A stretch of DNA of 64,000 bases from a virus (Duplodnaviria > Caudoviricetes). Where the stretch lies: positions 96,001-160,000 of the IMG/VR virus record IMGVR_UViG_3300037067_003400; one strand, written 5' to 3'. Below are positions 1 to 64,000 of the stretch, in pieces; positions within the stretch are counted from its first letter, which is position 1; every line of letters starts with the position of its first letter. The position numbers and the translations under genes are program-made. The notes below the pieces were generated by a model, which was not told the origin of the DNA, did no database searches, and saw nothing but the letters and a program-made list of their open reading frames with translations.

Positions 1-49
1 GTAAATAATAGGAGTAGAATATTTTTTATATCCTACGTAGGAGTACTTA

Positions 50-484
50 TTGAAGATACCAATACAATCTAAGAGACTACATAAGAATGCTATACTACCT
101 AAGTATGCATTTGAAGGTGATGCAGGTGCTGATTTATTCATACCAACAGATTTAGTTATCTACCCTGGGGAAATCCTCGCTGTGGGTACTGGATGGGCAA
201 TGTATATCCCACCAGGGTATGAGCTACAGATAAGGTCCAAGTCTGGACTTACATTAATATATAAAATAAAAGTAGCTAACTCTCCAGGTACTATAGATAG
301 TAATTATACTGGAGAAGTTAAAGTGTTGTTAGAGAACAATGGTAAAGAGGATAAAGTATTTGTAGTTGGTGACAAGATTGGACAGGCAGTTCTTGCCCCA
401 GTGTTGAAGGCTGACTATCAAGAAGTACCAGAGCTTCCAGAAACTGATAGAGGTGCTGGAGGTTTCGGACACACAGGTTATTAA
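50..484 (+). CDS. dut: dUTPase (trimeric type)
   Basis: Motifs AGADL, RSKSG, GTIDSNYTGE, GDKIGQ, RGAGGFGHTG. Confidence 0.97.
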   Translation: MKIPIQSKRLHKNAILPKYAFEGDAGADLFIPTDLVIYPGEILAVGTGWAMYIPPGYELQIRSKSGLTLIYKIKVANSPGTIDSNYTGEVKVLLENNGKEDKVFVVGDKIGQAVLAPVLKADYQEVPELPETDRGAGGFGHTGY

Positions 485-530
485 GAAGAGGGGTATCCTC
501 TTCGATTAATAGAGAGAGGAGGGCATGTAG

Positions 531-815
531 ATGAAGGTTACGGCACAACTGATTGAGCAGTTCGGATTGCCAGAGGAAAGCCTTGGTGGTTTTTACTTTG
601 TGCATTTCGAAAGAGTGAAAGACGTAGACCCTACCGCTCCAGCGAATGTTGCTACTCATCTCACAGGTAGATGTGAGGCGAAGTTAGAACTTCCGAACGG
701 TAGTTGTTATCAAGCTGAATCTAAGTTACATCCCAAGGATAAGTATAAGTTTAGCAAACGCTTATCCCATACGATTGTAGTTAATCGTATAAAGCATCAA
801 ATGCACAATATATAA
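531..815 (+). CDS. hypothetical phage protein
   Basis: 94 aa ORF with GGAGG upstream. Confidence 0.7.
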   Translation: MKVTAQLIEQFGLPEESLGGFYFVHFERVKDVDPTAPANVATHLTGRCEAKLELPNGSCYQAESKLHPKDKYKFSKRLSHTIVVNRIKHQMHNI

Positions 816-837
816 TAATAAAATAAAGAAACAATTT

Positions 838-871
838 GGGCAGCTTAACTACGGTTAGGCTACCCCCTTTT
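838..871 (+). terminator. intrinsic terminator
   Basis: GGGCAGCTTAAC-TACG-GTTAGGCTACCC stem with cUACGg loop followed by a T-run. Confidence 0.7.
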
Positions 872-887
872 ATTGATGGTGGTATGA

Positions 888-992
888 ATGCACGTACTTA
901 TAATAATAGTAGTAGCTATTCTAATTGTGTTTGGTATTATAACAGGGGTGTATTTTTTATCTAACCTGTTTAGATTGGGGTGGTTTCATTGA
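888..992 (+). CDS. 34 aa single-TM membrane peptide (not in ORF track)
   Basis: Manual translation MHVLIIIVVAILIVFGIITGVYFLSNLFRLGWFH. Confidence 0.5.
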   Translation: MHVLIIIVVAILIVFGIITGVYFLSNLFRLGWFH

Positions 993-1354
993 ATACTGAG
1001 GAACTTAACAAGAAATTAGAAAGTAGGTTCTGTGAAGGGTGTTGGCCTTTCTGTGATATAGAAGATGGCTGGGCTGATTTAGTTTCTGAGTTGGATGACA
1101 AGATAAGTGCTTTAGATCCAGGTTATACTTTAGCACAGGTAAAAGAAAAGTATGGTAGTTTAAGATACTATACTCTTTTAATTAAGTCTGATGTAGCTGA
1201 TACTATCTTCTCTTTGATTGATGAGTATGAGGAAAAGAGTTTGCATGTCTGTGAGATATGTGGAGAAGAAGGTTCTTTAAAAGAAAAGAATAAGTGGTTT
1301 AAGACTTTATGCGATAAGCATTATGATATGTGGCTGAGGAACAAAAGATGGTAG
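980..1354 (+). CDS. conserved phage hypothetical protein with C-terminal Zn ribbon
   Basis: QVKEKYGSLRYY ... CEICG ... TLCDKH pattern. Confidence 0.75.
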   Translation: MVSLNTEELNKKLESRFCEGCWPFCDIEDGWADLVSELDDKISALDPGYTLAQVKEKYGSLRYYTLLIKSDVADTIFSLIDEYEEKSLHVCEICGEEGSLKEKNKWFKTLCDKHYDMWLRNKRW

Positions 1355-1968
1355 CTAACATGTGGGTATACTCTGGTAAGTATGTAGACGTTCTTAATAT
1401 CACACCAGAAGATATTACTCTAAAGGATATAGCTATTCCTTTGTCTCGACTTAATAGATTCAATGGACACACAAAACATCCCTGGACAGTAGGAGATCAT
1501 AGCTTACTGTGTCTCAGAATATATCATGAGAACAAAGAAAAGATAGCAAGAGAATATGAGGAAGGTATAGACCCTATTGTAGAGTTGCTTATACTAACAC
1601 ACGATGCTTCTGAAGCTTATCTGGGAGATGTTATTAACCCACTAAAGCATAATGGTGAGTATGATTTTTACAGGGAGCTTGAGTATAAGACTCAGATTGT
1701 TATACTGGAAGCTATGGGATTAGATGGATATATGCTACATGCTATGCATGCAGAGTATGTTAAATCTTTTGATATGAAAGCTTTAAGTTTGGAATGCAAT
1801 AAGTTTCTTAGGAATATTCCCAAGGAGTTAGTGCAAGAGTATGACGTTCCATTCCTTGAATACACAGGACACTTTCGTCATGACGAACAGATAGCAAGTA
1901 TCTACGAGGAGAATGTAAAGCGTCTCATTAAAGAGATTGGTTGCATACCCTCACCGATGTTTATGTAA
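1348..1968 (+). CDS. HD-domain 5'-deoxynucleotidase (YfbR/YfdR-like)
   Basis: RFNGHT..WTVGDHS and THDASEAYLGDV..PLK motifs; start moved from 1330 to the ATG at 1348 behind GAGG. Confidence 0.88.
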   Translation: MVANMWVYSGKYVDVLNITPEDITLKDIAIPLSRLNRFNGHTKHPWTVGDHSLLCLRIYHENKEKIAREYEEGIDPIVELLILTHDASEAYLGDVINPLKHNGEYDFYRELEYKTQIVILEAMGLDGYMLHAMHAEYVKSFDMKALSLECNKFLRNIPKELVQEYDVPFLEYTGHFRHDEQIASIYEENVKRLIKEIGCIPSPMFM

Positions 1969-2024
1969 GCATACATAGACATATTAACATCCAAGATAGC
2001 GTCTTGGGAAAGGACTTAGTGCTT

Positions 2025-2573
2025 ATGTTAAAGTTGTCTACCTTACTACAGATAGCTGCAATTGCTTTTGTTTTTGTTGCTGCTGTAAACTGTGATAAGA
2101 ATAGACCACAAAAACTAGAGCAGGTAAAACCAGCTGTAGTTAGGAGCTACACTGCTACGCAGTCTAAGACTGCCAGCAAAGCAGAGATAGACAAGAAGAA
2201 GTCTATTGGGAAGGAAGCTCCAAGGTTAGTACCCCAGAAGAAAGTTACCAAGAAAGTAGCCTGGAATCTGGGGACCATAACAGTCTATCATAGAAAATTT
2301 GAAGGGCGAAGGACTGCCCGAGGCGATGTCTTTAGACATAGCAAAAGAACTGTAGCATGTAATCACGGTAAACTGGGTAGGAAGATAGAGATAATGTATA
2401 ATGGTAGGCATAAGACTGTTGCTGTTGTTAATGATAGAGGTGGTCTGCCCTACGATAAGCCAGGAAAGTATCAGTTTGATGCTACTAATCGCATAGCTAA
2501 AGACCTTGGCTTATATACATTGACTAAGAATGGTTCTACAAATAGAACTGTGAAGTGGCGGTACGTAGATTAG
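2025..2573 (+). CDS. RlpA-like double-psi beta-barrel protein (lytic transglycosylase-like), membrane anchored
   Basis: Hydrophobic N-terminus; GRRTARGDVF, VVNDRGG and FDAT motifs. Confidence 0.75.
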   Translation: MLKLSTLLQIAAIAFVFVAAVNCDKNRPQKLEQVKPAVVRSYTATQSKTASKAEIDKKKSIGKEAPRLVPQKKVTKKVAWNLGTITVYHRKFEGRRTARGDVFRHSKRTVACNHGKLGRKIEIMYNGRHKTVAVVNDRGGLPYDKPGKYQFDATNRIAKDLGLYTLTKNGSTNRTVKWRYVD

Positions 2574-2867
2574 TCTACTTGCCTAATGGTGTAGTGCTGA
2601 GCCGAATTAATTGGGTTACCACTTGAAATGATACTCCCAATTAAACTAACTTGCTTAGCACTATAATTATTTGAGGTGCTATATGATTAATTTAGCAAAG
2701 CTTGAAGCAAGTATAAAGGAGCTTAAGTATATAATAATTGACTTGGAACTACAACTTAAGAAGAAAGATAGAAAAATCTTTGAGTTGGAACAAGAGTTAG
2801 CAAAAGCACAAACTACTATTGTATGTATGAAAACGTTTAATGATAAGGATAGTTTGGGTATATACTA

Positions 2868-3008
2868 ATGAAGGTTGATAAAGCTTTTCCACTTGCTCTT
2901 ATTGTATTAAGTGTAGGTGCTGGGGTAACTTACTTTTGCACTGGGGATATTCGCCGGGGCATTTATTGGGTAGCAGCTGCTATCCTTAATATCTGTGTAA
3001 CTTTTTAG
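2868..3008 (+). CDS. 46 aa two-TM membrane protein (not in ORF track)
   Basis: Manual translation MKVDKAFPLALIVLSVGAGVTYFCTGDIRRGIYWVAAAILNICVTF; ATG overlaps the upstream stop (TAATG). Confidence 0.65.
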   Translation: MKVDKAFPLALIVLSVGAGVTYFCTGDIRRGIYWVAAAILNICVTF

Positions 3009-3034
3009 AAGGTAGCGAAGCTACAGAGAGGATA

Positions 3035-3403
3035 TTGTTAATGAGCGTAACTTATAAAGAATTGGTAAAGTTTGTTAAAGACCATCCATGGTTGAAGAAA
3101 GAAGTTGTCAGTGTTTATGACAATGATGAGGGCATCAGCTTTGAAGTTGATTCCATTGAGGGTGGAGAACTTATCATAAAAGATTATGATGAGGAATGTG
3201 AAGATGAATGTTGCTGTGAAGATTGCTGTGAAGAAGATGATGAGTGCGACGAAGATTGTGACTGTGACGAATGCAATGAAGATGAGCCAGACGTTATAAT
3301 CAGTCCTATCATAGATTGTGGTAGTATAGAAAATCCTATAAGACCAGACTTCACTGTGATAACACCACAGAATACACGTGTAAACATTGTAATAGAAGAT
3401 TAA
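3035..3403 (+). CDS. acidic Cys-rich hypothetical protein
   Basis: Central CEDECCCEDCCEEDDECDEDCDCDEC tract. Confidence 0.7.
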   Translation: MLMSVTYKELVKFVKDHPWLKKEVVSVYDNDEGISFEVDSIEGGELIIKDYDEECEDECCCEDCCEEDDECDEDCDCDECNEDEPDVIISPIIDCGSIENPIRPDFTVITPQNTRVNIVIED

Positions 3404-3584
3404 GTAATATGAGTAGGAAGTAGCGACTCCTACTCTATTATAATGAGGTAGCATTATTGATTGTTTGTAAAGATTGTGACAAAAAAGAAAAGAATGATAC
3501 AAAGTTTGAGGATTGCGTAATAGGTAATCCTTATTTTTGTGGTGAGTGTTATACTAATAAGACTAAAGAAAGTGAGGAAGCCAA

Positions 3585-4115
3585 ATGAAATACTTTCCTG
3601 TTATATTTATTATACTTATGCTTGTGGCATTGTATGTATTGGAAGAGACTTGGGTTCCTAAATCTGTTGGGCCCACGTCTGGAATATATAGCTTTGAATT
3701 CAAAGTCTTACAAGGGTTGGGAGCTAACGAAGAAAAAACTATAAGAGTAATTAGTCATAAAGATAAGTATACTATTAATGTTAATGGTGAAGATTTTTAT
3801 GGAGTTCAAGAAAGTAGAGAATTTAAAGTAGGCAGAGTAATACTTAATAGGCTTCCTAATGATAGGCTTGAAGTATCTGTTGGTCAGGAATTTGTTGATA
3901 TAGTAGCTCTTACTAAAGAAGATAAAAGGTATCCTACTAATAAGAATCTTAATGGATTACCTATTAGATATGAAGAGTTTGACTTAGATGGTGATATAGT
4001 TTATGACTATACTTATTACTCTAAGAACTATGGTGTATGGTCAACAGTAGAGAAGAAGACTACTAAGTATCCTAAATTATTTATGGATGTAGCAACTTCT
4101 TTTAAGGAGCTATAA
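3585..4115 (+). CDS. exported/membrane-anchored hypothetical protein
   Basis: N-terminal hydrophobic helix; coupled to the next gene by TAATG. Confidence 0.7.
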   Translation: MKYFPVIFIILMLVALYVLEETWVPKSVGPTSGIYSFEFKVLQGLGANEEKTIRVISHKDKYTINVNGEDFYGVQESREFKVGRVILNRLPNDRLEVSVGQEFVDIVALTKEDKRYPTNKNLNGLPIRYEEFDLDGDIVYDYTYYSKNYGVWSTVEKKTTKYPKLFMDVATSFKEL

Positions 4116-5470
4116 TGAAAATTATATTAGTTATATTTTTAATGTTATGTTCGTTAGTTGTTAACGCACAAGCTCCCTTTCCAGTGTATGAAAAGACTAT
4201 AGAACTCCCAGGTAATATAGAATACTTTTTAGGAGAGTGGAACCCTACTCTTACTCAGACACAGCCTGGTGGTATGTTAATAACTGCCCGCTTTGATGAT
4301 TTTGATGCCCCATTTGGTGGCTATAACTTTAGGGTATTGCAACATAATGGAAGAGTATATCCTTTGTTTCCTCTAAATAGGTGGGGGCTTAATGTCTTAA
4401 CAGGATATACTATGTTGTATTATCCAACTAAGATATCCCCAGGCAAAGCATACATGCCAGTGTGGTTAGCCAGTAGCTTGTTTGGTAGTCATAGAGTAGA
4501 GATGCATGGACAAATTAAAGAAGAGAAGTCTTTTGGTAACTGGATGCTTCAGACTGATAAGAGGTGGGCTAATGAATTATATGGTAAGTATAAGAACACA
4601 ACTATTTCTAAATATGGTTGTTGTTTTATTTCTTACTGTATGGCTGAGTCTGCCTGGCTTGGTAGAGACATAGATCCTATTGACGCTAATGATTACCTAC
4701 ATAGTCAGAAGGATGGCTACATGGGTAAGAGTGGGCTGTTAGTTAATGGTGGAGCTATGGCACGGTATGCTACTGAGAGATTAGGATTTCCTATGAGATT
4801 AGTTTCTTCTGGGATGTCTCTTTCCGAAAGTTTAAGTAGAGGCTTGTCTCCTATTGCAAAGTATAATAACAGGGGACACTGGGCTATGGCTTATGGTAAA
4901 CGTTGGAATGGTAAGAGTTTTGATTACTTAAACTGGGACCCTATGGGTAGAGGTTACTATGATACTGTTGCTGGTTATGGTGGACTTAGTGAAAACAATA
5001 CAAGAGTTCTCATTCCAGTAGTGGAAAGGTTAACTTCTACAGCAATGGTTGCAAGAGATGGTGACTACGAACCTGGAAAGCTTCCTATGTGTGTAGCGTT
5101 AGCTCCAGAAATTACACGTGTAACACCTGCGGCACGAACAATTTCCCAGGACTATGGACAAAGTAGTATAATAGCATTTGTAGATAGTGGTAATGTATCT
5201 TTATCCTTATGGTATAGACAAATGCCTATAGCTCAATCTATCACAGAACATATAGAAAGTTGTGATGGAACTAACTCTATAGGAGAAACCATTATGGAAG
5301 TTTACAATCTACCTTTAGGTAGTTATATGCTACAGATTTCAGGTATGCCTAAACAATCTTATAGAGTTGTTGTCTGGGAATATAATTATCACGGAGACTT
5401 ATTGGATAGGGTTATAACTGGAGTTATACCTTACAGTAGAAATAGGTTTGTAAATATATTACATATGTAA
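4115..5470 (+). CDS. secreted protein with peptidase C39-like (papain-fold) domain
   Basis: Signal peptide ending VNA; Q(TDKRW)...GC(C)...GHW...WDP residue order. Confidence 0.7.
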   Translation: MKIILVIFLMLCSLVVNAQAPFPVYEKTIELPGNIEYFLGEWNPTLTQTQPGGMLITARFDDFDAPFGGYNFRVLQHNGRVYPLFPLNRWGLNVLTGYTMLYYPTKISPGKAYMPVWLASSLFGSHRVEMHGQIKEEKSFGNWMLQTDKRWANELYGKYKNTTISKYGCCFISYCMAESAWLGRDIDPIDANDYLHSQKDGYMGKSGLLVNGGAMARYATERLGFPMRLVSSGMSLSESLSRGLSPIAKYNNRGHWAMAYGKRWNGKSFDYLNWDPMGRGYYDTVAGYGGLSENNTRVLIPVVERLTSTAMVARDGDYEPGKLPMCVALAPEITRVTPAARTISQDYGQSSIIAFVDSGNVSLSLWYRQMPIAQSITEHIESCDGTNSIGETIMEVYNLPLGSYMLQISGMPKQSYRVVVWEYNYHGDLLDRVITGVIPYSRNRFVNILHM

Positions 5471-5729
5471 GGGAAATTATTATGATTGAGCCTATAGATG
5501 TTTGTAGATTCACTGGGTGCTACCTCGATGCCAAGAGTAGAGTTGTTACAGTTGTAACAGCTGGTAGGAGATGTGAACATAGTATGTTAGGTGAGTACAA
5601 TTGTGACAAGCATGCAGAGTATGAAGCTAAGTTTAATACTATGAGTGTGTTCTTATGTAGAGACCACATGGAAGAGTTTATAGATACTAATGAACTATAT
5701 AAGAAAGTAGATTAACCTGGTCTTAAATT

Positions 5730-5748
5730 GGGTATAATATTTATAGGG
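5730..5748 (+). promoter_or_regulatory. putative promoter, GGGTATAATA-type extended -10
   Basis: GGGTATAATATTTATAGGG upstream of the methyltransferase; the motif recurs in the window. Confidence 0.6.
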
Positions 5749-5779
5749 TAGCAATACCCTTAATTTTTTGGAGGGTGTT

Positions 5780-6550
5780 ATGGATGTAGAATTTAAGGAT
5801 GTAGTAAAAAAGGATTCCCAGATTGCTCTTTATAATGATGATTGTTTGAATGTGCTACCAACTCTTAAAGATAAGTCTGTAGATCTTATACTATGTGATC
5901 TTCCATATGGAGTAACTAATAATAAGTGGGATTCTGTTATTCCCTTGGACTTTTTGTGGGAACAGTATAAGAGACTCATAAAAGATAGAGGAGTTATAGT
6001 TCTTACAGCAGCACAGCCCTTCACGTCTATACTAGTTGTTAGCAACTTAGAGATGTTTAAATATGATATAGTATGGGAAAAGACAATAGCTTCTAACCAA
6101 CTTAACGTAGCGCATCAACCTCTTAGAATTCATGAGTCTATTTTATTATTTTATAACAGTCCAGCTACATATAATGAGCAGTTGAGTATAGGCAAACCTT
6201 ATAAAATAACTAGAAAAGCTGAGTATAAAAATGAGAGTTATGGTAAACAGGCTAGTTCTGAAAAAGATAATACTGGATTTAGACATGCTACTAGTGTCAT
6301 TAAAATATCTAATCCTAGAATAAAAGGTGGTCATCCAACTCAGAAGCCAGATGAGCTATTGAGATATTTAATTAAAACATATTCTAACCCAAGTGATTTA
6401 GTATTAGATAATGCTATGGGCAGCGGGTCTACTGGGGTAGCGGCTATAGCTGAGAGTAGACGTTTTATTGGTATAGAATTAGATGAAACATACTATAGTG
6501 GTGCAGAAAAGTATATTAAAAATATTGTTAGGAAGATGGAGGCAGAATAG
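5780..6550 (+). CDS. N4-C/N6-A DNA methyltransferase, beta class
   Basis: Catalytic DLPYG precedes HPTQKP and the SAM-binding DNAMGSGSTG. Confidence 0.95.
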   Translation: MDVEFKDVVKKDSQIALYNDDCLNVLPTLKDKSVDLILCDLPYGVTNNKWDSVIPLDFLWEQYKRLIKDRGVIVLTAAQPFTSILVVSNLEMFKYDIVWEKTIASNQLNVAHQPLRIHESILLFYNSPATYNEQLSIGKPYKITRKAEYKNESYGKQASSEKDNTGFRHATSVIKISNPRIKGGHPTQKPDELLRYLIKTYSNPSDLVLDNAMGSGSTGVAAIAESRRFIGIELDETYYSGAEKYIKNIVRKMEAE

Positions 6551-6551
6551 T

Positions 6552-7127
6552 ATGTTAACAGATGAGCAATTCGCTGATATTAAGTTTTGTGCTTCAGTTT
6601 TAGATTACGTTAGAAATCTACCAGAAGCTAAAAGTACTACTGGTTTTTTTGATGAACCTATTGATAGATTCATTGCTATTATGAGGATGTTTAATCCACA
6701 ATCATATGGATCAAGAATAGAAAAAAGAATAATACATGATGGTGGTTTTATATCTGTAGCAGGTAAAGATAAAGGAGACTGTAGAGATGGTTTGGGAGAC
6801 CATTATGAGGTGAAAGCTTCTATAATTACTAATTATAACCCAGTTCTAAATTTAGTACAGTTGCGCCCTTGGCAGGATATAAAAGGTTATTTATGTATAG
6901 CTTTTGATGTTAGGGTCGAACCTATGGGGATAGAAGTTTATCGTTTAGATATCAACCAAATGAAGTCTGAGTGTGAGTTGCTACATGCAACTTCTGCACA
7001 CGGAACCCAAGAAGCTAATAGAAATAATGAAAATATAGAGTTGGCTTTGAGAGTTCCAATGAATAAGGAAGATGCTAATTATATTAGATGGCAGAGATAT
7101 AGAAGTACATTTAGTTTTAATAGATAA
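6552..7127 (+). CDS. putative PD-(D/E)xK restriction-type endonuclease
   Basis: E..GD(x9)EVK motif; ATG lies 1 nt after the MTase stop. Confidence 0.6.
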   Translation: MLTDEQFADIKFCASVLDYVRNLPEAKSTTGFFDEPIDRFIAIMRMFNPQSYGSRIEKRIIHDGGFISVAGKDKGDCRDGLGDHYEVKASIITNYNPVLNLVQLRPWQDIKGYLCIAFDVRVEPMGIEVYRLDINQMKSECELLHATSAHGTQEANRNNENIELALRVPMNKEDANYIRWQRYRSTFSFNR

Positions 7128-7322
7128 TAATTTATAGGAGGTAGTTATGATTTATGATAGATATAATAAGTCAAAAAAGAAACTCAGATGTTCTGCTGGT
7201 ATAAGTAGAAGACGACTTGAGGAAGAGAACAGATTGCTTAGAGAAAGACTTGAAAGAGAAAAAAGGAATAGACCCAGTGAGCATCCAGAATCTTATGGGA
7301 ACTGGGAGTAGAGGAGATTTGT

Positions 7323-7655
7323 ATGTCAAAAGTTGTTGATTTAAAGAAAGAACATAAGATATTTACTAAGTACTGGGTTGGGGATTCTTTTTACGAAGTG
7401 GACCGCAATTGTATTAAGTGTTATATAGTAAGGGGAATCTCTATAGATGGAGATAACATTAGTTATAATTGTACTTGTTCCACTCTTAGTACAATGGGTA
7501 AGTCCCCTGGGAATATAACTGCGACTATAGCAGTAGGGTCAGAGGATAGGTACCTTGATTCTTTAGATTATTCCATAGCTGAGTTTTCTAAGAGAGTAAT
7601 AGAAGATGTAACTGCATTCTTTAAGGATGCTGCTGAGAAGGCACGAGTTGCTTAG
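7323..7655 (+). CDS. hypothetical protein, paralog family A
   Basis: KYWVGDSFY N-terminal pattern shared with 8708 and 9405. Confidence 0.65.
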   Translation: MSKVVDLKKEHKIFTKYWVGDSFYEVDRNCIKCYIVRGISIDGDNISYNCTCSTLSTMGKSPGNITATIAVGSEDRYLDSLDYSIAEFSKRVIEDVTAFFKDAAEKARVA

Positions 7656-8010
7656 GGAGTATATATTTTATCTAATACGCTGGCAGTTGTCTACTCCTAT
7701 ATTGGCTTGGTGCATAGTCTATTTTGGTTCACTGGGAAGCGGTTGGTCTACTGTGTTAGCAAATTTAATAGGTGGCTTACTCTTCTTCTGGGTAGACAAG
7801 TTCCTTATCTTTAGGAATAAGACTACTACTGAGATATGGGAAGTGTTACATGATAAAGAATGTTACAGGTGTAACAAGATTGGTAGAGTGTACAGATTGG
7901 TTAAGAAGGACAAATATGATAAGACTGTGTCAACTCCTGTATATTTATGTGAACAATGTTCTGATAAGAAGTATCGAAAGATACTGGAAAGTGAGTTTAG
8001 TAATGGTTAA
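7627..8010 (+). CDS. small membrane protein with C-terminal Zn ribbon
   Basis: Two hydrophobic helices, then CYRC...LCEQC. Confidence 0.65.
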   Translation: MLLRRHELLREYIFYLIRWQLSTPILAWCIVYFGSLGSGWSTVLANLIGGLLFFWVDKFLIFRNKTTTEIWEVLHDKECYRCNKIGRVYRLVKKDKYDKTVSTPVYLCEQCSDKKYRKILESEFSNG

Positions 8011-8413
8011 AAATTCCAAGCCACCACGTCCTGGTGGAACTTATGAACTAATAGATAGTGCTAATGGTATTGGTGTGGTGCATCCAGATGTTTTTGATAG
8101 ATTAAGTAAATACAATCCCTGGTTCTGTTCTGTGTTGGAAGACATAGCTGAGACTACATTAGCAAAGGGTGCTGACTACAATAAGGATACTCCATTCGAT
8201 ACCTTTATTTATGGTGGGCAGATAGCAGAGATATCCCCAGAGAAAAGTATACTTAGTCAGATAGGTGTTAAGATATCACGTATACTTAGTCTCTTTGGTA
8301 GTGGTAAGACTGAGAAGAATGAGAGTAGAGAAGATACACTATTAGATTTATCGGTGTATATTCTACTTTACTTTGCATACACGAGAATGAAAGAAGAAAA
8401 AGATGAAAGCTAA
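8003..8413 (+). CDS. DUF1599 / nucleotide-modification-associated domain protein (MazG-like all-alpha)
   Basis: KGADY, KISRI and ESREDTLLDLSVY motifs; start moved to the ATG at 8003. Confidence 0.7.
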   Translation: MVKNSKPPRPGGTYELIDSANGIGVVHPDVFDRLSKYNPWFCSVLEDIAETTLAKGADYNKDTPFDTFIYGGQIAEISPEKSILSQIGVKISRILSLFGSGKTEKNESREDTLLDLSVYILLYFAYTRMKEEKDES

Positions 8414-8705
8414 ATGTGCCAGATGTAAAAAAGAACTTCCTAATGTTCCTGACTACTTAGCTAATGCTACCTGGCTCTGTAAAGAACATTCAGATAGTAA
8501 GGGCAGCACTAAATCTTCCCAGGAAAGTAAATCAATAAAGACAAGTATATGTGTAGAGTGTGGAAACTTCTTTGAGTTTAGTAAACATAATAAGTATAGA
8601 AAGTTCTGTGATGAGAAATGCAGGGTAGTTTATAATAATAAAAAAGCTATAGCTAAAAGAAGAACTCCAGCCGCAGTTGCTATAGTTAAATTATTAGGAG
8701 GATAA
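8403..8705 (+). CDS. Zn-finger protein
   Basis: CARC, LCKEH, CVECG, FCDEKC. Confidence 0.7.
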   Translation: MKAKCARCKKELPNVPDYLANATWLCKEHSDSKGSTKSSQESKSIKTSICVECGNFFEFSKHNKYRKFCDEKCRVVYNNKKAIAKRRTPAAVAIVKLLGG

Positions 8706-8707
8706 CA

Positions 8708-9013
8708 ATGAACTGTAAGTTTGATATTGATGATGTGTTCTATACCTTTGATAGTAGTAATATAAGTAAATGTACTGTGACTGGGATAAGTAGAAACCAA
8801 CAGAACAAAGAGCTTATGTATTCTTACAGTGCTATATGTGTAGATTTTTGTGGTAGAGTGCATGAAGAAAATAGATATGACTCGGTGGACTATATATATA
8901 AGAATGCCAGTACAGACTTGGAAGTTTTTACGGAAAGGTTTATGCAGAGTGTGAAAGAGAATTTAGGTAAATGGTTTAATGTTGTAGATAATAGAGAGAG
9001 GGCTAAGAAATGA
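8708..9013 (+). CDS. hypothetical protein, paralog family A
   Basis: KFDIDDVFY; strong SD. Confidence 0.65.
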   Translation: MNCKFDIDDVFYTFDSSNISKCTVTGISRNQQNKELMYSYSAICVDFCGRVHEENRYDSVDYIYKNASTDLEVFTERFMQSVKENLGKWFNVVDNRERAKK

Positions 9014-9404
9014 GTAGAGACGCTATAGATTTAGAAGCCACACTTCTTTTCCAGGAGTTCATGGCTAAGGATTCTAAATATCCTGTTAAGAAATTTCGTA
9101 AAGATAATGGTCTTAATAGTGTTGAGTATATATTTGAGGTTAGAGTTTCTTGGTTTAAAACTATTTACATTGGTATTATAGAGAGTGATGATATAGGTTG
9201 GAGACAGGGATGGAAGATGTATGAGGTCGTCTTCTATAAAAATTGTCATTTCGTTGGAGAGAATGTAAAGGCCAGATTAAAAGGTGAAGCTGAGGAACTT
9301 GCTAAGTGGTGGGTGGCTTCTTATAGGGCAGATTCGTTGAAGTGTAAGTATACAAATGATATGTCTATCTTGGAATCTATAAAGAAGTTTATTAGGAGAA
9401 AGTA

Positions 9405-9668
9405 ATGATTAACAATAAGTTTAATGTTAATGATATGGTATGGTATGTAAGACTGGAAGAGTGCAGAGTTGTTTGTATAAATCTTTGCAAGGTAAATATA
9501 GTAAAACAAAAAGCTTCTGGCATATACTATGAACTTGGTTTGTTTTGCTGGAAGAGCCAGCTAATAAAACCATCTGATGAAGGTGTTATATCTGCTCCTG
9601 AAGACCATATATTTTATGATCTTAGTGATGCTGCAGATTTTGTAAACTCTCTGAAGTTTAGTAAATAG
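9405..9668 (+). CDS. hypothetical protein, paralog family A
   Basis: KFNVNDMVWY; strong SD. Confidence 0.65.
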   Translation: MINNKFNVNDMVWYVRLEECRVVCINLCKVNIVKQKASGIYYELGLFCWKSQLIKPSDEGVISAPEDHIFYDLSDAADFVNSLKFSK

Positions 9669-10578
9669 GAAAAAGAAATGATTAATGAAGATATTAATGG
9701 GTATTGGAGATGTCTTACTTGTAGAGAGTTTAAAGATGTGTCAGACCCTCGATGGAGGTGGAATGGTAGTAGTTGGGAGCATCATCATGGGTATCCTATT
9801 GGTTATGTAGAAGCGAAGCTGATAGACCCAGTGAAAACTATACTTGAGTTGGAAGCCAAAGTAAGTAAGCTTGAGGTAGAGTTTTTAGCTGTAGTAAAAA
9901 ACTTTCTTAGAGATGAGTGTGTGTATGAGTGCACACATGAAGACCATAATAGTGATTTGTTATACTATTGTGATATGGGTGACTATAATATTCAGTGCCA
10001 GAATAGTGAACACTTTGAATTAAATGTTATTGACTTAGAAAAACATAAGTATTGTTCCATGTGTGGTAAACCTATTAGAATAGTTAAGAAGGTGACATAA
10101 TGACTAATGTAATTGTTTTAATAATAGTTGTAGTACTTGGTTTATGTTTTGCTTACTTTGCTATAGCAGGACTCTACTATCTATTGAGTTGGTTGTTTAT
10201 TAAATGTGGGTGGAGGAAATAAGATGCTTAAATTTGATAGAACTTTTATTAGTGATGAGCGTTATGAGTTTCCTGTGTCTATATCTATTGGGAAAGAAAA
10301 GAAGTTTGAGCAATTAGTAAACAATTTTGCTGAGTCTTTTCGTGCCTTTAAGGATATGGAGCCAGACCTTCACCAGATTTCTAAGCATATTTATGCTGAT
10401 GACTATAAACTAAAGTGTTATGTTTTTGGTAACAAGAGAGACCATATGGTTTTTTACAAAGACTTGGTAAGTATTGTTTGTTACAGTTGTACCCTTATCT
10501 ACATTGTTATATCTGATGATGACCATACTAATTTTGCTGAGTATGATGTAAGTGATTTGTTAGAGGAAGGAATTTGTT

Positions 10579-11751
10579 ATGAATGATGAAGAGCTAATTG
10601 TAGAAGCAGTAGAACCTATTGAAGATAAGGTAGTAGATAAATTAGCAGCAGCTAAGAAGATAATGGCTTCATTAAATGCTGCTAAGAAGAAAGCTAAGCC
10701 GTTAGATACAAGGCCAGCTGTTTATATAGCTGGTGAGCATCCTGAGTTGTTAGACCATGGTATTGTTAGAAGCAGTAATACTGCTTTTAATGTAGGTGTA
10801 CATGGTGGATTAAGAAGAGGTATACTTACTATCTTCTGGGGTAAAGAAAACACTGGGAAGTCCTCTGCCGCCTATGAGTTTATAGCACAAGTTCAAAAGG
10901 AAGGTGGAGTAGCTGCAGTGGTTCATTCGGAATCATTGTTCCCAGCTGAGTCTGCCAAAGAGTTAGGTGTTAATCTTGATGAACTAATTATGATTCAGGA
11001 TTTTACTTCTGGAGAGGACGCTGTTAACTCTCTCTTTAAGTTGATGTATGATGTAAAGACAGGCGTGCCATTAAACATATTAGATATAGTAGTTATTGAT
11101 TCATTAGCTTCTTTGGTTCCCAAGTATGTTGTGGACAAGATGGATGATGAGGGCTTTGAAGCTCAGAGTATGGGTGCTCATCCTAAGATGATAACTGGTA
11201 TGGTTAATAGAATCTTTGGCACTGGAGCTTCGGCTAAGACTGCTATCATAGGTATCAATCAGTTAAGAGAAAAGATTGGTGGCTATGGTAACCCAGAAAC
11301 TCAGGGCGGTGGTCATGCCTTAGCTCATATGGGTAAGCTTGTATGTAAGTTTGCTACATATTCAGCCGATAGAATCTTCGAAGGCAAAGGTGATGATAAG
11401 AAGCGTGTGGGGCATACTGTCCATGTTATAATAGAGAAGAACCAGTCTGGACTTGGTGGGCATCCAGGGGAAGAGTTCTCTTATGATGTGTACTACCATA
11501 AAGGTAGTGATAGTATACAACCTATTATAGATGCTGCTTTAGTGGATGGTTATATAGAAGAACCATCTAAAGCCTGGTTCCAAGTACTTCCTAAAGAAAT
11601 TGATTTCATTAAAGAGATGGGACTTTGGGATGAGAAGAAGAATGCTCCCCTTAAGATTCAGGGTAAGCCAAAGCTTAGAGAGATTGTAGCTTCTAATGAA
11701 AAACTACTTAATAGGTTAAGAGATTTAGTAGAAAAAACAGAAGGAATATAA
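10579..11751 (+). CDS. recA: RecA/UvsX-family recombinase
   Basis: Walker A GKENTGKS, VVIDSLASLVPK, INQLREKIGGYGNPETQGGGHAL. Confidence 0.95.
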   Translation: MNDEELIVEAVEPIEDKVVDKLAAAKKIMASLNAAKKKAKPLDTRPAVYIAGEHPELLDHGIVRSSNTAFNVGVHGGLRRGILTIFWGKENTGKSSAAYEFIAQVQKEGGVAAVVHSESLFPAESAKELGVNLDELIMIQDFTSGEDAVNSLFKLMYDVKTGVPLNILDIVVIDSLASLVPKYVVDKMDDEGFEAQSMGAHPKMITGMVNRIFGTGASAKTAIIGINQLREKIGGYGNPETQGGGHALAHMGKLVCKFATYSADRIFEGKGDDKKRVGHTVHVIIEKNQSGLGGHPGEEFSYDVYYHKGSDSIQPIIDAALVDGYIEEPSKAWFQVLPKEIDFIKEMGLWDEKKNAPLKIQGKPKLREIVASNEKLLNRLRDLVEKTEGI

Positions 11752-12065
11752 TGAATGCTTCCCAGAAATTAAAACTTAGATATGTTATCAATAAGTTGTA
11801 TCCTCTGGGTACTATGTTTTTTGATGGTAGTAATATATTAGGGTATCACTATGAATTTAGTGGTACCAATGAATTTCTTCATATGGATTATGGAAGAGAA
11901 TATCTATTTAAGGTAAACTTAGATACTGCTAATATCATATTTACCAAAGAAAAGATAATATTCCAGATACCCTATCATACTGGTGGATATCATGACCATT
12001 ATCTTAAGTTTGTTAAGACACTAGATGTTTTAGAAATGTCCGAGCGTGTCGTGGAGTATGAGTAA
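11751..12065 (+). CDS. hypothetical protein, paralog family B
   Basis: C-terminal IIF...LKFV pattern shared with neighbours. Confidence 0.6.
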   Translation: MNASQKLKLRYVINKLYPLGTMFFDGSNILGYHYEFSGTNEFLHMDYGREYLFKVNLDTANIIFTKEKIIFQIPYHTGGYHDHYLKFVKTLDVLEMSERVVEYE

Positions 12066-12361
12066 TGAGTTTTACAGATACTGGCGTTATGAATAGATTC
12101 ATTGATGTGTTTACTGCACAGAGAGAACTTGATAATAGTATACGTGTAAGTGGTGTGGACTATACGGACTGGGCAGTTAATATATCTAAGTTAGATGGCA
12201 CTATATGGTTGTGTTGTGCAGATACACCTCGAATTTATTTTAATATAAGTGACATTATATTCTATGAGCATTCTATTTATATAGAAAGTATTAACCTATA
12301 TTTACAGTTTGTTAGTAGAGAGGGAGAACTTTTATTTTGTAGAGGAGTAGTATATGAGTAG
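12065..12361 (+). CDS. hypothetical protein, paralog family B
   Basis: DIIF...LQFV pattern. Confidence 0.6.
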   Translation: MSFTDTGVMNRFIDVFTAQRELDNSIRVSGVDYTDWAVNISKLDGTIWLCCADTPRIYFNISDIIFYEHSIYIESINLYLQFVSREGELLFCRGVVYE

Positions 12362-12752
12362 TACTTTTGTTCCTGATCTCTCAATGTTAACTGATAACTT
12401 TATATATGATATAGGATTAACCAGAATATATTCCAGGGTATGGAAAGAAACACCATTAAAGTTTAGAATGTTGTATAATTATTTAAAATATGTTGGAAGA
12501 AATAAGTTTGAGTTGACGTACAATGCATTACCTATAAAGTATATTGAGTTTAAAGGTACTGGTGATCCCAAAGTTTATAGCTTAGCGATTAGAGCTGAAG
12601 ATAAGTTTGTAGATCTTTTTATATTTAAGAATGATATTATTTTTAGGGGTGATCTTGTTTTGTTATTTTGTGAGAGTGTGCAACTTAAAGCTGTTGATCA
12701 CAAAGGTAATCCTATAAAAGCATGTATGTATGAAAGCTATGATTACGAATAG
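12354..12752 (+). CDS. hypothetical protein, paralog family B
   Basis: DIIF...LKAV pattern. Confidence 0.6.
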   Translation: MSSTFVPDLSMLTDNFIYDIGLTRIYSRVWKETPLKFRMLYNYLKYVGRNKFELTYNALPIKYIEFKGTGDPKVYSLAIRAEDKFVDLFIFKNDIIFRGDLVLLFCESVQLKAVDHKGNPIKACMYESYDYE

Positions 12753-12757
12753 TATAA

Positions 12758-13729
12758 GTGAGGAATACAATGATTTATGAGAAGGCTATTAACTATTGTG
12801 CAGATAGATGGCCAGAAGTTTTTACTGAGGAAGCTTTAGAAAAGATTAATTACAAGTGTACTCCTAAGGGCATGCTTACTCAGTTACTGTACTTAGCTAA
12901 GGTAGCTTGTGATAAGTGTGATAGATGTGATTCACAGGCTAATAGATATGGTAGTAAATCTGTCTTTGCTGATGGTGATATAGGTGCTAAGATATTCGTA
13001 GTAGGAGAAGGCCCTGGGCAGTTCGAGCAAAGAACTCTTATTCCATTTACTCATTATGTAGAATGGATAAGTAGTAGGTGCGGTTTCTGTAATAAGTTAG
13101 ATGCTTGCTATCCAAGGAAGACTATGCTATCTGGGGAACGTTTGCCGATGACAGAGTGCAAGCAAGCCTACTGTGAGGATAGTGAAGTAATTAAGAGGTC
13201 AGAAGATAGAACTCGTGTACCTGCTACTGTAAGCAATATTCTTAATAAAGCTATCTATCCAGAGTTTACAAGAGATTGCTGGAATAAGGTTAAAGCTATT
13301 AGAGGGAAGGCTCGTGTAGAGTCTGACTTATATATAACTAATGTGGTTAAGTGTAGGTCAGTAGCTTTTGGAAAAGATATCCAGCCACATGTTCCATGTA
13401 GGAATGCTTGTAAAGTGTGGATGGATATACAACTTACTTTAGTTCAGCCTAAGATTCTAATTTTATTGGGTGGAGTAGCTGGTCAATACTTCTTAGGTAA
13501 AGACTTTATGATTAGTAAAAGCAATGGTCTTTTTAATGAGGTGAAAGCTTTATCTATTGCGTACGAAGGACTTCCCAGAAGTGTAGAATATATAGGGTGT
13601 GGCTATCATCCTTCAGCTATAGGTAGAGTAGAAGATGATGTTACTAAGAAAGATATGCTTGCTGGATTAAAGGGTGTCTTTGTGAAAGCAAGAGAACAAC
13701 TTGATAAGAAAGTGGAGGTAACTGTATGA
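12758..13729 (+). CDS. uracil-DNA glycosylase family 4-like protein with Cys-rich insertion
   Basis: CDKC, VGEGPG..E, YITNVVKCR, LLGGVA, YHPSA. Confidence 0.88.
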   Translation: MRNTMIYEKAINYCADRWPEVFTEEALEKINYKCTPKGMLTQLLYLAKVACDKCDRCDSQANRYGSKSVFADGDIGAKIFVVGEGPGQFEQRTLIPFTHYVEWISSRCGFCNKLDACYPRKTMLSGERLPMTECKQAYCEDSEVIKRSEDRTRVPATVSNILNKAIYPEFTRDCWNKVKAIRGKARVESDLYITNVVKCRSVAFGKDIQPHVPCRNACKVWMDIQLTLVQPKILILLGGVAGQYFLGKDFMISKSNGLFNEVKALSIAYEGLPRSVEYIGCGYHPSAIGRVEDDVTKKDMLAGLKGVFVKAREQLDKKVEVTV

Positions 13730-14259
13730 TAGATCAGGTAAAGACTCGTGTTACTGGTATAACAGTAGAGAATCATCAGGATATTGTAAAGTATCTGAAG
13801 AGTAAAGATATTAAAATGCTCTTCCTATATAGAGAACCAAAGAATCAGTATGATCCTTTTGCTATAGCTGTAAAGGCTAAACTGTTTAGTGTTAGTTATG
13901 GCTGGTATACATGTTTAAAGTGTGAACATAAGTGGGAAGAAAAGGCAGATAAGTGTCCTAAGTGTGACAGCCCTGATATATTCCCAGGTAAGTTAGCTCG
14001 TATTGGTTACATACGTAACAGAGGTATACAATGTACTACTTGCGGATGGGAAGATAATGTAAAAGCTGGACAGGAGATACCTACTATATGCTCTGCTTGT
14101 GGTAGTGAAACCATCATGAGAGCTGGATTAGCTACTGAGTTGGCTAAAGCAATGGATAATGGTGTTAATTATGCATGTGAAGTTTTAGAATATACAGGAG
14201 GCGAAACTGACAAGAAGACAGTAGGCGTTAATATAATGATAACTAAGTTAGAACAATAG
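13726..14259 (+). CDS. HIRAN-domain protein with two inserted Zn ribbons
   Basis: TRVTGIT, REPKNQYDPFAIAV, RIGYI; four CxxC pairs. Confidence 0.85.
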   Translation: MIDQVKTRVTGITVENHQDIVKYLKSKDIKMLFLYREPKNQYDPFAIAVKAKLFSVSYGWYTCLKCEHKWEEKADKCPKCDSPDIFPGKLARIGYIRNRGIQCTTCGWEDNVKAGQEIPTICSACGSETIMRAGLATELAKAMDNGVNYACEVLEYTGGETDKKTVGVNIMITKLEQ

Positions 14260-14552
14260 GAGGCATTTGTGATTGTTATAGATATAGTAAAGATAGTAGC
14301 CCAGTCTCCTTCTGCTAAGAAAATTGTTGTATATACCATAAGCGCAGCTCTCGGGGAAATTGCTAAGATAAAGGGTAGACAAATAATGCATGCTCGAGAA
14401 CTAAAGAATAGACAGAACGCAATGGTAGAAAAGAAGCCTGTAGTTTCTAAGCTTGTTGATACTGTTAAAAGATTATCAAAAAGAAAGCCTACAGAAGAAG
14501 TTGTAATTGAGGAGATAACTGTAACAAAGTAGAATAATTTTTACCTTCAGAC

Positions 14553-14568
14553 TATAATATATATGGGG
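14553..14568 (+). promoter_or_regulatory. putative promoter -10 region
   Basis: TATAATATATATGGGG, matching the recurrent motif. Confidence 0.5.
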
Positions 14569-14586
14569 ATAATATGGAGTATATTA

Positions 14587-15393
14587 ATGTCTGAAGAATG
14601 TGAAGAGTTTGAAGTAATTGAGAACAAACCTTATGTAAGTTTTTCTCAGTTGAATATGTGTCAGAGATGTCCTATGCAATGGTTCTATAGATATGTGGAA
14701 GGTATTAAGTCGCCTCCTGGAATTGCGTTAGCAAAAGGAAGTGCATATCATAAAGCATTAGAAACTAATTTCTCTCAGAAGATACAATCTGGGGTGGACT
14801 TGCCGATAGGTGATGTAAAAGATGCCTTTGTTACTGAATACTCAAGGATATTTTCTGAGGAAGAAGTAGTTATTCAGGAAGGTGAGTCATCTCATGAGGC
14901 TAAAGATTCTGGTGTTGCAATGGTTGAGTCATACTTTAGAAGTGGTGTTACTAAAACTATGCAGCCAGTCTCCGTAGAGAATAAGTTGACGGTTCCCATC
15001 CCAGATACTGAATATGATTTAGTTGCTGTTGTTGACTTAGAGTTAACTAATGGTAAAGTTATAGATCATAAGACAGCTTCTAAAAAATGGTTTGGCAACA
15101 AGGCTCTGTTAGATCAGCAATCTACTACGTATGCTATAGCATTGAATAGGGAGCCTCTCAATTTTGAATTTCATGTGATGGTAAATGAAAAGGTGCCTCA
15201 ACTATATATACATCCAGCACATAGAGATTCTGAAGACATAGCCTGGTGGCTAAGTAATGTAAAAGGTCTCATTAAAGAGATGGAATTACTTAGAGAAGGT
15301 GCATTCTTACCACGACCAGATGGCTGGTGGTGTGATAAAAGATGGTGTGGGTACTATGATAAGTGTATGCCACATCGCTTTAGAGGGAGGTGA
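14587..15393 (+). CDS. PD-(D/E)xK exonuclease, Cas4/AddB-like
   Basis: SFSQL..CP, GSAYH, E..VD..IDHKT, Q..TY; one N-terminal plus three C-terminal Cys. Confidence 0.88.
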   Translation: MSEECEEFEVIENKPYVSFSQLNMCQRCPMQWFYRYVEGIKSPPGIALAKGSAYHKALETNFSQKIQSGVDLPIGDVKDAFVTEYSRIFSEEEVVIQEGESSHEAKDSGVAMVESYFRSGVTKTMQPVSVENKLTVPIPDTEYDLVAVVDLELTNGKVIDHKTASKKWFGNKALLDQQSTTYAIALNREPLNFEFHVMVNEKVPQLYIHPAHRDSEDIAWWLSNVKGLIKEMELLREGAFLPRPDGWWCDKRWCGYYDKCMPHRFRGR

Positions 15394-15397
15394 CAAT

Positions 15398-15685
15398 ATG
15401 AGATCTGACATTTTCATGTTGAATGAAATGCTGCAATCTAATGAGTTTTCTGAGATTCTTGTAGATTGTAATAAGGTAAAAGAGATTAAGATAACAGAAG
15501 ACCATCCTGATATGTATAGTCTTAGATATAAGTTTGATGGAGAGCCTAAGAATACTTTATCTAAGTATGGTGGTGCTTTTGATTTATGGACAAGGACTAT
15601 CCATTTCGATGATGATGATATACTGATAACAGTAGAGGGTATGTATACTCATCGCATTACATTTGTAAGAAAGGATAATGAATGA
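15398..15685 (+). CDS. hypothetical protein, paralog family B
   Basis: IHF...ITFV pattern; GGAGGTGA SD before the ATG at 15398. Confidence 0.55.
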   Translation: MRSDIFMLNEMLQSNEFSEILVDCNKVKEIKITEDHPDMYSLRYKFDGEPKNTLSKYGGAFDLWTRTIHFDDDDILITVEGMYTHRITFVRKDNE

Positions 15686-16170
15686 GAAAGGTATTGAAAG
15701 TGTTGCTGGCAACGTGTGTTGCCGGTGTGTTTGCAATCTCTGCATTGTTTGCAGATGATTTTAGTGTAGGAGTGTTTACTCCTAAAGAGCTTGGTACTCA
15801 GAGGTCTGTTATATCAGTTACTGCATCAAGAGTAATTGATACTAATGAATGGGCAACTACTGAGTCAAGGCTTGAAGCTGCTGCTTCTTTCACACAGCTC
15901 AATCAGTTTAATACGTATCAGAAATATGGACTTAGCGTTGGCAAGTTTGTCAACGTAGGAGACCCTGCTGGATTCCTTGGAATCAAGGTAGGGGCTGGTC
16001 CTGGTGTATACTGTACAAATATTGATGAGAATGTGAACGTTGATTTTGGTGGATTCGTAGAAGGTAGACTACGGCTTACTGATAATATGTATTTCCAGGC
16101 TGTATATACTGACATTAGAAATAGCACTAACGGAGACGGTTGGAATTTTGCATTAGCTTATAAATTTTAA
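15682..16170 (+). CDS. small outer-membrane beta-barrel-like protein
   Basis: Signal peptide, alternating amphipathic strands, C-terminal WNFALAYKF resembling a BAM beta-signal. Confidence 0.7.
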   Translation: MRKVLKVLLATCVAGVFAISALFADDFSVGVFTPKELGTQRSVISVTASRVIDTNEWATTESRLEAAASFTQLNQFNTYQKYGLSVGKFVNVGDPAGFLGIKVGAGPGVYCTNIDENVNVDFGGFVEGRLRLTDNMYFQAVYTDIRNSTNGDGWNFALAYKF

Positions 16171-16196
16171 TTTAAATAAACAATAAAATAAAAGTG

Positions 16197-16233
16197 AAGG
16201 GTACTATCTTTATGGTAGTACTCTTAATTTTTT
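16197..16233 (+). terminator. intrinsic terminator
   Basis: AAGGGTACTATC...GGTAGTACTCTT stem plus T-run. Confidence 0.6.
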
Positions 16234-16245
16234 AGGAGGATTATT

Positions 16246-16725
16246 ATGGGATATACAACTGAGTTTGATGGTGAGTTCTTTTTAGATAAGGAGCTAACTG
16301 ATGCTCATTATAATTACCTTGTAGCTTTTGCTAATATACGTCATCTTGAGAGGAGAGCTAATGGTAATGTTCTAAAACCTGACCCTATTAGAGAGACAGC
16401 TGGGTTACCCTACAATCCAGATTATTATGTAGGTGATGATGGTGAGGGTAGGTTTGATGATATAATAGATATAAACAAACCCCCGAAAGATGTTCCTGGT
16501 TTATATTGTCAGTGGGTTCCTACTGAAGATAGACAAGGTATAAGCTGGGATGGTGGAGAAAAGTTCTATGAGTATATAGAATGGTTGGAGTATCTTATTA
16601 AACATTTCCTTTCTCCCTGGGGATATACTGTTTCTGGCGTTGTTAGATTTAGAGGTGAAGATTTTGATGACATGGGAGAACTAACTGTAGAAGATAATAA
16701 AGTAGATATGAGGTATTACAGTTGA
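16246..16725 (+). CDS. conserved phage hypothetical protein
   Basis: MGYTTEF...WDGGEKFY..WL pattern; strong SD. Confidence 0.75.
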   Translation: MGYTTEFDGEFFLDKELTDAHYNYLVAFANIRHLERRANGNVLKPDPIRETAGLPYNPDYYVGDDGEGRFDDIIDINKPPKDVPGLYCQWVPTEDRQGISWDGGEKFYEYIEWLEYLIKHFLSPWGYTVSGVVRFRGEDFDDMGELTVEDNKVDMRYYS

Positions 16726-16948
16726 TTACTTCACTGGGAATAGTAGATGATCATGATGCTGTTACTCTTAGAAAGTTACGCAATAAAGTAAAGCCAGAAA
16801 CTTGTTGTAATAAAAAGGTAAGGTATTTTGATATAGATTCTGCTATATTGGGTATAAGTAGAATAAAGGATAGAAATAAAAGAGCTGGGAAGTTGGACGT
16901 ATACAGATGCCCACTCTGCAATTACTATCATATAGGTCATGGTAAACA

Positions 16949-17917
16949 ATGAAGAAGATTTTTTATGGTTCTAATAAAGAACTTGTTAGGTATATAAGCA
17001 CTAAAGAAATCAATAAAGTAAAAGTTGCCGGGGGTATTTATAGATATATAGATGATGTAGAAGAACTGGAGATGGTTCTTAAGTCTGTTGCTTTATTCTT
17101 TTTTCCATCTTGTCCTACTACTTATATATACACCGGCAAAGATTTTGCTAAGGTAGCTTCTATTGAATGCAATACAGATAATGTCTATGTTGTATTTCCT
17201 GGGAGTTCTGTGCCGCAAGAGTTTGCTAAAAACAAATGGATGCTTGTGTGTTGTGATGTGAGTGACTCTGTACTTGCTGAGTTTATATCTGGAGAATGTG
17301 ATAAGTATATTAAGAAGCTAAAGTTTATTGATGATCCAGTTCCAGTTATAAAAGAACTGCTTGCTACGTACAAAATGGATCCTTGGAAAACAGAAAATGA
17401 ATTCTTTAGATATCTACTTCTTAATACTATAGGAAACGTGGAACAGGAATATAGTTTTGATATTTCTGAGCCTGATAATATAGTTTATATTGTAGTAGAT
17501 GGTATACTTGATAAAGATTTTTCCTGGATAGATTTAACTAAAGATATAACTGTTACAGATGTAATAGGTATTAATAAGTTATTATATATTAAACTTTCTA
17601 TGCTACTACAGATTGAAATGTTAATAGAAACTGGTAAGATAGTAGACTTAGATGCATACTGTTCCATAGGTAAACAAACAAGAACATTTACTATGTTTTC
17701 TAATGATATAAAGGAAACAGTTTTTGGATACATAGGTAGAACTAAATGGTTATATAGTAAGTTCATGCAATACAGTAAGCTGTGGACTATAGATGAGATT
17801 AATGATGTATTGTTAGCTGTTAGTAAGACTAAGATAAACATATTGGAAGAGTACTACTTAAGTTATCCTGCTGGGATTGTATATAATATAATCTTTAGTT
17901 GTTTTGGGAGGTATTAA
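16949..17917 (+). CDS. clamp-loader delta subunit-like protein (HolA-like)
   Basis: Size, position directly before dnaX, weak HolA-like motifs (ENEFFRY, NIVYIVVDGILDKD). Confidence 0.55.
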   Translation: MKKIFYGSNKELVRYISTKEINKVKVAGGIYRYIDDVEELEMVLKSVALFFFPSCPTTYIYTGKDFAKVASIECNTDNVYVVFPGSSVPQEFAKNKWMLVCCDVSDSVLAEFISGECDKYIKKLKFIDDPVPVIKELLATYKMDPWKTENEFFRYLLLNTIGNVEQEYSFDISEPDNIVYIVVDGILDKDFSWIDLTKDITVTDVIGINKLLYIKLSMLLQIEMLIETGKIVDLDAYCSIGKQTRTFTMFSNDIKETVFGYIGRTKWLYSKFMQYSKLWTIDEINDVLLAVSKTKINILEEYYLSYPAGIVYNIIFSCFGRY

Positions 17918-18949
17918 ATGTCTCTTTACAATAAATACAGACCGACTACGTTATCTCAAGTAGTAGGGCAGGAACACATTAAAGCTGTGATAAAAGCTTC
18001 AAGTGTTAATGATGTATTTAATCATGCATATTTATTAATAGGGTCTCGTGGTATAGGTAAGACTTCTATTGCAAGAATAATAGCTAAGCTTGTTAATTGT
18101 TTGTCTCCTAAAGATGGGGAACCTTGTAATAAGTGTGAGAATTGTTTGTTGATTATGTCTGGTAAGACTCCAGATATAATAGAATTTGATGCGGCATCTA
18201 ACAGAGGAGTTAGTGATATAGATGCTATGTTAGATGCTATTAATTATGCACCCGTGTCTTTAAAGAAGACAGTATATATAATAGATGAGATACATCAGTT
18301 ATCTTCTACAGCTAAGGACTCTTTATTAAAGACATTAGAAGAACCTCCTGGTAGTGTTATGTTTATATTAGCTACTACCGAAGGGAAAAGAGTGCCTCCT
18401 ACCATAAGATCAAGGTGTCAATTTCTTGAGTTTCGGAAGGCATCTGTCCCAGAATTAATTAAATTGTTATCAGCTATATGTAAGTTAGAGAAGATAGCTT
18501 GTACAGAAGCAGGGTTATCTACTATTGCTACATATGCTAATGGTTCTTATAGGGATGCGCTTACTATATTAGAAACAGTCTCTGTAGTCGGAGATGTAGA
18601 TGAAGATACTGTATGCAAAGTAACTGGAGTTCCAGAAGAAAGACTCGTTAAGAGTGCTGTGTTAGCTATGTCTAAGAAGGATGTGTCTGATCTTATAAAA
18701 GTAAGTGCTGAAGTTAAGTCTTCTGCTGTAGTAGTAGATAAATTTATAGAAGCATTAGTGCTATATCTATTTGTTATAATAGGTAAGCTAAGTGCTGGGA
18801 ATTCTTCCGACCCGAGATTGGATAAGTTATTGTCTACTGCTTTATATGTAGCAAATGTTAGGAAGGATTTAGATTATAATATAGACTCTCTTGCATTAGA
18901 CATAGTTTTGTTTGGTGCTCATAAGATTATGCAAAGTAGTGGTGAATAG
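17918..18949 (+). CDS. dnaX: clamp-loader ATPase, DNA Pol III gamma-like
   Basis: KYRP..VVGQEH, GSRGIGKTS, PCNKCENC, DEIH, LKTLEEPP, IRSRC. Confidence 0.96.
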   Translation: MSLYNKYRPTTLSQVVGQEHIKAVIKASSVNDVFNHAYLLIGSRGIGKTSIARIIAKLVNCLSPKDGEPCNKCENCLLIMSGKTPDIIEFDAASNRGVSDIDAMLDAINYAPVSLKKTVYIIDEIHQLSSTAKDSLLKTLEEPPGSVMFILATTEGKRVPPTIRSRCQFLEFRKASVPELIKLLSAICKLEKIACTEAGLSTIATYANGSYRDALTILETVSVVGDVDEDTVCKVTGVPEERLVKSAVLAMSKKDVSDLIKVSAEVKSSAVVVDKFIEALVLYLFVIIGKLSAGNSSDPRLDKLLSTALYVANVRKDLDYNIDSLALDIVLFGAHKIMQSSGE

Positions 18950-18950
18950 T

Positions 18951-20063
18951 ATGTTAGCTGAATTTGAGACAACAGTATTTCTTGATGACTTATTAGTGTT
19001 GTCCAGAGTTATAGAAAGTAAATCTGCCCAGCCTATTCTTGGCACTATAGTTTTTAGATTCTTAACTAATGGAAAACTTATTATGACTTCTACTGATGCT
19101 TCTACATATGTTACTCGTGTAATAGATATAGAACCATTGGAAGAAGAATGTGTATTTGCTATAGATGCTACTATACTTAAGCAATCTGTAGCTTCTCTGA
19201 AAAAGGATAAGTTTTGTATAGACTATGTGCCAGGAAAAGGTGAGGCTATTATAAGTGCTGGAGCTTCTAAGATATGGTTACCTATTATAACTGATATGAA
19301 TGTTATGCCAGCTATTAGAAAATGTAAGACAGAGGGAAATGAAGAAGTATCTTTATTGTTTGATGAATTTAAAACTTCTGCTAAGACAGTAGCTATAGCA
19401 TCTGATCCTGCAAGTATTATACCATGTATGACTGGTATAGTGGTAACTGTTCATGATGACACCACAGAATTAATAGGGTTGTCAAATTTTATGCTGGCTA
19501 AAGATACTTTAGAGCCAGTAAGTTATTCTAATGATATAGAGTTTCTTATTAGTCCTAAAGTATTAAAGATATTATATGCTATCAAGAAAGATTGTAAGTA
19601 TATAAACATAAGTATTGGTAAAAGAGACATGCTTATTACTGTGGATCCATATGTTATAGTATCCCGTCGTATGTTAAGTGATATATTAGACTGGTCTCGT
19701 TTCCTAAAAGGTTTATATACTACTAAAGTTAAGGTAGCAAAGAAGATATTGTTAGAGGCTATTAATAGGTCACGAGTTATTGGCTCTTATGCTGATAACT
19801 TTGTTAGATTAGAAATAAAGAAGGATGGTATTATTATTTCTACGGAAGGAAAGGCTGGAAGTTCTGAGGATAAGTTACCTATAGAACTTGAGGGCCCTGA
19901 AGTAGTAGTAGCATTTAATTCTTCTTTAGTATCTAAAGGATTATCTGTATTGAATACAGAGTTTGTATATTTAAACGTAGCTACAAGCAACTCTCCAGTG
20001 ATGGTAGAGTGTGATGATATAAGTAAAGTTCAAGTATGGGGAACCATAACTTTACAAGAATAA
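18951..20063 (+). CDS. dnaN: sliding clamp, DNA Pol III beta-like
   Basis: 370 aa; PIL..I, STD, EAINR and VAFN motifs; follows dnaX. Confidence 0.85.
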   Translation: MLAEFETTVFLDDLLVLSRVIESKSAQPILGTIVFRFLTNGKLIMTSTDASTYVTRVIDIEPLEEECVFAIDATILKQSVASLKKDKFCIDYVPGKGEAIISAGASKIWLPIITDMNVMPAIRKCKTEGNEEVSLLFDEFKTSAKTVAIASDPASIIPCMTGIVVTVHDDTTELIGLSNFMLAKDTLEPVSYSNDIEFLISPKVLKILYAIKKDCKYINISIGKRDMLITVDPYVIVSRRMLSDILDWSRFLKGLYTTKVKVAKKILLEAINRSRVIGSYADNFVRLEIKKDGIIISTEGKAGSSEDKLPIELEGPEVVVAFNSSLVSKGLSVLNTEFVYLNVATSNSPVMVECDDISKVQVWGTITLQE

Positions 20064-20076
20064 TTTGGAGGAATAT

Positions 20077-20724
20077 ATGTTAGATTTAAGTAAACTTTAT
20101 GATTTGCCTATGACGAGTAGATCTATAGAAATGGCTGCTGGATTAGATGCTGCACTTGGTGCAGAGCATTGGTCTACTGAATGCTGGGTAGCTGAAAAGA
20201 GTGTTATAAATGCCAGTATAAGTATCGTTGATGGTGGTTCTACTTGGCTACGTAGAGACTGGGTAGCCGATACTTTCGAGAAAGCATTTGTTAATGCGGC
20301 TCTTATGTTAGGATACGCTAGAAATAGCTTAAATGGTATAAAGAAAGTAGTAGTAGGTGCTACTAATAATAGTATTGGGGAAACAGCTGTTGATGCTGGG
20401 TGTCAGTTTGTTATGGAGTTTGATGATGTTGTAAAGGATGAAGATACATTGCTTCCAGAAGATATAGCAAGTGATGATGATTTTAGTAAAGATGCTGTTG
20501 ATGACTTAGATCCAGTAGCTATGCTTCACTCTCAGCTGGACGAAAAAGATATCCCAGTAGAAGCTGGAATAGAAGCTAAACCTGCTACTGTTGCTACTAT
20601 AGAGCAGGATCCTGAACATCCTATGTGTGTGAGTTGTAATAAGAAAATAACTATTACAAGATTTACTAAACTAACTGAAGCTAACTTGCCTATTACATGT
20701 TTAGCTTGTGAGGATAAAGTGTAA
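20077..20724 (+). CDS. putative Rad52/Sak-like ssDNA-annealing protein with acidic linker and C-terminal Zn finger
   Basis: LDAALGAEHWS and AFVNAALMLG resemble Rad52-family motifs; CVSC..CLAC. Confidence 0.45.
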   Translation: MLDLSKLYDLPMTSRSIEMAAGLDAALGAEHWSTECWVAEKSVINASISIVDGGSTWLRRDWVADTFEKAFVNAALMLGYARNSLNGIKKVVVGATNNSIGETAVDAGCQFVMEFDDVVKDEDTLLPEDIASDDDFSKDAVDDLDPVAMLHSQLDEKDIPVEAGIEAKPATVATIEQDPEHPMCVSCNKKITITRFTKLTEANLPITCLACEDKV

Positions 20725-20918
20725 TGCCAACATATGAATACGTCTGTGACAATGAAGGATGTGATGTTTACCAATTTAGTAAGAGTGTAAAAGTAAAGGA
20801 TTCCAATAATGTAAGTTGTATTAAGTGTGGATGTCCTGCTACTAAGGTTCTTACTAAACATTTTGGTATAGCATTCAAGGGTCCTGGTTTTCATAGTACA
20901 GACTATAGGAGTAAGTAA
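20724..20918 (+). CDS. FmdB-family Zn-ribbon protein
   Basis: MPTYEYVC...CIKCG...FKGPGFHSTDY. Confidence 0.9.
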   Translation: MPTYEYVCDNEGCDVYQFSKSVKVKDSNNVSCIKCGCPATKVLTKHFGIAFKGPGFHSTDYRSK

Positions 20919-21571
20919 TGAGTATACTAATAAGTGTATGTGTAGTAACTACAGATGAACGTGTAAAGAATCTTGATAGGCTAAAGAAAAGCCTTGATGA
21001 TGTATTGTGGTGGCCTGATACACACGAAGTTATAGTTAAGAGCAATGATAGTATAGCCCTTGGTTATAATGAGGCTGCTTCTGAAGCTGATGGACAATAT
21101 TTGTTCTTTGTGCATGATGATGTAGAACTTAGAGGGCATAGACCTCTATTGTTTTCTATGTTAGAACTACTTAAGAAAGAAAAGACTGGGTTAGTAGGTA
21201 TGGCTGGTACCCGTGTGTTCCCTAAGAATGGCGTATGGTGGGAAGATAAGTCTTCCCTATCAGGTGCTGTATATCATACTGCTAATGGTAATACCTGGGA
21301 TACTTCTTTCGGTGTATTTGGTAGGGTAGTCGTATTAGATGGAGTGTTCCTATCTATAGAAAGAAAGAAGTTTGAAGAGATAGGTGGGTTCCCTATTACA
21401 ATGACTGGCTTTGATTTCTATGACCTTGCTATTTGTATGGAAGCAAGGAAAAAAGGTTATGATAATTATACTTTCCCGTTTCCTATATTGCACCACTCTT
21501 TAGGTGATGTTACTAATAGGGAAGGCTGGCATGAAAACAGAACTAAATTCTTGGAGTTATACAATGGCTAA
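20918..21571 (+). CDS. GT-A/GT2-like glycosyltransferase
   Basis: GYNEA, FVHDDV, LDGVFL, FDFYD, HHSLG. Confidence 0.88.
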   Translation: MSILISVCVVTTDERVKNLDRLKKSLDDVLWWPDTHEVIVKSNDSIALGYNEAASEADGQYLFFVHDDVELRGHRPLLFSMLELLKKEKTGLVGMAGTRVFPKNGVWWEDKSSLSGAVYHTANGNTWDTSFGVFGRVVVLDGVFLSIERKKFEEIGGFPITMTGFDFYDLAICMEARKKGYDNYTFPFPILHHSLGDVTNREGWHENRTKFLELYNG

Positions 21572-21830
21572 AGATGCTGAGTATCTCATTTGGAGAGAGG
21601 GCACAAGAGATATTTTATGGACATCTAATCACGCCCTCCTTGTTTTTGCAATACAACATATAGGTAACAAGGAATTTAAGAAGGATTCTTTGGTTACCTA
21701 TACATCTCCGGGTGGTAAGGCTATAGAGTGGCAGATACCACTTAAGATAACTAACCGACCTAAGTTAGATGAAGCTATAAAAATCTTCTATGAAAAGAAA
21801 GGTAAGAAGTCAAGTGGAAAAGCTGATTGA
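21564..21830 (+). CDS. hypothetical protein
   Basis: ORF in the operon; start moved to the ATG at 21564. Confidence 0.6.
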   Translation: MAKDAEYLIWREGTRDILWTSNHALLVFAIQHIGNKEFKKDSLVTYTSPGGKAIEWQIPLKITNRPKLDEAIKIFYEKKGKKSSGKAD

Positions 21831-22087
21831 ATGTTTACAAGCTAAGTTAAAGTTAGCTGATGATGTGATACATTTATATGCTCCAAGAAATGTTAAGATG
21901 AAACTATACAAAGCTTGGAAAGAACTTGATGAGAAATTAGAAGAGGTGCCTATTAGTACTGTTCCCTATCCTGTTAGGACAGGAGCAAGTTTTACTGGTG
22001 GCGTTAATGAACTTAAGAAAACAATGGAAACATTTGCAAGAGTTGAAAAAGATAGAAATAGATTTGGGAGTCTAAAGAAAAAGCACA

Positions 22088-22675
22088 ATGGATGAGTGGG
22101 TCAAACAAGAAAAGAAGTTGAAGAAAATACACAGGGGTTTTAGAACTCCTGGCTCTGGTAACAAAGGTATTAAGGCTGATGTTATAGGAGATGTGTTTGT
22201 AATAGAAGCTAAGTTCTCTGGAGTAACAGACTCTAAAGGTAGAAAATATATGGATGTGTCAAGAGACTGGCTACTCAAACTTTCTAATGAACTTAGAGGA
22301 ACTAAGATTCCTTTGCTTAACTTAAACATAGGGAATCTAACTACTCTTTCTATAATTCCTGCTGATCAGTATGATACACGTGTAATGGGAACCATAGATT
22401 TTAATGATAAGAAACAAGTTAGAATCTATGCTGAAGATACTGTTGAGCATTATACTGTTCTTATACCACATAAGAAGTTTCCAGAGTGGATTATACTATC
22501 GGACGATGATATAGAAGAGATACTTGATGAAGTTCGTGGTCCAGAAATAGAGATTAAAGTTCCTAAGATTTCTAAAGAAGAAAAGATACGACAGAAAGCT
22601 GATGTCAAAGCTTTCAGGAAAGCAGAGTATAGAAGATACAAACGATTTAAGAAGGGATTACCTATAGATGACTGA
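22088..22675 (+). CDS. Hjc-like Holliday junction resolvase / PD-(D/E)xK nuclease
   Basis: QE...RTPGSGN..KADV...IEAK. Confidence 0.75.
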   Translation: MDEWVKQEKKLKKIHRGFRTPGSGNKGIKADVIGDVFVIEAKFSGVTDSKGRKYMDVSRDWLLKLSNELRGTKIPLLNLNIGNLTTLSIIPADQYDTRVMGTIDFNDKKQVRIYAEDTVEHYTVLIPHKKFPEWIILSDDDIEEILDEVRGPEIEIKVPKISKEEKIRQKADVKAFRKAEYRRYKRFKKGLPIDD

Positions 22676-23690
22676 CTTTATGAATCTATTTGAGAAACAT
22701 TTAGGACATGGCATGAAATGTGGCGACAATGTTATATTTAGATGTTTTAGATGTGACAATAGTGGCACTGGACATTTATATGTTAATGCAAATGATGGCA
22801 GATATTATTGTTTTAAATGTGGAAATGACTCAGATGGTCAGGGTAAGGGTAATCCCCGTTCGTTTGCTATATTAATGGGAGAAGATCCAACTCAATATGA
22901 GAATGCTAATGCGTATAGGAATGTTCCTAATAGACATGACTTTGCTGATTATGATTTGATTAGTAGTATCTATACATATGTGTTTAGTAAGCTTAATCTT
23001 TCTGATGAGCATAGAGATTATCTTATAAGTAGAAGTATTGATTTAAGATTTGGGTTTAAGAGTTCTGATAAAGCATTTGATGTGCTAAGAGATAGGTATG
23101 ATGACTCTACTATAGTTAGTTCTGGATTAGCTAAGTATTCTCCTGCTGGGTATGTTATTCCGGCGGTTGCAATAGAAGCTAATAGAATCTTAATACCCTA
23201 CACTCAAGAAGATAGAGTGGTGTATTTTAGGAGTAGGGCATGTGGTGACTCTACTCTTAAGTATGCCAGCCCTATTGGTGTAAGTGCTAATAGATTTGTG
23301 TGGTATGATACTATATCTAATAAGCTTCTTGTTATCACGGAGGGAGAGCTTAAGGGTATGGCATCTCTCTCTGCTGGTGTTAGTACTATAGCTACTCCTG
23401 GTATGAGGTCTTCTCATGAAACAGTAGCTAAGCTATGTGTTAAGAACTCAGTAGAAAATATCATACTGTGTTTTGATAACCAAATTGAAAACTTTAGAGA
23501 TGTTTGTTCTGCAAAAACTAAGTTAGTAAGTTATATATCTAAATTGTATACTCCAAGAATATATGATTGTGTGCTTCCTTTTCTTCCTATGGTAGAAGAG
23601 GGTAAGAAAATAGATATAGACTCTTTTATAAATGTTTTAGGTAAAGATAAATATATAAAAACTTTATCTAAGGCAAGGAGGATTCTTTAA
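22668..23690 (+). CDS. DnaG-type DNA primase
   Basis: N-terminal Zn finger CFRC/CFKC; TOPRIM ITEGELK, CFDN, DID. Confidence 0.88.
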   Translation: MTDFMNLFEKHLGHGMKCGDNVIFRCFRCDNSGTGHLYVNANDGRYYCFKCGNDSDGQGKGNPRSFAILMGEDPTQYENANAYRNVPNRHDFADYDLISSIYTYVFSKLNLSDEHRDYLISRSIDLRFGFKSSDKAFDVLRDRYDDSTIVSSGLAKYSPAGYVIPAVAIEANRILIPYTQEDRVVYFRSRACGDSTLKYASPIGVSANRFVWYDTISNKLLVITEGELKGMASLSAGVSTIATPGMRSSHETVAKLCVKNSVENIILCFDNQIENFRDVCSAKTKLVSYISKLYTPRIYDCVLPFLPMVEEGKKIDIDSFINVLGKDKYIKTLSKARRIL

Positions 23691-25513
23691 TGGGTGCTGA
23701 TGGTTCTGTAGTTTTGGATCCTGCACAGTTGAAAGTAGTAGAAGATACAGAAGGTCCTTGTATTATATATGCTGGGCCTGGTAGTGGTAAGAGTAGAAGT
23801 TTAGTTCATAGAGTAGCACACCTTGCGAAAAAGGGTGTAGCTACTCATAATATTTTAGTAGTAACTTTTACTAATAAAGCGGTAGATGTATTAGTAGAGC
23901 GGTTAGATAAGTTAATTGGTAGTGATCATAAGGTTCATGTATCTACTTTTCATTCTTTATCAGCAGTAATACTTAGAAGGTATTGGAATAATACTTTTTC
24001 TATTTACGATGATGACGATAAGAAAAAACTTATTACATCTATAATAAAAGATAAGCAATATGATAAAGATATAACATCAATTGTTATGGATAACTTAGGA
24101 GAAGCCGCTAAACGAAGTACAAGCTTTGGTAATATAGATAAGACTGGAGATTCTATTGTTGATAATGTTATTAGTATATACTATTCTGAATTAATAAAGG
24201 CTAATGCTTTAGACTTTGATTCTATAGTTACTAAATGCGTTGATATATTAAAAGAAAATGATAGTGTACGTAGTTTAGTTCAGAAGACTTACAAGTATAT
24301 CTTGGTAGATGAAGCTCATGATATGAATACTGCTCAAGGTGAGCTTGTTAAGCTTATGGTTGGTGAAGCTCAGAATGTTTGTCTTGTAGCTGATGTAGAT
24401 CAGTCTATCTATGGGTTCAGGGGTGCTGATTTCGAAGTAGTTTGGGAACTTGCAGATTATTTTAAAGATACTAAGGTCTATAAATTAGAAAGAAATTATA
24501 GGTCTACACGTGTAATAGTAAATTCTGCAAGAAAAGTTATAACTAACAATGAGAATAGAGTACCTATGAACTTTGAATCTATGAGAGATTCTGGTACTAC
24601 TATTAGGGTTGTAGATTTAATGTCTTCTGAATCAGAAGCTACCTGGGTAGCAGATGATATACAATCTAAAATAGAGGCGGGGAAATATTCCCCAGAAGAC
24701 ATAGCTATATTGTATAGAGTAACAGCTATGTCTGCTTCATTTGAGTCTAAGTTAATGTATAGGGGGATTGCTTATAAGGTAATAGGTAGTCGTACTTTTT
24801 TTGCGAAGGCAGAGATAAAAGATATTCTTGCTTATCTTAGGGTTATTCATAATAAGCGTGATAATGTAGCAGTGCTAAGAATTATAAACTTACCTAAGCG
24901 TGGGATAGGTGCTGCTATGGTAAAGGATATAGTTAATAAGAGTAATATACTTGATATGTGCTATATAGATACTATAAGAGCTATGTGTAAGCAAAAGAGT
25001 AATCCCAAGTTAGAAAGTTTCCTATCTTTTATTGATAGTATATCTAAAAGTGGAAAGCTTACTACTATGGTTCAGGATATATCAAGAGTAGTAGCAGATT
25101 TTTATAGTACTGATACTAACTTAGATGAGCGTATAAATAATATAGAGCAACTGTATGGGTTAGTCTCTATGTATGATGGAGTAGATGCTCTTTCTAATTT
25201 CATAGAAGACATGAGCCTTTCCATTTATGACGAAGAGGGAGCTGAAGACTTAGGTGTATACCTTATGACTATGCATCAGTGTAAAGGTTTGGAGTTTCCT
25301 TTAGTATATGTAGTAGGAGCAGAGCAAAATGTTATTCCTTATTATAAAGCTTCTACTAAGGAACAGGTAGAAGAAGAACGTAGATTGTTCTATGTATCTA
25401 TGACAAGAGCTATGGATGAATTAGTTATAACTCATGCCAGAGCCAGAGCTTTATATGGAAAAGTATCTTATAATAGAACGTCTATGTTTGTGGAGGAGCT
25501 TAGACGTGGGTAG
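23690..25513 (+). CDS. uvrD: UvrD/PcrA SF1 helicase
   Basis: AGPGSGKS, TFTNKA, DEAHD, QSIYGFRGA, NYRST, KGLEFP, EERRLFYVSMTRA. Confidence 0.96.
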   Translation: MGADGSVVLDPAQLKVVEDTEGPCIIYAGPGSGKSRSLVHRVAHLAKKGVATHNILVVTFTNKAVDVLVERLDKLIGSDHKVHVSTFHSLSAVILRRYWNNTFSIYDDDDKKKLITSIIKDKQYDKDITSIVMDNLGEAAKRSTSFGNIDKTGDSIVDNVISIYYSELIKANALDFDSIVTKCVDILKENDSVRSLVQKTYKYILVDEAHDMNTAQGELVKLMVGEAQNVCLVADVDQSIYGFRGADFEVVWELADYFKDTKVYKLERNYRSTRVIVNSARKVITNNENRVPMNFESMRDSGTTIRVVDLMSSESEATWVADDIQSKIEAGKYSPEDIAILYRVTAMSASFESKLMYRGIAYKVIGSRTFFAKAEIKDILAYLRVIHNKRDNVAVLRIINLPKRGIGAAMVKDIVNKSNILDMCYIDTIRAMCKQKSNPKLESFLSFIDSISKSGKLTTMVQDISRVVADFYSTDTNLDERINNIEQLYGLVSMYDGVDALSNFIEDMSLSIYDEEGAEDLGVYLMTMHQCKGLEFPLVYVVGAEQNVIPYYKASTKEQVEEERRLFYVSMTRAMDELVITHARARALYGKVSYNRTSMFVEELRRG

Positions 25514-25835
25514 TGAAGATGGAGGTAGGCTGTAATGAAGAAGGGTGCATGGAAAGTAAGAGTAGTTCCTGTTGATGAACTTACATCCTTAGTCAATGTT
25601 GATGTAGCTTTAAAAGAAATAGATATTAATGCTGGTATAAATGAAGATAAAATAAAAGAAGAGTCTTTTAAGTTGTTAAAGTATATAACAACCAGAGATG
25701 AGTTCGCAAGTTTGATAGAAAGATGTTTTGGTCTTAATATTATTGTAGATTATGAGAATATGTTTTATGTGTGTTATTATATAGATTCTGGTGATGTTGT
25801 TGTCAAGTATAATTCGAAAGCGATGGTAAAAATTA

Positions 25836-27602
25836 ATGGAAATAAAACTAATAAATAGCAACGTAGAGGGTATAACTAAACATTTGAATTCTGATTGCTT
25901 AGCTATTGACTTTGAAGCTTCTGGGTTAGATCCATACACTACAGTGCCCTGGTTATTTTCTGTTAAGCCATCTAATCATAATGTTACATATGTAATAGAC
26001 GTACAGAAATGCAGTTTAGAACCTATTAGAAATGTATTAGAGTCTTCATTATTGATAGGTGCTAATATATCTTATGACTTAAAGCTTCTTAGGCATATGG
26101 GCTTTAGACCAAGAAGAGTTTATTGTGTTGTTGTAGCTGAACGTGTGTTATCTGCTGGTATAAGAGTAGGAGAAAATGATTTAGCTTCTATTATAAAGAG
26201 AAGGATTGGTGTATCGTTAGATAAAGAAGTACGAAGTTCTTTTATTATGTTATATGAAGATGCTAAGAAAGTGGATAAGAATATAAAATGGGCTGAAGCA
26301 CAGGTTATGTATGCTGCTAAAGATGTAGAGTATTTGCATCCTGTATATATAAGCCAGTTAGAAGAAGCACATAGAGCTGATGTTGAGTATGTTATAAAGT
26401 GTGAGTCTAATCTTGTTCCAGTAGTAGCTGATATGGAGTATGTAGGTATAGGTTTTGATAAAGAGAAGTGGCTTAAGCTTGATGAGGAGCATAGACTACA
26501 AAAATCTATACTTTATGGTGAAATTTGTGACGAATTAGTTATACCTAAAACAAGGATGACTTTGTTCCCAGAGACAACGGGAAGTATCTATGATTTAAAT
26601 ATAGATAGCCCTATCTTAGTTAAGAAGCTATTGAGCAGTTATGGTATAGATGTTCCAGATACTAAAGAAGAAACTCTTAAAGATATTGATGTTCCTATAT
26701 GTAAGAAACTTATTGAGTATAGAAAATTAGAGAAGAGTATAACATCTTATGGTAGGAATTGGCTGTCTTATATTAACCCAGTAACTGGTAGAATACACAG
26801 TTCCTTCAACCAAGTTCGCTGTGATACTGGAAGATTTGGGAGTAGTGAGCCTAACTTACAAAATATCCCAGCTACTATAGAGTATAGGTCTTGTTTCATA
26901 GCACCTAAGGGTAGAAAGCTAATCACTGCAGACTATGCTGGTATAGAACTTAGAATAATAGCAGAGTTTAGTAGTGATGAGACTATGATAAAAGCATTCA
27001 ATGGTACTAATGATGTTCACTCTGAAACAGCTGCTCTTATATTTGGGCTTCCAGTAGAGGAGTGTGGTAAGGGTACTAAGTATAGAGATATTGGTAAGAC
27101 TTTAAACTATTCTTTGCTATACGGACAGGGAGATGATAAGTTAGCTATTAAGTTAGGTGTGTCATTAGAAGAAGCTGCTAAGATTAGAGCTGCTTATAGT
27201 GAGAGGTTTGCTAATATAATGTCTTGGTTAGAAAAAGCTGGTGAAGAAGCAGTTAAAGAAGGTTATTGTGCTACTCCTTTAGGTAGAAAGCGATGGTTTA
27301 CAAAGAACACTTCTCTATATGAGATGAAAGCCTCTGGTAGGAACACACCTATTCAGGGAACTTCTGCCGACATGATTAAGATAGCTCAAATTATTTTAAA
27401 TAAAAAGTTGCTGATTGCAGATACTGATGCCTTCATGGTTGATGTTATACATGATGAGCTATTAGTAGAAGCTGATGAAAATATAGTAGATGATGTGTCG
27501 AAGGTTATAGAAGAAAGTATGGTAGAAGCTGGTAGTATTTTCTTGAAGAGGGTACCTATTAAAGTATCCCTTAGTGTTGGTGATTGCTGGAGTAAGGATT
27601 AA
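25836..27602 (+). CDS. polA: family A DNA polymerase (3'-5' exonuclease plus polymerase, no 5'-3' exonuclease)
   Basis: DFE, YAAKD, TGRFGSSEPNLQNIP, DYAGIELR, KTLNYSLLYG, HDEL. Confidence 0.97.
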   Translation: MEIKLINSNVEGITKHLNSDCLAIDFEASGLDPYTTVPWLFSVKPSNHNVTYVIDVQKCSLEPIRNVLESSLLIGANISYDLKLLRHMGFRPRRVYCVVVAERVLSAGIRVGENDLASIIKRRIGVSLDKEVRSSFIMLYEDAKKVDKNIKWAEAQVMYAAKDVEYLHPVYISQLEEAHRADVEYVIKCESNLVPVVADMEYVGIGFDKEKWLKLDEEHRLQKSILYGEICDELVIPKTRMTLFPETTGSIYDLNIDSPILVKKLLSSYGIDVPDTKEETLKDIDVPICKKLIEYRKLEKSITSYGRNWLSYINPVTGRIHSSFNQVRCDTGRFGSSEPNLQNIPATIEYRSCFIAPKGRKLITADYAGIELRIIAEFSSDETMIKAFNGTNDVHSETAALIFGLPVEECGKGTKYRDIGKTLNYSLLYGQGDDKLAIKLGVSLEEAAKIRAAYSERFANIMSWLEKAGEEAVKEGYCATPLGRKRWFTKNTSLYEMKASGRNTPIQGTSADMIKIAQIILNKKLLIADTDAFMVDVIHDELLVEADENIVDDVSKVIEESMVEAGSIFLKRVPIKVSLSVGDCWSKD

Positions 27603-27945
27603 TGGAACATGAAATAGTTATGGATGGTAAGTATGAGAAGCATACTTATTCTAGTGAGTGTAGAGTTGAGTGTTGTTGTAATACCTGTGAGTTTGATAGT
27701 AGCAATGGTGCCGAAAAACCTTGTAGTGTGTGTCAGGATATGGAAGAAGATGGAACTGTTAAGTGGTGCTATCATAAAGATAAGGGAGTTATATAATGGG
27801 ACTTAATATTTTTATGACTATTATTTCTGTCATAGCTATATACATATTTGTAAGAACTGATATGGCATGGTGGAAAGTTGTGGATGCACTCAATGAAATG
27901 GATGAAGAAATGAAATTAAATAAAAAGATAGGTAAGGAGTAAATT

Positions 27946-28647
27946 ATGGAATTAGAAAAATTGTCTGAAGGTATGTCTGAAGAAAGTAAGAAACAAACAA
28001 GAGAACTTATAGAGTCATTTGGTGATGAGTTCTTGATAGAAGTTTCTAAGATAAAGAACTTAGTAGTTAAATTATTTACTGAAGCTAAGCTAGATATAAA
28101 AGTAGCTTCAGTTGAAACATCTATATCTTTAGCATTTGCTATGGTTTTTGGTGGTATGCCCATAATAGCATCAGAAGATTTACCAAAAGAAAAAGCTATA
28201 GAGATGAATGAGATTGCACGGGCTAAAGAGTTTGAGAACTTTAGGAATAAGTTACTCAATGCTTATGATATAGATGGAACATTAGATGAGTTACCATCTA
28301 AGGAAACAGCTCTTGTTATGATACATGAGCTAAATGCTAAAATGGTAGCCTTGTCTATAGGAGCTATACTTGATATGAGAAAGAAGTACGCTGCTGGGGA
28401 GCTCGAAGTTAAGTTGTATAATAGTGCAGAGCTAATGGTTATAGGTGAAGCTCTACAGAATATTCTTTATGTTCCTAATATAAATCATCTTGCTGTTAAT
28501 AATATTAATATGGAGGTAATTGATGATGATGGTATTAATGGTATGGTAATCACTGTTACAATGGAAGATGATTCTACGTTAGAAGGTTTTGGAGATAATT
28601 TGTTAGATGCTATTAATGATCTAATGAATCAAACAAGTGCTGAATAA
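27946..28647 (+). CDS. hypothetical protein
   Basis: 233 aa ORF with AAGGAG SD. Confidence 0.7.
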   Translation: MELEKLSEGMSEESKKQTRELIESFGDEFLIEVSKIKNLVVKLFTEAKLDIKVASVETSISLAFAMVFGGMPIIASEDLPKEKAIEMNEIARAKEFENFRNKLLNAYDIDGTLDELPSKETALVMIHELNAKMVALSIGAILDMRKKYAAGELEVKLYNSAELMVIGEALQNILYVPNINHLAVNNINMEVIDDDGINGMVITVTMEDDSTLEGFGDNLLDAINDLMNQTSAE

Positions 28648-28654
28648 TGATAGT

Positions 28655-28681
28655 AAAAAAAAATGGGACACCGAAGTGCCC
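28655..28681 (-). terminator. intrinsic terminator for the minus-strand arm
   Basis: Minus strand GGGCAC-TTCG-GTGTCCC followed by A and T9. Confidence 0.7.
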
Positions 28682-28700
28682 CTAAGGTTGGAGGAAGTTT

Positions 28701-29120
28701 ATGGTAGGAAAAGTTCTTAATAAAATAGTAGAGTGGCATGATGATTTGTATGCTAAACATGAATTTAAAACCACTCCAGAAGAGCATTATGGTGGGCCTA
28801 AGGAATCTAATGGCCCACTATGGCAGTATATGCCTGAGGAATCTAAAGATACATTTATAAAAGTGTTTGGGTCTATATGGAATACATGTGTTGCTTTAGC
28901 TGAAGAAGAGGCAGCTAATAAGGCAGCTTTTGAAGCAGGAGAATGGAAGTATTTAGGATGTAGTGCTTATGCTATTATTGAGGTTCCTGGTAGTAACGAT
29001 ACTATTAAGATAACGACACCAGGTGTATCAGGTATACCATCTTCATCACCAGATGATTACCTTAAAGAAATAGAACGTAGCCAGATGGAGTTGCTGGAGT
29101 TAATGCTATCTTCTAATTAG
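28701..29120 (+). CDS. hypothetical protein, last gene of the + arm
   Basis: GGAGG SD; stop overlaps the convergent minus-strand ORF. Confidence 0.7.
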   Translation: MVGKVLNKIVEWHDDLYAKHEFKTTPEEHYGGPKESNGPLWQYMPEESKDTFIKVFGSIWNTCVALAEEEAANKAAFEAGEWKYLGCSAYAIIEVPGSNDTIKITTPGVSGIPSSSPDDYLKEIERSQMELLELMLSSN

Positions 29121-29356
29121 TTATATCCAAGCTGAGATAGGTAATCTTTATTTTTTAGTTGAGAATTAAGTTTCCTATCTTTAGCTTTCTTTTTAATGAG
29201 GTTGAATAAACACTGTATATCACAGAAGAGTATTCCTTTTTTTGAGGTTTTAGTAACAATTACCATAGAGGTATCGGGGTTAGGAAACTTTCCACAGTTG
29301 GCGCAGGTAGTGGCAGTATCGTAGATAGCTGTGATTTTAATAACATCATCTTGCAT
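29117..29356 (-). CDS. Zn-finger (TRASH-like) protein
   Basis: CANCGK...FCDIQC. Confidence 0.65.
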   Translation of the reverse strand: MQDDVIKITAIYDTATTCANCGKFPNPDTSMVIVTKTSKKGILFCDIQCLFNLIKKKAKDRKLNSQLKNKDYLSQLGYN

Positions 29357-30051
29357 TATCTTAGTCTCCTTATGTCATCTCTAAAGAATTTAGCTAACAC
29401 TTTCTTAGCAGCACTTAGGTGATTCCGTAGTGTCCTCTCCGTCCCTATGTGTAAAACTTCAGCTGCTACTGTTTCTGTAAAGCCATCAGCATATATCATC
29501 TTGATGATAGCTCTCTGTAAGGGAGTAAGTCTATCCCAGCCTTCTCCTGTTGTGATACCATTTACCCATGACATGTTTATTTCTACCTCTTCGTCCTGGG
29601 CAGACTTGTACGTATCAATATCACGAAAGATCCCTGCTTGTTTAGTCTCTACTGTTTTACAAACCAATGGGTCTTTCACTAAATCTTTTAGTTGTCTCTT
29701 GAAGACATACTTGAAATTGCTTGCTATAGCTGTATACTTTCTTGCTGTTGTAAGTAAAGCTAATACAGCTTCTTGGTTTATATCTTCTGGGTCATAGGCT
29801 TTAAGTAGTATTACAAGTTCTTCTACTGTAGTTTGTAAGTCGTCACCTCCTAACATTGAAAGAAAGTGCCTTATGTCTTTGTCGTGCTTATCCCAGATGC
29901 CAAGTGTGCATAGTCTTACATACTTATCTGTTATAGGGGCAAAAGCTTCTATTAGTTCCTGGGATGCTATTGCGTCCCCTTCTCTATAGCGTGTAACTAT
30001 GTCGTTTAGCTCTTCTGTTGTGTGGTAAGTGTAAACTTTATTTTTATTCAT
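29356..30051 (-). CDS. phage sigma70-family RNA polymerase sigma factor
   Basis: GDAIASQELI (region 1.2/2), EDINQEAVLALL (region 2), LTPLQRAII..TETVAAEVLHI (region 4 HTH). Confidence 0.8.
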   Translation of the reverse strand: MNKNKVYTYHTTEELNDIVTRYREGDAIASQELIEAFAPITDKYVRLCTLGIWDKHDKDIRHFLSMLGGDDLQTTVEELVILLKAYDPEDINQEAVLALLTTARKYTAIASNFKYVFKRQLKDLVKDPLVCKTVETKQAGIFRDIDTYKSAQDEEVEINMSWVNGITTGEGWDRLTPLQRAIIKMIYADGFTETVAAEVLHIGTERTLRNHLSAAKKVLAKFFRDDIRRLR

Positions 30052-30100
30052 AAGAGTATGTTTGGGGAAGTTTAGGAAAGCTTCCCCGTTACGTGTGTAA

Positions 30101-30763
30101 CTACTGTTTAGTTCTCACTTTTAACTGGTCTGGCGTAAATAGCCCAGTCCCAGGAGCAGTAACTATTCTATTTGACTGTAGCTGTAGTAGAACGTCTACT
30201 AAGTACAGCATCTTGAGATCAGCTGGTCCTATGCTAATAGGGCATCTCTTAGCTTCAATGTGTTTAAGGAAACCATTGTCTGTAAAGTACTGTACTAACC
30301 AATTAAACTCAAACTGAGATTTAGTATTGATATAGATATCCCTTACTCGAGCATCTGGTTGTACCTGAATGCTTTGACGTATAGCTTGATCTACCTGTGG
30401 GTCTTCTATAAACTGATAGCTTAGGTACCAGTTAAAGAATGTTTCCTCTGAACCTGGCCTGTACAATATCTGGAGAATCTGGTCTCCATCTGCCATTCTT
30501 TTTTGAATATCTGCACCTACTGCTTCAAAAAATGCAGTAAGCTGGTCTTCTGGTAAACTGCCTAAGAGATCATAGTTAGGGTCAGCTGCCAATTCCTCTA
30601 GGGATTTAGTTGGCTCTGTGATATGCCCTGTCTCTACTTCGATATCTTTAGCTTTATCATTCTTTGGTGTTAATGTCTTCGGCATTAATGTCCTCCATCT
30701 TTTTGGTATGTCTCTTTTTCTTCTTCCACTCTTCAGAAATCTCATCGTCTTCTGGTTCTCCAT
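30101..30763 (-). CDS. hypothetical protein
   Basis: 220 aa ORF in the minus-arm operon. Confidence 0.65.
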   Translation of the reverse strand: MENQKTMRFLKSGRRKRDIPKRWRTLMPKTLTPKNDKAKDIEVETGHITEPTKSLEELAADPNYDLLGSLPEDQLTAFFEAVGADIQKRMADGDQILQILYRPGSEETFFNWYLSYQFIEDPQVDQAIRQSIQVQPDARVRDIYINTKSQFEFNWLVQYFTDNGFLKHIEAKRCPISIGPADLKMLYLVDVLLQLQSNRIVTAPGTGLFTPDQLKVRTKQ

Positions 30764-30823
30764 TAGGGTTTAGTATTCCTAACGTTCGTCCTGTATTAGG
30801 GTCTACAACTTCTATCTTTTCCA

Positions 30824-31192
30824 TTATCTTCCTCTATTATGTACGTTAGTAAGTCTTGTTTGCTGGTCTAATATTTCCTGCATGGTTTCTTCCCACTTAT
30901 CTTCGTACGCTACTGGAACTTTAGTTTCATATTCTGATTGGTACTTAGGTCTATTCTGTGTGAAGAATGGAACCTTTAGAAAGTCTGTTACTTTCTTGTA
31001 GTTAAGCTTAGTATGTGGCTTACACTCACATGTTAGTCTTGGATACTTTCTATCTTCACAGGCTATACACATTTGATTATGGTGTTTATAATTTTCACAT
31101 AGTTTACATATAGAGCACTGCTTAAAGGATGGGCACTTAACCATTACATGGTTATTGTAAAACTCTCCCATTAACATTCTTGGGGTATCCAT
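30824..31192 (-). CDS. Cys-rich hypothetical protein
   Basis: CP..QCSICKLC, CIAC, CEC. Confidence 0.65.
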   Translation of the reverse strand: MDTPRMLMGEFYNNHVMVKCPSFKQCSICKLCENYKHHNQMCIACEDRKYPRLTCECKPHTKLNYKKVTDFLKVPFFTQNRPKYQSEYETKVPVAYEDKWEETMQEILDQQTRLTNVHNRGR

Positions 31193-31606
31193 TAACTATC
31201 ACCTACACAACTTGGAATGCCCTCGTCTAATATATAGAAGTCACAATTAGAATCTTCTAAGTATGCTCCAAATATACTAAGTCCCGGTTTATCATCATCT
31301 AAACCACGAAGTAAAGTACTATCAAATATAAGTAGGTCTGGTTGCAAGGCAGTTATAATAAGTCGTACATCTAAGGGTTTCTGATATTGAACAACACTTA
31401 CTCTTCCAAACTCTCCAATAGTAAATATTCTATCTATCAAACTTCTATTAAAGTCAATTTGTTTTTCTTTAAGTAGTTGATATATTTCTTCTTCTATTTG
31501 AAAGGTATTGCCTGGTGTTATATATACTATCCTTTTCGTTTCTGTTATTTCAGAAACTATAGTACTTGCAGAAGAGGCAGTGATTACTACTTTTGGGCAG
31601 TCTATT

Positions 31607-31960
31607 TTATTCTTTCGAAGGTTGTCCATCTTCGTCCTCATCTGTTGACACTTCCTCTAAGATTGCTATGATGTCACCTTCCATAACCGCAGTTACTTCT
31701 TGGTGCCCTGGTAATTCCCATCGTACAGGTGCGTGTCTGTGAACTAAAACTAAATCTCCCCGTTTTACAAGCATAGGGATAGGTTTTCCATCTGGTGTAA
31801 TAGGCCCCGTGCCTACTGCTGTAACTCTTGCTATACAAGGAATCTCCTTTGCTTTATCTGTGAGAATAATTCCTCCAGCTGTGACTTCCTCTACCATTTC
31901 TTCCAGCATATCTATGATTACATAGTTATATAGCGGTTTGATTCTTAAAGTTGTTGACAT
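31607..31960 (-). CDS. groES: co-chaperonin GroES
   Basis: IKPLYNYVII, TAGGIIL, VTAVGTG, VKRGDLV, EGDIIA; GGAGG SD before 31960. Confidence 0.93.
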   Translation of the reverse strand: MSTTLRIKPLYNYVIIDMLEEMVEEVTAGGIILTDKAKEIPCIARVTAVGTGPITPDGKPIPMLVKRGDLVLVHRHAPVRWELPGHQEVTAVMEGDIIAILEEVSTDEDEDGQPSKE

Positions 31961-31968
31961 TTGTCCTC

Positions 31969-32460
31969 CTATAATATCTTTCTTAGATCCCATACTAAGG
32001 ATCCATTTATGTGTGTCTTTTCTAATTTAATAAACTCTCTTCTGGTTTCAAAATAATCTTCTGGGATAGATTCCCTCTCGAGTTTTAAGTCATTCCTTAT
32101 TTTAATCCAGTCCTGTATCTTAATAGCATAAGCAACAACATCTCTTTTTAATACCAGTCGCTTCTTCTTAGTTTTCCTATTGATAGTAGCTACTTTTTTG
32201 CTCCTGAAAGAAATAACTACGTAAGCTTTTCCTCCTTCTTTACTACATCTTAGTAACCCCTCCTGTTGATGATCTACTAATCTATCAAAAGGAAAAGAGC
32301 TTAATAGCTTTGTGCTCTTTGCTTCAAATGCATAGTATGTTCCATTTACTAAAGCCCAAAAATCATATGGTTGCCTATGTCTTATTACTGCAAGCTTACC
32401 ACCATGCCAATCTAAGGCAGTAAATGCATTTGTTATTTCATTTTCTAAGTAGTTTGCCAT
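31969..32460 (-). CDS. recU: RecU-family Holliday junction resolvase
   Basis: LE..I, PYDF, AFEAKST, HQ..GL. Confidence 0.85.
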   Translation of the reverse strand: MANYLENEITNAFTALDWHGGKLAVIRHRQPYDFWALVNGTYYAFEAKSTKLLSSFPFDRLVDHQQEGLLRCSKEGGKAYVVISFRSKKVATINRKTKKKRLVLKRDVVAYAIKIQDWIKIRNDLKLERESIPEDYFETRREFIKLEKTHINGSLVWDLRKIL

Positions 32461-32468
32461 ATTATCTT

Positions 32469-32636
32469 CTATTCATCTATTATTAATTCTTTGTTACATT
32501 TTATGCAGGTATATATTTTTTTAGTTTCTAATATTTCTAGGTTATGTTTAGTCTTCTTAGATTTCTGTATGGTAGCCACTTCTTTTACTTCGAAGTTATC
32601 TGGAGGTTTAAGCCCACACCCTGGGCAAGATATCAT
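32469..32636 (-). CDS. 55 aa Zn-ribbon protein (not in ORF track)
   Basis: Manual translation MISCPGCG...YTCIKCNKELIIDE. Confidence 0.6.
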   Translation of the reverse strand: MISCPGCGLKPPDNFEVKEVATIQKSKKTKHNLEILETKKIYTCIKCNKELIIDE

Positions 32637-32670
32637 ATTTGTATCCCCATAGTTTGTATTTATCCTCCAT

Positions 32671-32686
32671 CATATTAATTATACCA
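32671..32686 (-). promoter_or_regulatory. putative promoter -10 region
   Basis: Minus strand TGGTATAATTAATATG in the gap after the glycan operon. Confidence 0.5.
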
Positions 32687-32698
32687 TATTTGTAAATA

Positions 32699-33415
32699 TT
32701 ATTCCATTCTTTTCGTTCCCAGTTCTTTTTCTTTGCCATGTCTTATATAATCTGTATACATATTGTCATGAAATACGAAGACATCTGTGGTATAATCTAC
32801 TGGTTCTATAGGCCCTGCTACTTTAATGAGTCTCCTAAAGTAATCAGCATCTTTTGCAACAGCTAACTCTCTATCTTCAGCGGTAGGAAACTCTGTATCC
32901 CAGAGCCCTACTATATTAACAAGATACCTTCTATGCATTATCTGGTTATGATCTAACCAACAGAATGGGTCTGATACTGTACCATAGTTTCCTCTGAAGT
33001 TTACCCCATACCAAGGGGGGCTATTTATAATTTGTTGGTTGCCATAGCAAATACCTATTTCTGGGTTTCTGTCTAAATAGTTAGACATTACTTCAAGCTT
33101 TATATTTCTATAGTAGCAATCATCAGTTAAGTATGTAATGTAATTACTATACCCCTCCACTAAAGCTATATTTATCATATCTGCATAGCGCACTTTTAAA
33201 AGTCTTTCCTCTAATGTAGTGGTAGATATAATTAATTTAATTCTGTCATCAGAATTTGCAAACTTATGTAGGATCTCTTGTGTTTCATCATCACTATTGT
33301 CATCCATTATCCATAAAGTAAAGTCTTCCATAGTTTGTGTTAGTACTGACTTAATAGCTTTTGTAACCATCTTAGGTCTATTGTAACTTGTTAATATTAC
33401 ATCTACTTTACTCAT
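32699..33415 (-). CDS. GT2 glycosyltransferase (SpsA/CgeD-like)
   Basis: LTSYNR, MDDNS, YLTDD, LDHNQIMHR. Confidence 0.92.
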   Translation of the reverse strand: MSKVDVILTSYNRPKMVTKAIKSVLTQTMEDFTLWIMDDNSDDETQEILHKFANSDDRIKLIISTTTLEERLLKVRYADMINIALVEGYSNYITYLTDDCYYRNIKLEVMSNYLDRNPEIGICYGNQQIINSPPWYGVNFRGNYGTVSDPFCWLDHNQIMHRRYLVNIVGLWDTEFPTAEDRELAVAKDADYFRRLIKVAGPIEPVDYTTDVFVFHDNMYTDYIRHGKEKELGTKRME

Positions 33416-34373
33416 TATATACTACCTCACTTCTTATATCACTAAATTTAAAAGGTATCCTTACCCACGGGCTTAGTACACTATCTATTATATCCAAATA
33501 CTTAGGACTTGTAAACACTAAGAAGCTACCACCACACCCACCACCTAATAACTTTCCACCTAAAGCTCCTACTTTCTTTATCATAGTATACTTTTCATCT
33601 ATTTCTGGGAGTGTTATTTCCGAACTTACTTTCTTTTTAGCTGCCCAAGTTTTATCAAGCAAATAACCTACTCGGTCTATCTTATTATTCCAGATAGCTT
33701 CTTTAGCTTCAAGTGCTATCTCTTGTATATCTGTTACATATGTATTATCACACAGACTATTACTATATTGTTTAACTATATCACAAGAATTTCTTTGGAT
33801 ACCTGTATAGTATAGGTGTAGTTTTGATTCTAATTCTTCAACTCCAAAGTATCTTTCTCTTTTGTAACTTCCATCTGTATTTATATCTATAAAGTTTAAT
33901 CCTGAATTAGCTGCAAAGATTTGGTCTTGTATTCCACCAGGTTCTTTTAGTATATGTCGTTCTATCTCTATAGCTTCTTTTACTAATTGCTGAGTCATTA
34001 TAAAGTATTGTCTTTTATACCAGTGTAACGCATTTAGTAAACCTACTACAAAAGAAGAACTTGAACCTAACCCAGATCGGGACGGAAGATCCCCAGAATA
34101 AACTATTTCTAATCTATCAGTGATGCCTAAGTATTCTAAACATGCTTTTATAGCTGGGTGCTCTATATCGTCTACATTATCTACAAGTTCTATGTTTCTG
34201 TATGCTACTCTATAATTATTATTAAAAGCTTTGTTATAGGGTTTCACCATTATATAGCAGTAGTGGTTAATAGCTCCCCCTAATACGCATCCTCCATTTT
34301 TTTCGTACCAGTTTTCATAGTCTGTACATCCACCAAATAAGGATACTCTATAGGGAGTCTTACTTATTAACAT
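33408..34373 (-). CDS. hddA: GHMP sugar kinase, D-glycero-alpha-D-manno-heptose-7-phosphate kinase-like
   Basis: TPYRVSLFGGCTD, PSRSGLGSSS, GIQDQ, GGKLLGGGCGG. Confidence 0.88.
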   Translation of the reverse strand: MLISKTPYRVSLFGGCTDYENWYEKNGGCVLGGAINHYCYIMVKPYNKAFNNNYRVAYRNIELVDNVDDIEHPAIKACLEYLGITDRLEIVYSGDLPSRSGLGSSSSFVVGLLNALHWYKRQYFIMTQQLVKEAIEIERHILKEPGGIQDQIFAANSGLNFIDINTDGSYKRERYFGVEELESKLHLYYTGIQRNSCDIVKQYSNSLCDNTYVTDIQEIALEAKEAIWNNKIDRVGYLLDKTWAAKKKVSSEITLPEIDEKYTMIKKVGALGGKLLGGGCGGSFLVFTSPKYLDIIDSVLSPWVRIPFKFSDIRSEVVYNE

Positions 34374-35035
34374 AATAACTTTTGTGCCTCTCTATAAGAG
34401 TCTGGAGTGCCTATATCAATAAAGGATTCTTGACTATGATACCCATGTAAACATTTGCCAGCATTTATATAAGCAGGGAATATATCTCTTTCTAAAGAAG
34501 ATCTACCATCTGGTATAAAAGAAATGAACTCTGTATTAAGTATATAGATTCCAGCACTTATCCATCTTGATATTGGATTCTTCTCTACAAACTGAACTAT
34601 TCTATTTATATCAAGCACTACAGAACCATATCTACTTTCATCTTTAGCTTGTGTTAGTAGCATGGAACAACTATACTTTTTTCCCCAGTCCACATATTCT
34701 ATCAGGTTACCAAAATAGAAGGTATCCCCATTCATTACAATGAACTTATCATCTGTAATAAATTGTGCTGCATTCTTAACAGCTCCACCAGTTCCTAATG
34801 TCTCTTCTTCTACTATTACTTCTACCCCTGGGATATCTATAACCTGTCTACTTATTTCGTCGGCAAGGTACCCAGCTGCTACTACTATTTTTTCTATACC
34901 TATTTTTAATAGCTCATCTATATTACGCTGTAATACAGACCTTCCAGCTATAACAGTAGCACACTTCTGATGCTTCCCTATTGTTGGTTGAAGTCTCACG
35001 CCAGAACCACCAGCTAATATAATTGCTTGTTTCAT
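34367..35035 (-). CDS. sugar-1-phosphate guanylyltransferase (HddC-like)
   Basis: LAGGSGVRL, LGTGGA, NGDT, FIDIGTPDSY; adjacent to hddA. Confidence 0.85.
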   Translation of the reverse strand: MKQAIILAGGSGVRLQPTIGKHQKCATVIAGRSVLQRNIDELLKIGIEKIVVAAGYLADEISRQVIDIPGVEVIVEEETLGTGGAVKNAAQFITDDKFIVMNGDTFYFGNLIEYVDWGKKYSCSMLLTQAKDESRYGSVVLDINRIVQFVEKNPISRWISAGIYILNTEFISFIPDGRSSLERDIFPAYINAGKCLHGYHSQESFIDIGTPDSYREAQKLLC

Positions 35036-36129
35036 AATTCGAACCTTTCGAAGAATTTATTTAGTAGTACCTCCGAGGTTAGTTTTTCTTTTACTACATC
35101 TAAGGCATTAGCTGCTAAAGTATTTCTATAGTCTTGGTTATCTAATAGAGTAATACATTTTCTTACTTCTGTTGTATCTCCACTTATGATATGCGGGGGG
35201 TTATCATTATAAAGTAGTATATTTTTTTCATGTGTAAATGTAGCATTAGCCTCTGGTCTATCTGGAACTACCCAAGCTACTACAGGTACACCAGCAATCA
35301 TACTTTCTACTACTCTACTTGTATATCCTAAGAATGTAGATGGTAACCCAAGTACAGCTTTATACTGCCTCATCTCATTCATTAATACAGCTTCTACCCC
35401 AAGACGTATATCTCTATTTTCATCTATGTAGTTTCTCATTATTTTATTAGACATACTATTTGTTATGAATGCTCTACAAGTATTAGTTGCTAATCTATCG
35501 AATTGCTCTGGGAGAGTTGTTTTGTTCTCTGCTGGCTCTGGTATCTCAACTAAGTCCTTTAGTTGCTGTAACATAGAAGCTCTTCGTTGATACTGCTTTC
35601 CAAAGAACAAGCATTTATTTATTTTGTATGGCTTTATTTCTTTTACTAAAAACTTTTCTGGCATGTTGCAAGGAAACCACATAGTATTATTTATATTATG
35701 TGTTCCTAAAAGTTTTATATCATACTCATCTAATGGTAGTACATGTGTAATAAAGTTTAGTTTTCTTAATATATGCTCCATAGATAAACCATAGCATTGT
35801 GATGTAGTCATTGATTCTATCAAGTATGCTACACGTACTGGTATTAGGTCTGCTAATCCAGCTAATATTTGCTCACTTGCTCTTGCATGCATTAGTTCTA
35901 TAAACATCATATCAAACTTTATATCTTTATATAAATAGTTTACCCCATACACTACCCATTGATCTGGATTTATAGTACCATCTCCTTGGACTACTATAGT
36001 ATATACATTGTGCCCAAGTGCTTTTAGCCCGTCCTCTATAGCCCAGTTAGCAGTATAGGCTAATGGTCTCGACTGGTCCCATGTTGGTCTCTCAGTTATA
36101 ATAAGTAACACATTCTTAGAAGTTCCCAC
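35032..36129 (-). CDS. GT-B glycosyltransferase (CgeB-like)
   Basis: FFGKQYQRR, SRVVESMIAG, TLAANA pattern. Confidence 0.7.
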   Translation of the reverse strand: MGTSKNVLLIITERPTWDQSRPLAYTANWAIEDGLKALGHNVYTIVVQGDGTINPDQWVVYGVNYLYKDIKFDMMFIELMHARASEQILAGLADLIPVRVAYLIESMTTSQCYGLSMEHILRKLNFITHVLPLDEYDIKLLGTHNINNTMWFPCNMPEKFLVKEIKPYKINKCLFFGKQYQRRASMLQQLKDLVEIPEPAENKTTLPEQFDRLATNTCRAFITNSMSNKIMRNYIDENRDIRLGVEAVLMNEMRQYKAVLGLPSTFLGYTSRVVESMIAGVPVVAWVVPDRPEANATFTHEKNILLYNDNPPHIISGDTTEVRKCITLLDNQDYRNTLAANALDVVKEKLTSEVLLNKFFERFEL

Positions 36130-37045
36130 GGTGCTCCTCTCCTATTATAGAATAAGCAGTGATAAGTTCTTCTATTCCAGTATCTAAACTACGTTGTGCC
36201 TTGAATCCTTTGTTAGCTAACTTAGTAGAAGATACAATATAATTCCTTTTATCTGGGTCTCTCTTTTCTGTGTTAGTAGTTATCTTAAATGATGGTATGT
36301 GTTCTTTTACTTTGTAGGCAAGGTCTATCTTTGACATATTTATATCATCATTACCCAGGTTGTATACATTATTTTTTACAATGTCATAATTATTTATGCA
36401 GTAGCTAAAACAATCTGCTACATCCTGGATATGTACATAGTTTCTCATGAAGTGCCCTTCGAATATATCAACACCTTTATTAAAGACTGCTTTCCTTACG
36501 AAGTCATTAACTAATAAATCTGTTCTCATTCTCTGGGATACTCCAAATACTGTAGCAAGTCTTAGTACTACACAATTTGTACATTCTACTATAGCATATT
36601 CTGCACACATTTTTGTTTTACCATAGTGCGTAATTGGTTCTAAGCAAGTTTCTTCTGTACATAGTAAACTTCCATCTGTATTTCCGTAACCGCTATTAGT
36701 GTTAGGGAATATAAGCAGCTGGTCTTTACTTTTAATAGATACTATATTTTCTATTACCTTTGAATTTACTATATGAGCTTCGTCTTTGTGTTTGTCACAT
36801 ATTCCTGCACCTACGTATGCTGCTAATGGTATAATCACATCTGATTGTTCTACTAATTTGTCTAAAGTATTATCTACTACTGACATCTTAGCAAAGGCAA
36901 AGCTCTCTCTACCACATAAATGAAGTAAACTATCCTGATTGTAAAGTAGGTTGTCTACTACAGTTACATAGTGCCCCTCATCTAATAATGTTCGTGTTAG
37001 TACCGAGCCTATATAGCCAGCCCCCCCAGTTATAAGTACTCGCAT
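36116..37045 (-). CDS. NAD-dependent epimerase/dehydratase/reductase (extended SDR)
   Basis: TGGAGYIG, YGKTK, LRLATVFG. Confidence 0.95.
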   Translation of the reverse strand: MRVLITGGAGYIGSVLTRTLLDEGHYVTVVDNLLYNQDSLLHLCGRESFAFAKMSVVDNTLDKLVEQSDVIIPLAAYVGAGICDKHKDEAHIVNSKVIENIVSIKSKDQLLIFPNTNSGYGNTDGSLLCTEETCLEPITHYGKTKMCAEYAIVECTNCVVLRLATVFGVSQRMRTDLLVNDFVRKAVFNKGVDIFEGHFMRNYVHIQDVADCFSYCINNYDIVKNNVYNLGNDDINMSKIDLAYKVKEHIPSFKITTNTEKRDPDKRNYIVSSTKLANKGFKAQRSLDTGIEELITAYSIIGEEHRGNF

Positions 37046-37401
37046 AGTCCAACGTTCCTTTCAGGAGAAATAGCAATAGCCATATCCTCAGTACCATCTG
37101 GTTTCTTATCATTAACTACTATCCTTGGTCCTCTGGGTAGTCCCATTATAAGCATGTCGTATTGAATATGATGGTCTGATAGTAATTGTACAGTTTTCTC
37201 TCTATCAGATTCTTTCCTACCAGTAGTTATTATAATCTTGTAGTTTAATAGGGCATATTTTTCTATGAATTCTCTGACTCCATTTAATAGCCATATTGGT
37301 ACAACATTCTTTGGTGTACCATGTACTTGCCATTCATAGTTACCTGTATGATACAGTAATGTGCCATCTATATCTAAGAATAAAGTTCCTGGATGTTCCA
37401 T
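37030..37401 (-). CDS. small HAD phosphatase
   Basis: DIDGT, TTGR, VNDK. Confidence 0.85.
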   Translation of the reverse strand: MEHPGTLFLDIDGTLLYHTGNYEWQVHGTPKNVVPIWLLNGVREFIEKYALLNYKIIITTGRKESDREKTVQLLSDHHIQYDMLIMGLPRGPRIVVNDKKPDGTEDMAIAISPERNVGLCEYL

Positions 37402-38135
37402 TATGTCCTCCTGTTAATTTCTGCTTCTACTGCAGTCCTTAACTTTATTATATCGTTAATTCTATTTTCTGTATACCATTTATAGTAAGCATCTTGCTGG
37501 TCGTTGTATACTTTATTTTGATGATAGTGAGTTGGGTCTCCCCAATGCCTCTTGTATGTTTCATCAAACTCTGATTTATTAGAAGTAGATGCTATAAAAT
37601 GATTATGATTAATTATTACATCTGGTACGTATATGTATAGTCCTAATGGTTCTGTAATATCTTTTAGTATATGATCTTGGAATAGGTGCATTACATCTGG
37701 GTTATGTATCCATCCTATTGTCTTTATAAATCTATAACCAACCATTGGAACTACACAAAGATAATTCCCATGGTATCCGTCACTTGGAAACACTACCCCC
37801 CAGTAACCTATCTCCTTCATAGCATCAAGTAAAATAGTATCCCAGTTTTTAGTTAGTATAGCGTTGTCGTCTGCCAATAAAGTAAAGGCTACATATTTAT
37901 TTATATTTTTATGACATACTTCATTCATCATTACTGGAACTGTTTTATTATCAAAGACTTCATAAGTTACTTTTGTTTTATCAAGAACTTCTTTGTAGTT
38001 GTCTACATCATCACTATCTAATAGAACTACTATATCAGTCATATCTGAAGTAGTTTCCTTTATGTTATTAAGAAGTTCTTCTAACTTATTGGGCCTTCCT
38101 CTTGATGGTATTAAAGCTAATATTTTTTCTTCCAT
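37401..38135 (-). CDS. GT-A/GT2-like glycosyltransferase
   Basis: IPSRGRP, DSDD, LADD, HLFQD, HNH. Confidence 0.8.
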   Translation of the reverse strand: MEEKILALIPSRGRPNKLEELLNNIKETTSDMTDIVVLLDSDDVDNYKEVLDKTKVTYEVFDNKTVPVMMNEVCHKNINKYVAFTLLADDNAILTKNWDTILLDAMKEIGYWGVVFPSDGYHGNYLCVVPMVGYRFIKTIGWIHNPDVMHLFQDHILKDITEPLGLYIYVPDVIINHNHFIASTSNKSEFDETYKRHWGDPTHYHQNKVYNDQQDAYYKWYTENRINDIIKLRTAVEAEINRRT

Positions 38136-39292
38136 TATATAGCACTCAACTTAATAGCAAGGTCTACTATCTTTTCTGCTTCTAATCCTGGGTAGTTGCC
38201 AATGTAGAAGCCATACTTATGCACGTGCTCCACGTTCTTATACTCCCAGTACTTGAATTTATATTCTGACAGGTAAGGTTGTCTTAGTTGGTTACCACCA
38301 CCAGACATACCACGTCTATATTCTATACCTTCATCTTGTAGTAGCTTAATTGTTTTAGCGAGTAGTTCATCATTAGGTTCCCTTAATAGTAAAGTAAAAG
38401 CATAATTAGAGCAACCTTCTAATTTATAATCAGTGTAGAACTTATCTGAGTTTAAGTTATCTAAGAATAGTTTAAGATTCTTATTTCTAAGCTTTATGTT
38501 CTTATCTAAGTATTGTAATTGTGAAAGTCCTAAGATAGCATTGAGTTCAGTTGATCTCATGTTATATCCAGTAACTGGAAATATAAATTCAGGATGTAAC
38601 TCTGGGAAATCTTTTTCGTAAGCTGCCTTGAGACTATCAGATGTACTTTCACGTAGCATACCATGAGATCGAAGCATTCTTGCTGCATCAATGATAATTG
38701 GCTCCCTTGAAGATATCATACCGCCCTCTATTGTGCTCATATGATGCGCAAAGTAGAAAGAAAAGTTAGATACACTTCCAAAGGTTCCTACTTTCTTTCC
38801 ATTCATAGTAGCACCATGACTCTCACAAACATCTTCAACTAAATAGGTATCTATCTTATCTAAGAACCAAGGCTCTAATGCATTGTATCCTAAAATATGT
38901 GTCAAGAGTATGGCTATTGTGTCATTAGTTTGTGCAGCTATTACTTTGTGTAAATCTAAACCAAGTGTAGTAAGGTCTATGTCTACAAAGATGGGCGTAA
39001 ACCCATTACGTATTACAGATGTAACATCGGATACCCAATTCAAAGGAGAGAGTATTACTTCTCCACCTTTTGGGTAAGCTTCTCGTAGTATGCTAAACGT
39101 AATCATATTAGCTGAAGCTCCAGAGTTAACCATTACATTATAGGGTGTGCCTAACCAATTACCCCAAGCCCCTTCAAACTCTTTTACTTTAGGACCATTA
39201 GTGAGTCTAGGGTCTTCCTGCTTTAGATATTTGATTAAAGTATTAATATCTTTTCTTGTTATGTTACTTCTCATTAATGGCCACGTTAGCAT
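38135..39292 (-). CDS. PLP-dependent DegT-family enzyme, ColD/E1-type 3-dehydratase-like
   Basis: VNSGASAN, EDVCES, SFYFAHHMSTIEGG (His where aminotransferases have Lys). Confidence 0.88.
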   Translation of the reverse strand: MLTWPLMRSNITRKDINTLIKYLKQEDPRLTNGPKVKEFEGAWGNWLGTPYNVMVNSGASANMITFSILREAYPKGGEVILSPLNWVSDVTSVIRNGFTPIFVDIDLTTLGLDLHKVIAAQTNDTIAILLTHILGYNALEPWFLDKIDTYLVEDVCESHGATMNGKKVGTFGSVSNFSFYFAHHMSTIEGGMISSREPIIIDAARMLRSHGMLRESTSDSLKAAYEKDFPELHPEFIFPVTGYNMRSTELNAILGLSQLQYLDKNIKLRNKNLKLFLDNLNSDKFYTDYKLEGCSNYAFTLLLREPNDELLAKTIKLLQDEGIEYRRGMSGGGNQLRQPYLSEYKFKYWEYKNVEHVHKYGFYIGNYPGLEAEKIVDLAIKLSAI

Positions 39293-40002
39293 GTGACAAA
39301 CTCCTTACTTTTAACATTGCCTGTGTCAACCCAATTTGGAAAAGCTCGTGTATATATAGGTATATTCATATGCTCATAGATATCAGTATCGCATGGAGAT
39401 ACTATATTACTTTTTAGTAATTGTTCTGTAGCTTTCCAGAAGGTAGTATAATCATGTATATATGATAGAGCTATATAAGTATCCATATGAGAGTTAACAC
39501 AAGGGTATGTTTTGCTTAGTATTTGTTGTAATAATCCTTTATCATCCTTTATTACTTTAGAGTAGTTACAGTCTACCTCTACATTACATATCCCTATCCA
39601 ATTACGATATACACTTTCTCCTTCGAGAAGAAGTTCTGGTATAACATGTTTGTTAGGAAGTGTATCACAAGAGTTAAAGAAAAAGGGGCATTGTAATTTA
39701 TCTTTAGCACAATTAAGGCTATATGCTAACCCAGACCCCACATCATTATAATTATCTACTTCTACAAATGTAATATCTCTATGTGCATAATTTTTTAGTA
39801 AATAAGTTTTTACTTGGCTACCACACCATCCTAATGTAATTACTATAGAAGTATCTTTATTATAACTGTCTATTATAGAATCTATTATTATTTTTCCATT
39901 TACTTTTAATAAAGCTTTATTGGTAGATTTTGTTAGTTCACCTAATCTACTTCCTATTCCAGATGTTGGTATTAGTAATTTATAATTCATAGTAATTACC
40001 AT
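39286..40002 (-). CDS. nucleotidyltransferase (NTP_transferase / LicC-like)
   Basis: IPTSGIGSRL..LT...KALL, SCDT, WVDTGN. Confidence 0.85.
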   Translation of the reverse strand: MVITMNYKLLIPTSGIGSRLGELTKSTNKALLKVNGKIIIDSIIDSYNKDTSIVITLGWCGSQVKTYLLKNYAHRDITFVEVDNYNDVGSGLAYSLNCAKDKLQCPFFFNSCDTLPNKHVIPELLLEGESVYRNWIGICNVEVDCNYSKVIKDDKGLLQQILSKTYPCVNSHMDTYIALSYIHDYTTFWKATEQLLKSNIVSPCDTDIYEHMNIPIYTRAFPNWVDTGNVKSKEFVTC

Positions 40003-41024
40003 CCATGTGTTAGTCTATCTATTGTTACTTCTAAACTATTGTTTGCTTTGTTAGCATTTAAAATACTTGCTGTTTCAATAGCTTTAGTTATTGTAGCAAT
40101 AACTTCTTGCTTATCTACTATATTAGGTATGGAAAACATACTTTCATTAGTTACTCCTCCGCCAATGTGACTAAAGAATATAGACATATCTAAATCTGAT
40201 GCCATCTTTATAAGATCTTCTACTTGTTTATAAGTAGACTTCATTATAATAGAATTTATATTAAGTCTCCAGTTAGGATGTAGCTTTGCAGTTTCACTTA
40301 ACACTTTTAAATTCGAGTACAATTTATCCCAGGAAAAATGTCTTATGCTTTCATAAGTTTCTTTCATACCATCTACTCTTACAGTAATGAATAGGTTATC
40401 TATCTTTTCAAGTGTTTCTAAATTTTCTGGGATAAGAGTTCCGTTAGTTGTTAAATAGATACATGTTCCTTTAGTGTCTTCTTCGGAGACTAACTTTAAT
40501 AAGTCTTTACCATCAGGACTTACAAAAGATTCTCCACCTATAAAACCGAAGCGGTCTAATTTTTCCCAGCCTATTTCATGTACTACATTAATTATGTTTT
40601 CCACAGGAAATAGCTTTGTTGCTCTTCTATCCCTTGGGCACATCTTACAAGATAGATTACATATCTCAGAATGTGCTACATACAATTCTATAGGAGGGTG
40701 TTTTAATGTTACCATACCATACTGATATTCTTTATTGACAGTGTTAAAATACTCTATTGTTTCTTGTGTCTTGTTAATAGAGAATAGTGGTATGTTTTCT
40801 CCAATACCTAATATGTCATGATGATTATTATATTTTTGGTTTGGGCAGTTAGAACATTTATTTAGTCTTAGGTTCTTATATGTAGGCCCATTCCAAATTC
40901 TCATTACTTCTTCTAATGATTTTGGTGTAAGTCCAAATTGTATATTGGAATGGTAGCAACAAGGGCCACCTGTATTATTAATAGTCATGGATAATGTAGT
41001 CCATGGAAAAGAACAACTTATCAT
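39996..41024 (-). CDS. radical SAM enzyme with N-terminal SPASM/twitch domain
   Basis: CSFPW..PCC..WNG..CSNC, then CNLSCKMC, GGE, TTNG. Confidence 0.9.
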   Translation of the reverse strand: MISCSFPWTTLSMTINNTGGPCCYHSNIQFGLTPKSLEEVMRIWNGPTYKNLRLNKCSNCPNQKYNNHHDILGIGENIPLFSINKTQETIEYFNTVNKEYQYGMVTLKHPPIELYVAHSEICNLSCKMCPRDRRATKLFPVENIINVVHEIGWEKLDRFGFIGGESFVSPDGKDLLKLVSEEDTKGTCIYLTTNGTLIPENLETLEKIDNLFITVRVDGMKETYESIRHFSWDKLYSNLKVLSETAKLHPNWRLNINSIIMKSTYKQVEDLIKMASDLDMSIFFSHIGGGVTNESMFSIPNIVDKQEVIATITKAIETASILNANKANNSLEVTIDRLTHGW

Positions 41025-41923
41025 TTTATATCCTTTAGTTTATTTTCTATATCATTCCAAAATGTATTAGGTGATGCAATAGCTGGTAGTTTTGTGTATC
41101 CATTTTTTTGTATTGTAGTTAGTAAGGTGCTATCATTTACATATGTAACAAGTTCATTAATATTATTAAATGCTATATAATCTACCATTGGTTTTAGAAA
41201 CTTCTCAGTAAAACTACATTGAGGTTCTGCCAATACTGTACCGCACATTAGTACTTCTGATACCCTACCTTTCCTATGTGGTATGTTATCGCATGCCCAT
41301 GGAAAGTTTAAAGCTATCTTTGATCTTTGTAGTATATTAGCATAGGTTTCTATTGGCTTTAGCCCATCTCTTTTTCTATCTGATATTAATACGTTTAAGT
41401 TGTTATCTAAGTTTTTTAAAATACTAAACCTATCTTCTCGTATACTTCCTACAAAACTTATATCTATATCTTTTTCAACATTTATAGGTTGAAAATATTG
41501 TTGTGAGTGTGGGTGTGTTGTAAATAATACTCTACCCGGTTTCTTAGCTATTTTCTCATAATCAGGGTTATCCATTACTATTACACAATCACATAAGCTT
41601 TCTAACATTTTTGCTTGTTTTATATTTTCATCTGAAATAGAATCCCATACTATTCCAAAGGTTGGTATACCATAATTTTTTCTTACTCTTACTATATTTA
41701 CTGGTTTATATGGGTAGTGTGAGTACACTATCGTATCTGGTTTAAAATTTTCACAGGCCTCATTAATTTTTGTTATATAATCTTCTGCTTCATCATAAAA
41801 TATAGTATGTATTTCCAAGCCAGCTACAGTAGTGGCTGGTTGATAGATAGCTAAGTATGGTGTGGATAGCATACTATTTCTATTACAGTCTGTATATTTA
41901 TCTAATATTAATAAGGCCTTCAT
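41021..41923 (-). CDS. GT-B glycosyltransferase (CgeB-like)
   Basis: DIDISFVGS..R, SKIALNF, KGRVSEVLMCG. Confidence 0.85.
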   Translation of the reverse strand: MKALLILDKYTDCNRNSMLSTPYLAIYQPATTVAGLEIHTIFYDEAEDYITKINEACENFKPDTIVYSHYPYKPVNIVRVRKNYGIPTFGIVWDSISDENIKQAKMLESLCDCVIVMDNPDYEKIAKKPGRVLFTTHPHSQQYFQPINVEKDIDISFVGSIREDRFSILKNLDNNLNVLISDRKRDGLKPIETYANILQRSKIALNFPWACDNIPHRKGRVSEVLMCGTVLAEPQCSFTEKFLKPMVDYIAFNNINELVTYVNDSTLLTTIQKNGYTKLPAIASPNTFWNDIENKLKDIK

Positions 41924-41926
41924 ATA

Positions 41927-43699
41927 TTAATCTACTATTATGTTAGCTTCGTACTCATCCCTTGGAAGTTTAGGAGCCTGGTCATGTATTGGTGTGCCCC
42001 AACCTAATTTAGGTGAGTACTCATAAAAGTCTTTCATATCTAAGTTGATTACTACTGGTCCTACCATTTCAAGTATCTCAGGTAGATACTCTAACTCTTT
42101 ATGATTAGCAAGTGTTACCGTCTTTAATCCAAAAGCTTTAGCTACTTTTACTACATCTGGGAATGCAAGCCCATGATCAGTATCGGCTCCAGCAAAGTTA
42201 CTATCACAGTTTGTTTGTCTAAAAGCATGTGTGATCCCATAACCACTGTTGTTGTAAATAAACAATTTAACATTTAGGTTCTTCATATTAAGAGTTGCAA
42301 GTTCCTGTATGTTAAAGTTTAAACCCCCATCTCCATTTAGACAAATGACTCTTTTACCAGTTGCAATAGCTGCCCCTATAGAAGCAGGTAGAGCATACCC
42401 TAGTGAAGCATTACCGTTGTTAGCAAATAGAATCTGTCCTTCCTTTGCCTTAAATGCTTGTGCTGTAGTGACACCATTTCCACCAATATCTGTCACAATA
42501 ATATCATCTTTAGAAAGTACTTTAGATAATTCCTCTATGAATACATATGGATTAATATGTTCTTTCTGCTCATAGTATTTAGGTAATACCACTGGGTACT
42601 TCGCCTTCCACTCTTTTACTTTGTCTACCCACCATTGTATAGATGGTACTTTAATTTCTACTGCGTTCATTGTCTTCACAAATGTTTTAGCATCTGAGAC
42701 TATTGGGATATCTGGTGTTACCATATTATATCTTAGTTCTGCCTCATCTACATTTACAAAGACTTTCTTTGCATTCTGAGCAAACGTAGGTACTTCCCCT
42801 CCCGTAATCCTTCCAGAAATTCTTGAGCCAATAGCAATAAGTAAATCAGAATTTTGTATGCCAAAGTTTCTACCGTCTCCTCCGAATGTTCCAACTCTTC
42901 CGCCGAATAATGGGTGTGTGTCATCACAGAAGTCTACTGCATTCCAGGTTTCAAAGAAAGGTATGCCCCATTTTTCTATAAGGTCTAATACTTCTCTCTT
43001 ATTCCACTTTACACCACCACCTACTAATATAGCTGGTCTCTTAGAGTTTTCTATGAACTCTTTTATTTTATCTATATCCTTTTTAGAGATTTCATAGTTA
43101 GGTTCTGGTGACATAGTATAGAAACCACTTACTGGGTATGTTCCGGTTTCTGTAAAGTGGAGTCCAAAGAGTGTGAAGTCATATATATCTTGATGCTGTA
43201 TATTCATTGGTATATCTAACAGCACTGGGCCAGGTCTTCCTTCTTGTGCTATTCTCCAGGCTTTTTCTAACTCTTCTTTGATGTCATCTTTCTTTTTAAT
43301 CTGCACAGCATACTTAGTAATTGGTTCCACTATAGAAACTACATCAGTTTCCTGGAATCCTACCTGTCTGAGTTTAGGATTAGTATTTATAAAGTTAGAG
43401 TTAATTTGTCCTGTTAAGAATATAGCTGGTGTGCCATCATAATAGCATGTGGCTATTCCAGTTACTAAGTTCTCTGCTCCAGGTCCTGAAGTTGCAATCA
43501 TAACTGACATTCTACCAGAAGCTTTCTGGTAACCATCAATCATAAATGCTCCTGCCTGTTCATGTAATGGACAGTGATATGGCAGTCCTGCATCAGCTAC
43601 TGCACATATTAAGTGAGCACATGCTGCGCCATCAATTAAGAAAACATCCTTGATTTCTTTTTCTTTTAAGAAACCTGCTACGTAATTTGCTACTTTCAT
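41927..43699 (-). CDS. thiamine-diphosphate-dependent enzyme, acetolactate-synthase fold (YerE-like candidate)
   Basis: HEQAG, TSGPG, GFQETD, GRPGPV, GDGG...NN; located inside a sugar operon. Confidence 0.92.
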   Translation of the reverse strand: MKVANYVAGFLKEKEIKDVFLIDGAACAHLICAVADAGLPYHCPLHEQAGAFMIDGYQKASGRMSVMIATSGPGAENLVTGIATCYYDGTPAIFLTGQINSNFINTNPKLRQVGFQETDVVSIVEPITKYAVQIKKKDDIKEELEKAWRIAQEGRPGPVLLDIPMNIQHQDIYDFTLFGLHFTETGTYPVSGFYTMSPEPNYEISKKDIDKIKEFIENSKRPAILVGGGVKWNKREVLDLIEKWGIPFFETWNAVDFCDDTHPLFGGRVGTFGGDGRNFGIQNSDLLIAIGSRISGRITGGEVPTFAQNAKKVFVNVDEAELRYNMVTPDIPIVSDAKTFVKTMNAVEIKVPSIQWWVDKVKEWKAKYPVVLPKYYEQKEHINPYVFIEELSKVLSKDDIIVTDIGGNGVTTAQAFKAKEGQILFANNGNASLGYALPASIGAAIATGKRVICLNGDGGLNFNIQELATLNMKNLNVKLFIYNNSGYGITHAFRQTNCDSNFAGADTDHGLAFPDVVKVAKAFGLKTVTLANHKELEYLPEILEMVGPVVINLDMKDFYEYSPKLGWGTPIHDQAPKLPRDEYEANIIVD

Positions 43700-45144
43700 C
43701 TATTGAGCTCCCGTTGTGTAAGTTGTTTTACATTTTCAAATATTGTTTCCCCAAACTTATCTTTAATCATATTAAGATAGTCTGGGTTTCTAAAGTATAT
43801 ATTAAAAGCTTTGTCTCTAAACTTTACCACTTTTTCTCCAGAGAGATGTTTAGTAGGTAATGGCTTTGAATATTTAGAGTATTGTGTATATCCTTCCCAT
43901 GACTCTGGGAGGTTTTCCTTTGGTGTGTCCTCATAGAGTTTACTACCTGGGTAGGCCATGGCACAATTAAAGTTAGCCCACTCTGCATTGATGTCTATAG
44001 CCATATCAAGAGTAGCTTGCATAGTTTTATAGTTATCTTCTGGTAGCCCAAAGATGTAGTTTGCACATATATAGGCGCCTGTGTCTTGTAGAATTTTTAC
44101 ACCCTTCTTTATTTTATCTAAAGAAGATTTCTTATTTACATCTGCAAGTACTACTTCACTACCAGACTCTATACCAATGGCAAACCATTTAATACCAGCC
44201 TTAATTAATTTCTTTGTAAGTTCTTCATTTAAGGTATCTAATCTTGCATATGCCCAGAAGTTAATATTATAATTTCTTTTTATAAGCCCATCACAGATAT
44301 CATTGATTCTTTTAGTATCCATTACAAATAGCTCGTCTGCTATCTTTATATTCTTTATGCCATATTTTTTATGGAGTACATCTATCTCTCTTAGTACCCA
44401 ATCTGCAGAGAAGGTTCTATAAGAAGGTCTTGTCATTCCACGTGTATACTCTCCTTCTTTAAATGGAGCTTGTATACAGCAGAAGCTACAAGACATAGGA
44501 CATCCTAAAGATGTATAGATAGACGCATACGAATTGATAGTATCTGGATTCTCGAAACAATGCCAGTTGTGTGCTCTATACTTAGTCATGTCTAATAGGT
44601 GCCACGGTAATGAAGGGTATACTTCATCTAAGTTTTCTATAAGAGCTGCTGTGCATCTAGAAGAACATGTGTCACCAAATCTATTAATATATATAAGCCC
44701 AGGAACATTAGTTATATCTACACCATTTAATAGTGCAGCTATAGTTATTGGTCCTTCTCCTGTGCAGCAGTAGTCTGCTTTAGTTTCTAATAGTGACTTT
44801 CTTGGTAAAGCAGCTATGTGCCCCCCAACAAGTAGCACCTTTATCGAGCCTCCCAGTTGTTGTACTAATTCTTTTGTGTAAGGCATCAACTGAGTAGATG
44901 CAGATGGGTTATGTCCATATACTACAATTACTACCAGCTTTGGGTTTATGTCTGTTATCTTAGCAGCACAAGTTGCTGGGTCATAGTTGTTAGCATGTGC
45001 ATCTATTATTTGTACAGTGTGCCTATTCTTAAGTATATTAGATGCAAGCATGAGACACCAGATAGGCGGTTCTTTAGCCATTAGGTCATGAGCTAAATTG
45101 TCATACATCTTAGTTGCATTTGGATTTACTAAAACTACATCCAC
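43696..45144 (-). CDS. cobalamin-dependent radical SAM enzyme (class B methyltransferase-like)
   Basis: N-terminal B12-binding domain (GGH, GEG), SLGCPMSCSFC, GIESG, IFGLP, YPGS. Confidence 0.93.
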   Translation of the reverse strand: MDVVLVNPNATKMYDNLAHDLMAKEPPIWCLMLASNILKNRHTVQIIDAHANNYDPATCAAKITDINPKLVVIVVYGHNPSASTQLMPYTKELVQQLGGSIKVLLVGGHIAALPRKSLLETKADYCCTGEGPITIAALLNGVDITNVPGLIYINRFGDTCSSRCTAALIENLDEVYPSLPWHLLDMTKYRAHNWHCFENPDTINSYASIYTSLGCPMSCSFCCIQAPFKEGEYTRGMTRPSYRTFSADWVLREIDVLHKKYGIKNIKIADELFVMDTKRINDICDGLIKRNYNINFWAYARLDTLNEELTKKLIKAGIKWFAIGIESGSEVVLADVNKKSSLDKIKKGVKILQDTGAYICANYIFGLPEDNYKTMQATLDMAIDINAEWANFNCAMAYPGSKLYEDTPKENLPESWEGYTQYSKYSKPLPTKHLSGEKVVKFRDKAFNIYFRNPDYLNMIKDKFGETIFENVKQLTQRELNR

Positions 45145-45743
45145 TGGATTTCTCCGTTACGAACTACATCCCAGACATTAATTAGAACTCCAATACCACA
45201 GTGACACTGATTAGGTTCACTTATAAATTCTTTGTATTCAAACTTATCTTTGTATTCATTCCAGAATAAATCTACTTTACAGAACTCTCCTTGATGTAGG
45301 TGTGGTAGTATGTCATGAAATACTACCAGCCCATCCTTTGCTACTAATGGTCCATACATTAGAAAGTCTTGTTCTATTCCTTTATGTGTATGGTCACCAT
45401 CTAAGAAGATGAAGTCATATTCTGGAGAGAACTTCTTTATAGTTTCAAGAGTTCCTGGGTTATGTGAGTCCGCCTGAAGAAAATGAAAGTCTATATCAAA
45501 GTTCTTTACTGTATTTTCATGTAGTCTATTCTTCTTTATATCACAGGCTATCACAAGTGCTCCAGGCTGTGAGTGTTTAGCCCACTGGAATAGTGTGCCA
45601 CCCTGGTCAGTGCCTACTTCTAATACTCTTGTTGGTTTTAGTTCTTGATACATGTGTAACAAAGCTTCAAACTCTTCCTTCATTTGATAAGGCATAACAT
45701 ATTGAGGACAGTCTGGATCTTTGAATGTATACTCTATAACCAT
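45135..45743 (-). CDS. class I SAM-dependent methyltransferase (Methyltransf_24-like)
   Basis: LEVGTDQGG, FLDGDH, VFHD; start probably at the second Met, coupled to the upstream stop. Confidence 0.9.
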   Translation of the reverse strand: MVIEYTFKDPDCPQYVMPYQMKEEFEALLHMYQELKPTRVLEVGTDQGGTLFQWAKHSQPGALVIACDIKKNRLHENTVKNFDIDFHFLQADSHNPGTLETIKKFSPEYDFIFLDGDHTHKGIEQDFLMYGPLVAKDGLVVFHDILPHLHQGEFCKVDLFWNEYKDKFEYKEFISEPNQCHCGIGVLINVWDVVRNGEIQWM

Positions 45744-46141
45744 TAGGCATCCCCACAAATACAAGCTAATATATCTATAGATACTTCGTTGCTATTACTA
45801 ACACATAGCACATCTTTCATTTCTGGAAACTGATTATGTAAAGCCACAACCTTACACTCTTCTGGTAATAGTCCCATGTTCTTAGCACAGGTAGCTAATA
45901 CATACTCATAACTACTTGTTTCTACACTTGACACGATACTATTAACTAAATGATTTATATTTAGTTTATTAATTATATTTTGCATTACTCCTAAAGGTTC
46001 TTTAGAGTATACACATTTCTGTAATCCAAGCAAAGCAAGTTCTATAAAGAGTCTTGACTTATCTTTATTTTCTTTTATCTCAGATATATTAACAGGTATA
46101 TCTGTTATAGTATCTAATCCAAAGATTACTCCCTTAATCAT
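45743..46141 (-). CDS. degenerate HAD-fold protein
   Basis: IKGVIFGLD (first Asp replaced by Gly), MGLLPEEC. Confidence 0.55.
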   Translation of the reverse strand: MIKGVIFGLDTITDIPVNISEIKENKDKSRLFIELALLGLQKCVYSKEPLGVMQNIINKLNINHLVNSIVSSVETSSYEYVLATCAKNMGLLPEECKVVALHNQFPEMKDVLCVSNSNEVSIDILACICGDA

Positions 46142-46779
46142 TTTTTCCCTCCAAGCTGTTTTACTGGTACAGCTTTTTTAATAAGTTCCTCAAAGTTTTT
46201 GTTATTGTTATCTGTCATCCCATAATGTAAGTTTAGTATTTCACCGTCAGCTATTCTTCCTTGTGCGGCAGGGTCTGGGGTACATAATTTCCTATCACTA
46301 CTTAGATTGATTCTTAATGTAGATGAAAAGATTATTGGCTTAGAATCTAAAGCAAAACAAACACCCTCCTTATAGACATTATATATCATCTTGTCTATGG
46401 GGGGTGTTACGTCACTAACCATTTCATATTGTGTTGGCTTTATTATTGTTGCGCCGAGTTGCTGATGCCTTCTTAATCTTTTTAGTAGGTCTTTGTGAAA
46501 AATAAACTCATTAGGCTCTGTTACTATAACCCAGTCTACAGCTTTAGAATGTATTTGATACATTGTGTTCATTAAGTTTGTTATAGTTTGCTCATTTATA
46601 GTGTTTAGTTTTACATTCTTTAAAATTGCATTAGGATATTGAGCAACTAAGTCTACTATGTTGTCTGTAGAATCTGCATCAAATATGAACATCTTTTCAG
46701 TAAACTTGCTATAATGCCTAAGCCACTGCTCTAACATAGCAGCATTGTTGTAGCAATGCGTATATGCATGAACTATCAT
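46138..46779 (-). CDS. GT2-like protein with degenerate DxD motif
   Basis: CYN..ML..WLRHY, DADSTD, WVIVTEPNEF, LHY. Confidence 0.7.
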   Translation of the reverse strand: MIVHAYTHCYNNAAMLEQWLRHYSKFTEKMFIFDADSTDNIVDLVAQYPNAILKNVKLNTINEQTITNLMNTMYQIHSKAVDWVIVTEPNEFIFHKDLLKRLRRHQQLGATIIKPTQYEMVSDVTPPIDKMIYNVYKEGVCFALDSKPIIFSSTLRINLSSDRKLCTPDPAAQGRIADGEILNLHYGMTDNNNKNFEELIKKAVPVKQLGGKK

Positions 46780-46810
46780 TAATTGTCCTCCAACAAGAAT
46801 AAAATTTATT

Positions 46811-46828
46811 CTCTAATTATATTATACA
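46811..46828 (-). promoter_or_regulatory. putative promoter of the glycan operon
   Basis: Minus strand TGTATAATATAATTAGAG, downstream of the helicase terminator. Confidence 0.55.
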
Positions 46829-46837
46829 AATTGACAC

Positions 46838-46868
46838 AAAAAAATTCCAGTATTAACATACTGGAAAT
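46838..46868 (-). terminator. intrinsic terminator after the helicase gene
   Basis: Minus strand TTCCAGTAT..ATACTGGAA followed by a T-run. Confidence 0.7.
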
Positions 46869-46876
46869 AAATGTTG

Positions 46877-49270
46877 CTATTTTTTAACAGGTTTTTTTAT
46901 GTTCTTAGAGTATATTAAATCTCTCCAGAAGTTTTGCCATGTTGGGTCAGCCTCTTCTACTAAACAAAATGCAGGGTAGTGTTCAAAGAATATGATAGAG
47001 TTAAACTCTGATGTTTTATTTTTTACTATATCTAATTCTATTATAGGAAACTTATCTTTTACTACAGTCCCATCTTCATTGTTTATAATAACTTCACCAA
47101 AAACTTCTGCATTCTCTCTGTTAATCTTGTAGTCAGAATAAAGAGCTCCCATTATCTTAGCATCATATCCAGCTGCTACTGAGCCTTTAACTGATTCTTG
47201 GTCTAACCCCCTACGTAAAGATCCCTTTGGTGTATGGGATGTTACTATAATACTACACTTTTCTGATTCTGCTAACGTTACTAATTCATTAGAGGTGTAT
47301 GCTTCAATCTGTATCTTATCATTATATCCTCCCCTAAAGTCATCAGCTACTATATTATGAAACCCATCTATTGTTACTACAAGCTTTTTATCCCCATACA
47401 TATCTCTCTGTGCTTGCACTATAGTTTTTATCTGGGATAGATTACGTGCGTTCTTGTTGAAATCTGTGCACTCTACTATAGTAAGTCTCGGAGCAATAGC
47501 ATCAAACCAATAAGTTTCAGCATCAAAGACTCTTTTGTTTTCTTCTTCAGTTCTTGTGAATGCATATCTTACTTTGTTAATCTTTACTTTAGATAGTCTT
47601 GCTATAGAGTTTCTAAATCTTGTAGCAAAATCATCATCCAAAGATACATCTAATACTTGTACTTCTGGTGTATGTTCTATTAAATGTGTGTAAGCATTTA
47701 ATTGAATAGTACTATTATGCACTATAAAACCATTGGCTATAAAGTTATGCGTTTTTGGTACCATTATATCATATGTCTTTTTTGGACCTACTGACTCTAT
47801 ACTTACTATTGTGTCCCATACTATGTCGGAGTTTCCTAAATTTATTAAGTAGTCATCTTTTATATATTTCCCTAAATCCACAGCGATGCTTCTATGCAAT
47901 GCTCTATTGTACCCACGCACAGAGTCTATACTACGTTTAGATATTTTTGTGTTTCGTAATTTTTGGTTTATGTATTCTCTAATTTCTTTTGGTATGTTTT
48001 GTAGTGCACTATTCCTTGATTTTCTTAATATAGGTGTTTCTATTATTTGTTTTAATTTTTCTTCTTTTTCAGCAATACCTATTTGTTCTATAAAGTTCAC
48101 AATATTTATTCTGTCTAAAATATCTAACTGGAAAGCATAACATATTTTTCCATTACATTTTATTTTCCTTGGTTTTTTTGATGATTGTATACCAAATTTT
48201 GATAATAGAAATTGTAGCTGGTCTACTAATTTTTCAGACTTTGATGTATATGTAATACCACAATCACCTCTTTTATTTATGTATGCTGAGCCATCACAAG
48301 CATATAAATACTTTATAAATGTGGCTACTTTGTCTTTTGGTGCATTCATTACCTGTTCTGGTATATCTTTATTACCAGATACCTTTGAGTATACATTATA
48401 CTTTTTAAGGAATCTTACTAATTCACATGTAGTATCTTGCTCTGACATTGGTATATAGTTTAATTCTTTTGCAACGTCTATTATTTTTTGCCGTGTAAGT
48501 TCATTACACCTTTTTCCAGTTAAAGCATTTAGTACACTAACAGTACAAAGTCCTAATTTTTTAGCTATATCAGCATATGTTACTGCTTTTACGTTTTTTG
48601 GCTTACTAAATACGTAAGAGCTTGCTTTGTTGTTTTTCTTTGTGTACACTGCTATATGGTGTACTCCACACTCTATAGTTATTGCTTGTTGCAATTGTAA
48701 AACTAAATTTGTATTTGCTGTAGTAAAAGATGGGTTTACATCTATTACACTTCCATCTCCGATTAGTAGCCCTAATATTATACAAGCATTATCTGTTATT
48801 TCTTCTGTACCAAACAAAGGTATTTCTCTTGCTAATGCTATTCTATCCTTTATTTGTAAATCTTTTAATGCTGTCCAGCCACTTAGTTTTAAAAATGGGT
48901 GGTTGTCAGAGGTAAGTATACTTCTACCTGTAGCCGTTGTTACTTTATAGCACTCTTTTATACCACTATATGTACTTTTAGAAGCAGGAATTAGCTTTAG
49001 CTTATAATTTTCTGCTAAAGATAATACATTTGTTTCTAAAAAGTTTTCTATTGGTACTAACTTTCCGTTAAGGTCTGGTATTACTGTACCTTCTGCTAAG
49101 CATTTACCAATGTTAGGTGGAGCTGGTAAGAAGAATACTCCATAGTCATATCCTTCAGTTGCTGCATTCATTGTCTCCCAACCAAAGTCTAAGTATCTTT
49201 CTTTTCTTTCTGCATCTTGCTCTCTTACTTCTTGAGCTTTCTTAAATATGCTTGGAAATTCTATAGTCAT
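46877..49270 (-). CDS. DnaB-like SF4 replicative helicase containing an intein
   Basis: Walker A APPNIGK|ST split by the intein; IDGFH, TSH, YDAK, KNK motifs. Confidence 0.88.
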   Translation of the reverse strand: MTIEFPSIFKKAQEVREQDAERKERYLDFGWETMNAATEGYDYGVFFLPAPPNIGKCLAEGTVIPDLNGKLVPIENFLETNVLSLAENYKLKLIPASKSTYSGIKECYKVTTATGRSILTSDNHPFLKLSGWTALKDLQIKDRIALAREIPLFGTEEITDNACIILGLLIGDGSVIDVNPSFTTANTNLVLQLQQAITIECGVHHIAVYTKKNNKASSYVFSKPKNVKAVTYADIAKKLGLCTVSVLNALTGKRCNELTRQKIIDVAKELNYIPMSEQDTTCELVRFLKKYNVYSKVSGNKDIPEQVMNAPKDKVATFIKYLYACDGSAYINKRGDCGITYTSKSEKLVDQLQFLLSKFGIQSSKKPRKIKCNGKICYAFQLDILDRINIVNFIEQIGIAEKEEKLKQIIETPILRKSRNSALQNIPKEIREYINQKLRNTKISKRSIDSVRGYNRALHRSIAVDLGKYIKDDYLINLGNSDIVWDTIVSIESVGPKKTYDIMVPKTHNFIANGFIVHNSTIQLNAYTHLIEHTPEVQVLDVSLDDDFATRFRNSIARLSKVKINKVRYAFTRTEEENKRVFDAETYWFDAIAPRLTIVECTDFNKNARNLSQIKTIVQAQRDMYGDKKLVVTIDGFHNIVADDFRGGYNDKIQIEAYTSNELVTLAESEKCSIIVTSHTPKGSLRRGLDQESVKGSVAAGYDAKIMGALYSDYKINRENAEVFGEVIINNEDGTVVKDKFPIIELDIVKNKTSEFNSIIFFEHYPAFCLVEEADPTWQNFWRDLIYSKNIKKPVKK
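47714..49102 (-). mobile_element. intein (463 aa) with LAGLIDADG endonuclease and embedded LacI-type HTH
   Basis: Begins CLAEGT, TSDNHPF block B, LGLLIGDG and LYACDG, ends HNFIANGFIVHN followed by Ser. Confidence 0.95.
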
Positions 49271-49983
49271 TACCTACTCATCCTTTCATCTATTACTTCT
49301 CTTGCTTTCTGTAAATAATTTTGGAGATCTAATGGTTTATGTATTTTATAACCATCCTCGTCTTGTTCTGCAATATCTATAGCATAAAGTATTGTATCTA
49401 AATTACTAATAGATAGTAGATAATTGAACTGACCTACATAAGATTTTATTTCTTTGTGTAATATAGTTTGTGTTAGCTTAGTTTTATAATATTCTAATAA
49501 GTCATTCATTGTAAAAGAGTTTACTAATTCTACTGTTGGCACAGCTGTTGTTCTTGATATAACCCCATCCTTAAACGTAAAGGATGGTATCTCTATATGC
49601 TTTAGTATATGATGAAAATGTATTTCATCTAATAGGAGCTCTCTATCAATATCATTTGTTTCTTCTACTATTAACTCACTAATCCATTCATACTTTCTTC
49701 TTGGTACAGCCTTTAATGAAGCCCTACAGTTTTCTACTAATGTAGTAAGGTTAATCTTTTTAGTTTTTAAATCTCTAAGGATCTCAAGGTTTTTAATATA
49801 AAGGGGATTAGTTTCATAACTACTAACAAAATCTGTTTTCCCAGAATCCCACAAACCAAGAGATATACCTGCTGTTCTAAAGAATACTTTTAATATATCC
49901 AGTTCTTCTTTGGATGCTTTTCTCATATGATACCTCCACTTATACCTATTATAGTATACCCAGTTGACTGATACCTTAAACAA
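49270..49983 (-). CDS. hypothetical protein coupled to the helicase (possible loader); true start probably MRKAS
   Basis: TAATG overlap with the helicase start; GGAGG SD before the internal Met. Confidence 0.6.
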   Translation of the reverse strand: MFKVSVNWVYYNRYKWRYHMRKASKEELDILKVFFRTAGISLGLWDSGKTDFVSSYETNPLYIKNLEILRDLKTKKINLTTLVENCRASLKAVPRRKYEWISELIVEETNDIDRELLLDEIHFHHILKHIEIPSFTFKDGVISRTTAVPTVELVNSFTMNDLLEYYKTKLTQTILHKEIKSYVGQFNYLLSISNLDTILYAIDIAEQDEDGYKIHKPLDLQNYLQKAREVIDERMSR

Positions 49984-50021
49984 AAAGGGGGTTACTTAGA
50001 TTGTGGACTCTAAGCAACCCC
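49982..50021 (-). terminator. intrinsic terminator
   Basis: Minus strand GGGGTTGCTTAGA..TCTAAGTAACCCC followed by CTTTTT. Confidence 0.75.
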
Positions 50022-50047
50022 GTACGATTAATATGGAATTAAAATCT

Positions 50048-50380
50048 TTATTTGTTTTTATTAATAAGTTTTTTGTATTGATTGTAGAAGAACTCAACTA
50101 ACAAGTTAGCTACAGCATCTGGCATATTACATCCATTGTTTGCGGCTATCTCTTTAAGTTGTTTGGCTGCCCAATCTTTCTTCTGCTCATCATTATACTC
50201 TGATAGTGTTGCTGCCATAAGTAGTACTTCAAGAATCTTTTCTTTACCACCAATTAGCTTAGCCCACTTCTGAGACTCTTTTGTAAGTGCTGGCCAATAC
50301 CGTGCAATTACAATACCACCTAAACTAAGAAAGAAGCTTATGAGCTCCCAATTCTTAATAATTCCGCTGAGAAAATCCAT
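50048..50380 (-). CDS. holin-like membrane protein (LL-H type)
   Basis: Single N-terminal TM helix, QKKDWAAKQL..LLVE pattern, basic tail; SD before 50380. Confidence 0.55.
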   Translation of the reverse strand: MDFLSGIIKNWELISFFLSLGGIVIARYWPALTKESQKWAKLIGGKEKILEVLLMAATLSEYNDEQKKDWAAKQLKEIAANNGCNMPDAVANLLVEFFYNQYKKLINKNK

Positions 50381-50792
50381 TATTACCTCCTGAGGTATAG
50401 CTCCTATTCTGGTTATTCCCATATTGATTGTTCTGCTGGGAGTATCCATAGTTCTGATAACCTTGCTGGTTATTATATTGGGATCCATTGTTACCATATT
50501 GAGAACTATTGTTACCATATTGGGAACTGTTCCCATATAATATACTTACTATGTAATATGGATCAGTGTAAAGCAATGGTATTTTTTCCCACTGCACTTC
50601 ATTATATTGTGTAGCTCCAGTAGTTGTTACTGGTTCTATAGTTTTCTTTTCTGGGGTAGTTTTTGCCGGCGTAGTGGTAGGTGCTGGTGTTACTTGTGTT
50701 ACCTGTGTAACAGCTCCAGGCTCTTTAGATTCTTGTGCAAGTAATCCAACTGAACCTATCATTAGCAAGAATATAGTTAAACAGTGTTTCAT
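50355..50792 (-). CDS. secreted protein with Thr/Pro linker and Asn/Gln/Tyr/Gly repeats
   Basis: Signal peptide; YGN(N)(S/G)SQ repeats. Confidence 0.7.
   Translation of the reverse strand: MKHCLTIFLLMIGSVGLLAQESKEPGAVTQVTQVTPAPTTTPAKTTPEKKTIEPVTTTGATQYNEVQWEKIPLLYTDPYYIVSILYGNSSQYGNNSSQYGNNGSQYNNQQGYQNYGYSQQNNQYGNNQNRSYTSGGNNGFSQRNY
50475..50537. repeat. imperfect coding tandem repeat of about 21 bp, three units
   Basis: ATTGTTACCATATTG occurs twice 21 nt apart, plus a degenerate third unit. Confidence 0.7.
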
Positions 50793-50802
50793 TGTTGTCT
50801 CC

Positions 50803-51321
50803 TTAAGAGAACTGGCTTACTAACTGAGCTGCCATATCTGCTCTATAGTTTTTATTCTTATCTAACAAGTTATTCATTACTACTCTTAAAGGTGATCTAT
50901 ATACTAATCTAAATGTAACGAAGTGACTTATGCTATCATTAGGAGCTACTACTTTTATTCTTAGGGTTCCATCAGTTTGTATTTTTACTTCACCTTCTGG
51001 TGTAGATACTGGAGCTTCTAAGTTAAGTAAAGATGTTAAGGCTGTTTTAGTTGTCCAATATTTGTTGATAACATTAGCCCCTACTGCTAGAGATGCTGTT
51101 ACATCTGTTGGAGCTGTAGTTGCTGGTATCCCATCAATCTCATAAGTCTCTGTTAGAACAAGTCCGATAGTTGACCCTGCTACAGGGTTAGGGTTAGTGT
51201 ATGCTGCCTTTATAGTCCAGCCCCCAGATTCCCATGTCGCTGTCACTCCCTGAGATAGAGAGGGGAGCACTGAGAGAACCAAGAGGGTTAGAGATAGTAA
51301 AACGTTCTTCAGATATTTCAT
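50803..51321 (-). CDS. secreted beta-rich protein
   Basis: Signal peptide ending SLS. Confidence 0.7.
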   Translation of the reverse strand: MKYLKNVLLSLTLLVLSVLPSLSQGVTATWESGGWTIKAAYTNPNPVAGSTIGLVLTETYEIDGIPATTAPTDVTASLAVGANVINKYWTTKTALTSLLNLEAPVSTPEGEVKIQTDGTLRIKVVAPNDSISHFVTFRLVYRSPLRVVMNNLLDKNKNYRADMAAQLVSQFS

Positions 51322-51622
51322 TGTATATTCCTTTCACGTGTGTTATTATATTATGTGTTGTTGTTTCAGTGGTACTAACTACTATCTTTAGGACAGCTCC
51401 TGGTGGAAGAGGATCCATAGATACAAATTTTAGAGTCTGTATTGAAGTCTGGGTGTTGTTAGATATCTCTATGTCACAAGGATATTGATACATCCAGACC
51501 TCATAGTGTGAGCCAGCTACTAAAGTTTCATTGTAAAGTTCAACACCTACATCAAAGTTCACTTCATAGCAAAGAGCTGGTATACTTAATATTAATAAAA
51601 GTATAGTTAGTAATATTTTTAT
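51194..51622 (-). CDS. secreted protein with probable ATA start
   Basis: In-frame extension gives (M)KILLTILLLILSIPALC; AGGAG lies 6 nt before the ATA. Confidence 0.5.
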   Translation of the reverse strand: MKILLTILLLILSIPALCYEVNFDVGVELYNETLVAGSHYEVWMYQYPCDIEISNNTQTSIQTLKFVSMDPLPPGAVLKIVVSTTETTTHNIITHVKGIYNEISEERFTISNPLGSLSAPLSISGSDSDMGIWGLDYKGSIH

Positions 51623-51740
51623 TAGAGTCTCCTAAATCCTTTTGATAAGATATATAGCAAGTGCTACTCCTACAACTATTAGAACTACAGTAAGTACTGT
51701 TGTTAACATGTTAATCTCCTTTCTAAATTTCTCCTCCCTA

Positions 51741-51893
51741 TTATTTACTTTTTCTAACTCTATTAGGTAGTTTTCTACCACGGCTTGCATCATCCCAGTG
51801 TTTTACTTGAGCTTTTCCTCCTAAAGCTTTAGTCCCAGAACGGCTATGTGCCCATTTTCTCTGTTGGTTGCTGCGATAAGGCGTTAGTATCAC
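51741..51893 (-). CDS. 50 aa basic phage protein (not in ORF track)
   Basis: Manual translation MILTPYRSNQQRKWAHSRSGTKALGGKAQVKHWDDASRGRKLPNRVRKSK; start codon uncertain. Confidence 0.55.
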   Translation of the reverse strand: MILTPYRSNQQRKWAHSRSGTKALGGKAQVKHWDDASRGRKLPNRVRKSK

Positions 51894-51902
51894 CTCACTT
51901 TA

Positions 51903-51978
51903 TGGTGGAAGTTAGCAGATTCGAACTGCTGACCTATTCCTTGCAAAAGAATTGCTCTCCCAACTGAGCTAAACCCCC
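51903..51978 (-). tRNA. tRNA-Ala(UGC)
   Basis: Cloverleaf, anticodon loop TT-TGC-AA, GTTCGAATC, encoded CCA. Confidence 0.95.
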
Positions 51979-51983
51979 ATACT

Positions 51984-52067
51984 TGGTAGGGATGATAGGA
52001 CTTGAACCTACAAGCTAAAAGCGACACGTTCTAAGCGTGTTATGTCTGCCAGTTTCATCACATCCCT
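51984..52067 (-). tRNA. tRNA-Leu(UAG)
   Basis: ACACG-CT-TAG-AA-CGTGT, long variable arm, encoded CCA. Confidence 0.95.
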
Positions 52068-52068
52068 A

Positions 52069-52142
52069 TGGAGCCCCATCTAAGAATTGAACTCAGGTCC
52101 ACGGTTTACAAAACCGTTGCTTTACCACTAAGCTAAAAGGGC
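52069..52142 (-). tRNA. tRNA-Thr(UGU)
   Basis: ACGGT-TT-TGT-AA-ACCGT, GTTCAATTC, encoded CCA. Confidence 0.92.
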
Positions 52143-52508
52143 GTCTTGTTTCTTTATATATTTATTTAGTACTGATTCTATTTCTTTAGAAAAGGTATCG
52201 AAGGTAGCATCTACTATACCAGTGCCTTCACAATATATACAGGTAACTGAGTAATGTCCAGCATGGCATTCTCCATGCCGCCATTTACTTTCATTACACT
52301 CAGGACACTTAACCTTTAGAGCTGGCATAATAGGGTGATCCTCTTGGTTATACATACTTAGTAATTCTTTAATTTCTGTTTCTAAGCTTCTTCTTACTAA
52401 TCCACCTTGACAAGCGTCACAAGTTCTTGTATAAGAACCAGCCTCAACTACTCCTGATATAACACCTGTACCATTACATTTACTACATGTTCTCATATTG
52501 TCCCCCAC
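52128..52508 (-). CDS. DnaJ-type CxxCxGxG Zn-finger protein
   Basis: CSKCNGTG, CDACQG, CPEC, CIYCEGTG; the last 15 nt overlap tRNA-Thr. Confidence 0.7.
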   Translation of the reverse strand: MGDNMRTCSKCNGTGVISGVVEAGSYTRTCDACQGGLVRRSLETEIKELLSMYNQEDHPIMPALKVKCPECNESKWRHGECHAGHYSVTCIYCEGTGIVDATFDTFSKEIESVLNKYIKKQDALLA

Positions 52509-52512
52509 TATT

Positions 52513-52586
52513 TGGATTCAGGAGAAGGAGTCGAACCTTCATTAAGTGGTCCAAGGCCACTTGTCCTGCCATTAGACTATCCTGAA
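52513..52586 (-). tRNA. tRNA-Gln(UUG)
   Basis: AGTGG-CC-TTG-GA-CCACT, GGTTCGACTCC, encoded CCA; C at position 33. Confidence 0.85.
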
Positions 52587-53204
52587 TTAATCTTTTAATT
52601 CACTTACGTCAAAGCATACCATGCCAAGAGTTTCGAAGACTATATCTAAACTAACAGAGTACGCTGATGCACTTAAATATAATTTACGATCTTCTATTAA
52701 AGTATAGTGCCCATTGGTAACATCTATTGGTATATCTATTACTCTTTGTATACTTGTATAGAAGTCATCCTTTGCAGTAAACTTATCTAAAGTGTCAACT
52801 ATATCTTTTACTAAAGGTCTTAATATTTTCTCGTCTACTTGTAAGGTTAAGTCACCCTCAATAATTTTCTGGTCTATTATTGGCATTTGGTTTGTAAATT
52901 TCATTAGAACTTACCAGGTGCCCATTCTTCCCACTGTCCATCAGGAATCTTTAAGTTATGTCTTCTATATTTAAGGTATCTTACTGGTAATCCACAGAAT
53001 GGACAGTATCTGGGCATTCTCCACTCGATTGGTGTGCTATAGTATTGTTGGTCTGCTCCAGTATCCTGCTCTACACATCCTACTATATATTGTCTACCTT
53101 CTGTTGGTGTGGGGTCTGCTATTTTCCAATCACAGAAAGCCTCTTCACACTTACAGGGTTCTTTTTTATTTAGTTTGTTTGATTTCTTTCCCATTTAGTC
53201 CTCA

Positions 53205-53465
53205 CTAATCTTTCTTAATAAAGTCTCGTATTCTAATCTCTTCTTCACTCCACACAACACCAGTGCCATTACATGTTCTACAGGTTTCAGGTAACGTTGA
53301 GCCTGTGCTCCAGTTATTACTTCCTATAGTCCTGTAAAATCCATTTGGTACTGATTGGTGCCCTTTACAAACTGGGCATGTGTGTGGTATCTTCACTTTA
53401 TATCCTGCAGATTTATTACGTTGATTAAAGTTCTTAATCAAAAACTTATTCATCTCCCAGTGCAA
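53205..53465 (-). CDS. DnaJ-type Zn-finger protein
   Basis: CPVCKG..CRTCNGTG. Confidence 0.65.
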   Translation of the reverse strand: MHWEMNKFLIKNFNQRNKSAGYKVKIPHTCPVCKGHQSVPNGFYRTIGSNNWSTGSTLPETCRTCNGTGVVWSEEEIRIRDFIKKD

Positions 53466-53709
53466 TATACTTTAAGAAAACTTCTTCTGACATTCTACCA
53501 AGACTATCTAATGCGTCCAGTACTTCATCATCTTCAATCCACTCTCGGATTATATCTTTTACTATTGTTTCATTCTCAAGTTTGTATTGGTAAGCTTTTT
53601 CTACAGCAACAGCTGTATTATCCCCTGCATATAAGTTAATACCTCTTATCCCATCAGTTGCCCAAGTCTCAGTCCAATCATCGGATTCAAGTATGTATAC
53701 TTTAGTCAT
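53446..53709 (-). CDS. hypothetical protein (start MTKVY)
   Basis: GGAGG SD at 53715-53719; the upstream part of the tracked ORF is a structured leader. Confidence 0.65.
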   Translation of the reverse strand: MTKVYILESDDWTETWATDGIRGINLYAGDNTAVAVEKAYQYKLENETIVKDIIREWIEDDEVLDALDSLGRMSEEVFLKYIALGDE

Positions 53710-53727
53710 GATATCCTCCAGTTGTGT

Positions 53728-53790
53728 AGGACGCTGCCCCTGGTTGGGGATTAGTGGTATAAGTGCAGGGGCAGATTTAATAATCGTCCT
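53728..53790 (-). ncRNA. candidate structured 5' leader or small RNA
   Basis: Nested perfect stems AGGACG/CGTCCT and CTGCCCCTG/CAGGGGCAG directly after a promoter motif. Confidence 0.5.
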
Positions 53791-53806
53791 CATTTATATT
53801 ATACCC
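53788..53806 (-). promoter_or_regulatory. putative promoter, GGGTATAATA-type
   Basis: Minus strand GGGTATAATATAAATGAGG. Confidence 0.6.
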
Positions 53807-53828
53807 ACTAATTATAGTTTTAACCACT

Positions 53829-54089
53829 TTATCTAACCATACGACTTAAACAATCTAACTTGTTATTTATAGATTTTAAAGTAGCTATTACTTCAGTAAG
53901 TAGGGTTCCTATAGTATTTCCTTCTTCATCATAAGGAACATATTTTTTAACTATAGCCTGTTCTTGTTGGTTATTTACTGGGACTAATCCTTTTCCTCCA
54001 CAACTTTTACAGTCTGCTTGTTTGCCTTTACATTCTGGGCAGGACTTAAAAAGTTTACTATTTAGTAATCCATTATTTAGCATAGTCAT
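53829..54089 (-). CDS. DnaJ-type Zn-finger protein
   Basis: CPECKG..CKSCGGKG. Confidence 0.65.
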   Translation of the reverse strand: MTMLNNGLLNSKLFKSCPECKGKQADCKSCGGKGLVPVNNQQEQAIVKKYVPYDEEGNTIGTLLTEVIATLKSINNKLDCLSRMVR

Positions 54090-54951
54090 CTTCCTCCACT
54101 AACGAGAGTAGGTAGTTAGTATATATTACTGAGTTGTAGTTCATTGCTATTTTTTTAAGTTGTTCTTTACTTATGTAACCAAGTTTGTATGCTACTTCAC
54201 CTGGGCAGCAAACAGGTTGCCCCTGTCTATGTTCTATAGTATGTACGAACTGACTGGCTTCCAAAAGAGAATCAGGTGTACCTGTATCAAGCCAGGCGAA
54301 TCCTCTTCCCAGAAATATTGTATTAAGCTTTTTATATTTTAAGTATAAGTTATTAAGATCTGTTATCTCAAGTTCTTGTCTATCAGAATAAGCTAATGAT
54401 TTCACTAACTCTACTACATCTGAATCATAATGATATAAACCAGTTACAGCCCAATCTGATTTGGGATGTGTAGGTTTTTCTTGTATCTCTATAACACGTC
54501 CATCTATGTCTAATGTAGCTACACCGTATTCACTTGGGTCACTAACTTTATATAGGAATATAGTAGCCCCAGGATTATTATTAGCTTCTTTTATTTTGTC
54601 TGAGATACCATCTCCATAAAATATATTGTCACCAAGTATAAGTGTGCATGGATTGTTTCCTATAAAGTTTTTTCCTATTATAAAAGCTTCTGCTATACCT
54701 CGTGGGTGTTCTTGAATAGCATAAGTTAGTTTTATACCTAATGCTTCTCCAGATCCTAATAGCTCATTAAACTTAGGAAGGTCTTGTCGTGTAGATATGA
54801 TAAGTATATCTCTTATTCCCCCAAGCATTAGTATACTTAGTGGGTAGTATATCATTGGCTTATTATATACTGGTAATAACTGTTTGCTAACTACTTTAGT
54901 TAGTGGGTAGAGTCGTGTTCCTGAACCTCCTGCTAATATGATTCCTTTCAT
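54073..54951 (-). CDS. rmlA: glucose-1-phosphate thymidylyltransferase
   Basis: MKGIILAGGSGTRLYPLT..SKQLLPVYNKPMIYYPL, LGDNIFYG, EKP, LGRGFAWLDTGT. Confidence 0.97.
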   Translation of the reverse strand: MKGIILAGGSGTRLYPLTKVVSKQLLPVYNKPMIYYPLSILMLGGIRDILIISTRQDLPKFNELLGSGEALGIKLTYAIQEHPRGIAEAFIIGKNFIGNNPCTLILGDNIFYGDGISDKIKEANNNPGATIFLYKVSDPSEYGVATLDIDGRVIEIQEKPTHPKSDWAVTGLYHYDSDVVELVKSLAYSDRQELEITDLNNLYLKYKKLNTIFLGRGFAWLDTGTPDSLLEASQFVHTIEHRQGQPVCCPGEVAYKLGYISKEQLKKIAMNYNSVIYTNYLLSLVEEDDYAK

Positions 54952-54960
54952 GATATTCTC

Positions 54961-55074
54961 CTAAATTACATTAGTAGATTTCTTGGCAGCATCCTTTGCT
55001 TTTTTTGCAAGCTTACGTTCTTTAGGTGTTTTCTTTAAAGCTTTACTGTCTCGTTTAATTGATTTTTCAGCCAT
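54961..55074 (-). CDS. 37 aa Lys-rich peptide (not in ORF track)
   Basis: MAEKSIKRDSKALKKTPKERKLAKKAKDAAKKSTNVI with AGGAGG SD. Confidence 0.65.
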   Translation of the reverse strand: MAEKSIKRDSKALKKTPKERKLAKKAKDAAKKSTNVI

Positions 55075-55083
55075 GTATTCCTC

Positions 55084-55254
55084 CTAAGTTTTTTCAGTAG
55101 ATGCTAATGTTGGGTTTCCATATATATTTCGTTCTTGTACTTTAGTAAGTTCGCCATCTACGTAGTATTTAATCTCGTTACCTTCTATCATCTGTATTAG
55201 ATGAACCCATTTACCATCTATAAAATGCCATGTGTTAAGTTTTTCTATTAACAT
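55084..55254 (-). CDS. 56 aa peptide resembling a LamG/ConA strand fragment (not in ORF track)
   Basis: DGKWVHL...IKYYVDGEL; AGGAGG SD. Confidence 0.55.
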   Translation of the reverse strand: MLIEKLNTWHFIDGKWVHLIQMIEGNEIKYYVDGELTKVQERNIYGNPTLASTEKT

Positions 55255-55270
55255 AATATCCTCCTAATTA

Positions 55271-55411
55271 TACACTGGGATAGGGAGTAGTCGCTCTACT
55301 TCCACCCAGTGTGTGCCCACATAAGTGGGGTTTTCAGACTGTATACCCGAAGGTATACAACTGTAGCACAACGCTCACGTCATGCTGTGTCCAGTTACCG
55401 AAGCTTCTGGA
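55271..55411 (-). ncRNA. candidate structured RNA with five adjacent hairpins
   Basis: GC-rich intergenic island; cUUCGg loops and G-U pairs read on the minus strand. Confidence 0.55.
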
Positions 55412-55415
55412 GGGA

Positions 55416-55706
55416 TCAATTGTGAAAGGCATCTAATAGTACTCGTTGTCCCTCTTTAGAACTGAGTAATTTATTTAGAAGTCTTTGCGCTTTACATAGT
55501 TTATCCATGTCTAATGTTTTACCATTAGTATCTTCTTCTATGCCTTTTGCTATTAGAGCATTTAGTTTATCTTTGTTCTTTTCTATATCAGCGTAGAATT
55601 GTTCATCTGTGTATTCATCATCTACACCAATTTCTATAGCAGGTTCCCCATCCATAGAAATGAATGCTCCATATTTGCGTCTAAATTGATCTTCTGTTAC
55701 TAACAT
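55416..55706 (-). CDS. hypothetical protein
   Basis: 96 aa ORF ending immediately before the structured element. Confidence 0.65.
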   Translation of the reverse strand: MLVTEDQFRRKYGAFISMDGEPAIEIGVDDEYTDEQFYADIEKNKDKLNALIAKGIEEDTNGKTLDMDKLCKAQRLLNKLLSSKEGQRVLLDAFHN

Positions 55707-55721
55707 TTTTACAGTCCTATC

Positions 55722-58040
55722 CTAAAACAAGTAATTTAAATCAAGTCTCATTATAGTATTACCCTCTTCTGGGTCTATGTTAAACCTATCTGTTATACTT
55801 TTCTTTGTGACGGAGAATTGAATAAAATAATCTTTACTTAATATATAGTCTATATCTATGTTAAAGTTACTATCTACTACTGGGGAACTCTGCGTCCACA
55901 TCTTATTAAGTCCATAGTATACTTTGTAGGTGGTCTTGCTATTTGTTACACATGTAACACCAGCTCCTATTGAGTACTTAGACTCATTACAAAGTTCATC
56001 ATTACTAATATTATAGTCTGTATATATAGAAGTCTTAGGTGTTATGTTCTTAGAGAGTCTATAGGTGGTGCCACTTATTGGAAGCACTCGCCCCTTTTTA
56101 TTTTCTTTCCCATCAAAGGAGTTTATTCCCAGAGTGGCTACACCTAAATTAATGTTAGCATTAATAGAAGTCTTAGCTGCTGGGGTTCCTGTAGTATCTG
56201 TAAGATGTTGTATTAGATAGTCTAACTTTATAAACTTGTTCTCTTTAGAATACTTTAAGATTCTACTATTATAATATATTCCAGTCTTAGGGTCTAACTT
56301 CTCTGAGTTATCTAATGTAGCTGTGCCACCTAATGCTTTAGCTTGTAACTTTAGTGAGTTATTCACATCAGTCTCTACTGCGTTAGTTTCTTTAGTGTTT
56401 ACTGAAGAGCCAATAGTTATATCTTTTAATCCTAAGAATTCTTTAGCTAATAGTCCATTGAGATTAAAGATTCTACCTGCTTGTCTGACATCTCCCTTTA
56501 GTTTATTGTCTGTCAAAAATGTCATCTTTAGTTTATCAGATAAAGTATAGTCAAATCCAAATGCGTAGTTTCTTTCGAAGTATTCTTCAGATTTAGCAAG
56601 ATTGTATATGTTTCCAGTCATAGAGAAGTTCTTATATAGTGGAGCATTTATATTAATAGCTTCACTGTTAATTTCTTTATCTTCTATTGTTGCTCTCTTT
56701 ATATCTGATTTAATAGCTACCTTAGTTAGGTCTGACTCTACGTGAATACTTGAAACTTTGTTCTTATAAGGTAGACTATCTTTATCTTTTACATACTTAG
56801 TATCAAGTAGATAACTAACTGATAGAGCTTTCCCGAATGTATTAGAGAAGTTTATTGTATTGGTTAAATAACTTAGTAGATTTTCTAAGTTCTTGTTATT
56901 ATTAAAGTCGTCTATGTTTATATTAAAGTTAGTAGTCTTAGATGTATACCCTATACTATATTTAGACTGACTCTTTTTATTAGTTAAACTCTGGGAAGCT
57001 ATGTTATATGCATCGAAACTTAGATACTTATTAGCCTGTAGTTTATAGGTCAGCTCTTTAGTGGAGCCCCCCAGGGTAGTAGTATTATTAGAATCGAAAG
57101 CAAACTTTCCCTGTAATAAGTTAACCCACCCTCCCAAGTTTACTCTACTAATTCCTTTGTCTGTTATCTTAAGAAACTTGCTTTCAGCTAATTCATCTGT
57201 GCCTTTAGCTGAGTAGTATACTCCAAACTTTTTAGTATCTACTGTTATACTTTTAGATTCTTTGTTTCCAGTATTAGTTTTATTTTGTGCACTTGCTATA
57301 TTAATAGTTAAATCTTTGCTCTTTACTTTTAAATCTACATTCCTACTACTTAGAGATTCTCCTTTATCATCATTTGTTTTCTTGTTAGAGAATGTAAGTG
57401 TAGTCTCTTTACTTAATTTAGAAGTAAGGTTTAAATTCTTTTCAATTATATTATCTTTATCAGTTTCTGTTTTAGTATAGCCCATATCTATATCTAATAT
57501 GCCAAGTGTAGTAGATAAGTCTTGATGCAACTGTCTACTCTTACTACCAGAAGCAGCTGTTAGTATTGGTTTAAGGTATGTCTTTTTATCCTGGGATAAT
57601 ATTATCGAACTATCTTTTCTGGTATCAGTTTCAGTTAGAAACCCAGAGAACTTTACTTTGTTACCAAAGCTATTTGTTATATTAAATGTTCCTTCTTCTA
57701 ATGTAAGACCTACATTGTTTGTAGTGCTACCAAAAGAAAGAGCAAGTGGATTTGTTTTAGTAGCTACCTTTTCTGTGTTACACGTGTATTCCACTCGTAT
57801 ACTATCAGAAGCTTTTACTTTTGTTAACACTATTATCATGCCTGTGTCATAGTTTATACTATATTCTATATCTCTTCGTAAGGTTTTAATTCCTACGCTG
57901 ACGGAATCACTCCCAGATACTATACTTTTATTTAGTGAGTAGACGTTAGAAGGTGTAGCCTTTAATACTTCTATAGTCTGTTGACAGTGGACTATAGATG
58001 CAAAAGCTAATAGTAGTAAGATTGTTAATAACCATTTCAT
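55722..58040 (-). CDS. large secreted protein, probable outer-membrane beta-barrel
   Basis: Signal peptide; LRRDIEYSINYDTGMI motif; Ser/Thr/Asn/Lys-rich alternating strands; terminal RLDLNYLF. Confidence 0.7.
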   Translation of the reverse strand: MKWLLTILLLLAFASIVHCQQTIEVLKATPSNVYSLNKSIVSGSDSVSVGIKTLRRDIEYSINYDTGMIIVLTKVKASDSIRVEYTCNTEKVATKTNPLALSFGSTTNNVGLTLEEGTFNITNSFGNKVKFSGFLTETDTRKDSSIILSQDKKTYLKPILTAASGSKSRQLHQDLSTTLGILDIDMGYTKTETDKDNIIEKNLNLTSKLSKETTLTFSNKKTNDDKGESLSSRNVDLKVKSKDLTINIASAQNKTNTGNKESKSITVDTKKFGVYYSAKGTDELAESKFLKITDKGISRVNLGGWVNLLQGKFAFDSNNTTTLGGSTKELTYKLQANKYLSFDAYNIASQSLTNKKSQSKYSIGYTSKTTNFNINIDDFNNNKNLENLLSYLTNTINFSNTFGKALSVSYLLDTKYVKDKDSLPYKNKVSSIHVESDLTKVAIKSDIKRATIEDKEINSEAININAPLYKNFSMTGNIYNLAKSEEYFERNYAFGFDYTLSDKLKMTFLTDNKLKGDVRQAGRIFNLNGLLAKEFLGLKDITIGSSVNTKETNAVETDVNNSLKLQAKALGGTATLDNSEKLDPKTGIYYNSRILKYSKENKFIKLDYLIQHLTDTTGTPAAKTSINANINLGVATLGINSFDGKENKKGRVLPISGTTYRLSKNITPKTSIYTDYNISNDELCNESKYSIGAGVTCVTNSKTTYKVYYGLNKMWTQSSPVVDSNFNIDIDYILSKDYFIQFSVTKKSITDRFNIDPEEGNTIMRLDLNYLF

Positions 58041-58217
58041 CTTGATATTACTTCTGTAAATCCACCCTCTCCATTTGGTACCATTTCTACTACCATCTCA
58101 GTAGGTTCTACTGGTTGTGGTAGTTCCTCTGGAGGTACTGGTATTTCTACAGTAACATATGTTCTGTTTTTTAATCCAGTTAATCCTGTAAATTCTTTTG
58201 TAGCGTTCATAGTGTAT

Positions 58218-59156
58218 CTAAACAGCTCCTGCGTATTTTCCACTTTCCTGTGCTTCTAGCATTTCTTTTGCTAATGCTTTATCTTCTGGTGAGGCAGCAT
58301 CCCATTGTTGGTGTAACCAGTATATTATTATATCCATAAGGTTTCTACCATCTTCTAATATATATTCTATTTCTTTATAATCAATTAAACCTCTTTTGTT
58401 TAATTCTTTAAATAGGTTTAGCGTATTAAAACCTATATGAATACCTATATCTGGTGATTGATTATATTGTCTTTGCTTTACTAATACATTTTTTAGCAAT
58501 GCACATCTATTGTTATGTAGTGCTTCTACTAATATAGCAGTATGTGACCATCTACTATTGTGTTGACTATATTCTTTATAATCTACTGCTGAGAATAAAG
58601 ATTTTTTTACTATACTTGTAGATATAAAACAGAAGTTATCATGTAGTCCTACGTCTTTCATTATGTCTTTTGCACATTGATATTCTACAATATTACTATC
58701 TACATTTTTATAGTATCTACTATCATTTTTCATTTTTTGAAAATAGTTATTACACAACTCTGTAGATAGATCTTTAGAGACTATACTTCTATTGGTAATA
58801 ATATAGTCATATATAGGTAGGTTGTTAAATACTGTTTCTATAGCTTCTGGTAACATTATATCGTCATCAGAAAAAATCCATACGTATTCACCAGTAGCTG
58901 CATTTGTTGTTTCTATTACATTACGCTCTGGATCACTATAATCTCTTCTTAGTAAAGTTATTGGAACTCCACAATTGCTAAGAGTATTTACATAGTCTAT
59001 ATATTCTTGTGGGGTATCTGAGCCACCATCTTTTATAATAATATTAATGTCACTTTTATGTGTACTTTGATTTATAGAAGTTAATATGCTTTCTATAGTC
59101 TGTGGTAAGAAAGCCATACGATTTCTTGACGGTATACATATACTTAAAGTTGGCAA
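58218..59156 (-). CDS. GT2 glycosyltransferase (RfbV/abequosyltransferase-like)
   Basis: LSICIPSRNR, DGGS, ERN, GEYVWIFSDDD, FIS. Confidence 0.88.
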   Translation of the reverse strand: MPTLSICIPSRNRMAFLPQTIESILTSINQSTHKSDINIIIKDGGSDTPQEYIDYVNTLSNCGVPITLLRRDYSDPERNVIETTNAATGEYVWIFSDDDIMLPEAIETVFNNLPIYDYIITNRSIVSKDLSTELCNNYFQKMKNDSRYYKNVDSNIVEYQCAKDIMKDVGLHDNFCFISTSIVKKSLFSAVDYKEYSQHNSRWSHTAILVEALHNNRCALLKNVLVKQRQYNQSPDIGIHIGFNTLNLFKELNKRGLIDYKEIEYILEDGRNLMDIIIYWLHQQWDAASPEDKALAKEMLEAQESGKYAGAV

Positions 59157-59313
59157 ATGTCCTCTCCTTTATTTAGATACAAGTACTACTATAGTTAAAG
59201 CTATTATAGCTAAAACAAATCCTATTTCTACTTCATACGTAATAAGATATGCTCCTACTCTACTGAATAAACTTTCTCTCTTCTGCATTCTTTTCTTCAT
59301 TGATTTACCCTTT

Positions 59314-59964
59314 TTAAATGTGGTCTGGGTGGAAAGACTCGTTTTCATCTACAAATATAAGTTTTAGGTAACTCTTTCTTGTACCTAGTAGTACTCTTTG
59401 TATGGAACGTTTCACACTTTCTTGTTTTTGCCCTACTGCTATGTTATTTTCTAGCAAATACTTAGCAGCATCTGCCGTAGTTTCAAATGATATGTCTAAT
59501 GTTGTACAACATATAGGTCTAGAAAAATCTCGTTCTATGCTTATATTATTTCCCCTTAGTATGTTTCTTATGGTATCTGTAGTACAGTTATAATGAGTAG
59601 CTGTATGTTTAACAGATTTTAGGTTAGTGTATGTCTGTATTACATCTTCATCAGCATGTGCAAAGTATCTAGTACCATCACCACCTAATGTTAGATTATA
59701 TCCATTTTTAAACGTAGCATATAATGATATATATTCTATTTCTTTTTCTTCAAGTATACCATTTTCGAATGTTCCTAAGAGCTCTACTGTAAAGTTGTCT
59801 GGTCCATATTTTTTAAATGCTTTATATAAGAGTCTATTATTATTTCTCTCTTTTTTACTATCATTTATATGTATAGCAAATCTTTTGGTTATGCTCATAT
59901 AAGTTTTGCCTATATAGCTTTTACTATTAATTCTGTTAGTTATTTTATAAATACTTCCAATCAT
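59314..59964 (-). mobile_element. free-standing GIY-YIG homing endonuclease (Seg-like)
   Basis: SIYKITN..KSYIGKT, RFAIH, E..YI, GYNLTLGGDG; C-terminal HTH/NUMOD1-like; lies beside tRNAs. Confidence 0.9.
59321..59341 (-). repeat. duplicated tRNA 3' end with CCA
   Basis: Minus strand CGAGTCTTTCCACCCAGACCA; 13 nt identical to 60001-60013. Confidence 0.85.
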
Positions 59965-59995
59965 ATGTGTCTCTTATAAGTTATGAATGATAGCG

Positions 59996-60069
59996 TCGGA
60001 GTGGAAAGACTCGAACTTTCAAAATTTCACGGTCCCAAGCCGTGTGCCTTACCATTTGGCCACACCCCG
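59996..60069 (-). tRNA. tRNA-Pro(UGG), no encoded CCA
   Basis: CACGG-CT-TGG-GA-CCGTG; GTTCGAGTC; ends CCGA then CGC. Confidence 0.93.
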
Positions 60070-60070
60070 A

Positions 60071-60144
60071 TGGAGCAGATTACCAGAATCAAACTGGTAC
60101 TAAATGCTTGGAAGGCATTTGTGCTACCACTACACCAAATCTGC
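60071..60144 (-). tRNA. tRNA-Gly(UCC)
   Basis: AATGC-CT-TCC-AA-GCATT; T-loop TTTGATT; encoded CCA. Confidence 0.92.
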
Positions 60145-60164
60145 ATTGATAGTAAAACCTTATA

Positions 60165-60184
60165 CCCCTATATATATTATACCC
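60165..60184 (-). promoter_or_regulatory. putative promoter of the tRNA-Gly/Pro unit
   Basis: Minus strand GGGTATAATATATATAGGGG. Confidence 0.65.
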
Positions 60185-60246
60185 GTTACATAGAAATTTA
60201 AACAGTTTATATCTTATTGTACTATTTCTATTTATAAAACTTAAAC

Positions 60247-60273
60247 AAAATAAGGGGCAGATAGTCTGCCCCT
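60247..60273 (-). terminator. intrinsic terminator after the structural genes
   Basis: Minus strand AGGGGCAGA-CTA-TCTGCCCCT followed by TATTTT. Confidence 0.75.
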
Positions 60274-60303
60274 GTTAGAGTTACTTGTGTTAATAGAAGT
60301 TAG

Positions 60304-60345
60304 TTAACCCCCACCTCCACCTTTCTTTCGTTTCTTGCAAGCCAT
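60304..60345 (-). CDS. 13 aa micropeptide MACKKRKKGGGGG (not in ORF track)
   Basis: Near-perfect SD TAAGGAGGTGA overlapping the upstream stop. Confidence 0.55.
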   Translation of the reverse strand: MACKKRKKGGGGG

Positions 60346-60357
60346 TAGGTCACCTCC

Positions 60358-61464
60358 TTATACCCAGGTAGATTCAACTGCTGTAATTACTGGAGAAGCT
60401 CCAGCCATATTTTGTGTCAGGTTAAACTCTACCGTCTTGGTTGATATAGTATTTGAGATATAGGCAAGTGTGGTTTCATCCTTTCCTCTAACTGTATACA
60501 CTGGGCTACTGTACGTTGCGGCTCCTACGATAGGTGTGAAGTCCAATGTCAGTTTAGAGTTAGCCGCAAACTCAGTCATCTTTGCTTCTAATGCAATGAA
60601 TCCCCAGTAGAGATTGCTTGCATCTGGAAGTTCTAAATGAATTAATATATCTGAAACTTTAGATGGTGGGAAGAATAGTCTACTATTTCCAAAAGCTAAT
60701 ACTTTATCTACACTATAGTTAGGTAGATAAGATAGATCGCAGGCTATCCAACTTGAACCATAAGGTCTATAGTATACACCTTTTAGGTTTTGTGTAAGGG
60801 CTGGGTATGGGTGGATGGCTATTGTATTAACATAATCATTAGTGAATACTTCTACTGGTAACTGTACTTTAATCCATACATCTGTAACTTCAGAAGCTTT
60901 CTCTACCCAGGCAGTTTCATTCTTTATATCTAAAGCATATTTATAGTCTACTGCTTTTGTATATTCATAATCTTGTGGGGGTGTTGAGCCAGCTGGTTTA
61001 TAACAGTACCCTACACTTACAGACTCTGGTATCCATGCGTCTCCATTAGCATCTTCTGTTATTAGTTTATTAGTCTCATTATTTATATGTAATGTAGCTT
61101 GTCCATAAGTAGTAGATATATCTGCTGCTGTACTGATACCATCTAATACTGCCGTTTGACATTCTAAAGAATACATTGAGACTATAGTAGCATTAGAAGA
61201 TAATGCAAACGTAGTTAGTAGTGCACTTAGTTGACTTGACAAAGCTGATACTTTAGATGATATAGCTGCTGCTTGCATAGTAAATACTTCAGTAGCTTTT
61301 GCTAATGTGTCTCCTATATCAGAAGCATAACTATATAAAGTAAGTATATCTGCTCTTAAGTTAGTGTTCATTATATTAAGTATGTCTGAATTAGATTGGC
61401 CACCATACTTTATAATTGGATTGCTTGGAGTCTCTAATATAGACTCTGTAGATTTAATTGACAT
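60358..61464 (-). CDS. putative virion structural protein
   Basis: N-terminal coiled coil, beta-rich C-terminus; part of a coupled three-gene block. Confidence 0.55.
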   Translation of the reverse strand: MSIKSTESILETPSNPIIKYGGQSNSDILNIMNTNLRADILTLYSYASDIGDTLAKATEVFTMQAAAISSKVSALSSQLSALLTTFALSSNATIVSMYSLECQTAVLDGISTAADISTTYGQATLHINNETNKLITEDANGDAWIPESVSVGYCYKPAGSTPPQDYEYTKAVDYKYALDIKNETAWVEKASEVTDVWIKVQLPVEVFTNDYVNTIAIHPYPALTQNLKGVYYRPYGSSWIACDLSYLPNYSVDKVLAFGNSRLFFPPSKVSDILIHLELPDASNLYWGFIALEAKMTEFAANSKLTLDFTPIVGAATYSSPVYTVRGKDETTLAYISNTISTKTVEFNLTQNMAGASPVITAVESTWV

Positions 61465-61699
61465 ACGTTTTTCTCCTAATGAATTCTGATATTACACGAG
61501 CCTTCTGTATTACTGGGGTATATGTAGAAGAGAATGCTGTGAAACAATCTGGGATATCTGTGTCGTAAGTAGTGTGGTGGGTATTCAATGTATTTTGTAT
61601 AGTTCTTAGATCTGCTATACCCCCTCCTACTTGTGTTACCAATTTAACAGACTCTCTTGGTCCTCTATATCTGAAGTTTATATCTGGTGTATGAATCAT
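61454..61699 (-). CDS. putative virion structural protein
   Basis: RYRGPRES motif followed by a helix; same block. Confidence 0.5.
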   Translation of the reverse strand: MIHTPDINFRYRGPRESVKLVTQVGGGIADLRTIQNTLNTHHTTYDTDIPDCFTAFSSTYTPVIQKARVISEFIRRKTYVN

Positions 61700-61708
61700 A
61701 ATAACCCC

Positions 61709-63949
61709 TTAATTAATATGTAACTCGTAACCATGTAGCTTAGGTGTAGTTGTTACATCTGTATCTTTTGTGAAATCAAATCTTAGTCTAACTGTATCTA
61801 TAACTGAACCTTCTATTGTGCTACACTGTAGATTTAATGCTGGTGCTACTGGGATATTTTGTGCGTCAAATGCTGAGGCAGCTACTCCTATAGTAGGATT
61901 GTAGTTAAATAATATAGAAGCTGTTGTAGCTGATGGTATTGTAGTTAGTGCCCAACAGGAGTTATTATTTACTGGAGTGATTTGTCGTAGTTCGAATTCA
62001 GAAACTTTCTTCTGGAATCCTAATGTAGCTTGTGCTCTATATATAGATGAGTCTAATGATATAGGGTTAAAGTTTGTATAGAACCCGATAGCACTTTTAT
62101 ATATACCTTCTTGAAGTCCTTGTGCATCTAAATCAGTATTGTTTGATAGGCCTGGATAGTATATATAAATTTGTAATTTGTTCCAGCCTTTTTCTAATTT
62201 GTAGTTAGCTCTATTAGATAGTACAGTGTCATCTGATATAGTAGTCTTAGCTGTTGCCATATACTTAGAAGACATTATATACTTATCATTTAGATATATA
62301 CTAAATGGTGCTGCTACTTTACTACCTACTAAAGCTGGGCCAGATACTAAAGCTTTCTTTCTATAGTATACTTTTTCTTCTGGTGCATATACGTAGATAG
62401 TAAACCTGTAATTTCCTTTTTCGGCAAGAAGATCATTCCCAGAATAATCTACAATTCCTATCTGTAAGAATTCTTTATCTCCTGTGGAGCCATCAGTATA
62501 TTTAGCATCTTGCATACATAGCATGTTTCCACTTGATATTAATGTAGATGTATTAGAGGCTACTAAATCTATATTCTTACTATACGCTGGTGTAAAGAAT
62601 CCATTTACTATACCTACTCTGTTTTCGTAATCATCTGGTGTAGGTATATGGTCTGAGCCATCATGATAGCTCCAGTCATAATTAAAGTATTCTACATAGA
62701 CTTGGTTACTACCTTTTACTATACTCTCTGAGCCATTAACTAATTGAGCTGGTACTCCATTGAACCGATAGAACTTAATAACAGCATCTTCTGCTGTATA
62801 GTCGTCAATAACTATGCTATTAGTATCTATAGGAATGTTAGAGATGTTAGTATTATTAAGTATTAGGTCACTATTATTAATAGCTATCCAATTATTTTCT
62901 CCTGCCTTTTCAATAAAAGCTTTTATATTAGTTCCCTTAGGTGAGAACATTTCCATCTTTAGATTAGCAGTTATTATATTGGCTTTCACTAATGGGTTTA
63001 TAGATGATACTTGTAATGGTAATGTGTATAAGCTTCCATAGTTATTGAAGCCTAAGCGTAGTAGTTGTAGTTTCTTTATACCAACATCCCCTCCGCTTAC
63101 TGTTAACTTTATGTAAGAAGCTTGTATTTGTTCGAAGGAATATGTTTTATTTGTTTTAATATTTTCTGATATAAGTGGGTAGTAGTTAAGGCTATCATTA
63201 GACCATTCTATTTTTAATGATAAAGGTGTGGCTATTTCAATATAGATACCATCTATTGTGTGCATGTCTATATTTGGAGTGTTAGTATTTATATTATTAA
63301 GATGTATTATTGCTTCATATGAGTTAGTACCAAGTGATGCTACCCATACATTGTTTGTATTGTCATTAAAGATATTAGCTATTGGAGAGAATACTTTACC
63401 ATTAGCAGATTCTTTTATTACCTCTGCATTTTGCATAGCATAGGCATATGTGTTATTCTTTGATTTAGCTAATGTAACGACGCCTTCATCTACATCTATA
63501 TCTACTGTAGAAGATATCAAATCTATATTATCTACATTATTAAAAGTATCGAATAAAGAATATGTATAGTTATTTGTTACACCTGTAATAAGTCTATCTA
63601 CTTCTTGCTCTAACTTTAGTGCTTTCTTTTTGACATAAGTTGATTGGGAGTCAAACATTTGATATGTTGTTAACATATTATCTGAAACATATACTAAAGA
63701 GTTATATAAGAATGTAAGGTCTTCCTTTATATCTTCGAAAGTTCTTTGAATATCCTTACCATCTTTTCCTCCTATAGTGTCATTGTATATAGCAGGTCTT
63801 AATTTAGTTAAAGGTTTTCCCCAAGACTTACCAGCCATCTTAGTAGATATGTTATTGAGAAGCACACCTATAGATGGAAAGATTCCTTTTTGTAGTAGGG
63901 TCTTTACCGTGTTATTAATTACTATTGTCTTTTGTCTAATTGATATCAT
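61709..63949 (-). CDS. putative virion (tail/baseplate) protein
   Basis: N-terminal coiled coil, discoidin-like segment, LEKGWNKLQI, terminal TPKLHGYEL. Confidence 0.6.
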   Translation of the reverse strand: MISIRQKTIVINNTVKTLLQKGIFPSIGVLLNNISTKMAGKSWGKPLTKLRPAIYNDTIGGKDGKDIQRTFEDIKEDLTFLYNSLVYVSDNMLTTYQMFDSQSTYVKKKALKLEQEVDRLITGVTNNYTYSLFDTFNNVDNIDLISSTVDIDVDEGVVTLAKSKNNTYAYAMQNAEVIKESANGKVFSPIANIFNDNTNNVWVASLGTNSYEAIIHLNNINTNTPNIDMHTIDGIYIEIATPLSLKIEWSNDSLNYYPLISENIKTNKTYSFEQIQASYIKLTVSGGDVGIKKLQLLRLGFNNYGSLYTLPLQVSSINPLVKANIITANLKMEMFSPKGTNIKAFIEKAGENNWIAINNSDLILNNTNISNIPIDTNSIVIDDYTAEDAVIKFYRFNGVPAQLVNGSESIVKGSNQVYVEYFNYDWSYHDGSDHIPTPDDYENRVGIVNGFFTPAYSKNIDLVASNTSTLISSGNMLCMQDAKYTDGSTGDKEFLQIGIVDYSGNDLLAEKGNYRFTIYVYAPEEKVYYRKKALVSGPALVGSKVAAPFSIYLNDKYIMSSKYMATAKTTISDDTVLSNRANYKLEKGWNKLQIYIYYPGLSNNTDLDAQGLQEGIYKSAIGFYTNFNPISLDSSIYRAQATLGFQKKVSEFELRQITPVNNNSCWALTTIPSATTASILFNYNPTIGVAASAFDAQNIPVAPALNLQCSTIEGSVIDTVRLRFDFTKDTDVTTTPKLHGYELHIN

Positions 63950-64000
63950 CTGCTGGTAATCCTTTTATTGCGTAATAACTTAACACAGGAGATTCTGTTG

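What the first reader, a model, noticed from the sequence alone, without database searches (positions are those of the whole stretch)
16949..27602. Hybrid replisome: family A polymerase apparently using a phage-encoded beta clamp and a two-subunit loader
Seen: holA-like, dnaX (gamma length, no tau tail) and dnaN are contiguous and share an operon with primase, UvrD and a Klenow-like PolA. No DnaE/PolC and no delta-prime is visible in the window. PolA carries RMTLF (26553-26567) just before the thumb NIDSP motif. Known: beta-clamp partners use QL(S/D)LF-like motifs; T7 PolA carries its thioredoxin-binding insert in the thumb; T4 and RFC-type loaders work as 4+1 assemblies. Inference: PolA is made processive by its own clamp, loaded by a minimal gamma+delta complex.
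Basis: partly seen in the sequence, partly recalled or inferred. Interest (0 to 1): 0.75.

Follow-up and report, generated by a model that had tools for sequence, protein, structure and literature searches.

The report
Phage PolA docked to own clamp
An uncultivated 211-kb phage carries a Pol I-type DNA polymerase together with its own bacterial-type sliding clamp, a short clamp-loader ATPase and a probable delta-like subunit; the polymerase has a clamp-docking peptide on its thumb loop, so it is probably made processive by that clamp, a pairing proposed for other giant phages but never tested at the bench.

Summary
Window 16949-27602 is a co-directional replication module:
- an orphan 322-aa protein, followed by gamma-length DnaX (343 aa) and a three-domain beta clamp, with the three genes abutting each other;
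- primase, UvrD helicase and an exo+pol family A polymerase (PolA-1).

The whole 210,951-bp record (98% complete) has no DnaE/PolC, no PolB and no second AAA+ or delta-prime gene. It does have a second PolA, in the virion-gene block outside the window.

RMTLF (PolA-1 residues 240-244) lies where 58 of 82 relatives carry Q-x-x-[LM]-F, usually followed by G. That is the beta-clamp-binding consensus. The loop is the same one that holds T7's thioredoxin-binding insert.

A complex model docks residues 235-253 into the clamp's domain II/III cleft and C-terminal tail. The score was 0.66 against 0.00 for the best of three controls. Memory of solved clamp-peptide complexes may contribute to that score.

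The delta-like assignment of the 322-aa protein is weaker. It rests on language-model and structure neighbours, a weak profile-profile match and gene position; Pfam finds nothing. The two-subunit loader remains an inference.

The PolA + beta + gamma combination was noted in 2011 for phages Ma-LMM01 and RSL1. This scan has also flagged the same thumb motif in other phage genomes. This is therefore a new member of a known, untested kind.

The parts
16949..17917 (+). P0003, an orphan 322-aa protein and candidate delta-like (HolA-type) clamp-loader subunit
   Evidence: No Pfam or PHROG hit. The only relative among 1.84e9 representatives is P0125, in the syntenic module of a 217-kb relative phage. 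Atlas feature and structure neighbours of both proteins are DNA pol III delta families. hhalign against 12 bacterial HolA: P 0.0066, 190 collinear columns, probability only 5.7%. Its stop codon abuts the dnaX start.
17918..18949 (+). DnaX-like clamp-loader ATPase of gamma length (343 aa, domains I-III, no tau domains)
   Evidence: PF13177 E 3e-40, AAA, DNAX_ATPase_lid; phrog_5846 clamp loader. 40-50% identical to bacterial DnaX from many phyla. Walker A/B, SRC and the Zn module are visible. It is the only AAA+/PF13177 gene in the genome.
18951..20063 (+). Beta-type three-domain sliding clamp (P0126, 370 aa), very divergent
   Evidence: Pfam beta N- and C-terminal domains above cut-off. Full-length match to 1vpk at E 1.8e-20. 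No close relatives in 5.8e9 proteins. The C-terminal bacterial IMP(M/V) motif is replaced by VWGTITLQE.
20918..21571 (+). GT2_5 glycosyltransferase, a conserved member of the module
   Evidence: PF13712 E 4.6e-26. 45% identical ortholog at the same place in the relative phage.
22088..22675 (+). Holliday-junction-resolvase-like protein
   Evidence: phrog_2002 E 1.8e-10.
22668..23690 (+). Toprim/DUF3854 primase
   Evidence: PF12965, phrog_47 DNA primase E 3.9e-23.
23690..25513 (+). UvrD-type SF1 helicase
   Evidence: PF00580 E 2.7e-59, PF13361 E 1.5e-66.
25836..27602 (+). PolA-1, a family A polymerase with 3'-5' exonuclease (588 aa) and the probable clamp-tethered replicase
   Evidence: PF00476 E 1.7e-85, PF01612. 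Exo I-III and motifs A, B and C are intact, with Tyr at the motif-B aromatic position (read). Best solved match is Klenow, E 1.6e-56. 42% identical ortholog at the syntenic place in the relative phage.
26538..26594 (+). Thumb-loop insertion VIPKT-RMTLF-PETTGSIY (residues 235-253) carrying the clamp-binding-type motif
   Evidence: Column statistics over 82 relatives: Q 63, L/M 75, F 74, G 63. Q..[LM]F occurs at this site in 58 of 82, against 1 occurrence in 48,165 residues elsewhere. The loop is absent from bacterial Pol I. It is the same site as the T7 gp5 insertion. These residues form the modelled interface with the clamp.
46877..49270 (-). DnaB-like replicative helicase interrupted by a LAGLIDADG intein
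   Evidence: PF14890 and PF14528 intein. Exteins hit phrog_243 and phrog_19, DnaB-like helicase.

Best explanation
This is the replication module of a jumbo phage whose replicase is built around a family A polymerase instead of a family C or B enzyme.

Proposed mechanism:
1. The gamma-length DnaX ATPase, together with the upstream delta-like protein P0003, opens the phage's own beta-type ring and loads it at primed sites made by the Toprim primase.
2. PolA-1 then holds on to the ring through a short exposed peptide (VIPKT-RMTLF) in the loop between thumb helices H and H1. The peptide inserts into the hydrophobic cleft between clamp domains II and III, next to the clamp's C-terminal tail.
3. 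This tether gives PolA-1 the processivity needed to copy 211 kb. T7 reaches the same end by binding thioredoxin at the same loop.

Both the clamp cleft and the peptide have drifted from the bacterial consensus (R replaces Q; the clamp tail is no longer IMPM). This suggests a private phage pair that is insulated from host clamp clients.

Shown here: gene content, absence of other polymerase families, motif conservation and position.
Modelled: docking of the peptide.
Inferred: loader composition (most simply four DnaX plus one delta-like subunit, as in T4 gp44/62), processivity, and PolA-1 rather than PolA-2 being the main client.
For: (1) Gene set and tight coupling of P0003, dnaX and dnaN.

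(2) The whole 98%-complete record lacks DnaE/PolC, PolB and any second AAA+ or delta-prime gene.

(3) The module is syntenic in a 217-kb relative phage: P0125 ... DnaX - clamp - GT - primase - UvrD - PolA.

(4) PolA-1 F244 lies in a nearly invariant column. 58 of 82 clade members have Q..[LM]F exactly here and 63 have G next. The background is 1 occurrence in 48,165 residues. Bacterial Pol I lacks the loop.

(5) RSL1 is a phage already reported to combine PolA, beta and gamma. Its PolA has AKSLFGG at the same site.

(6) Complex model of the full-length clamp with full-length PolA-1:
- ipSAE 0.66, 0.66 and 0.68 in three runs; best of 3 controls 0.00.
- The calibration mark was reached by 58 of 80 solved complexes and 2 of 110 mismatched pairs. 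My own alignments were used, so those counts hold only roughly.
- Partner pLDDT is at least 85, and the runs share at least 93% of contacts.
- The interface is PolA residues 235-244, 246-248 and 252-253 against clamp residues 157, 177-182, 246, 251, 282, 284, 321, 323, 347, 349, 362 and 364-370.
- In alignment A2, clamp 177-182 aligns with the bacterial TDGxRL segment and 362-370 with the C-terminal tail. By established knowledge of E. coli beta, these form the client-binding cleft.

(7) The loop is the site of the T7 gp5 insertion.

(8) P0003 as delta:
- Atlas neighbours of P0003 and of its ortholog are PF06144/PF21694 families, scores 0.92-0.94.
- hhalign gives P 0.0066 over a collinear alignment.
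- The N-terminus MKKIFYGSNKEL resembles bacterial HolA starts such as MLFFLYGADDY and MIYLIYGEERY. An ALF/VFL element precedes a beta-strand, where HolA has SLF.

(9) Literature:
- E. coli Pol I is stimulated by beta, and Ma-LMM01 and RSL1 combine PolA, beta and gamma (PMC3201878).
- Actinobacterial PolA2 has a QxxLF that docks on beta in AlphaFold models (PMC12926913).
Against: - No experiment exists for this or any related phage.
- RMTLF lacks the consensus Gln, and the relative phage has EYSLF.
- The complex score may reflect the model's memory of the many solved beta-peptide complexes. It shows likeness, not binding.
- A conserved LF-G could also have an intramolecular structural role.
- P0003 gives no Pfam, PHROG, PDB or bacterial-genome sequence hit. 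hhalign probability is only 5.7%. AlphaFold2 models of it were unusable (pLDDT 31-32).
- A second intact PolA (P0002) exists. At the same loop it has a related but swapped LLDFLG.
- The host is unknown, so a contribution of host delta-prime, host clamp or host Pol III cannot be excluded.
Confidence: 0.68

Rival explanations
1. The clamp and loader serve mainly other clients, and PolA-1 is intrinsically processive or a repair enzyme. Candidate clients are the second polymerase PolA-2, host Pol III, or repair and recombination enzymes of the module. In this reading the LF loop is a structural feature of the thumb.
For: A second intact PolA exists. Clamps are general tool-belts (PMC9690074). The module also holds UvrD, a resolvase-like protein, a UDG-family protein and a PD-(D/E)xK nuclease. 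Family A polymerases such as T5 are processive without a clamp (PMC3201878).
Against: PolA-2 lies in the virion and baseplate gene block, not in the replication module, and it lacks the LF order of the motif. No other replication protein of the phage carries an [RKQ]x[STD][LM]F peptide. The clamp's tail has diverged from the bacterial IMPM that host clients use. The motif is position-specific and matches the clamp-binding consensus in 58 of 82 relatives. The docking model passes its controls.
Confidence: 0.12
2. The loader is a hybrid rather than a two-subunit machine. Phage DnaX, with or without P0003, recruits host delta-prime or delta. Alternatively, P0003 is not a loader subunit at all.
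For: All bacterial loaders studied contain delta-prime. P0003 has no significant sequence match to HolA. In the relative phage its ortholog is separated from dnaX by four genes. Phage DnaX is 40-50% identical to bacterial DnaX, so it might still fit host subunits. Kazlauskas and Venclovas raised exactly this alternative (PMC3201878).
Against: P0003 and dnaX are translationally coupled here. Both orthologs have delta families as nearest Atlas neighbours. T4 and archaeal loaders work as 4+1 assemblies without a delta-prime equivalent (established knowledge).
Confidence: 0.25
3. The phage clamp acts chiefly as a DNA-tracking activator of late transcription. T4 gp45 does this with gp33/gp55, and host beta does it with phage Mu MuC. 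In this reading polymerase tethering is secondary.
For: There is precedent in T4 and Mu (PMC12867686). The phage has its own RNA polymerase (earlier scan note e1-5658537, not checked here). A sigma-region-4-like protein sits just downstream of the module.
Against: The only QxxIF in that sigma-like protein is deleted in the relative phage. No transcription protein with a conserved clamp motif was found. This role would not exclude polymerase tethering.
Confidence: 0.07

Closest known systems
PolA + polIII-beta + polIII-gamma replicases predicted in large phages Ma-LMM01 and RSL1 (Kazlauskas and Venclovas 2011, PMC3201878)
   Same: Genome over 150 kb. A family A polymerase is the only polymerase family, alongside a bacterial-type clamp and a single gamma-like ATPase. 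The same open question applies about the fifth loader subunit. RSL1 PolA carries AKSLFGG at the same thumb site.
   Different: There is no detectable close kinship; the clamp and P0003 are orphans. Here a candidate delta-like fifth subunit and the docking peptide are identified. This phage also has a second PolA.
Beta-clamp clients with a QL[SD]LF / QxxLF motif, including actinobacterial PolA2/APEX (PMC12926913)
   Same: A short hydrophobic peptide on an exposed loop is modelled in the domain II/III cleft of a beta-type clamp. The family consensus Q-x-x-[LM]-F is identical to the client motif.
   Different: In PolA2 the motif is in the vestigial exonuclease domain; here it is in the thumb H-H1 loop. 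This copy has R instead of Q. The clamp is phage-encoded and has a changed C-terminal tail.
T7 gp5 DNA polymerase with host thioredoxin
   Same: A family A replicase gains processivity through an accessory protein bound at an insertion in the same thumb loop, immediately before the FNxSS element. Both have Tyr at the motif-B aromatic position.
   Different: T7 has an insertion of about 70 residues that binds thioredoxin. Here a 19-residue loop carries a clamp-type peptide. The accessory factor is a ring that needs a loader.
T4 gp44/gp62 clamp loader and gp45 clamp
   Same: A phage-encoded loader probably made of one ATPase species plus one divergent, taxon-specific subunit encoded next to it.
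   Different: The T4 proteins are of the RFC/PCNA type and the clamp is a trimer of two-domain subunits. Here the ATPase is a bacterial DnaX (40-50% identity) and the clamp is a three-domain beta type.
Bacterial DnaX complex (gamma3-delta-delta')
   Same: DnaX domains I-III have intact ATPase, SRC and Zn motifs. A delta-like partner is present.
   Different: There are no tau domains, no delta-prime, no chi/psi and no Pol III alpha in the genome.

Membership tests
Beta sliding clamp (DnaN) | Three tandem clamp domains, about 370 aa, alignable over the full length with solved beta clamps | tested here: met
   PF00712 at 33.1 bits and PF02768 at 39.8 bits pass their cut-offs; PF02767 at 20.6 bits is below its cut-off. 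1vpk E 1.8e-20 over residues 7-358.
Beta sliding clamp (DnaN) | Conserved C-terminal (I/V)MP(M/V) tail that lines the client cleft | tested here: not met
   The tail is VQVWGTITLQE here and ACVLFAKIGE in the relative. The cleft is still predicted to take the peptide.
Beta sliding clamp (DnaN) | Head-to-tail homodimeric ring | not tested
   Only a monomer was modelled because of the size limit.
DnaX (gamma/tau) clamp-loader ATPase | AAA+ module with Walker A/B, SRC arginine finger, Zn module, lid and collar | tested here: met
   PF13177 E 3e-40 and PF22608 lid. The motifs are readable. 40-50% identity to bacterial DnaX.
DnaX (gamma/tau) clamp-loader ATPase | Tau C-terminal domains IV-V that bind DnaB and Pol III alpha | tested here: not met
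   The protein ends at residue 343. The tblastn matches to bacterial DnaX cover only query residues 1-339.
Delta subunit (HolA) | Match to PF06144 / PF21694 | tested here: not met
   No hit even at E 10. No PDB hit. No hit in 25 bacterial genomes with the two-sequence profile.
Delta subunit (HolA) | Remote homology or fold of the three-domain, ATPase-dead AAA+-like subunit | tested here: inconclusive
   Atlas feature scores are 0.93-0.94. Structure neighbours are delta families: TM by target 0.57-0.60 for P0003 and TM by query 0.53 for P0125. hhalign P 0.0066 but probability 5.7%. The AlphaFold2 models failed.
Delta subunit (HolA) | Binds and opens the clamp; sits in the loader pentamer | not testable with these tools
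It needs reconstitution.
Beta-clamp client (QxxLF clamp-binding motif) | Consensus pentapeptide Q-x-x-[LM]-F on an exposed segment | tested here: inconclusive
   This copy reads RMTLF: Q is lost, LF is kept. The homologous column set reads Q..[LM]F in 58 of 82 relatives.
Beta-clamp client (QxxLF clamp-binding motif) | The peptide occupies the domain II/III hydrophobic cleft | tested here: met
   Model only: ipSAE 0.66 against 0.00 for the best control. Contacts are PolA 235-253 with clamp 177-182, 246-251, 321-323, 347-349 and 362-370. Memory of solved complexes is possible.
Phage PolA + beta + gamma replicase (Ma-LMM01/RSL1 type) | [quoted passage not shown] | tested here: met
T7-like PolA with thioredoxin-binding domain | Insertion of about 70 residues at the thumb tip that binds thioredoxin | tested here: not met
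   The site is the same, but the loop has only 19 residues.

The most novel reading that the evidence does not exclude
The thumb-loop Q-x-x-[LM]-F-G peptide is a genuine clamp-docking element shared by a very large clade of phage, prophage and some chromosomal family A polymerases.

If so, clamp-dependent PolA replication is widespread. Phages without their own clamp would hijack host beta. Jumbo phages such as this one would have evolved private clamp-peptide pairs.

In this phage, a bacterial-type loader would work as DnaX plus a single delta-like subunit without delta-prime. That would be a T4-like 4+1 architecture built from bacterial parts.
Probability: 0.4. Interest if true: 0.75.

Novelty: new member of a known kind. 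Interest (0 to 1): 0.55.

Why it matters
All cellular replicases pair a clamp with a family C, B or D polymerase. A clamp-dependent family A replicase has been proposed from phage genomes since 2011 but never reconstituted.

This locus offers a compact, fully specified set for the test: four genes, a mapped docking peptide and an obvious LF-to-AA control. It could also show whether a bacterial-type clamp loader can work without delta-prime.

The family-wide motif suggests that many phage Pol I-type enzymes depend on a beta clamp. This matters for understanding phage-host replication conflicts. It also matters for engineering processive Pol I-type enzymes.

Tried and rejected
- AlphaFold2 of P0003, alone and with its one ortholog, gave pLDDT 31.7 and 31.2. 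No fold search was run on these models.
- Searches with P0003 found only P0125. They covered 5.8e9 clustered proteins, 1.84e9 representatives, PDB sequences, Pfam, PHROGs and 25 bacterial genomes.
- Megablast of the module against 50,697 phage records found no match.
- DnaX-based loci from IMG/VR (L013-L017) share only DnaX with this phage and were not informative.
- The ORF after the clamp (20065-20724) shows no similarity to the ORF at the same place in the relative. It was not assigned a role.
- A proteome-wide scan for clamp-type peptides gave no other convincing client. QAGIF in the sigma-like protein is not conserved.
- A weak PolB-exonuclease hit in a 1949-aa ORF (E 0.0076, below cut-off) was not taken as a polymerase.
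- The relative phage's full contig could not be searched, so it is unknown whether it has a PolA-2.
- No complex prediction could be run for P0003 with the clamp or DnaX, or for PolA-2 with the clamp, because the cap is one job.

Full report
**What the window is.** The window is bases 96001-160000 of a single 210,951-bp virus record that CheckV rates 98% complete. GC content is about 34% and the + strand carries a long co-directional gene block. There is no nucleotide match to 50,697 deposited phage records. The best deposited-phage PolA is under 30% identical.

**Checking the observation.** Pfam and PHROG scans confirm the following genes.
- A gamma-length DnaX at 17918-18949: 343 aa, PF13177 E 3e-40, lid domain.
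- A beta-type clamp at 18951-20063. The N- and C-terminal clamp domains pass their cut-offs and the central domain falls below its cut-off.
- A Toprim/DUF3854 primase at 22668-23690.
- A UvrD helicase at 23690-25513.
- A family A polymerase with a 3'-5' exonuclease domain at 25836-27602 (PolA-1, P0001).

The translation of DnaX shows Walker A, Walker B, the SRC arginine finger and a four-cysteine Zn module, and it ends after the collar domain. It is 40-50% identical to bacterial DnaX of many phyla. The clamp aligns over its whole length with Thermotoga maritima beta (1vpk, E 1.8e-20). It has no close relative in 5.8 billion proteins.

The first gene, at 16949-17917 (P0003), has no family hit at all. 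Its stop codon abuts the dnaX start behind a GGGAGG, and dnaX and dnaN are one base apart. A terminator-like hairpin lies just upstream of the array at 16197-16225. No intergenic + strand terminator-like site was found inside it. An operon is therefore plausible but not shown. RMTLF is residues 240-244 of PolA-1 at 26553-26567, fifteen residues before NIDSP.

The whole record has:
- no DNA_pol3_alpha domain;
- no family B polymerase domain;
- only one PF13177 and one AAA hit, both of them DnaX;
- no PF06144 hit.

So neither a family C polymerase nor a recognisable delta-prime exists in this nearly complete genome.

A second, intact family A polymerase (PolA-2, P0002, 694 aa) lies at genome 190330-192414. 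It sits between giant ORFs in the block that holds baseplate and virion-structural genes.

A DnaB-like helicase interrupted by an intein lies at window 46877-49270 on the minus strand.

**A relative phage.** The best PolA-1 homolog (P0006, 42% identity) lies on a 216,913-bp metagenomic contig. Its module is syntenic: P0125 - SSB - thioredoxin - ThyA - dUTPase - DnaX - a 347-aa divergent clamp - ... - GT2_5 - primase - UvrD - MT-A70 - PolA.

P0125 is the only homolog of P0003 found by an exhaustive HMMER search of 1.84 billion representatives. It is 24% identical over the whole length.

**Is P0003 a delta subunit?** Sequence methods fail: Pfam, PHROGs, PDB sequences, and a two-sequence profile run against 25 bacterial genomes. 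Indirect evidence points one way.
- For both P0003 and P0125, the ESM Atlas's nearest clusters by language-model features score 0.92-0.94. Its nearest predicted structures are DNA polymerase III delta families (PF06144, PF21694). Other AAA+ loader subunits rank further down.
- A profile-profile comparison with 12 bacterial HolA proteins gives a collinear 190-column alignment with P 0.0066 but only 5.7% probability.
- The N-terminus (MKKIFYGSNKEL; MNKLFYGSDRTL in the relative) resembles HolA starts such as MLFFLYGADDY and MIYLIYGEERY.
- An ALF/VFL element before a beta-strand sits where HolA proteins have SLF. In E. coli delta, that element is the clamp-opening contact (established knowledge).

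AlphaFold2 models were unusable. I put the delta-like assignment at roughly three in four.

**The motif.** An alignment of PolA-1 with 82 exo+pol homologs of 550-700 aa shows that RMTLF is not a chance pentapeptide.
- In its columns, 63 sequences have Q, 75 have L or M, 74 have F and 63 have G next.
- 58 of 82 read Q..[LM]F at this site.
- The same pattern occurs once in the remaining 48,165 residues.
- Bacterial Pol I lacks the loop altogether (ISGEE-FNINSP).

The consensus is the beta-clamp-binding motif QL[SD]LF / QxxLF. The two jumbo phages that carry their own, very divergent clamps have degenerate versions (RMTLF, EYSLF). Their clamps have lost the bacterial C-terminal IMP(M/V) tail. This fits a co-evolved private pair.

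Other members of the clade were checked.
- One member (P0077, QTTLFG) lies on a 204-kb contig, 293 bp downstream of a DnaX-like gene with a 93-aa ORF between them.
- Another (P0022, QQMSLFGG) lies in what looks like a bacterial chromosome.
- RSL1, one of the two phages for which PolA + beta + gamma was first noted, has AKSLFGG at the same place.

An alignment with T7 gp5 shows that the long T7 insertion falls in exactly this loop, immediately before FNPSS. The literature identifies that insertion as the thioredoxin-binding domain at the thumb tip (PMC10201439).

**Docking.** One complex prediction was available. I used the full-length clamp (alignment A2: the phage clamp, the relative's clamp and 12 bacterial DnaN) and full-length PolA-1 (alignment A3, 58 rows).
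- ipSAE was 0.66, 0.66 and 0.68 in the three runs; the best of three controls was 0.00.
- The calibration mark was reached by 58 of 80 solved complexes and 2 of 110 mismatched pairs. These counts hold only roughly because my own alignments were used.
- Partner pLDDT was at least 85, and the runs agreed in at least 93% of contacts.
- The confident interface is PolA residues 235-244, 246-248 and 252-253, that is, the loop itself.
- It meets clamp residues 157, 177-182, 246, 251, 282, 284, 321, 323, 347, 349, 362 and 364-370.

In A2, residues 177-182 align with the bacterial TDGxRL segment and 362-370 with the C-terminal tail. In E. coli beta these elements line the client cleft (established knowledge).

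The caveat is real. Beta-peptide complexes are abundant among solved structures, so the pass shows that this loop looks like a clamp client and is accessible. It does not show that it binds.

**Mechanism.** DnaX with P0003 probably loads the phage ring at primer ends. PolA-1 then rides on the ring through the thumb-loop peptide.

PolA-1 rather than PolA-2 is the likely main client, for three reasons. It is in the conserved replication module. It has the LF peptide. It carries Tyr at the motif-B aromatic position, as T7 gp5 does (read). PolA-2 has LLDFLG at the same loop and cannot be excluded.

The loader's stoichiometry is inferred only. The options are 4+1 as in T4, or a hybrid with host delta-prime.

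**Comparison with what is known.**
- Kazlauskas and Venclovas (PMC3201878) reported PolA + polIII-beta + polIII-gamma in Ma-LMM01 and RSL1. They suggested that the clamp serves PolA, and asked whether the loader uses host subunits or a taxon-specific fifth subunit.
- A 2026 survey (PMC12926913) described a QxxLF in actinobacterial PolA2. It called this the first bacterial family A polymerase with an identified clamp-binding motif. It reported no such motif for the phage-related PolA3 group.
- I found no paper describing the thumb-loop motif of the phage clade. The library is incomplete.
- Within this scan the same idea has been noted on other phage genomes (e1-5402222, e1-5402227, e1-5379698). 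Those are unchecked AI notes, not independent evidence.

**Verdict.** The PolA-clamp reading is supported computationally. The two-subunit loader is plausible but open.

This is a new member of a predicted but untested kind of replisome. It adds a mapped docking peptide and a candidate fifth loader subunit, and it is well suited to a direct biochemical test.

Noticed in passing
L003:1495-3579 (minus strand); genome 190330-192414, outside the window: A second intact family A polymerase (694 aa). Its exonuclease and polymerase motifs are present, it has Phe at the motif-B aromatic position and an insertion of about 55 residues in the fingers. It is embedded between giant ORFs of 968, 1943 and 1949 aa in the baseplate and virion-structural block. 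It may be a late or virion-associated DNA polymerase.
   Followed up: partly
L011:12480-18329 (minus strand): A 1949-aa ORF next to PolA-2 has a sub-threshold match to the family B polymerase exonuclease domain (E 0.0076, 16 bits).
   Followed up: no
window 46877-49270 (minus strand): A DnaB-like replicative helicase is interrupted by a LAGLIDADG intein. Pfam DnaB_C does not detect it across the intein, but PHROG DnaB-like families hit the C-extein.
   Followed up: partly
window 20918-21571; L018:4764-5408: A GT2_5 glycosyltransferase is a conserved member of the replication module in both phages. A large sugar-biosynthesis operon lies nearby, which hints at glycosylated DNA that the polymerase must copy.
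   Followed up: no
L136:1859-3619: A 586-aa member of the same PolA clade with a canonical QQMSLFGG lies between NAD kinase, rhomboid and planctomycete-type PSCyt/DUF1501 genes. This looks like a chromosomal rather than a phage context.
   Followed up: no
L115:607-3648 (RSL1); L117:1408-2691 and L117:326-1288 (Ma-LMM01): RSL1 PolA has AKSLFGG at the homologous thumb site. Ma-LMM01 PolA is split into two ORFs; the first ends ...EEDRLFEDN and has QVVDW at the thumb site.
   Followed up: partly
L019:6001-8686: In the relative phage, the P0003 ortholog is followed by SSB, a thioredoxin, ThyA and dUTPase before DnaX. A phage thioredoxin inside a PolA replication module is notable, given T7.
   Followed up: no
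window 16197-16225: A 12-bp-stem hairpin followed by a T-rich tail lies in the gap just upstream of the module. It is a possible terminator marking the start of the transcription unit.
   Followed up: no
window 29356-30051 (minus strand): A sigma-70 region-4-like protein sits directly after the module and is 54% identical in the relative. Its QAGIF peptide is deleted in the relative.
   Followed up: yes

Follow-up and report, generated by a model that had tools for sequence, protein, structure and literature searches.

A sixteen-gene phage operon points to a branched, methylated heptose and a cytoplasmic glycan

Introduction

What sugar would a phage build with a sixteen-gene operon, and onto which molecule would it be placed? 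The question is raised by an uncultured phage with a 211 kb genome (98% complete according to CheckV), of which a stretch of 64,000 nt (the window) was analysed. A sequence-only reading had described the locus as a self-contained 14-gene system for making and transferring an unusual sugar, and as a strong candidate for an undescribed one. We consider it probable that the operon encodes a phage-borne route to a nucleotide-activated, C4-branched, methylated heptose sugar as well as a cytoplasmic glycan that is not lipid-linked, carried most probably by a phage structural protein.

Results

An intact operon among replication genes

The contig is an IMG/VR record carrying a large terminase, a DNA polymerase, a clamp loader and a UvsX-like recombinase, which settles its viral nature. 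In the ORF listing of the window, the operon runs from 46779 to 32699 on the minus strand, the strand of all its genes and of the spacer upstream, as a single overlapping block of 16 ORFs (g1 to g16 in this order). The previous count of 14 was too low, and the functions listed along with it themselves sum to 16. All 16 ORFs are intact. The successive gaps are -4, -22, -10, -4, +3, -4, -7, -7, -1, -1, -16, -14, -4, -7 and -8 nt, which bears out the tight overlap described earlier and implies that the 16 genes are translationally coupled. Upstream lies a DnaB-like helicase bearing an intein, and downstream lie RecU, GroES and a sigma-70-region-4 protein, matching the flanks named before. The operon is located in the replication-gene region, away from the structural genes, and has the GC content of the remainder of the phage. 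Two further glycosyltransferase (GT) genes (20918 and 58218) and rmlA (54073-54951) lie outside it, again as reported.

The 97-nt spacer upstream of g1 (46780-46876) holds a terminator-like hairpin (46866-46845; 9 bp stem and T-run) as a putative terminator of the helicase unit. Next come TGTATAAT, a candidate extended -10 box, and the ribosome site GGAGGA. The hairpin and the box make the claimed promoter of the operon's own plausible. Against it, sigma-70-type sites were no commoner than in shuffled sequence (63 found vs 72.6 expected), and TGTATAAT was not a recurring motif.

Two related jumbo phages, G001 and G002, whose terminases are 50-52% identical to that of the window phage, have the operon in the same place, with the RecU block on one side and the DnaB-like helicase on the other. 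The core is the same in all three phages, while GT copy number and accessory enzymes differ. In the g5 tree the window protein forms a sister pair with the G001 protein (support 99), and this pair lies within a six-row clade that includes G002 (support 99).

Heptose activation

Three genes point to GDP-heptose as the activated precursor. g15 (33408-34373; 321 aa) is a GHMP kinase with HddA as its best family, as had been proposed: NF049969 (1.1e-35) leads other families by 17 orders of magnitude, yet stays under its cut-off, and the protein matches the heptose kinase structures 3K85 (6.3e-28) and 4N3O. g14 (34367-35035; 222 aa) resembles sugar-1-phosphate guanylyltransferases of the HddC/ManC type (PF00483, 1.8e-29; NF052502, 2.9e-35, and HddC NF049965, 1.9e-25, both under cut-off). 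g11 (37030-37401; 123 aa) is a small HAD phosphatase (PF03767, 3.5e-07; PF25109) with an intact DxDGT motif and copies in G001 (58% identical) and G002 (48%). This very small HAD protein showed no specific GmhB signature and would presumably take the GmhB role, that is, removal of the 7-phosphate. The NCBIfam equivalog matches of the operon proteins all score under the curated cut-offs.

Among viral cassettes, an HddA-like kinase occurs in 14 loci and an HldE-like PfkB/cytidylyltransferase in 24, with both in only one, and a GmhA gene is present in seven cellular cassettes. This either-or pattern together with GmhA in cellular cassettes indicates a heptose origin. GmhA was not found in the phage genome. 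Heptose-7-phosphate therefore has to be supplied by the host, and the system is host-dependent rather than self-contained.

Core sugar-modifying enzymes

g12 (36116-37045; 309 aa) is a Cj1427-like SDR that aligns over its full length with PDB 6VO6/6VO8 (2.5e-84). The YxxxK motif is kept, and T-N-S stands at the position of T-D-E in 4,6-dehydratases. We take 6VO6 to be the structure of Cj1427, reportedly from work by Huddleston et al. in 2020, a study that PMC10680097 cites. g12 is thus a candidate GDP-heptose C4 dehydrogenase, with copies in the related phages that are 56-64% identical. With T-N-S in place of T-D-E and with its resemblance to Cj1427, a 4,6-dehydratase function is unlikely.

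g9 (38135-39292; 385 aa) is a ColD-type PLP/PMP-dependent 3-dehydratase of the DegT family (PF01041, 3e-57; RfbH family, 3.1e-55; ColD structures 2GMS/3GR9, 3e-47). Compared with the ColD structures it has His-His where the PLP lysine would stand, and a dehydratase-type His is conserved in 132 of the 136 DegT neighbours of YerE-like genes. E1 and RfbH possess a four-Cys [2Fe-2S] site, for which g9, with 2 Cys, has too few. In vitro, Cj1427 and a C. jejuni C3-dehydratase yield GDP-3-deoxy-4-keto-heptose when 2-oxoglutarate, PLP and glutamate are supplied (PMC10680097).

g5 (41927-43699; 590 aa) has three ThDP domains and an invariant GDG motif. Its top solved relatives, 8RPH (9.6e-88) and 5AHK (1.2e-80; presumably PpYerE), rank above true acetolactate synthases. 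8RPH is JanthE (PMC12188165), and PMC12247030 names JanthE and PpYerE as the YerE-like enzymes with a solved structure. By homology, g5 groups with these ketone-accepting YerE/JanthE enzymes and would attach a carbon branch to a 4-keto sugar at C4.

g4 (43696-45144; 482 aa) is a cobalamin-binding (class B) radical SAM protein (PF02310 and PF04055) with a CxxxCxxC motif; its best NCBIfam match is HpnJ (1.2e-40, far under cut-off), and the copies in G001 and G002 are 44-47% identical. A homologue occurs in 38 of 81 viral and 40 of 80 cellular loci and frequently adjoins the ThDP gene. That g4 is a C-methyltransferase is our guess.

The earlier proposal to look for the gene set in other large phages is answered by G001 and G002 and, more widely, by the 80 viral loci bearing YerE-like genes, among which 66 have a g9 homologue, 47 a g12 homologue, 38 a g4 homologue and 23 all four core genes (g4, g5, g9 and g12). 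Many cellular genomes have the four-gene core as well.

Tailoring enzymes and glycosyltransferases

g3 (45135-45764; 209 aa) is a SAM-dependent methyltransferase of the CmcI/rhamnosyl O-methyltransferase type (PF13578, 2.4e-13; PF04989, 2.6e-10; NF045824, 4.2e-12, under cut-off) with a 53% identical copy in G001. g7 (39996-41024; 342 aa) combines a radical SAM domain (PF04055) with an N-terminal twitch/SPASM-type Cys domain (PF13186 on residues 4-61; NF033640, 2e-24, under cut-off) and has the conserved motif CxxPW..G...PCC...CxxC. Twenty-four relatives at E<=1e-30 were found among 1.84 billion representatives. In a fold search with its model (pLDDT 92.8), the closest solved fold was BlsE at a TM of about 0.5, a loose placement. 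In P0125 and P0132 a g7 homologue is fused C-terminally to a g6-like GT. g8 (39286-40002; 238 aa) is a divergent second sugar-1-phosphate nucleotidyltransferase (PF12804, 6.8e-4, under cut-off; weak matches to GlmU-N, AglF and MurU), and its 30% identical homologue in G002 is fused to an APH-type kinase. For both g7 (tailoring) and g8 (activation of a second sugar), the roles are guesses. g2 (45743-46141; 132 aa), without a match in Pfam and NCBIfam searches, is a short HAD-fold protein recognised through look-alikes in features and structure (TM 0.86). The nucleophile Asp of its motif I is replaced (FGLDT), and g2 is therefore probably not a phosphatase.

Five proteins are GT-like. g1 (46138-46779; 213 aa) is a soluble GT-A type enzyme (Glyco_tranf_2_4; PF13704, 5.9e-11), for which no homologue was detected in G001 or G002. 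g6 (41021-41923; 300 aa) is a soluble GT of the PF13524 (CgeB) type (1e-05); G001 has four tandem paralogues of it, and G002 has two. Its nearest atlas clusters are mainly viral, and GenBank phage records hold no relative. Among its neighbours in structure are PF13524 proteins that carry a fused Maf_flag10_N or YkvP_N domain, a likeness to the Maf systems of flagellin glycosylation. g10 (37401-38135; 244 aa) is weakly GT-A-like (PF00535, 0.0092, under cut-off), occurs in 12 viral loci and is 38% (G001) and 30% (G002) identical to its copies. g13 (35032-36129; 365 aa) is of the PF13524 type (1.2e-4, under cut-off), has a copy in G001 and is homologous to the N-terminal module of a giant multidomain GT of Nitrospira flagellin islands (27% identity over its full length to the giant proteins L109/L119, 1e-38 to 1e-40). 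The soluble GT2 enzyme g16 (32699-33415; 238 aa; PF00535, 2.9e-19) matches a GT2 module of the same giant GT (5e-11). None of the five GTs resembles proven virion-glycosylating enzymes.

The enzyme classes first assigned to the operon thus hold up throughout, with g8 as the weak one of two nucleotidyltransferases and g2 as the less clear of two HAD folds. Across the 16 proteins, no segment is hydrophobic enough to span a membrane, in line with the earlier view of a phage-encoded multi-step nucleotide-sugar pathway with soluble transferases in the cytoplasm.

Discussion

A proposed pathway

The route would start from D-glycero-D-manno-heptose 7-phosphate made by the host GmhA. g15 would phosphorylate C1, g11 would take off the 7-phosphate and g14 would form GDP-heptose, which g12 would oxidise at C4 with retention of the C6 hydroxyl. 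Using PLP and glutamate, g9 would then strip the 3-hydroxyl to give GDP-3-deoxy-4-keto-heptose, with 2-oxoglutarate, a substrate of a Cj1427-type enzyme, as by-product. g5 would put an acyl or hydroxyalkyl branch from a 2-keto acid on C4; the 16-gene operon has no YerF-type reductase or second SDR. Tailoring by g4, g7 and g3 would follow, g8 would activate a second sugar, and g1, g6, g10, g13 and g16 would assemble the glycan. The steps from g15 to g5 are based on strong or specific homology and conserved gene linkage, and we are fairly confident of the pathway up to a YerE-type branched heptose derivative. What we propose for tailoring, for the 2-keto acid that serves as donor and for the acceptor is inference.

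The acceptor of the glycan

Profile searches of the 98%-complete genome found no Bac_transf, Glycos_transf_4, Polysacc_synt (Wzx) or ABC2_membrane, which extends to the whole genome the earlier remark that flippase, Wzy, ABC exporter and priming transferase are missing. Nor does the genome hold a ThyA-family hydroxymethylase, a Tet/JBP dioxygenase or a C5 DNA methyltransferase, and its thymidylate enzyme is an ordinary ThyX. The lack of both lipid-carrier or export genes and a known hydroxymethyl-pyrimidine route in DNA favours a protein acceptor. In five of five Nitrospira genomes, the cassette has a flagellin-family gene on either side at a distance of no more than 10 kb, and g13- and g16-like modules are found inside a GT of 1800-2200 aa with TPR repeats. 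The recurrence of the core genes in viruses and in these flagellin-glycosylation islands makes a protein, for example of the virion, the likeliest target. The cassettes of Rhodospirillales and Terriglobia are located away from flagellin genes, so that the cassette alone is no proof of a protein acceptor. On balance we lean towards protein; a virion protein in particular is a more tentative assignment. Of the two acceptors proposed earlier, virion protein or DNA, the former is thus favoured and the latter is a poor candidate.

The same sugar pathway might instead remodel the host, with the soluble GTs glycosylating flagellin, pilin, S-layer protein, LPS core or a lipid-linked intermediate. Host machinery would export the glycan, and the altered surface would stop superinfection or the sticking of progeny to debris. 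Cellular homologues of the cassette serve cell-surface structures such as those of the Nitrospira islands, peripheral GTs can use lipid-linked acceptors without transmembrane segments, the replication-region position fits early or middle expression, and the absence of GmhA implies a host that already produces heptose glycans. However, the genome lacks flippase, exporter, polymerase and priming enzyme, little time would be left before lysis for a large phage that brings its own replication apparatus to profit from a new cell surface, and GT variation among close relatives suits a virion-exposed glycan equally. We regard host remodelling as unlikely.

Improbable, too, is a purely soluble product, a modified nucleotide sugar or small glycoside acting as a sink for host heptose that blocks LPS or S-layer synthesis, as an inhibitor or as a signal. 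The phage does tap the heptose-7-phosphate pool of the host, natural-product sugars typically use radical SAM and ThDP chemistry, and BlsE, the closest fold to g7, is a nucleoside-antibiotic enzyme. Yet five GTs, and the tandem expansion of the g6 type to up to four copies in one relative, favour an acceptor-bound oligosaccharide, and the cellular homologues sit within glycoconjugate loci.

We give still less credence to a glycan on phage DNA as a hypermodification against restriction, akin to T-even glucosylation and the 5hmC-glycan clusters in which phage GTs related to LPS enzymes place hexose, HexNAc, Kdo and heptose on 5hmC (bioRxiv 10.1101/2023.12.21.572611). This precedent and the surrounding replication genes speak for it, whereas the missing base-modification genes, the presence of ThyX and the surface-glycan and flagellin loci of the cellular homologues speak against it. 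A search of 24 further viral records bearing the cassette likewise gave no Tet/JBP, but its control genomes were silent and its sensitivity is unproven.

That the block is a host fragment, silent and either mis-assembled or captured recently, is essentially refuted: several operon genes have their closest cellular relatives in groundwater MAGs, but those loci share sugar genes only and differ in GC (0.36-0.58), whereas the operon has the GC of the phage, has phage genes on both sides within one contig, consists of intact, overlapping ORFs and is present at the same locus in G001 and G002.

The preferred reading thus remains a phage-made heptose glycan, most probably on a structural protein. 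As a system it is less novel than first suggested, since the individual steps have characterised relatives (Cj1427, ColD and YerE) and the core cassette recurs commonly among uncultivated viruses and cellular genomes. What would be new is the combination, in a phage, of a heptose that keeps its C6 hydroxyl, a branch of the YerE type and tailoring by a B12 radical SAM enzyme.

A phage glycan island that keeps its locus and varies in gene content

The sugar operon occupies window positions 32699-46779 on the minus strand and holds 16 open reading frames, numbered g1 to g16 in the order of transcription. The sequence-only reading had described a 14-gene operon. The operon stands and all functions that had been listed were confirmed by Pfam and NCBIfam, but the count does not, and the functions listed in that reading themselves sum to 16. 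Fourteen of the 15 junctions between reading frames overlap by 1-22 nt and the remaining one is a gap of 3 nt. Five genes encode glycosyltransferases (GTs), namely g1 (GT-A type, Glyco_tranf_2_4), g6 and g13 (both PF13524), g10 (weak GT-A) and g16 (GT2). The 11 non-GT genes, most of them for sugar-making or tailoring enzymes, encode a GHMP kinase (g15), a nucleotidyltransferase (g14) and a weak match to another (g8), a short HAD fold (g2), a small HAD protein (g11), an SDR (g12), a DegT family protein (g9), a ThDP enzyme (g5), a CmcI/rhamnosyl-O-methyltransferase-like protein (g3) and two radical SAM proteins, one B12-binding (g4) and one with an N-terminal SPASM/twitch Cys domain (g7). A hydrophobic segment of transmembrane strength was found in none of the 16 proteins.

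The upstream flank is a gene for a DnaB-like helicase (window 46877-49270, minus strand) into which an intein (Intein_splicing 2.1e-21) carrying a LAGLIDADG homing-endonuclease domain (LAGLIDADG_3 8.2e-19) is inserted. Downstream lie a small Zn-ribbon ORF, RecU, GroES and a sigma-70 region 4 protein. The small ORF, between the operon and RecU (window 32468-32635, minus strand), encodes two CxxC pairs and is preceded by its own TGGTATAAT box. The operon had been credited with its own promoter, and the 97-nt spacer 5' of g1 does contain a terminator-like hairpin followed by TGTATAAT. However, a scan for sigma-70-type sites did not exceed shuffled sequences and the extended -10 box showed no enrichment as a motif. 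As AT-rich DNA such as this holds no more promoter-like sites than expected by chance, a separate promoter is only plausible.

Viral origin, which the sequence-only reading had wished to see confirmed, was borne out by the genome itself (G000), a single IMG/VR record of 210,951 bp that is rated 98% complete and carries phage replication and terminase genes. G000 encodes a large terminase, DNA polymerase, clamp loader, sliding clamp and UvsX-like recombinase, and the operon does not differ from its flanks in GC content. Two related jumbo phages, G001 (216,899 bp) and G002 (142,839 bp), encode terminases 50-52% identical to that of G000 and carry the operon at the same site, with the RecU/GroES/sigma block on one side and the DnaB-like helicase on the other. 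This shared locus, together with the uniform GC and the flanking phage genes, excludes a mis-assembled or silent host fragment. Both relatives keep g3, g4, g5, g6, g9, g10, g11, g12, g14 and g15, with differing gene order and extras. In the G001 island of about 24 genes, the g6-type GT comes in four tandem copies; four further SDRs are present, as are an RmlC-like epimerase, a HAD protein and a second methyltransferase. That of G002, with about 30 genes, holds two g6-type GTs, a class I/II aminotransferase, a methyltransferase, a SPASM protein, an SDR and an APH-kinase fused to a g8-like transferase. Within this phage lineage the glycan island keeps its place in the genome and varies in content.

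Several neighboring features deserve mention. The large terminases of G001 (889-aa ORF, G001:C1:102768-105320) and G002 (937-aa ORF, G002:C1:129300-131936) match in two separate pieces and the 553-aa protein of G000 lacks the insertion, which suggests an intein or another insertion in the relatives. Sugar genes are also found outside the operon. A 708-aa GDP-mannose-4,6-dehydratase-like SDR lies just before the window (G000 92688-94814, corresponding to L168:6688-8814, plus strand). Its Epimerase domain falls into two halves about 350 aa apart, probably through another intein-type insertion. A further SDR of 339 aa is encoded near the terminase (G000 28212-29231), and rmlA (window 54073-54951) and GT2 genes at window positions 20918 and 58218 complete the set, so that G000 seems to possess at least one further sugar pathway. 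A GIY-YIG nuclease-domain protein, possibly a homing endonuclease (window 59314-59964, minus strand), adjoins an outside GT2 gene, and a small DnaJ-type CXXCXGXG zinc-finger protein is encoded at window 52128-52508 (minus strand).

The core enzymes are predicted to branch a 3-deoxygenated heptose

Equivalog models matched the operon proteins below their curated cut-offs throughout. By far the best NCBIfam model for g15 was HddA (1.1e-35; 123.7 bits against an equivalog cut-off of 600 bits), and its best solved relatives are the heptose kinases 3K85 and 4N3O. g14 matched HddC (1.9e-25; 89.8 bits against a cut-off of 300), with a ManC-type model scoring slightly better, and g11 has an intact DxDGT motif and matches generic HAD families only. 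GmhA (SIS_2, PF13580) had no match in the 98%-complete G000, with the control matching in 9 of 14 genomes, and the description of the operon as self-contained has to be given up on this account. GmhA is present in seven of the cellular cassettes described below. A viral cassette has genes of one of two kinds, for an HddA-like kinase or for HldE-like PfkB/cytidylyltransferase proteins, and hardly ever of both, which points to heptose as the precursor common to the cassettes.

The SDR g12 aligned over its full length (residues 2-304) with PDB entries 6VO6 and 6VO8 (2.5e-84) and is about 55% identical to 6VO6, which we take to be Cj1427 (Huddleston et al. 2020, cited in PMC10680097). Enzymes of the Cj1427 type are further marked by tightly bound NADH and a ping-pong mechanism with 2-oxoglutarate. 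In addition to this close full-length similarity, g12 has the features of a Cj1427-type enzyme in that Tyr-x3-Lys is kept (YGKTK) and the Asp-Glu dehydration pair is missing, the alignment showing T-N-S where NDP-sugar 4,6-dehydratases have T-D-E. Based on these residues, g12 should oxidise C4 and leave the C6 hydroxyl in place.

The closest relatives of g9 were ColD (3e-47) and RfbH. A His-His pair aligns with that of ColD, placing a His at the position of the PLP-lysine, and the H188N mutant entry 3B8X differs from wild-type ColD at the first His. The His is kept in 132 of 136 g9 homologues that adjoin YerE-like genes. g9 is ColD-sized with 385 aa, compared to 437 aa for E1, and contains only two Cys. 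Neither mark of the E1 subtype was found, as g9 lacks the [2Fe-2S] site and the operon has no reductase gene that could provide an E3 partner. The His at the PLP-lysine position and the two Cys assign g9 to the predicted ColD-type 3-dehydratases, which need no E3 reductase.

g5 contains the three domains of ThDP enzymes and the GDG motif (G456-D457-G458) is invariant. It scored 298 bits with JanthE (8RPH) and 275 bits with 5AHK, presumably PpYerE, versus at most 244 bits with acetolactate synthases. Entry 8RPH belongs to the work on JanthE (PMC12188165). JanthE and PpYerE are solved members of the ketone-accepting YerE-like group, to which ErwE and MMAR_2332 also belong as branching enzymes and whose members branch 3-deoxy-4-keto sugar nucleotides (PMC12247030). 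g5 is thus predicted to be a YerE-like ketone-accepting ThDP carboligase.

How might these enzymes work together? Cj1427 and the C3-dehydratase of Campylobacter jejuni HS:5 convert GDP-heptose to GDP-3-deoxy-4-keto-heptose in vitro in a reaction that needed 2-oxoglutarate, PLP and glutamate and was termed an artificial combination (PMC10680097). The phage appears to encode this combination naturally, judging from g12 and g9. The resulting GDP-3-deoxy-4-keto-heptose would be handed to the YerE-type g5 for branching at C4. As the g9-type dehydratase would free 2-oxoglutarate and the Cj1427-type g12 would use it, the two steps may be coupled via their co-substrate.

Putative HddA- and HddC-type enzymes, together with Cj1427- and C3-dehydratase-type enzymes, link the operon to the capsular GDP-heptose pathway of C. 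jejuni (Cj1423-Cj1430 of HS:2; C3-dehydratase of HS:5), and the intermediate predicted for the phage is the in vitro product of the C. jejuni enzyme pair (PMC10680097). In C. jejuni, however, the 3-dehydratase naturally acts after a 4,6-dehydratase to yield 3,6-dideoxy sugars (PMC10680097). In contrast, the phage is predicted to pass the 4-keto sugar to a ThDP carboligase and radical SAM enzymes and has no C4 reductase. Its operon also lacks GmhA and the epimerase/reductase set, and the carrier of the pathway is a phage.

The yersiniose A pathway (DdhA-D, YerE, YerF) offers a second comparison. There, as in the phage, a 3-dehydratase with His in place of the PLP-Lys adjoins an acetolactate-synthase-like ThDP enzyme, and the phage branch is likewise expected at C4 of a 3-deoxy-4-keto sugar nucleotide. 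In the phage, the predicted substrate would be GDP-heptose with its C6 hydroxyl retained, whereas yersiniose is made from a CDP-3,6-dideoxyhexose. Unlike the yersiniose pathway, the phage has a ColD-type dehydratase without the iron-sulfur site of E1 or an E3 (DdhD) partner, and a tightly linked B12 radical SAM gene; a YerF-type reductase was not found in the operon. The NDP-hexose 4,6-dehydratase of the yersiniose pathway has no counterpart either, as g12, the operon's sole SDR, is without the Asp-Glu pair of such dehydratases. The operon therefore resembles the yersiniose pathway at the branching step and is not a member of it.

Tailoring enzymes and a glycosyltransferase/radical SAM pair

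g4 combines an N-terminal B12-binding domain (PF02310, residues 25-138) with a radical SAM core (PF04055, residues 210-381; CPMSCSFC, a CxxxCxxC motif), as found in class B radical SAM enzymes. It is most likely a C-methylase by this prediction; other class B chemistry is of the HpnJ, BchE or AprD4-like kind. g3 is a putative O-methyltransferase.

g7 belongs to a family of modest size with an N-terminal CxxPW..G...PCC...CxxC domain; a search of 1.84 billion representatives gave 24 relatives at E<=1e-30. Its structural model (pLDDT 92.8) matched the generic radical SAM core only, with BlsE nearest and BlsE, SuiB, SkfB, viperin, MoaA and DesII all at TM of about 0.45-0.5. In two distant relatives (P0125 and P0132), a g7-type enzyme is fused behind a g6-type PF13524 GT, and g6 and g7 overlap by 4 nt in the phage, which suggests that the two act together. 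Many other relatives of g7 carry 150-450 extra residues. A sequence search of the PDB gave no usable match for g6, g13 or the long g7 relatives P0127 and P0140.

The core recurs in unrelated large phages and in cellular genomes

Searching other large phages for the gene set, as the sequence-only reading had proposed, was rewarding. A single-sequence scan of viral contigs with g5 found nothing, but an alignment-based scan matched 132 IMG/VR contigs with a YerE-like gene. The best 80 of these, together with one locus found through g4 (L001), made up a sample of 81 viral loci. Homologues of g5 were present in 80, of g9 in 66, of g12 in 47 and of g4 in 38 of the 81, and all four of these core genes occurred in 23 of 80. 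The YerE-like gene was paired with a 3-dehydratase in 66/80 viral and 61/80 cellular loci. A PanB-like hydroxymethyltransferase, absent from G000, was encoded in 50 of 81 viral but 5 of 80 cellular loci. In viral loci its gene often adjoins the YerE-like gene, as at L005:9170-9991 (plus strand; ketopantoate hydroxymethyltransferase, PF02548, 3.9e-102), and its product may be a hydroxymethylated 2-keto acid that serves the branching enzyme as donor. The idea that the PanB-like gene and the B12 radical SAM are mutually exclusive alternatives was rejected, as 23 loci have both.

Carriers of the cassette include unrelated large tailed phages. G003, G004, G005 and G016 are rated 100% complete, G016 with terminal repeats, and G003, G004 and G017 have Terminase_6N-type terminases. 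L005, a cassette-bearing IMG/VR contig of 130,604 bp with a terminase and a completeness rating of 100%, is identical DNA to a contig (L112) in the Prochlorococcus single-cell genome AG-409-P03. This phage was therefore probably within a Prochlorococcus cell, or adhering to one, when it was captured. Among GenBank phage records, a DNA search with the operon found no match and no close relatives of g4, g5, g6, g12 or g13 were seen: tblastn gave no match for g6 and g13, and best identities of at most 35% for g12, 31% for g5 and 24% for g4.

Cellular genomes yielded at least 568 loci with a relative of the ThDP enzyme. All four core genes were present in 30 of 80 cellular loci examined, above all in Nitrospira and also in Rhodospirillales, Saccharibacteria, Chloroflexota and one Methanoperedens MAG. 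In a quick FastTree tree of 158 YerE-like proteins, g5 of G000 is sister to that of G001 (support 99), and both fall into a clade of six with G002 and three MAG contigs (Methanoperedens, Nitrospinota and Saccharibacteria). The tree requires at least ten switches between viruses and cells. We rejected the notion that the closest MAG contigs (L087-L089, L115) are mis-binned phage DNA because they share sugar genes only and differ in GC.

The acceptor of the glycan

The sequence-only reading had favored virion proteins or DNA over a lipid-linked O-antigen as acceptor. Its observation that flippase, exporter and priming transferase are missing holds for the entire genome: PF02397 (Bac_transf), PF00953 (Glycos_transf_4), PF01943 (Wzx-type) and PF01061 (ABC-2) have no match anywhere in G000. 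The DNA half of the proposal fared worse, as no known route to hydroxymethyl-pyrimidine was found. Clusters for DNA glycans (C5-MT, 5mYOX, GT; bioRxiv 10.1101/2023.12.21.572611) are defined by a C5-methyltransferase plus a Tet-like oxidase or by a ThyA-like hydroxymethylase, and G000 contains ThyX and no member of the ThyA family (PF00303), Tet/JBP (PF12851) or C5-methyltransferases (PF00145). Tet/JBP was not matched in 24 other cassette-bearing viral records either, a scan of unproven sensitivity whose control genomes were silent too. In likeness to the operon, those clusters hold phage GTs that descend from LPS enzymes, some of which use heptose activated by a phage-encoded kinase and nucleotidyltransferase (bioRxiv 10.1101/2023.12.21.572611). 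The operon is neither a lipid-linked O-antigen or capsule system nor a DNA-glycosylation system.

A different hint comes from Nitrospira. In all five genomes tested (G006-G010; loci L104, L108, L111, L091 and L124), the heptose/YerE-like/B12 radical SAM cassette lies between two flagellin-family genes, each at most 10 kb away. Flagellin glycosylation islands are laid out in this way, for example in Pseudomonas aeruginosa, where the island lies between flgL and fliC, and the Nitrospira cassette looks like an undescribed one. It adjoins genes for a PilZ/YcgR-type protein, a GT9 heptosyltransferase-family protein and a giant GT-methyltransferase-GT-TPR protein (L109:13566-20114). Modules like g13 and g16 occur in Nitrospira inside multidomain GTs of 1800-2200 aa that end in TPR repeats. 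Structural neighbors of g6 include GTs of PF13524 with a fused Maf flagellin-glycosylation domain or a fused YkvP_N, a domain known from the spore-coat protein CgeB. Flagellin is O-glycosylated in the cytoplasm by soluble GTs without a lipid carrier, and the acceptor protein later self-assembles outside the cell. By analogy, virion proteins would be in the same situation. As in flagellin islands, the phage has soluble GTs only and no lipid-carrier machinery; unlike them, it has no flagellin gene, and the likeness is one of working mode rather than membership.

Glycans on the capsid and tail tube of mycobacteriophages are described by Freeman et al. (2023), as cited in PMC12619734. In virion-glycosylating viruses, the viruses' own GTs act on structural proteins in the cytoplasm; the phage operon likewise brings its own predicted GTs. 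Mycobacteriophages carry a few GTs, and such phage enzymes use mostly host sugars according to the sequence-only reading, whereas the phage operon has 11 non-GT genes beside its five GTs and related islands exceed 20 genes.

The absence of lipid-carrier machinery, the lack of a known DNA handle and the Nitrospira layout together narrow the choice of acceptor. Against this stand the absence of any flagellin-family gene from G000, the Rhodospirillales and Terriglobia, in which the cassette is not beside flagellin genes, and the setting of the operon among replication genes. No candidate acceptor protein was identified in the phage. The main rival explanation is that the glycan remodels a host surface structure instead of the virion; the missing lipid-carrier genes speak against it. 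Weighing both sides, we lean slightly towards a protein acceptor and regard a virion protein specifically as a reasonable candidate that falls somewhat short of an even chance.

Discussion

The operon had been put forward as an undescribed system. This does not apply to its parts, since C. jejuni heptose enzymes, ColD, YerE-like carboligases and class B radical SAM enzymes are all known. What is new is their combination, their setting in phages and their recurrence in many uncultivated viruses. The predicted product, a heptose that keeps its C6 hydroxyl and is 3-deoxygenated, ThDP-branched and radical-SAM-tailored, is new, as is the presence of such a pathway in phages as a conserved yet fast-changing island of 16 to about 30 genes. 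All readings rest on sequence and predicted structure.

Taken together, these data allow a joint reading with three parts. Several unrelated lineages of large uncultivated phages would share an undescribed cassette in which enzymes of heptose activation are joined by a Cj1427-like oxidase, a ColD-like 3-dehydratase, a YerE-like carboligase and a B12 radical SAM enzyme. Its products would be 3-deoxy-4-C-branched, C-methylated heptose derivatives, a class unreported from nature. In the jumbo lineage, fast-evolving soluble GTs, including the GT/twitch-radical-SAM pair that is fused in relatives, would coat virion proteins in the manner of flagellin glycosylation. That all three parts hold at once is a tentative proposal, and we would sooner doubt the conjunction than expect it.

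Giant viruses possess autonomous glycosylation machinery with their own nucleotide-sugar enzymes, and the joint reading, if true, would provide its bacteriophage counterpart. If our reading of the pathway is right, phages can form C-C bonds with a ThDP enzyme and employ two radical SAM enzymes to make an exotic branched sugar of their own, to our knowledge the most elaborate phage sugar pathway. It would extend YerE-type enzymes to viruses, which a 2025 review names only as unexplored ground (PMC12247030), and give a natural setting to the combination of Cj1427 and a 3-dehydratase so far seen only in vitro (PMC10680097). The link to the flagellin islands of Nitrospira offers a tractable way in because the genus has cultured members; the structure of the flagellin glycan in such a strain would tell what the shared core makes. 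Finally, related phages differ in their glycan genes at one fixed locus. This suggests that an exposed glycan is under selection, with a bearing on virion stability, host recognition and the evasion of defences or grazers.
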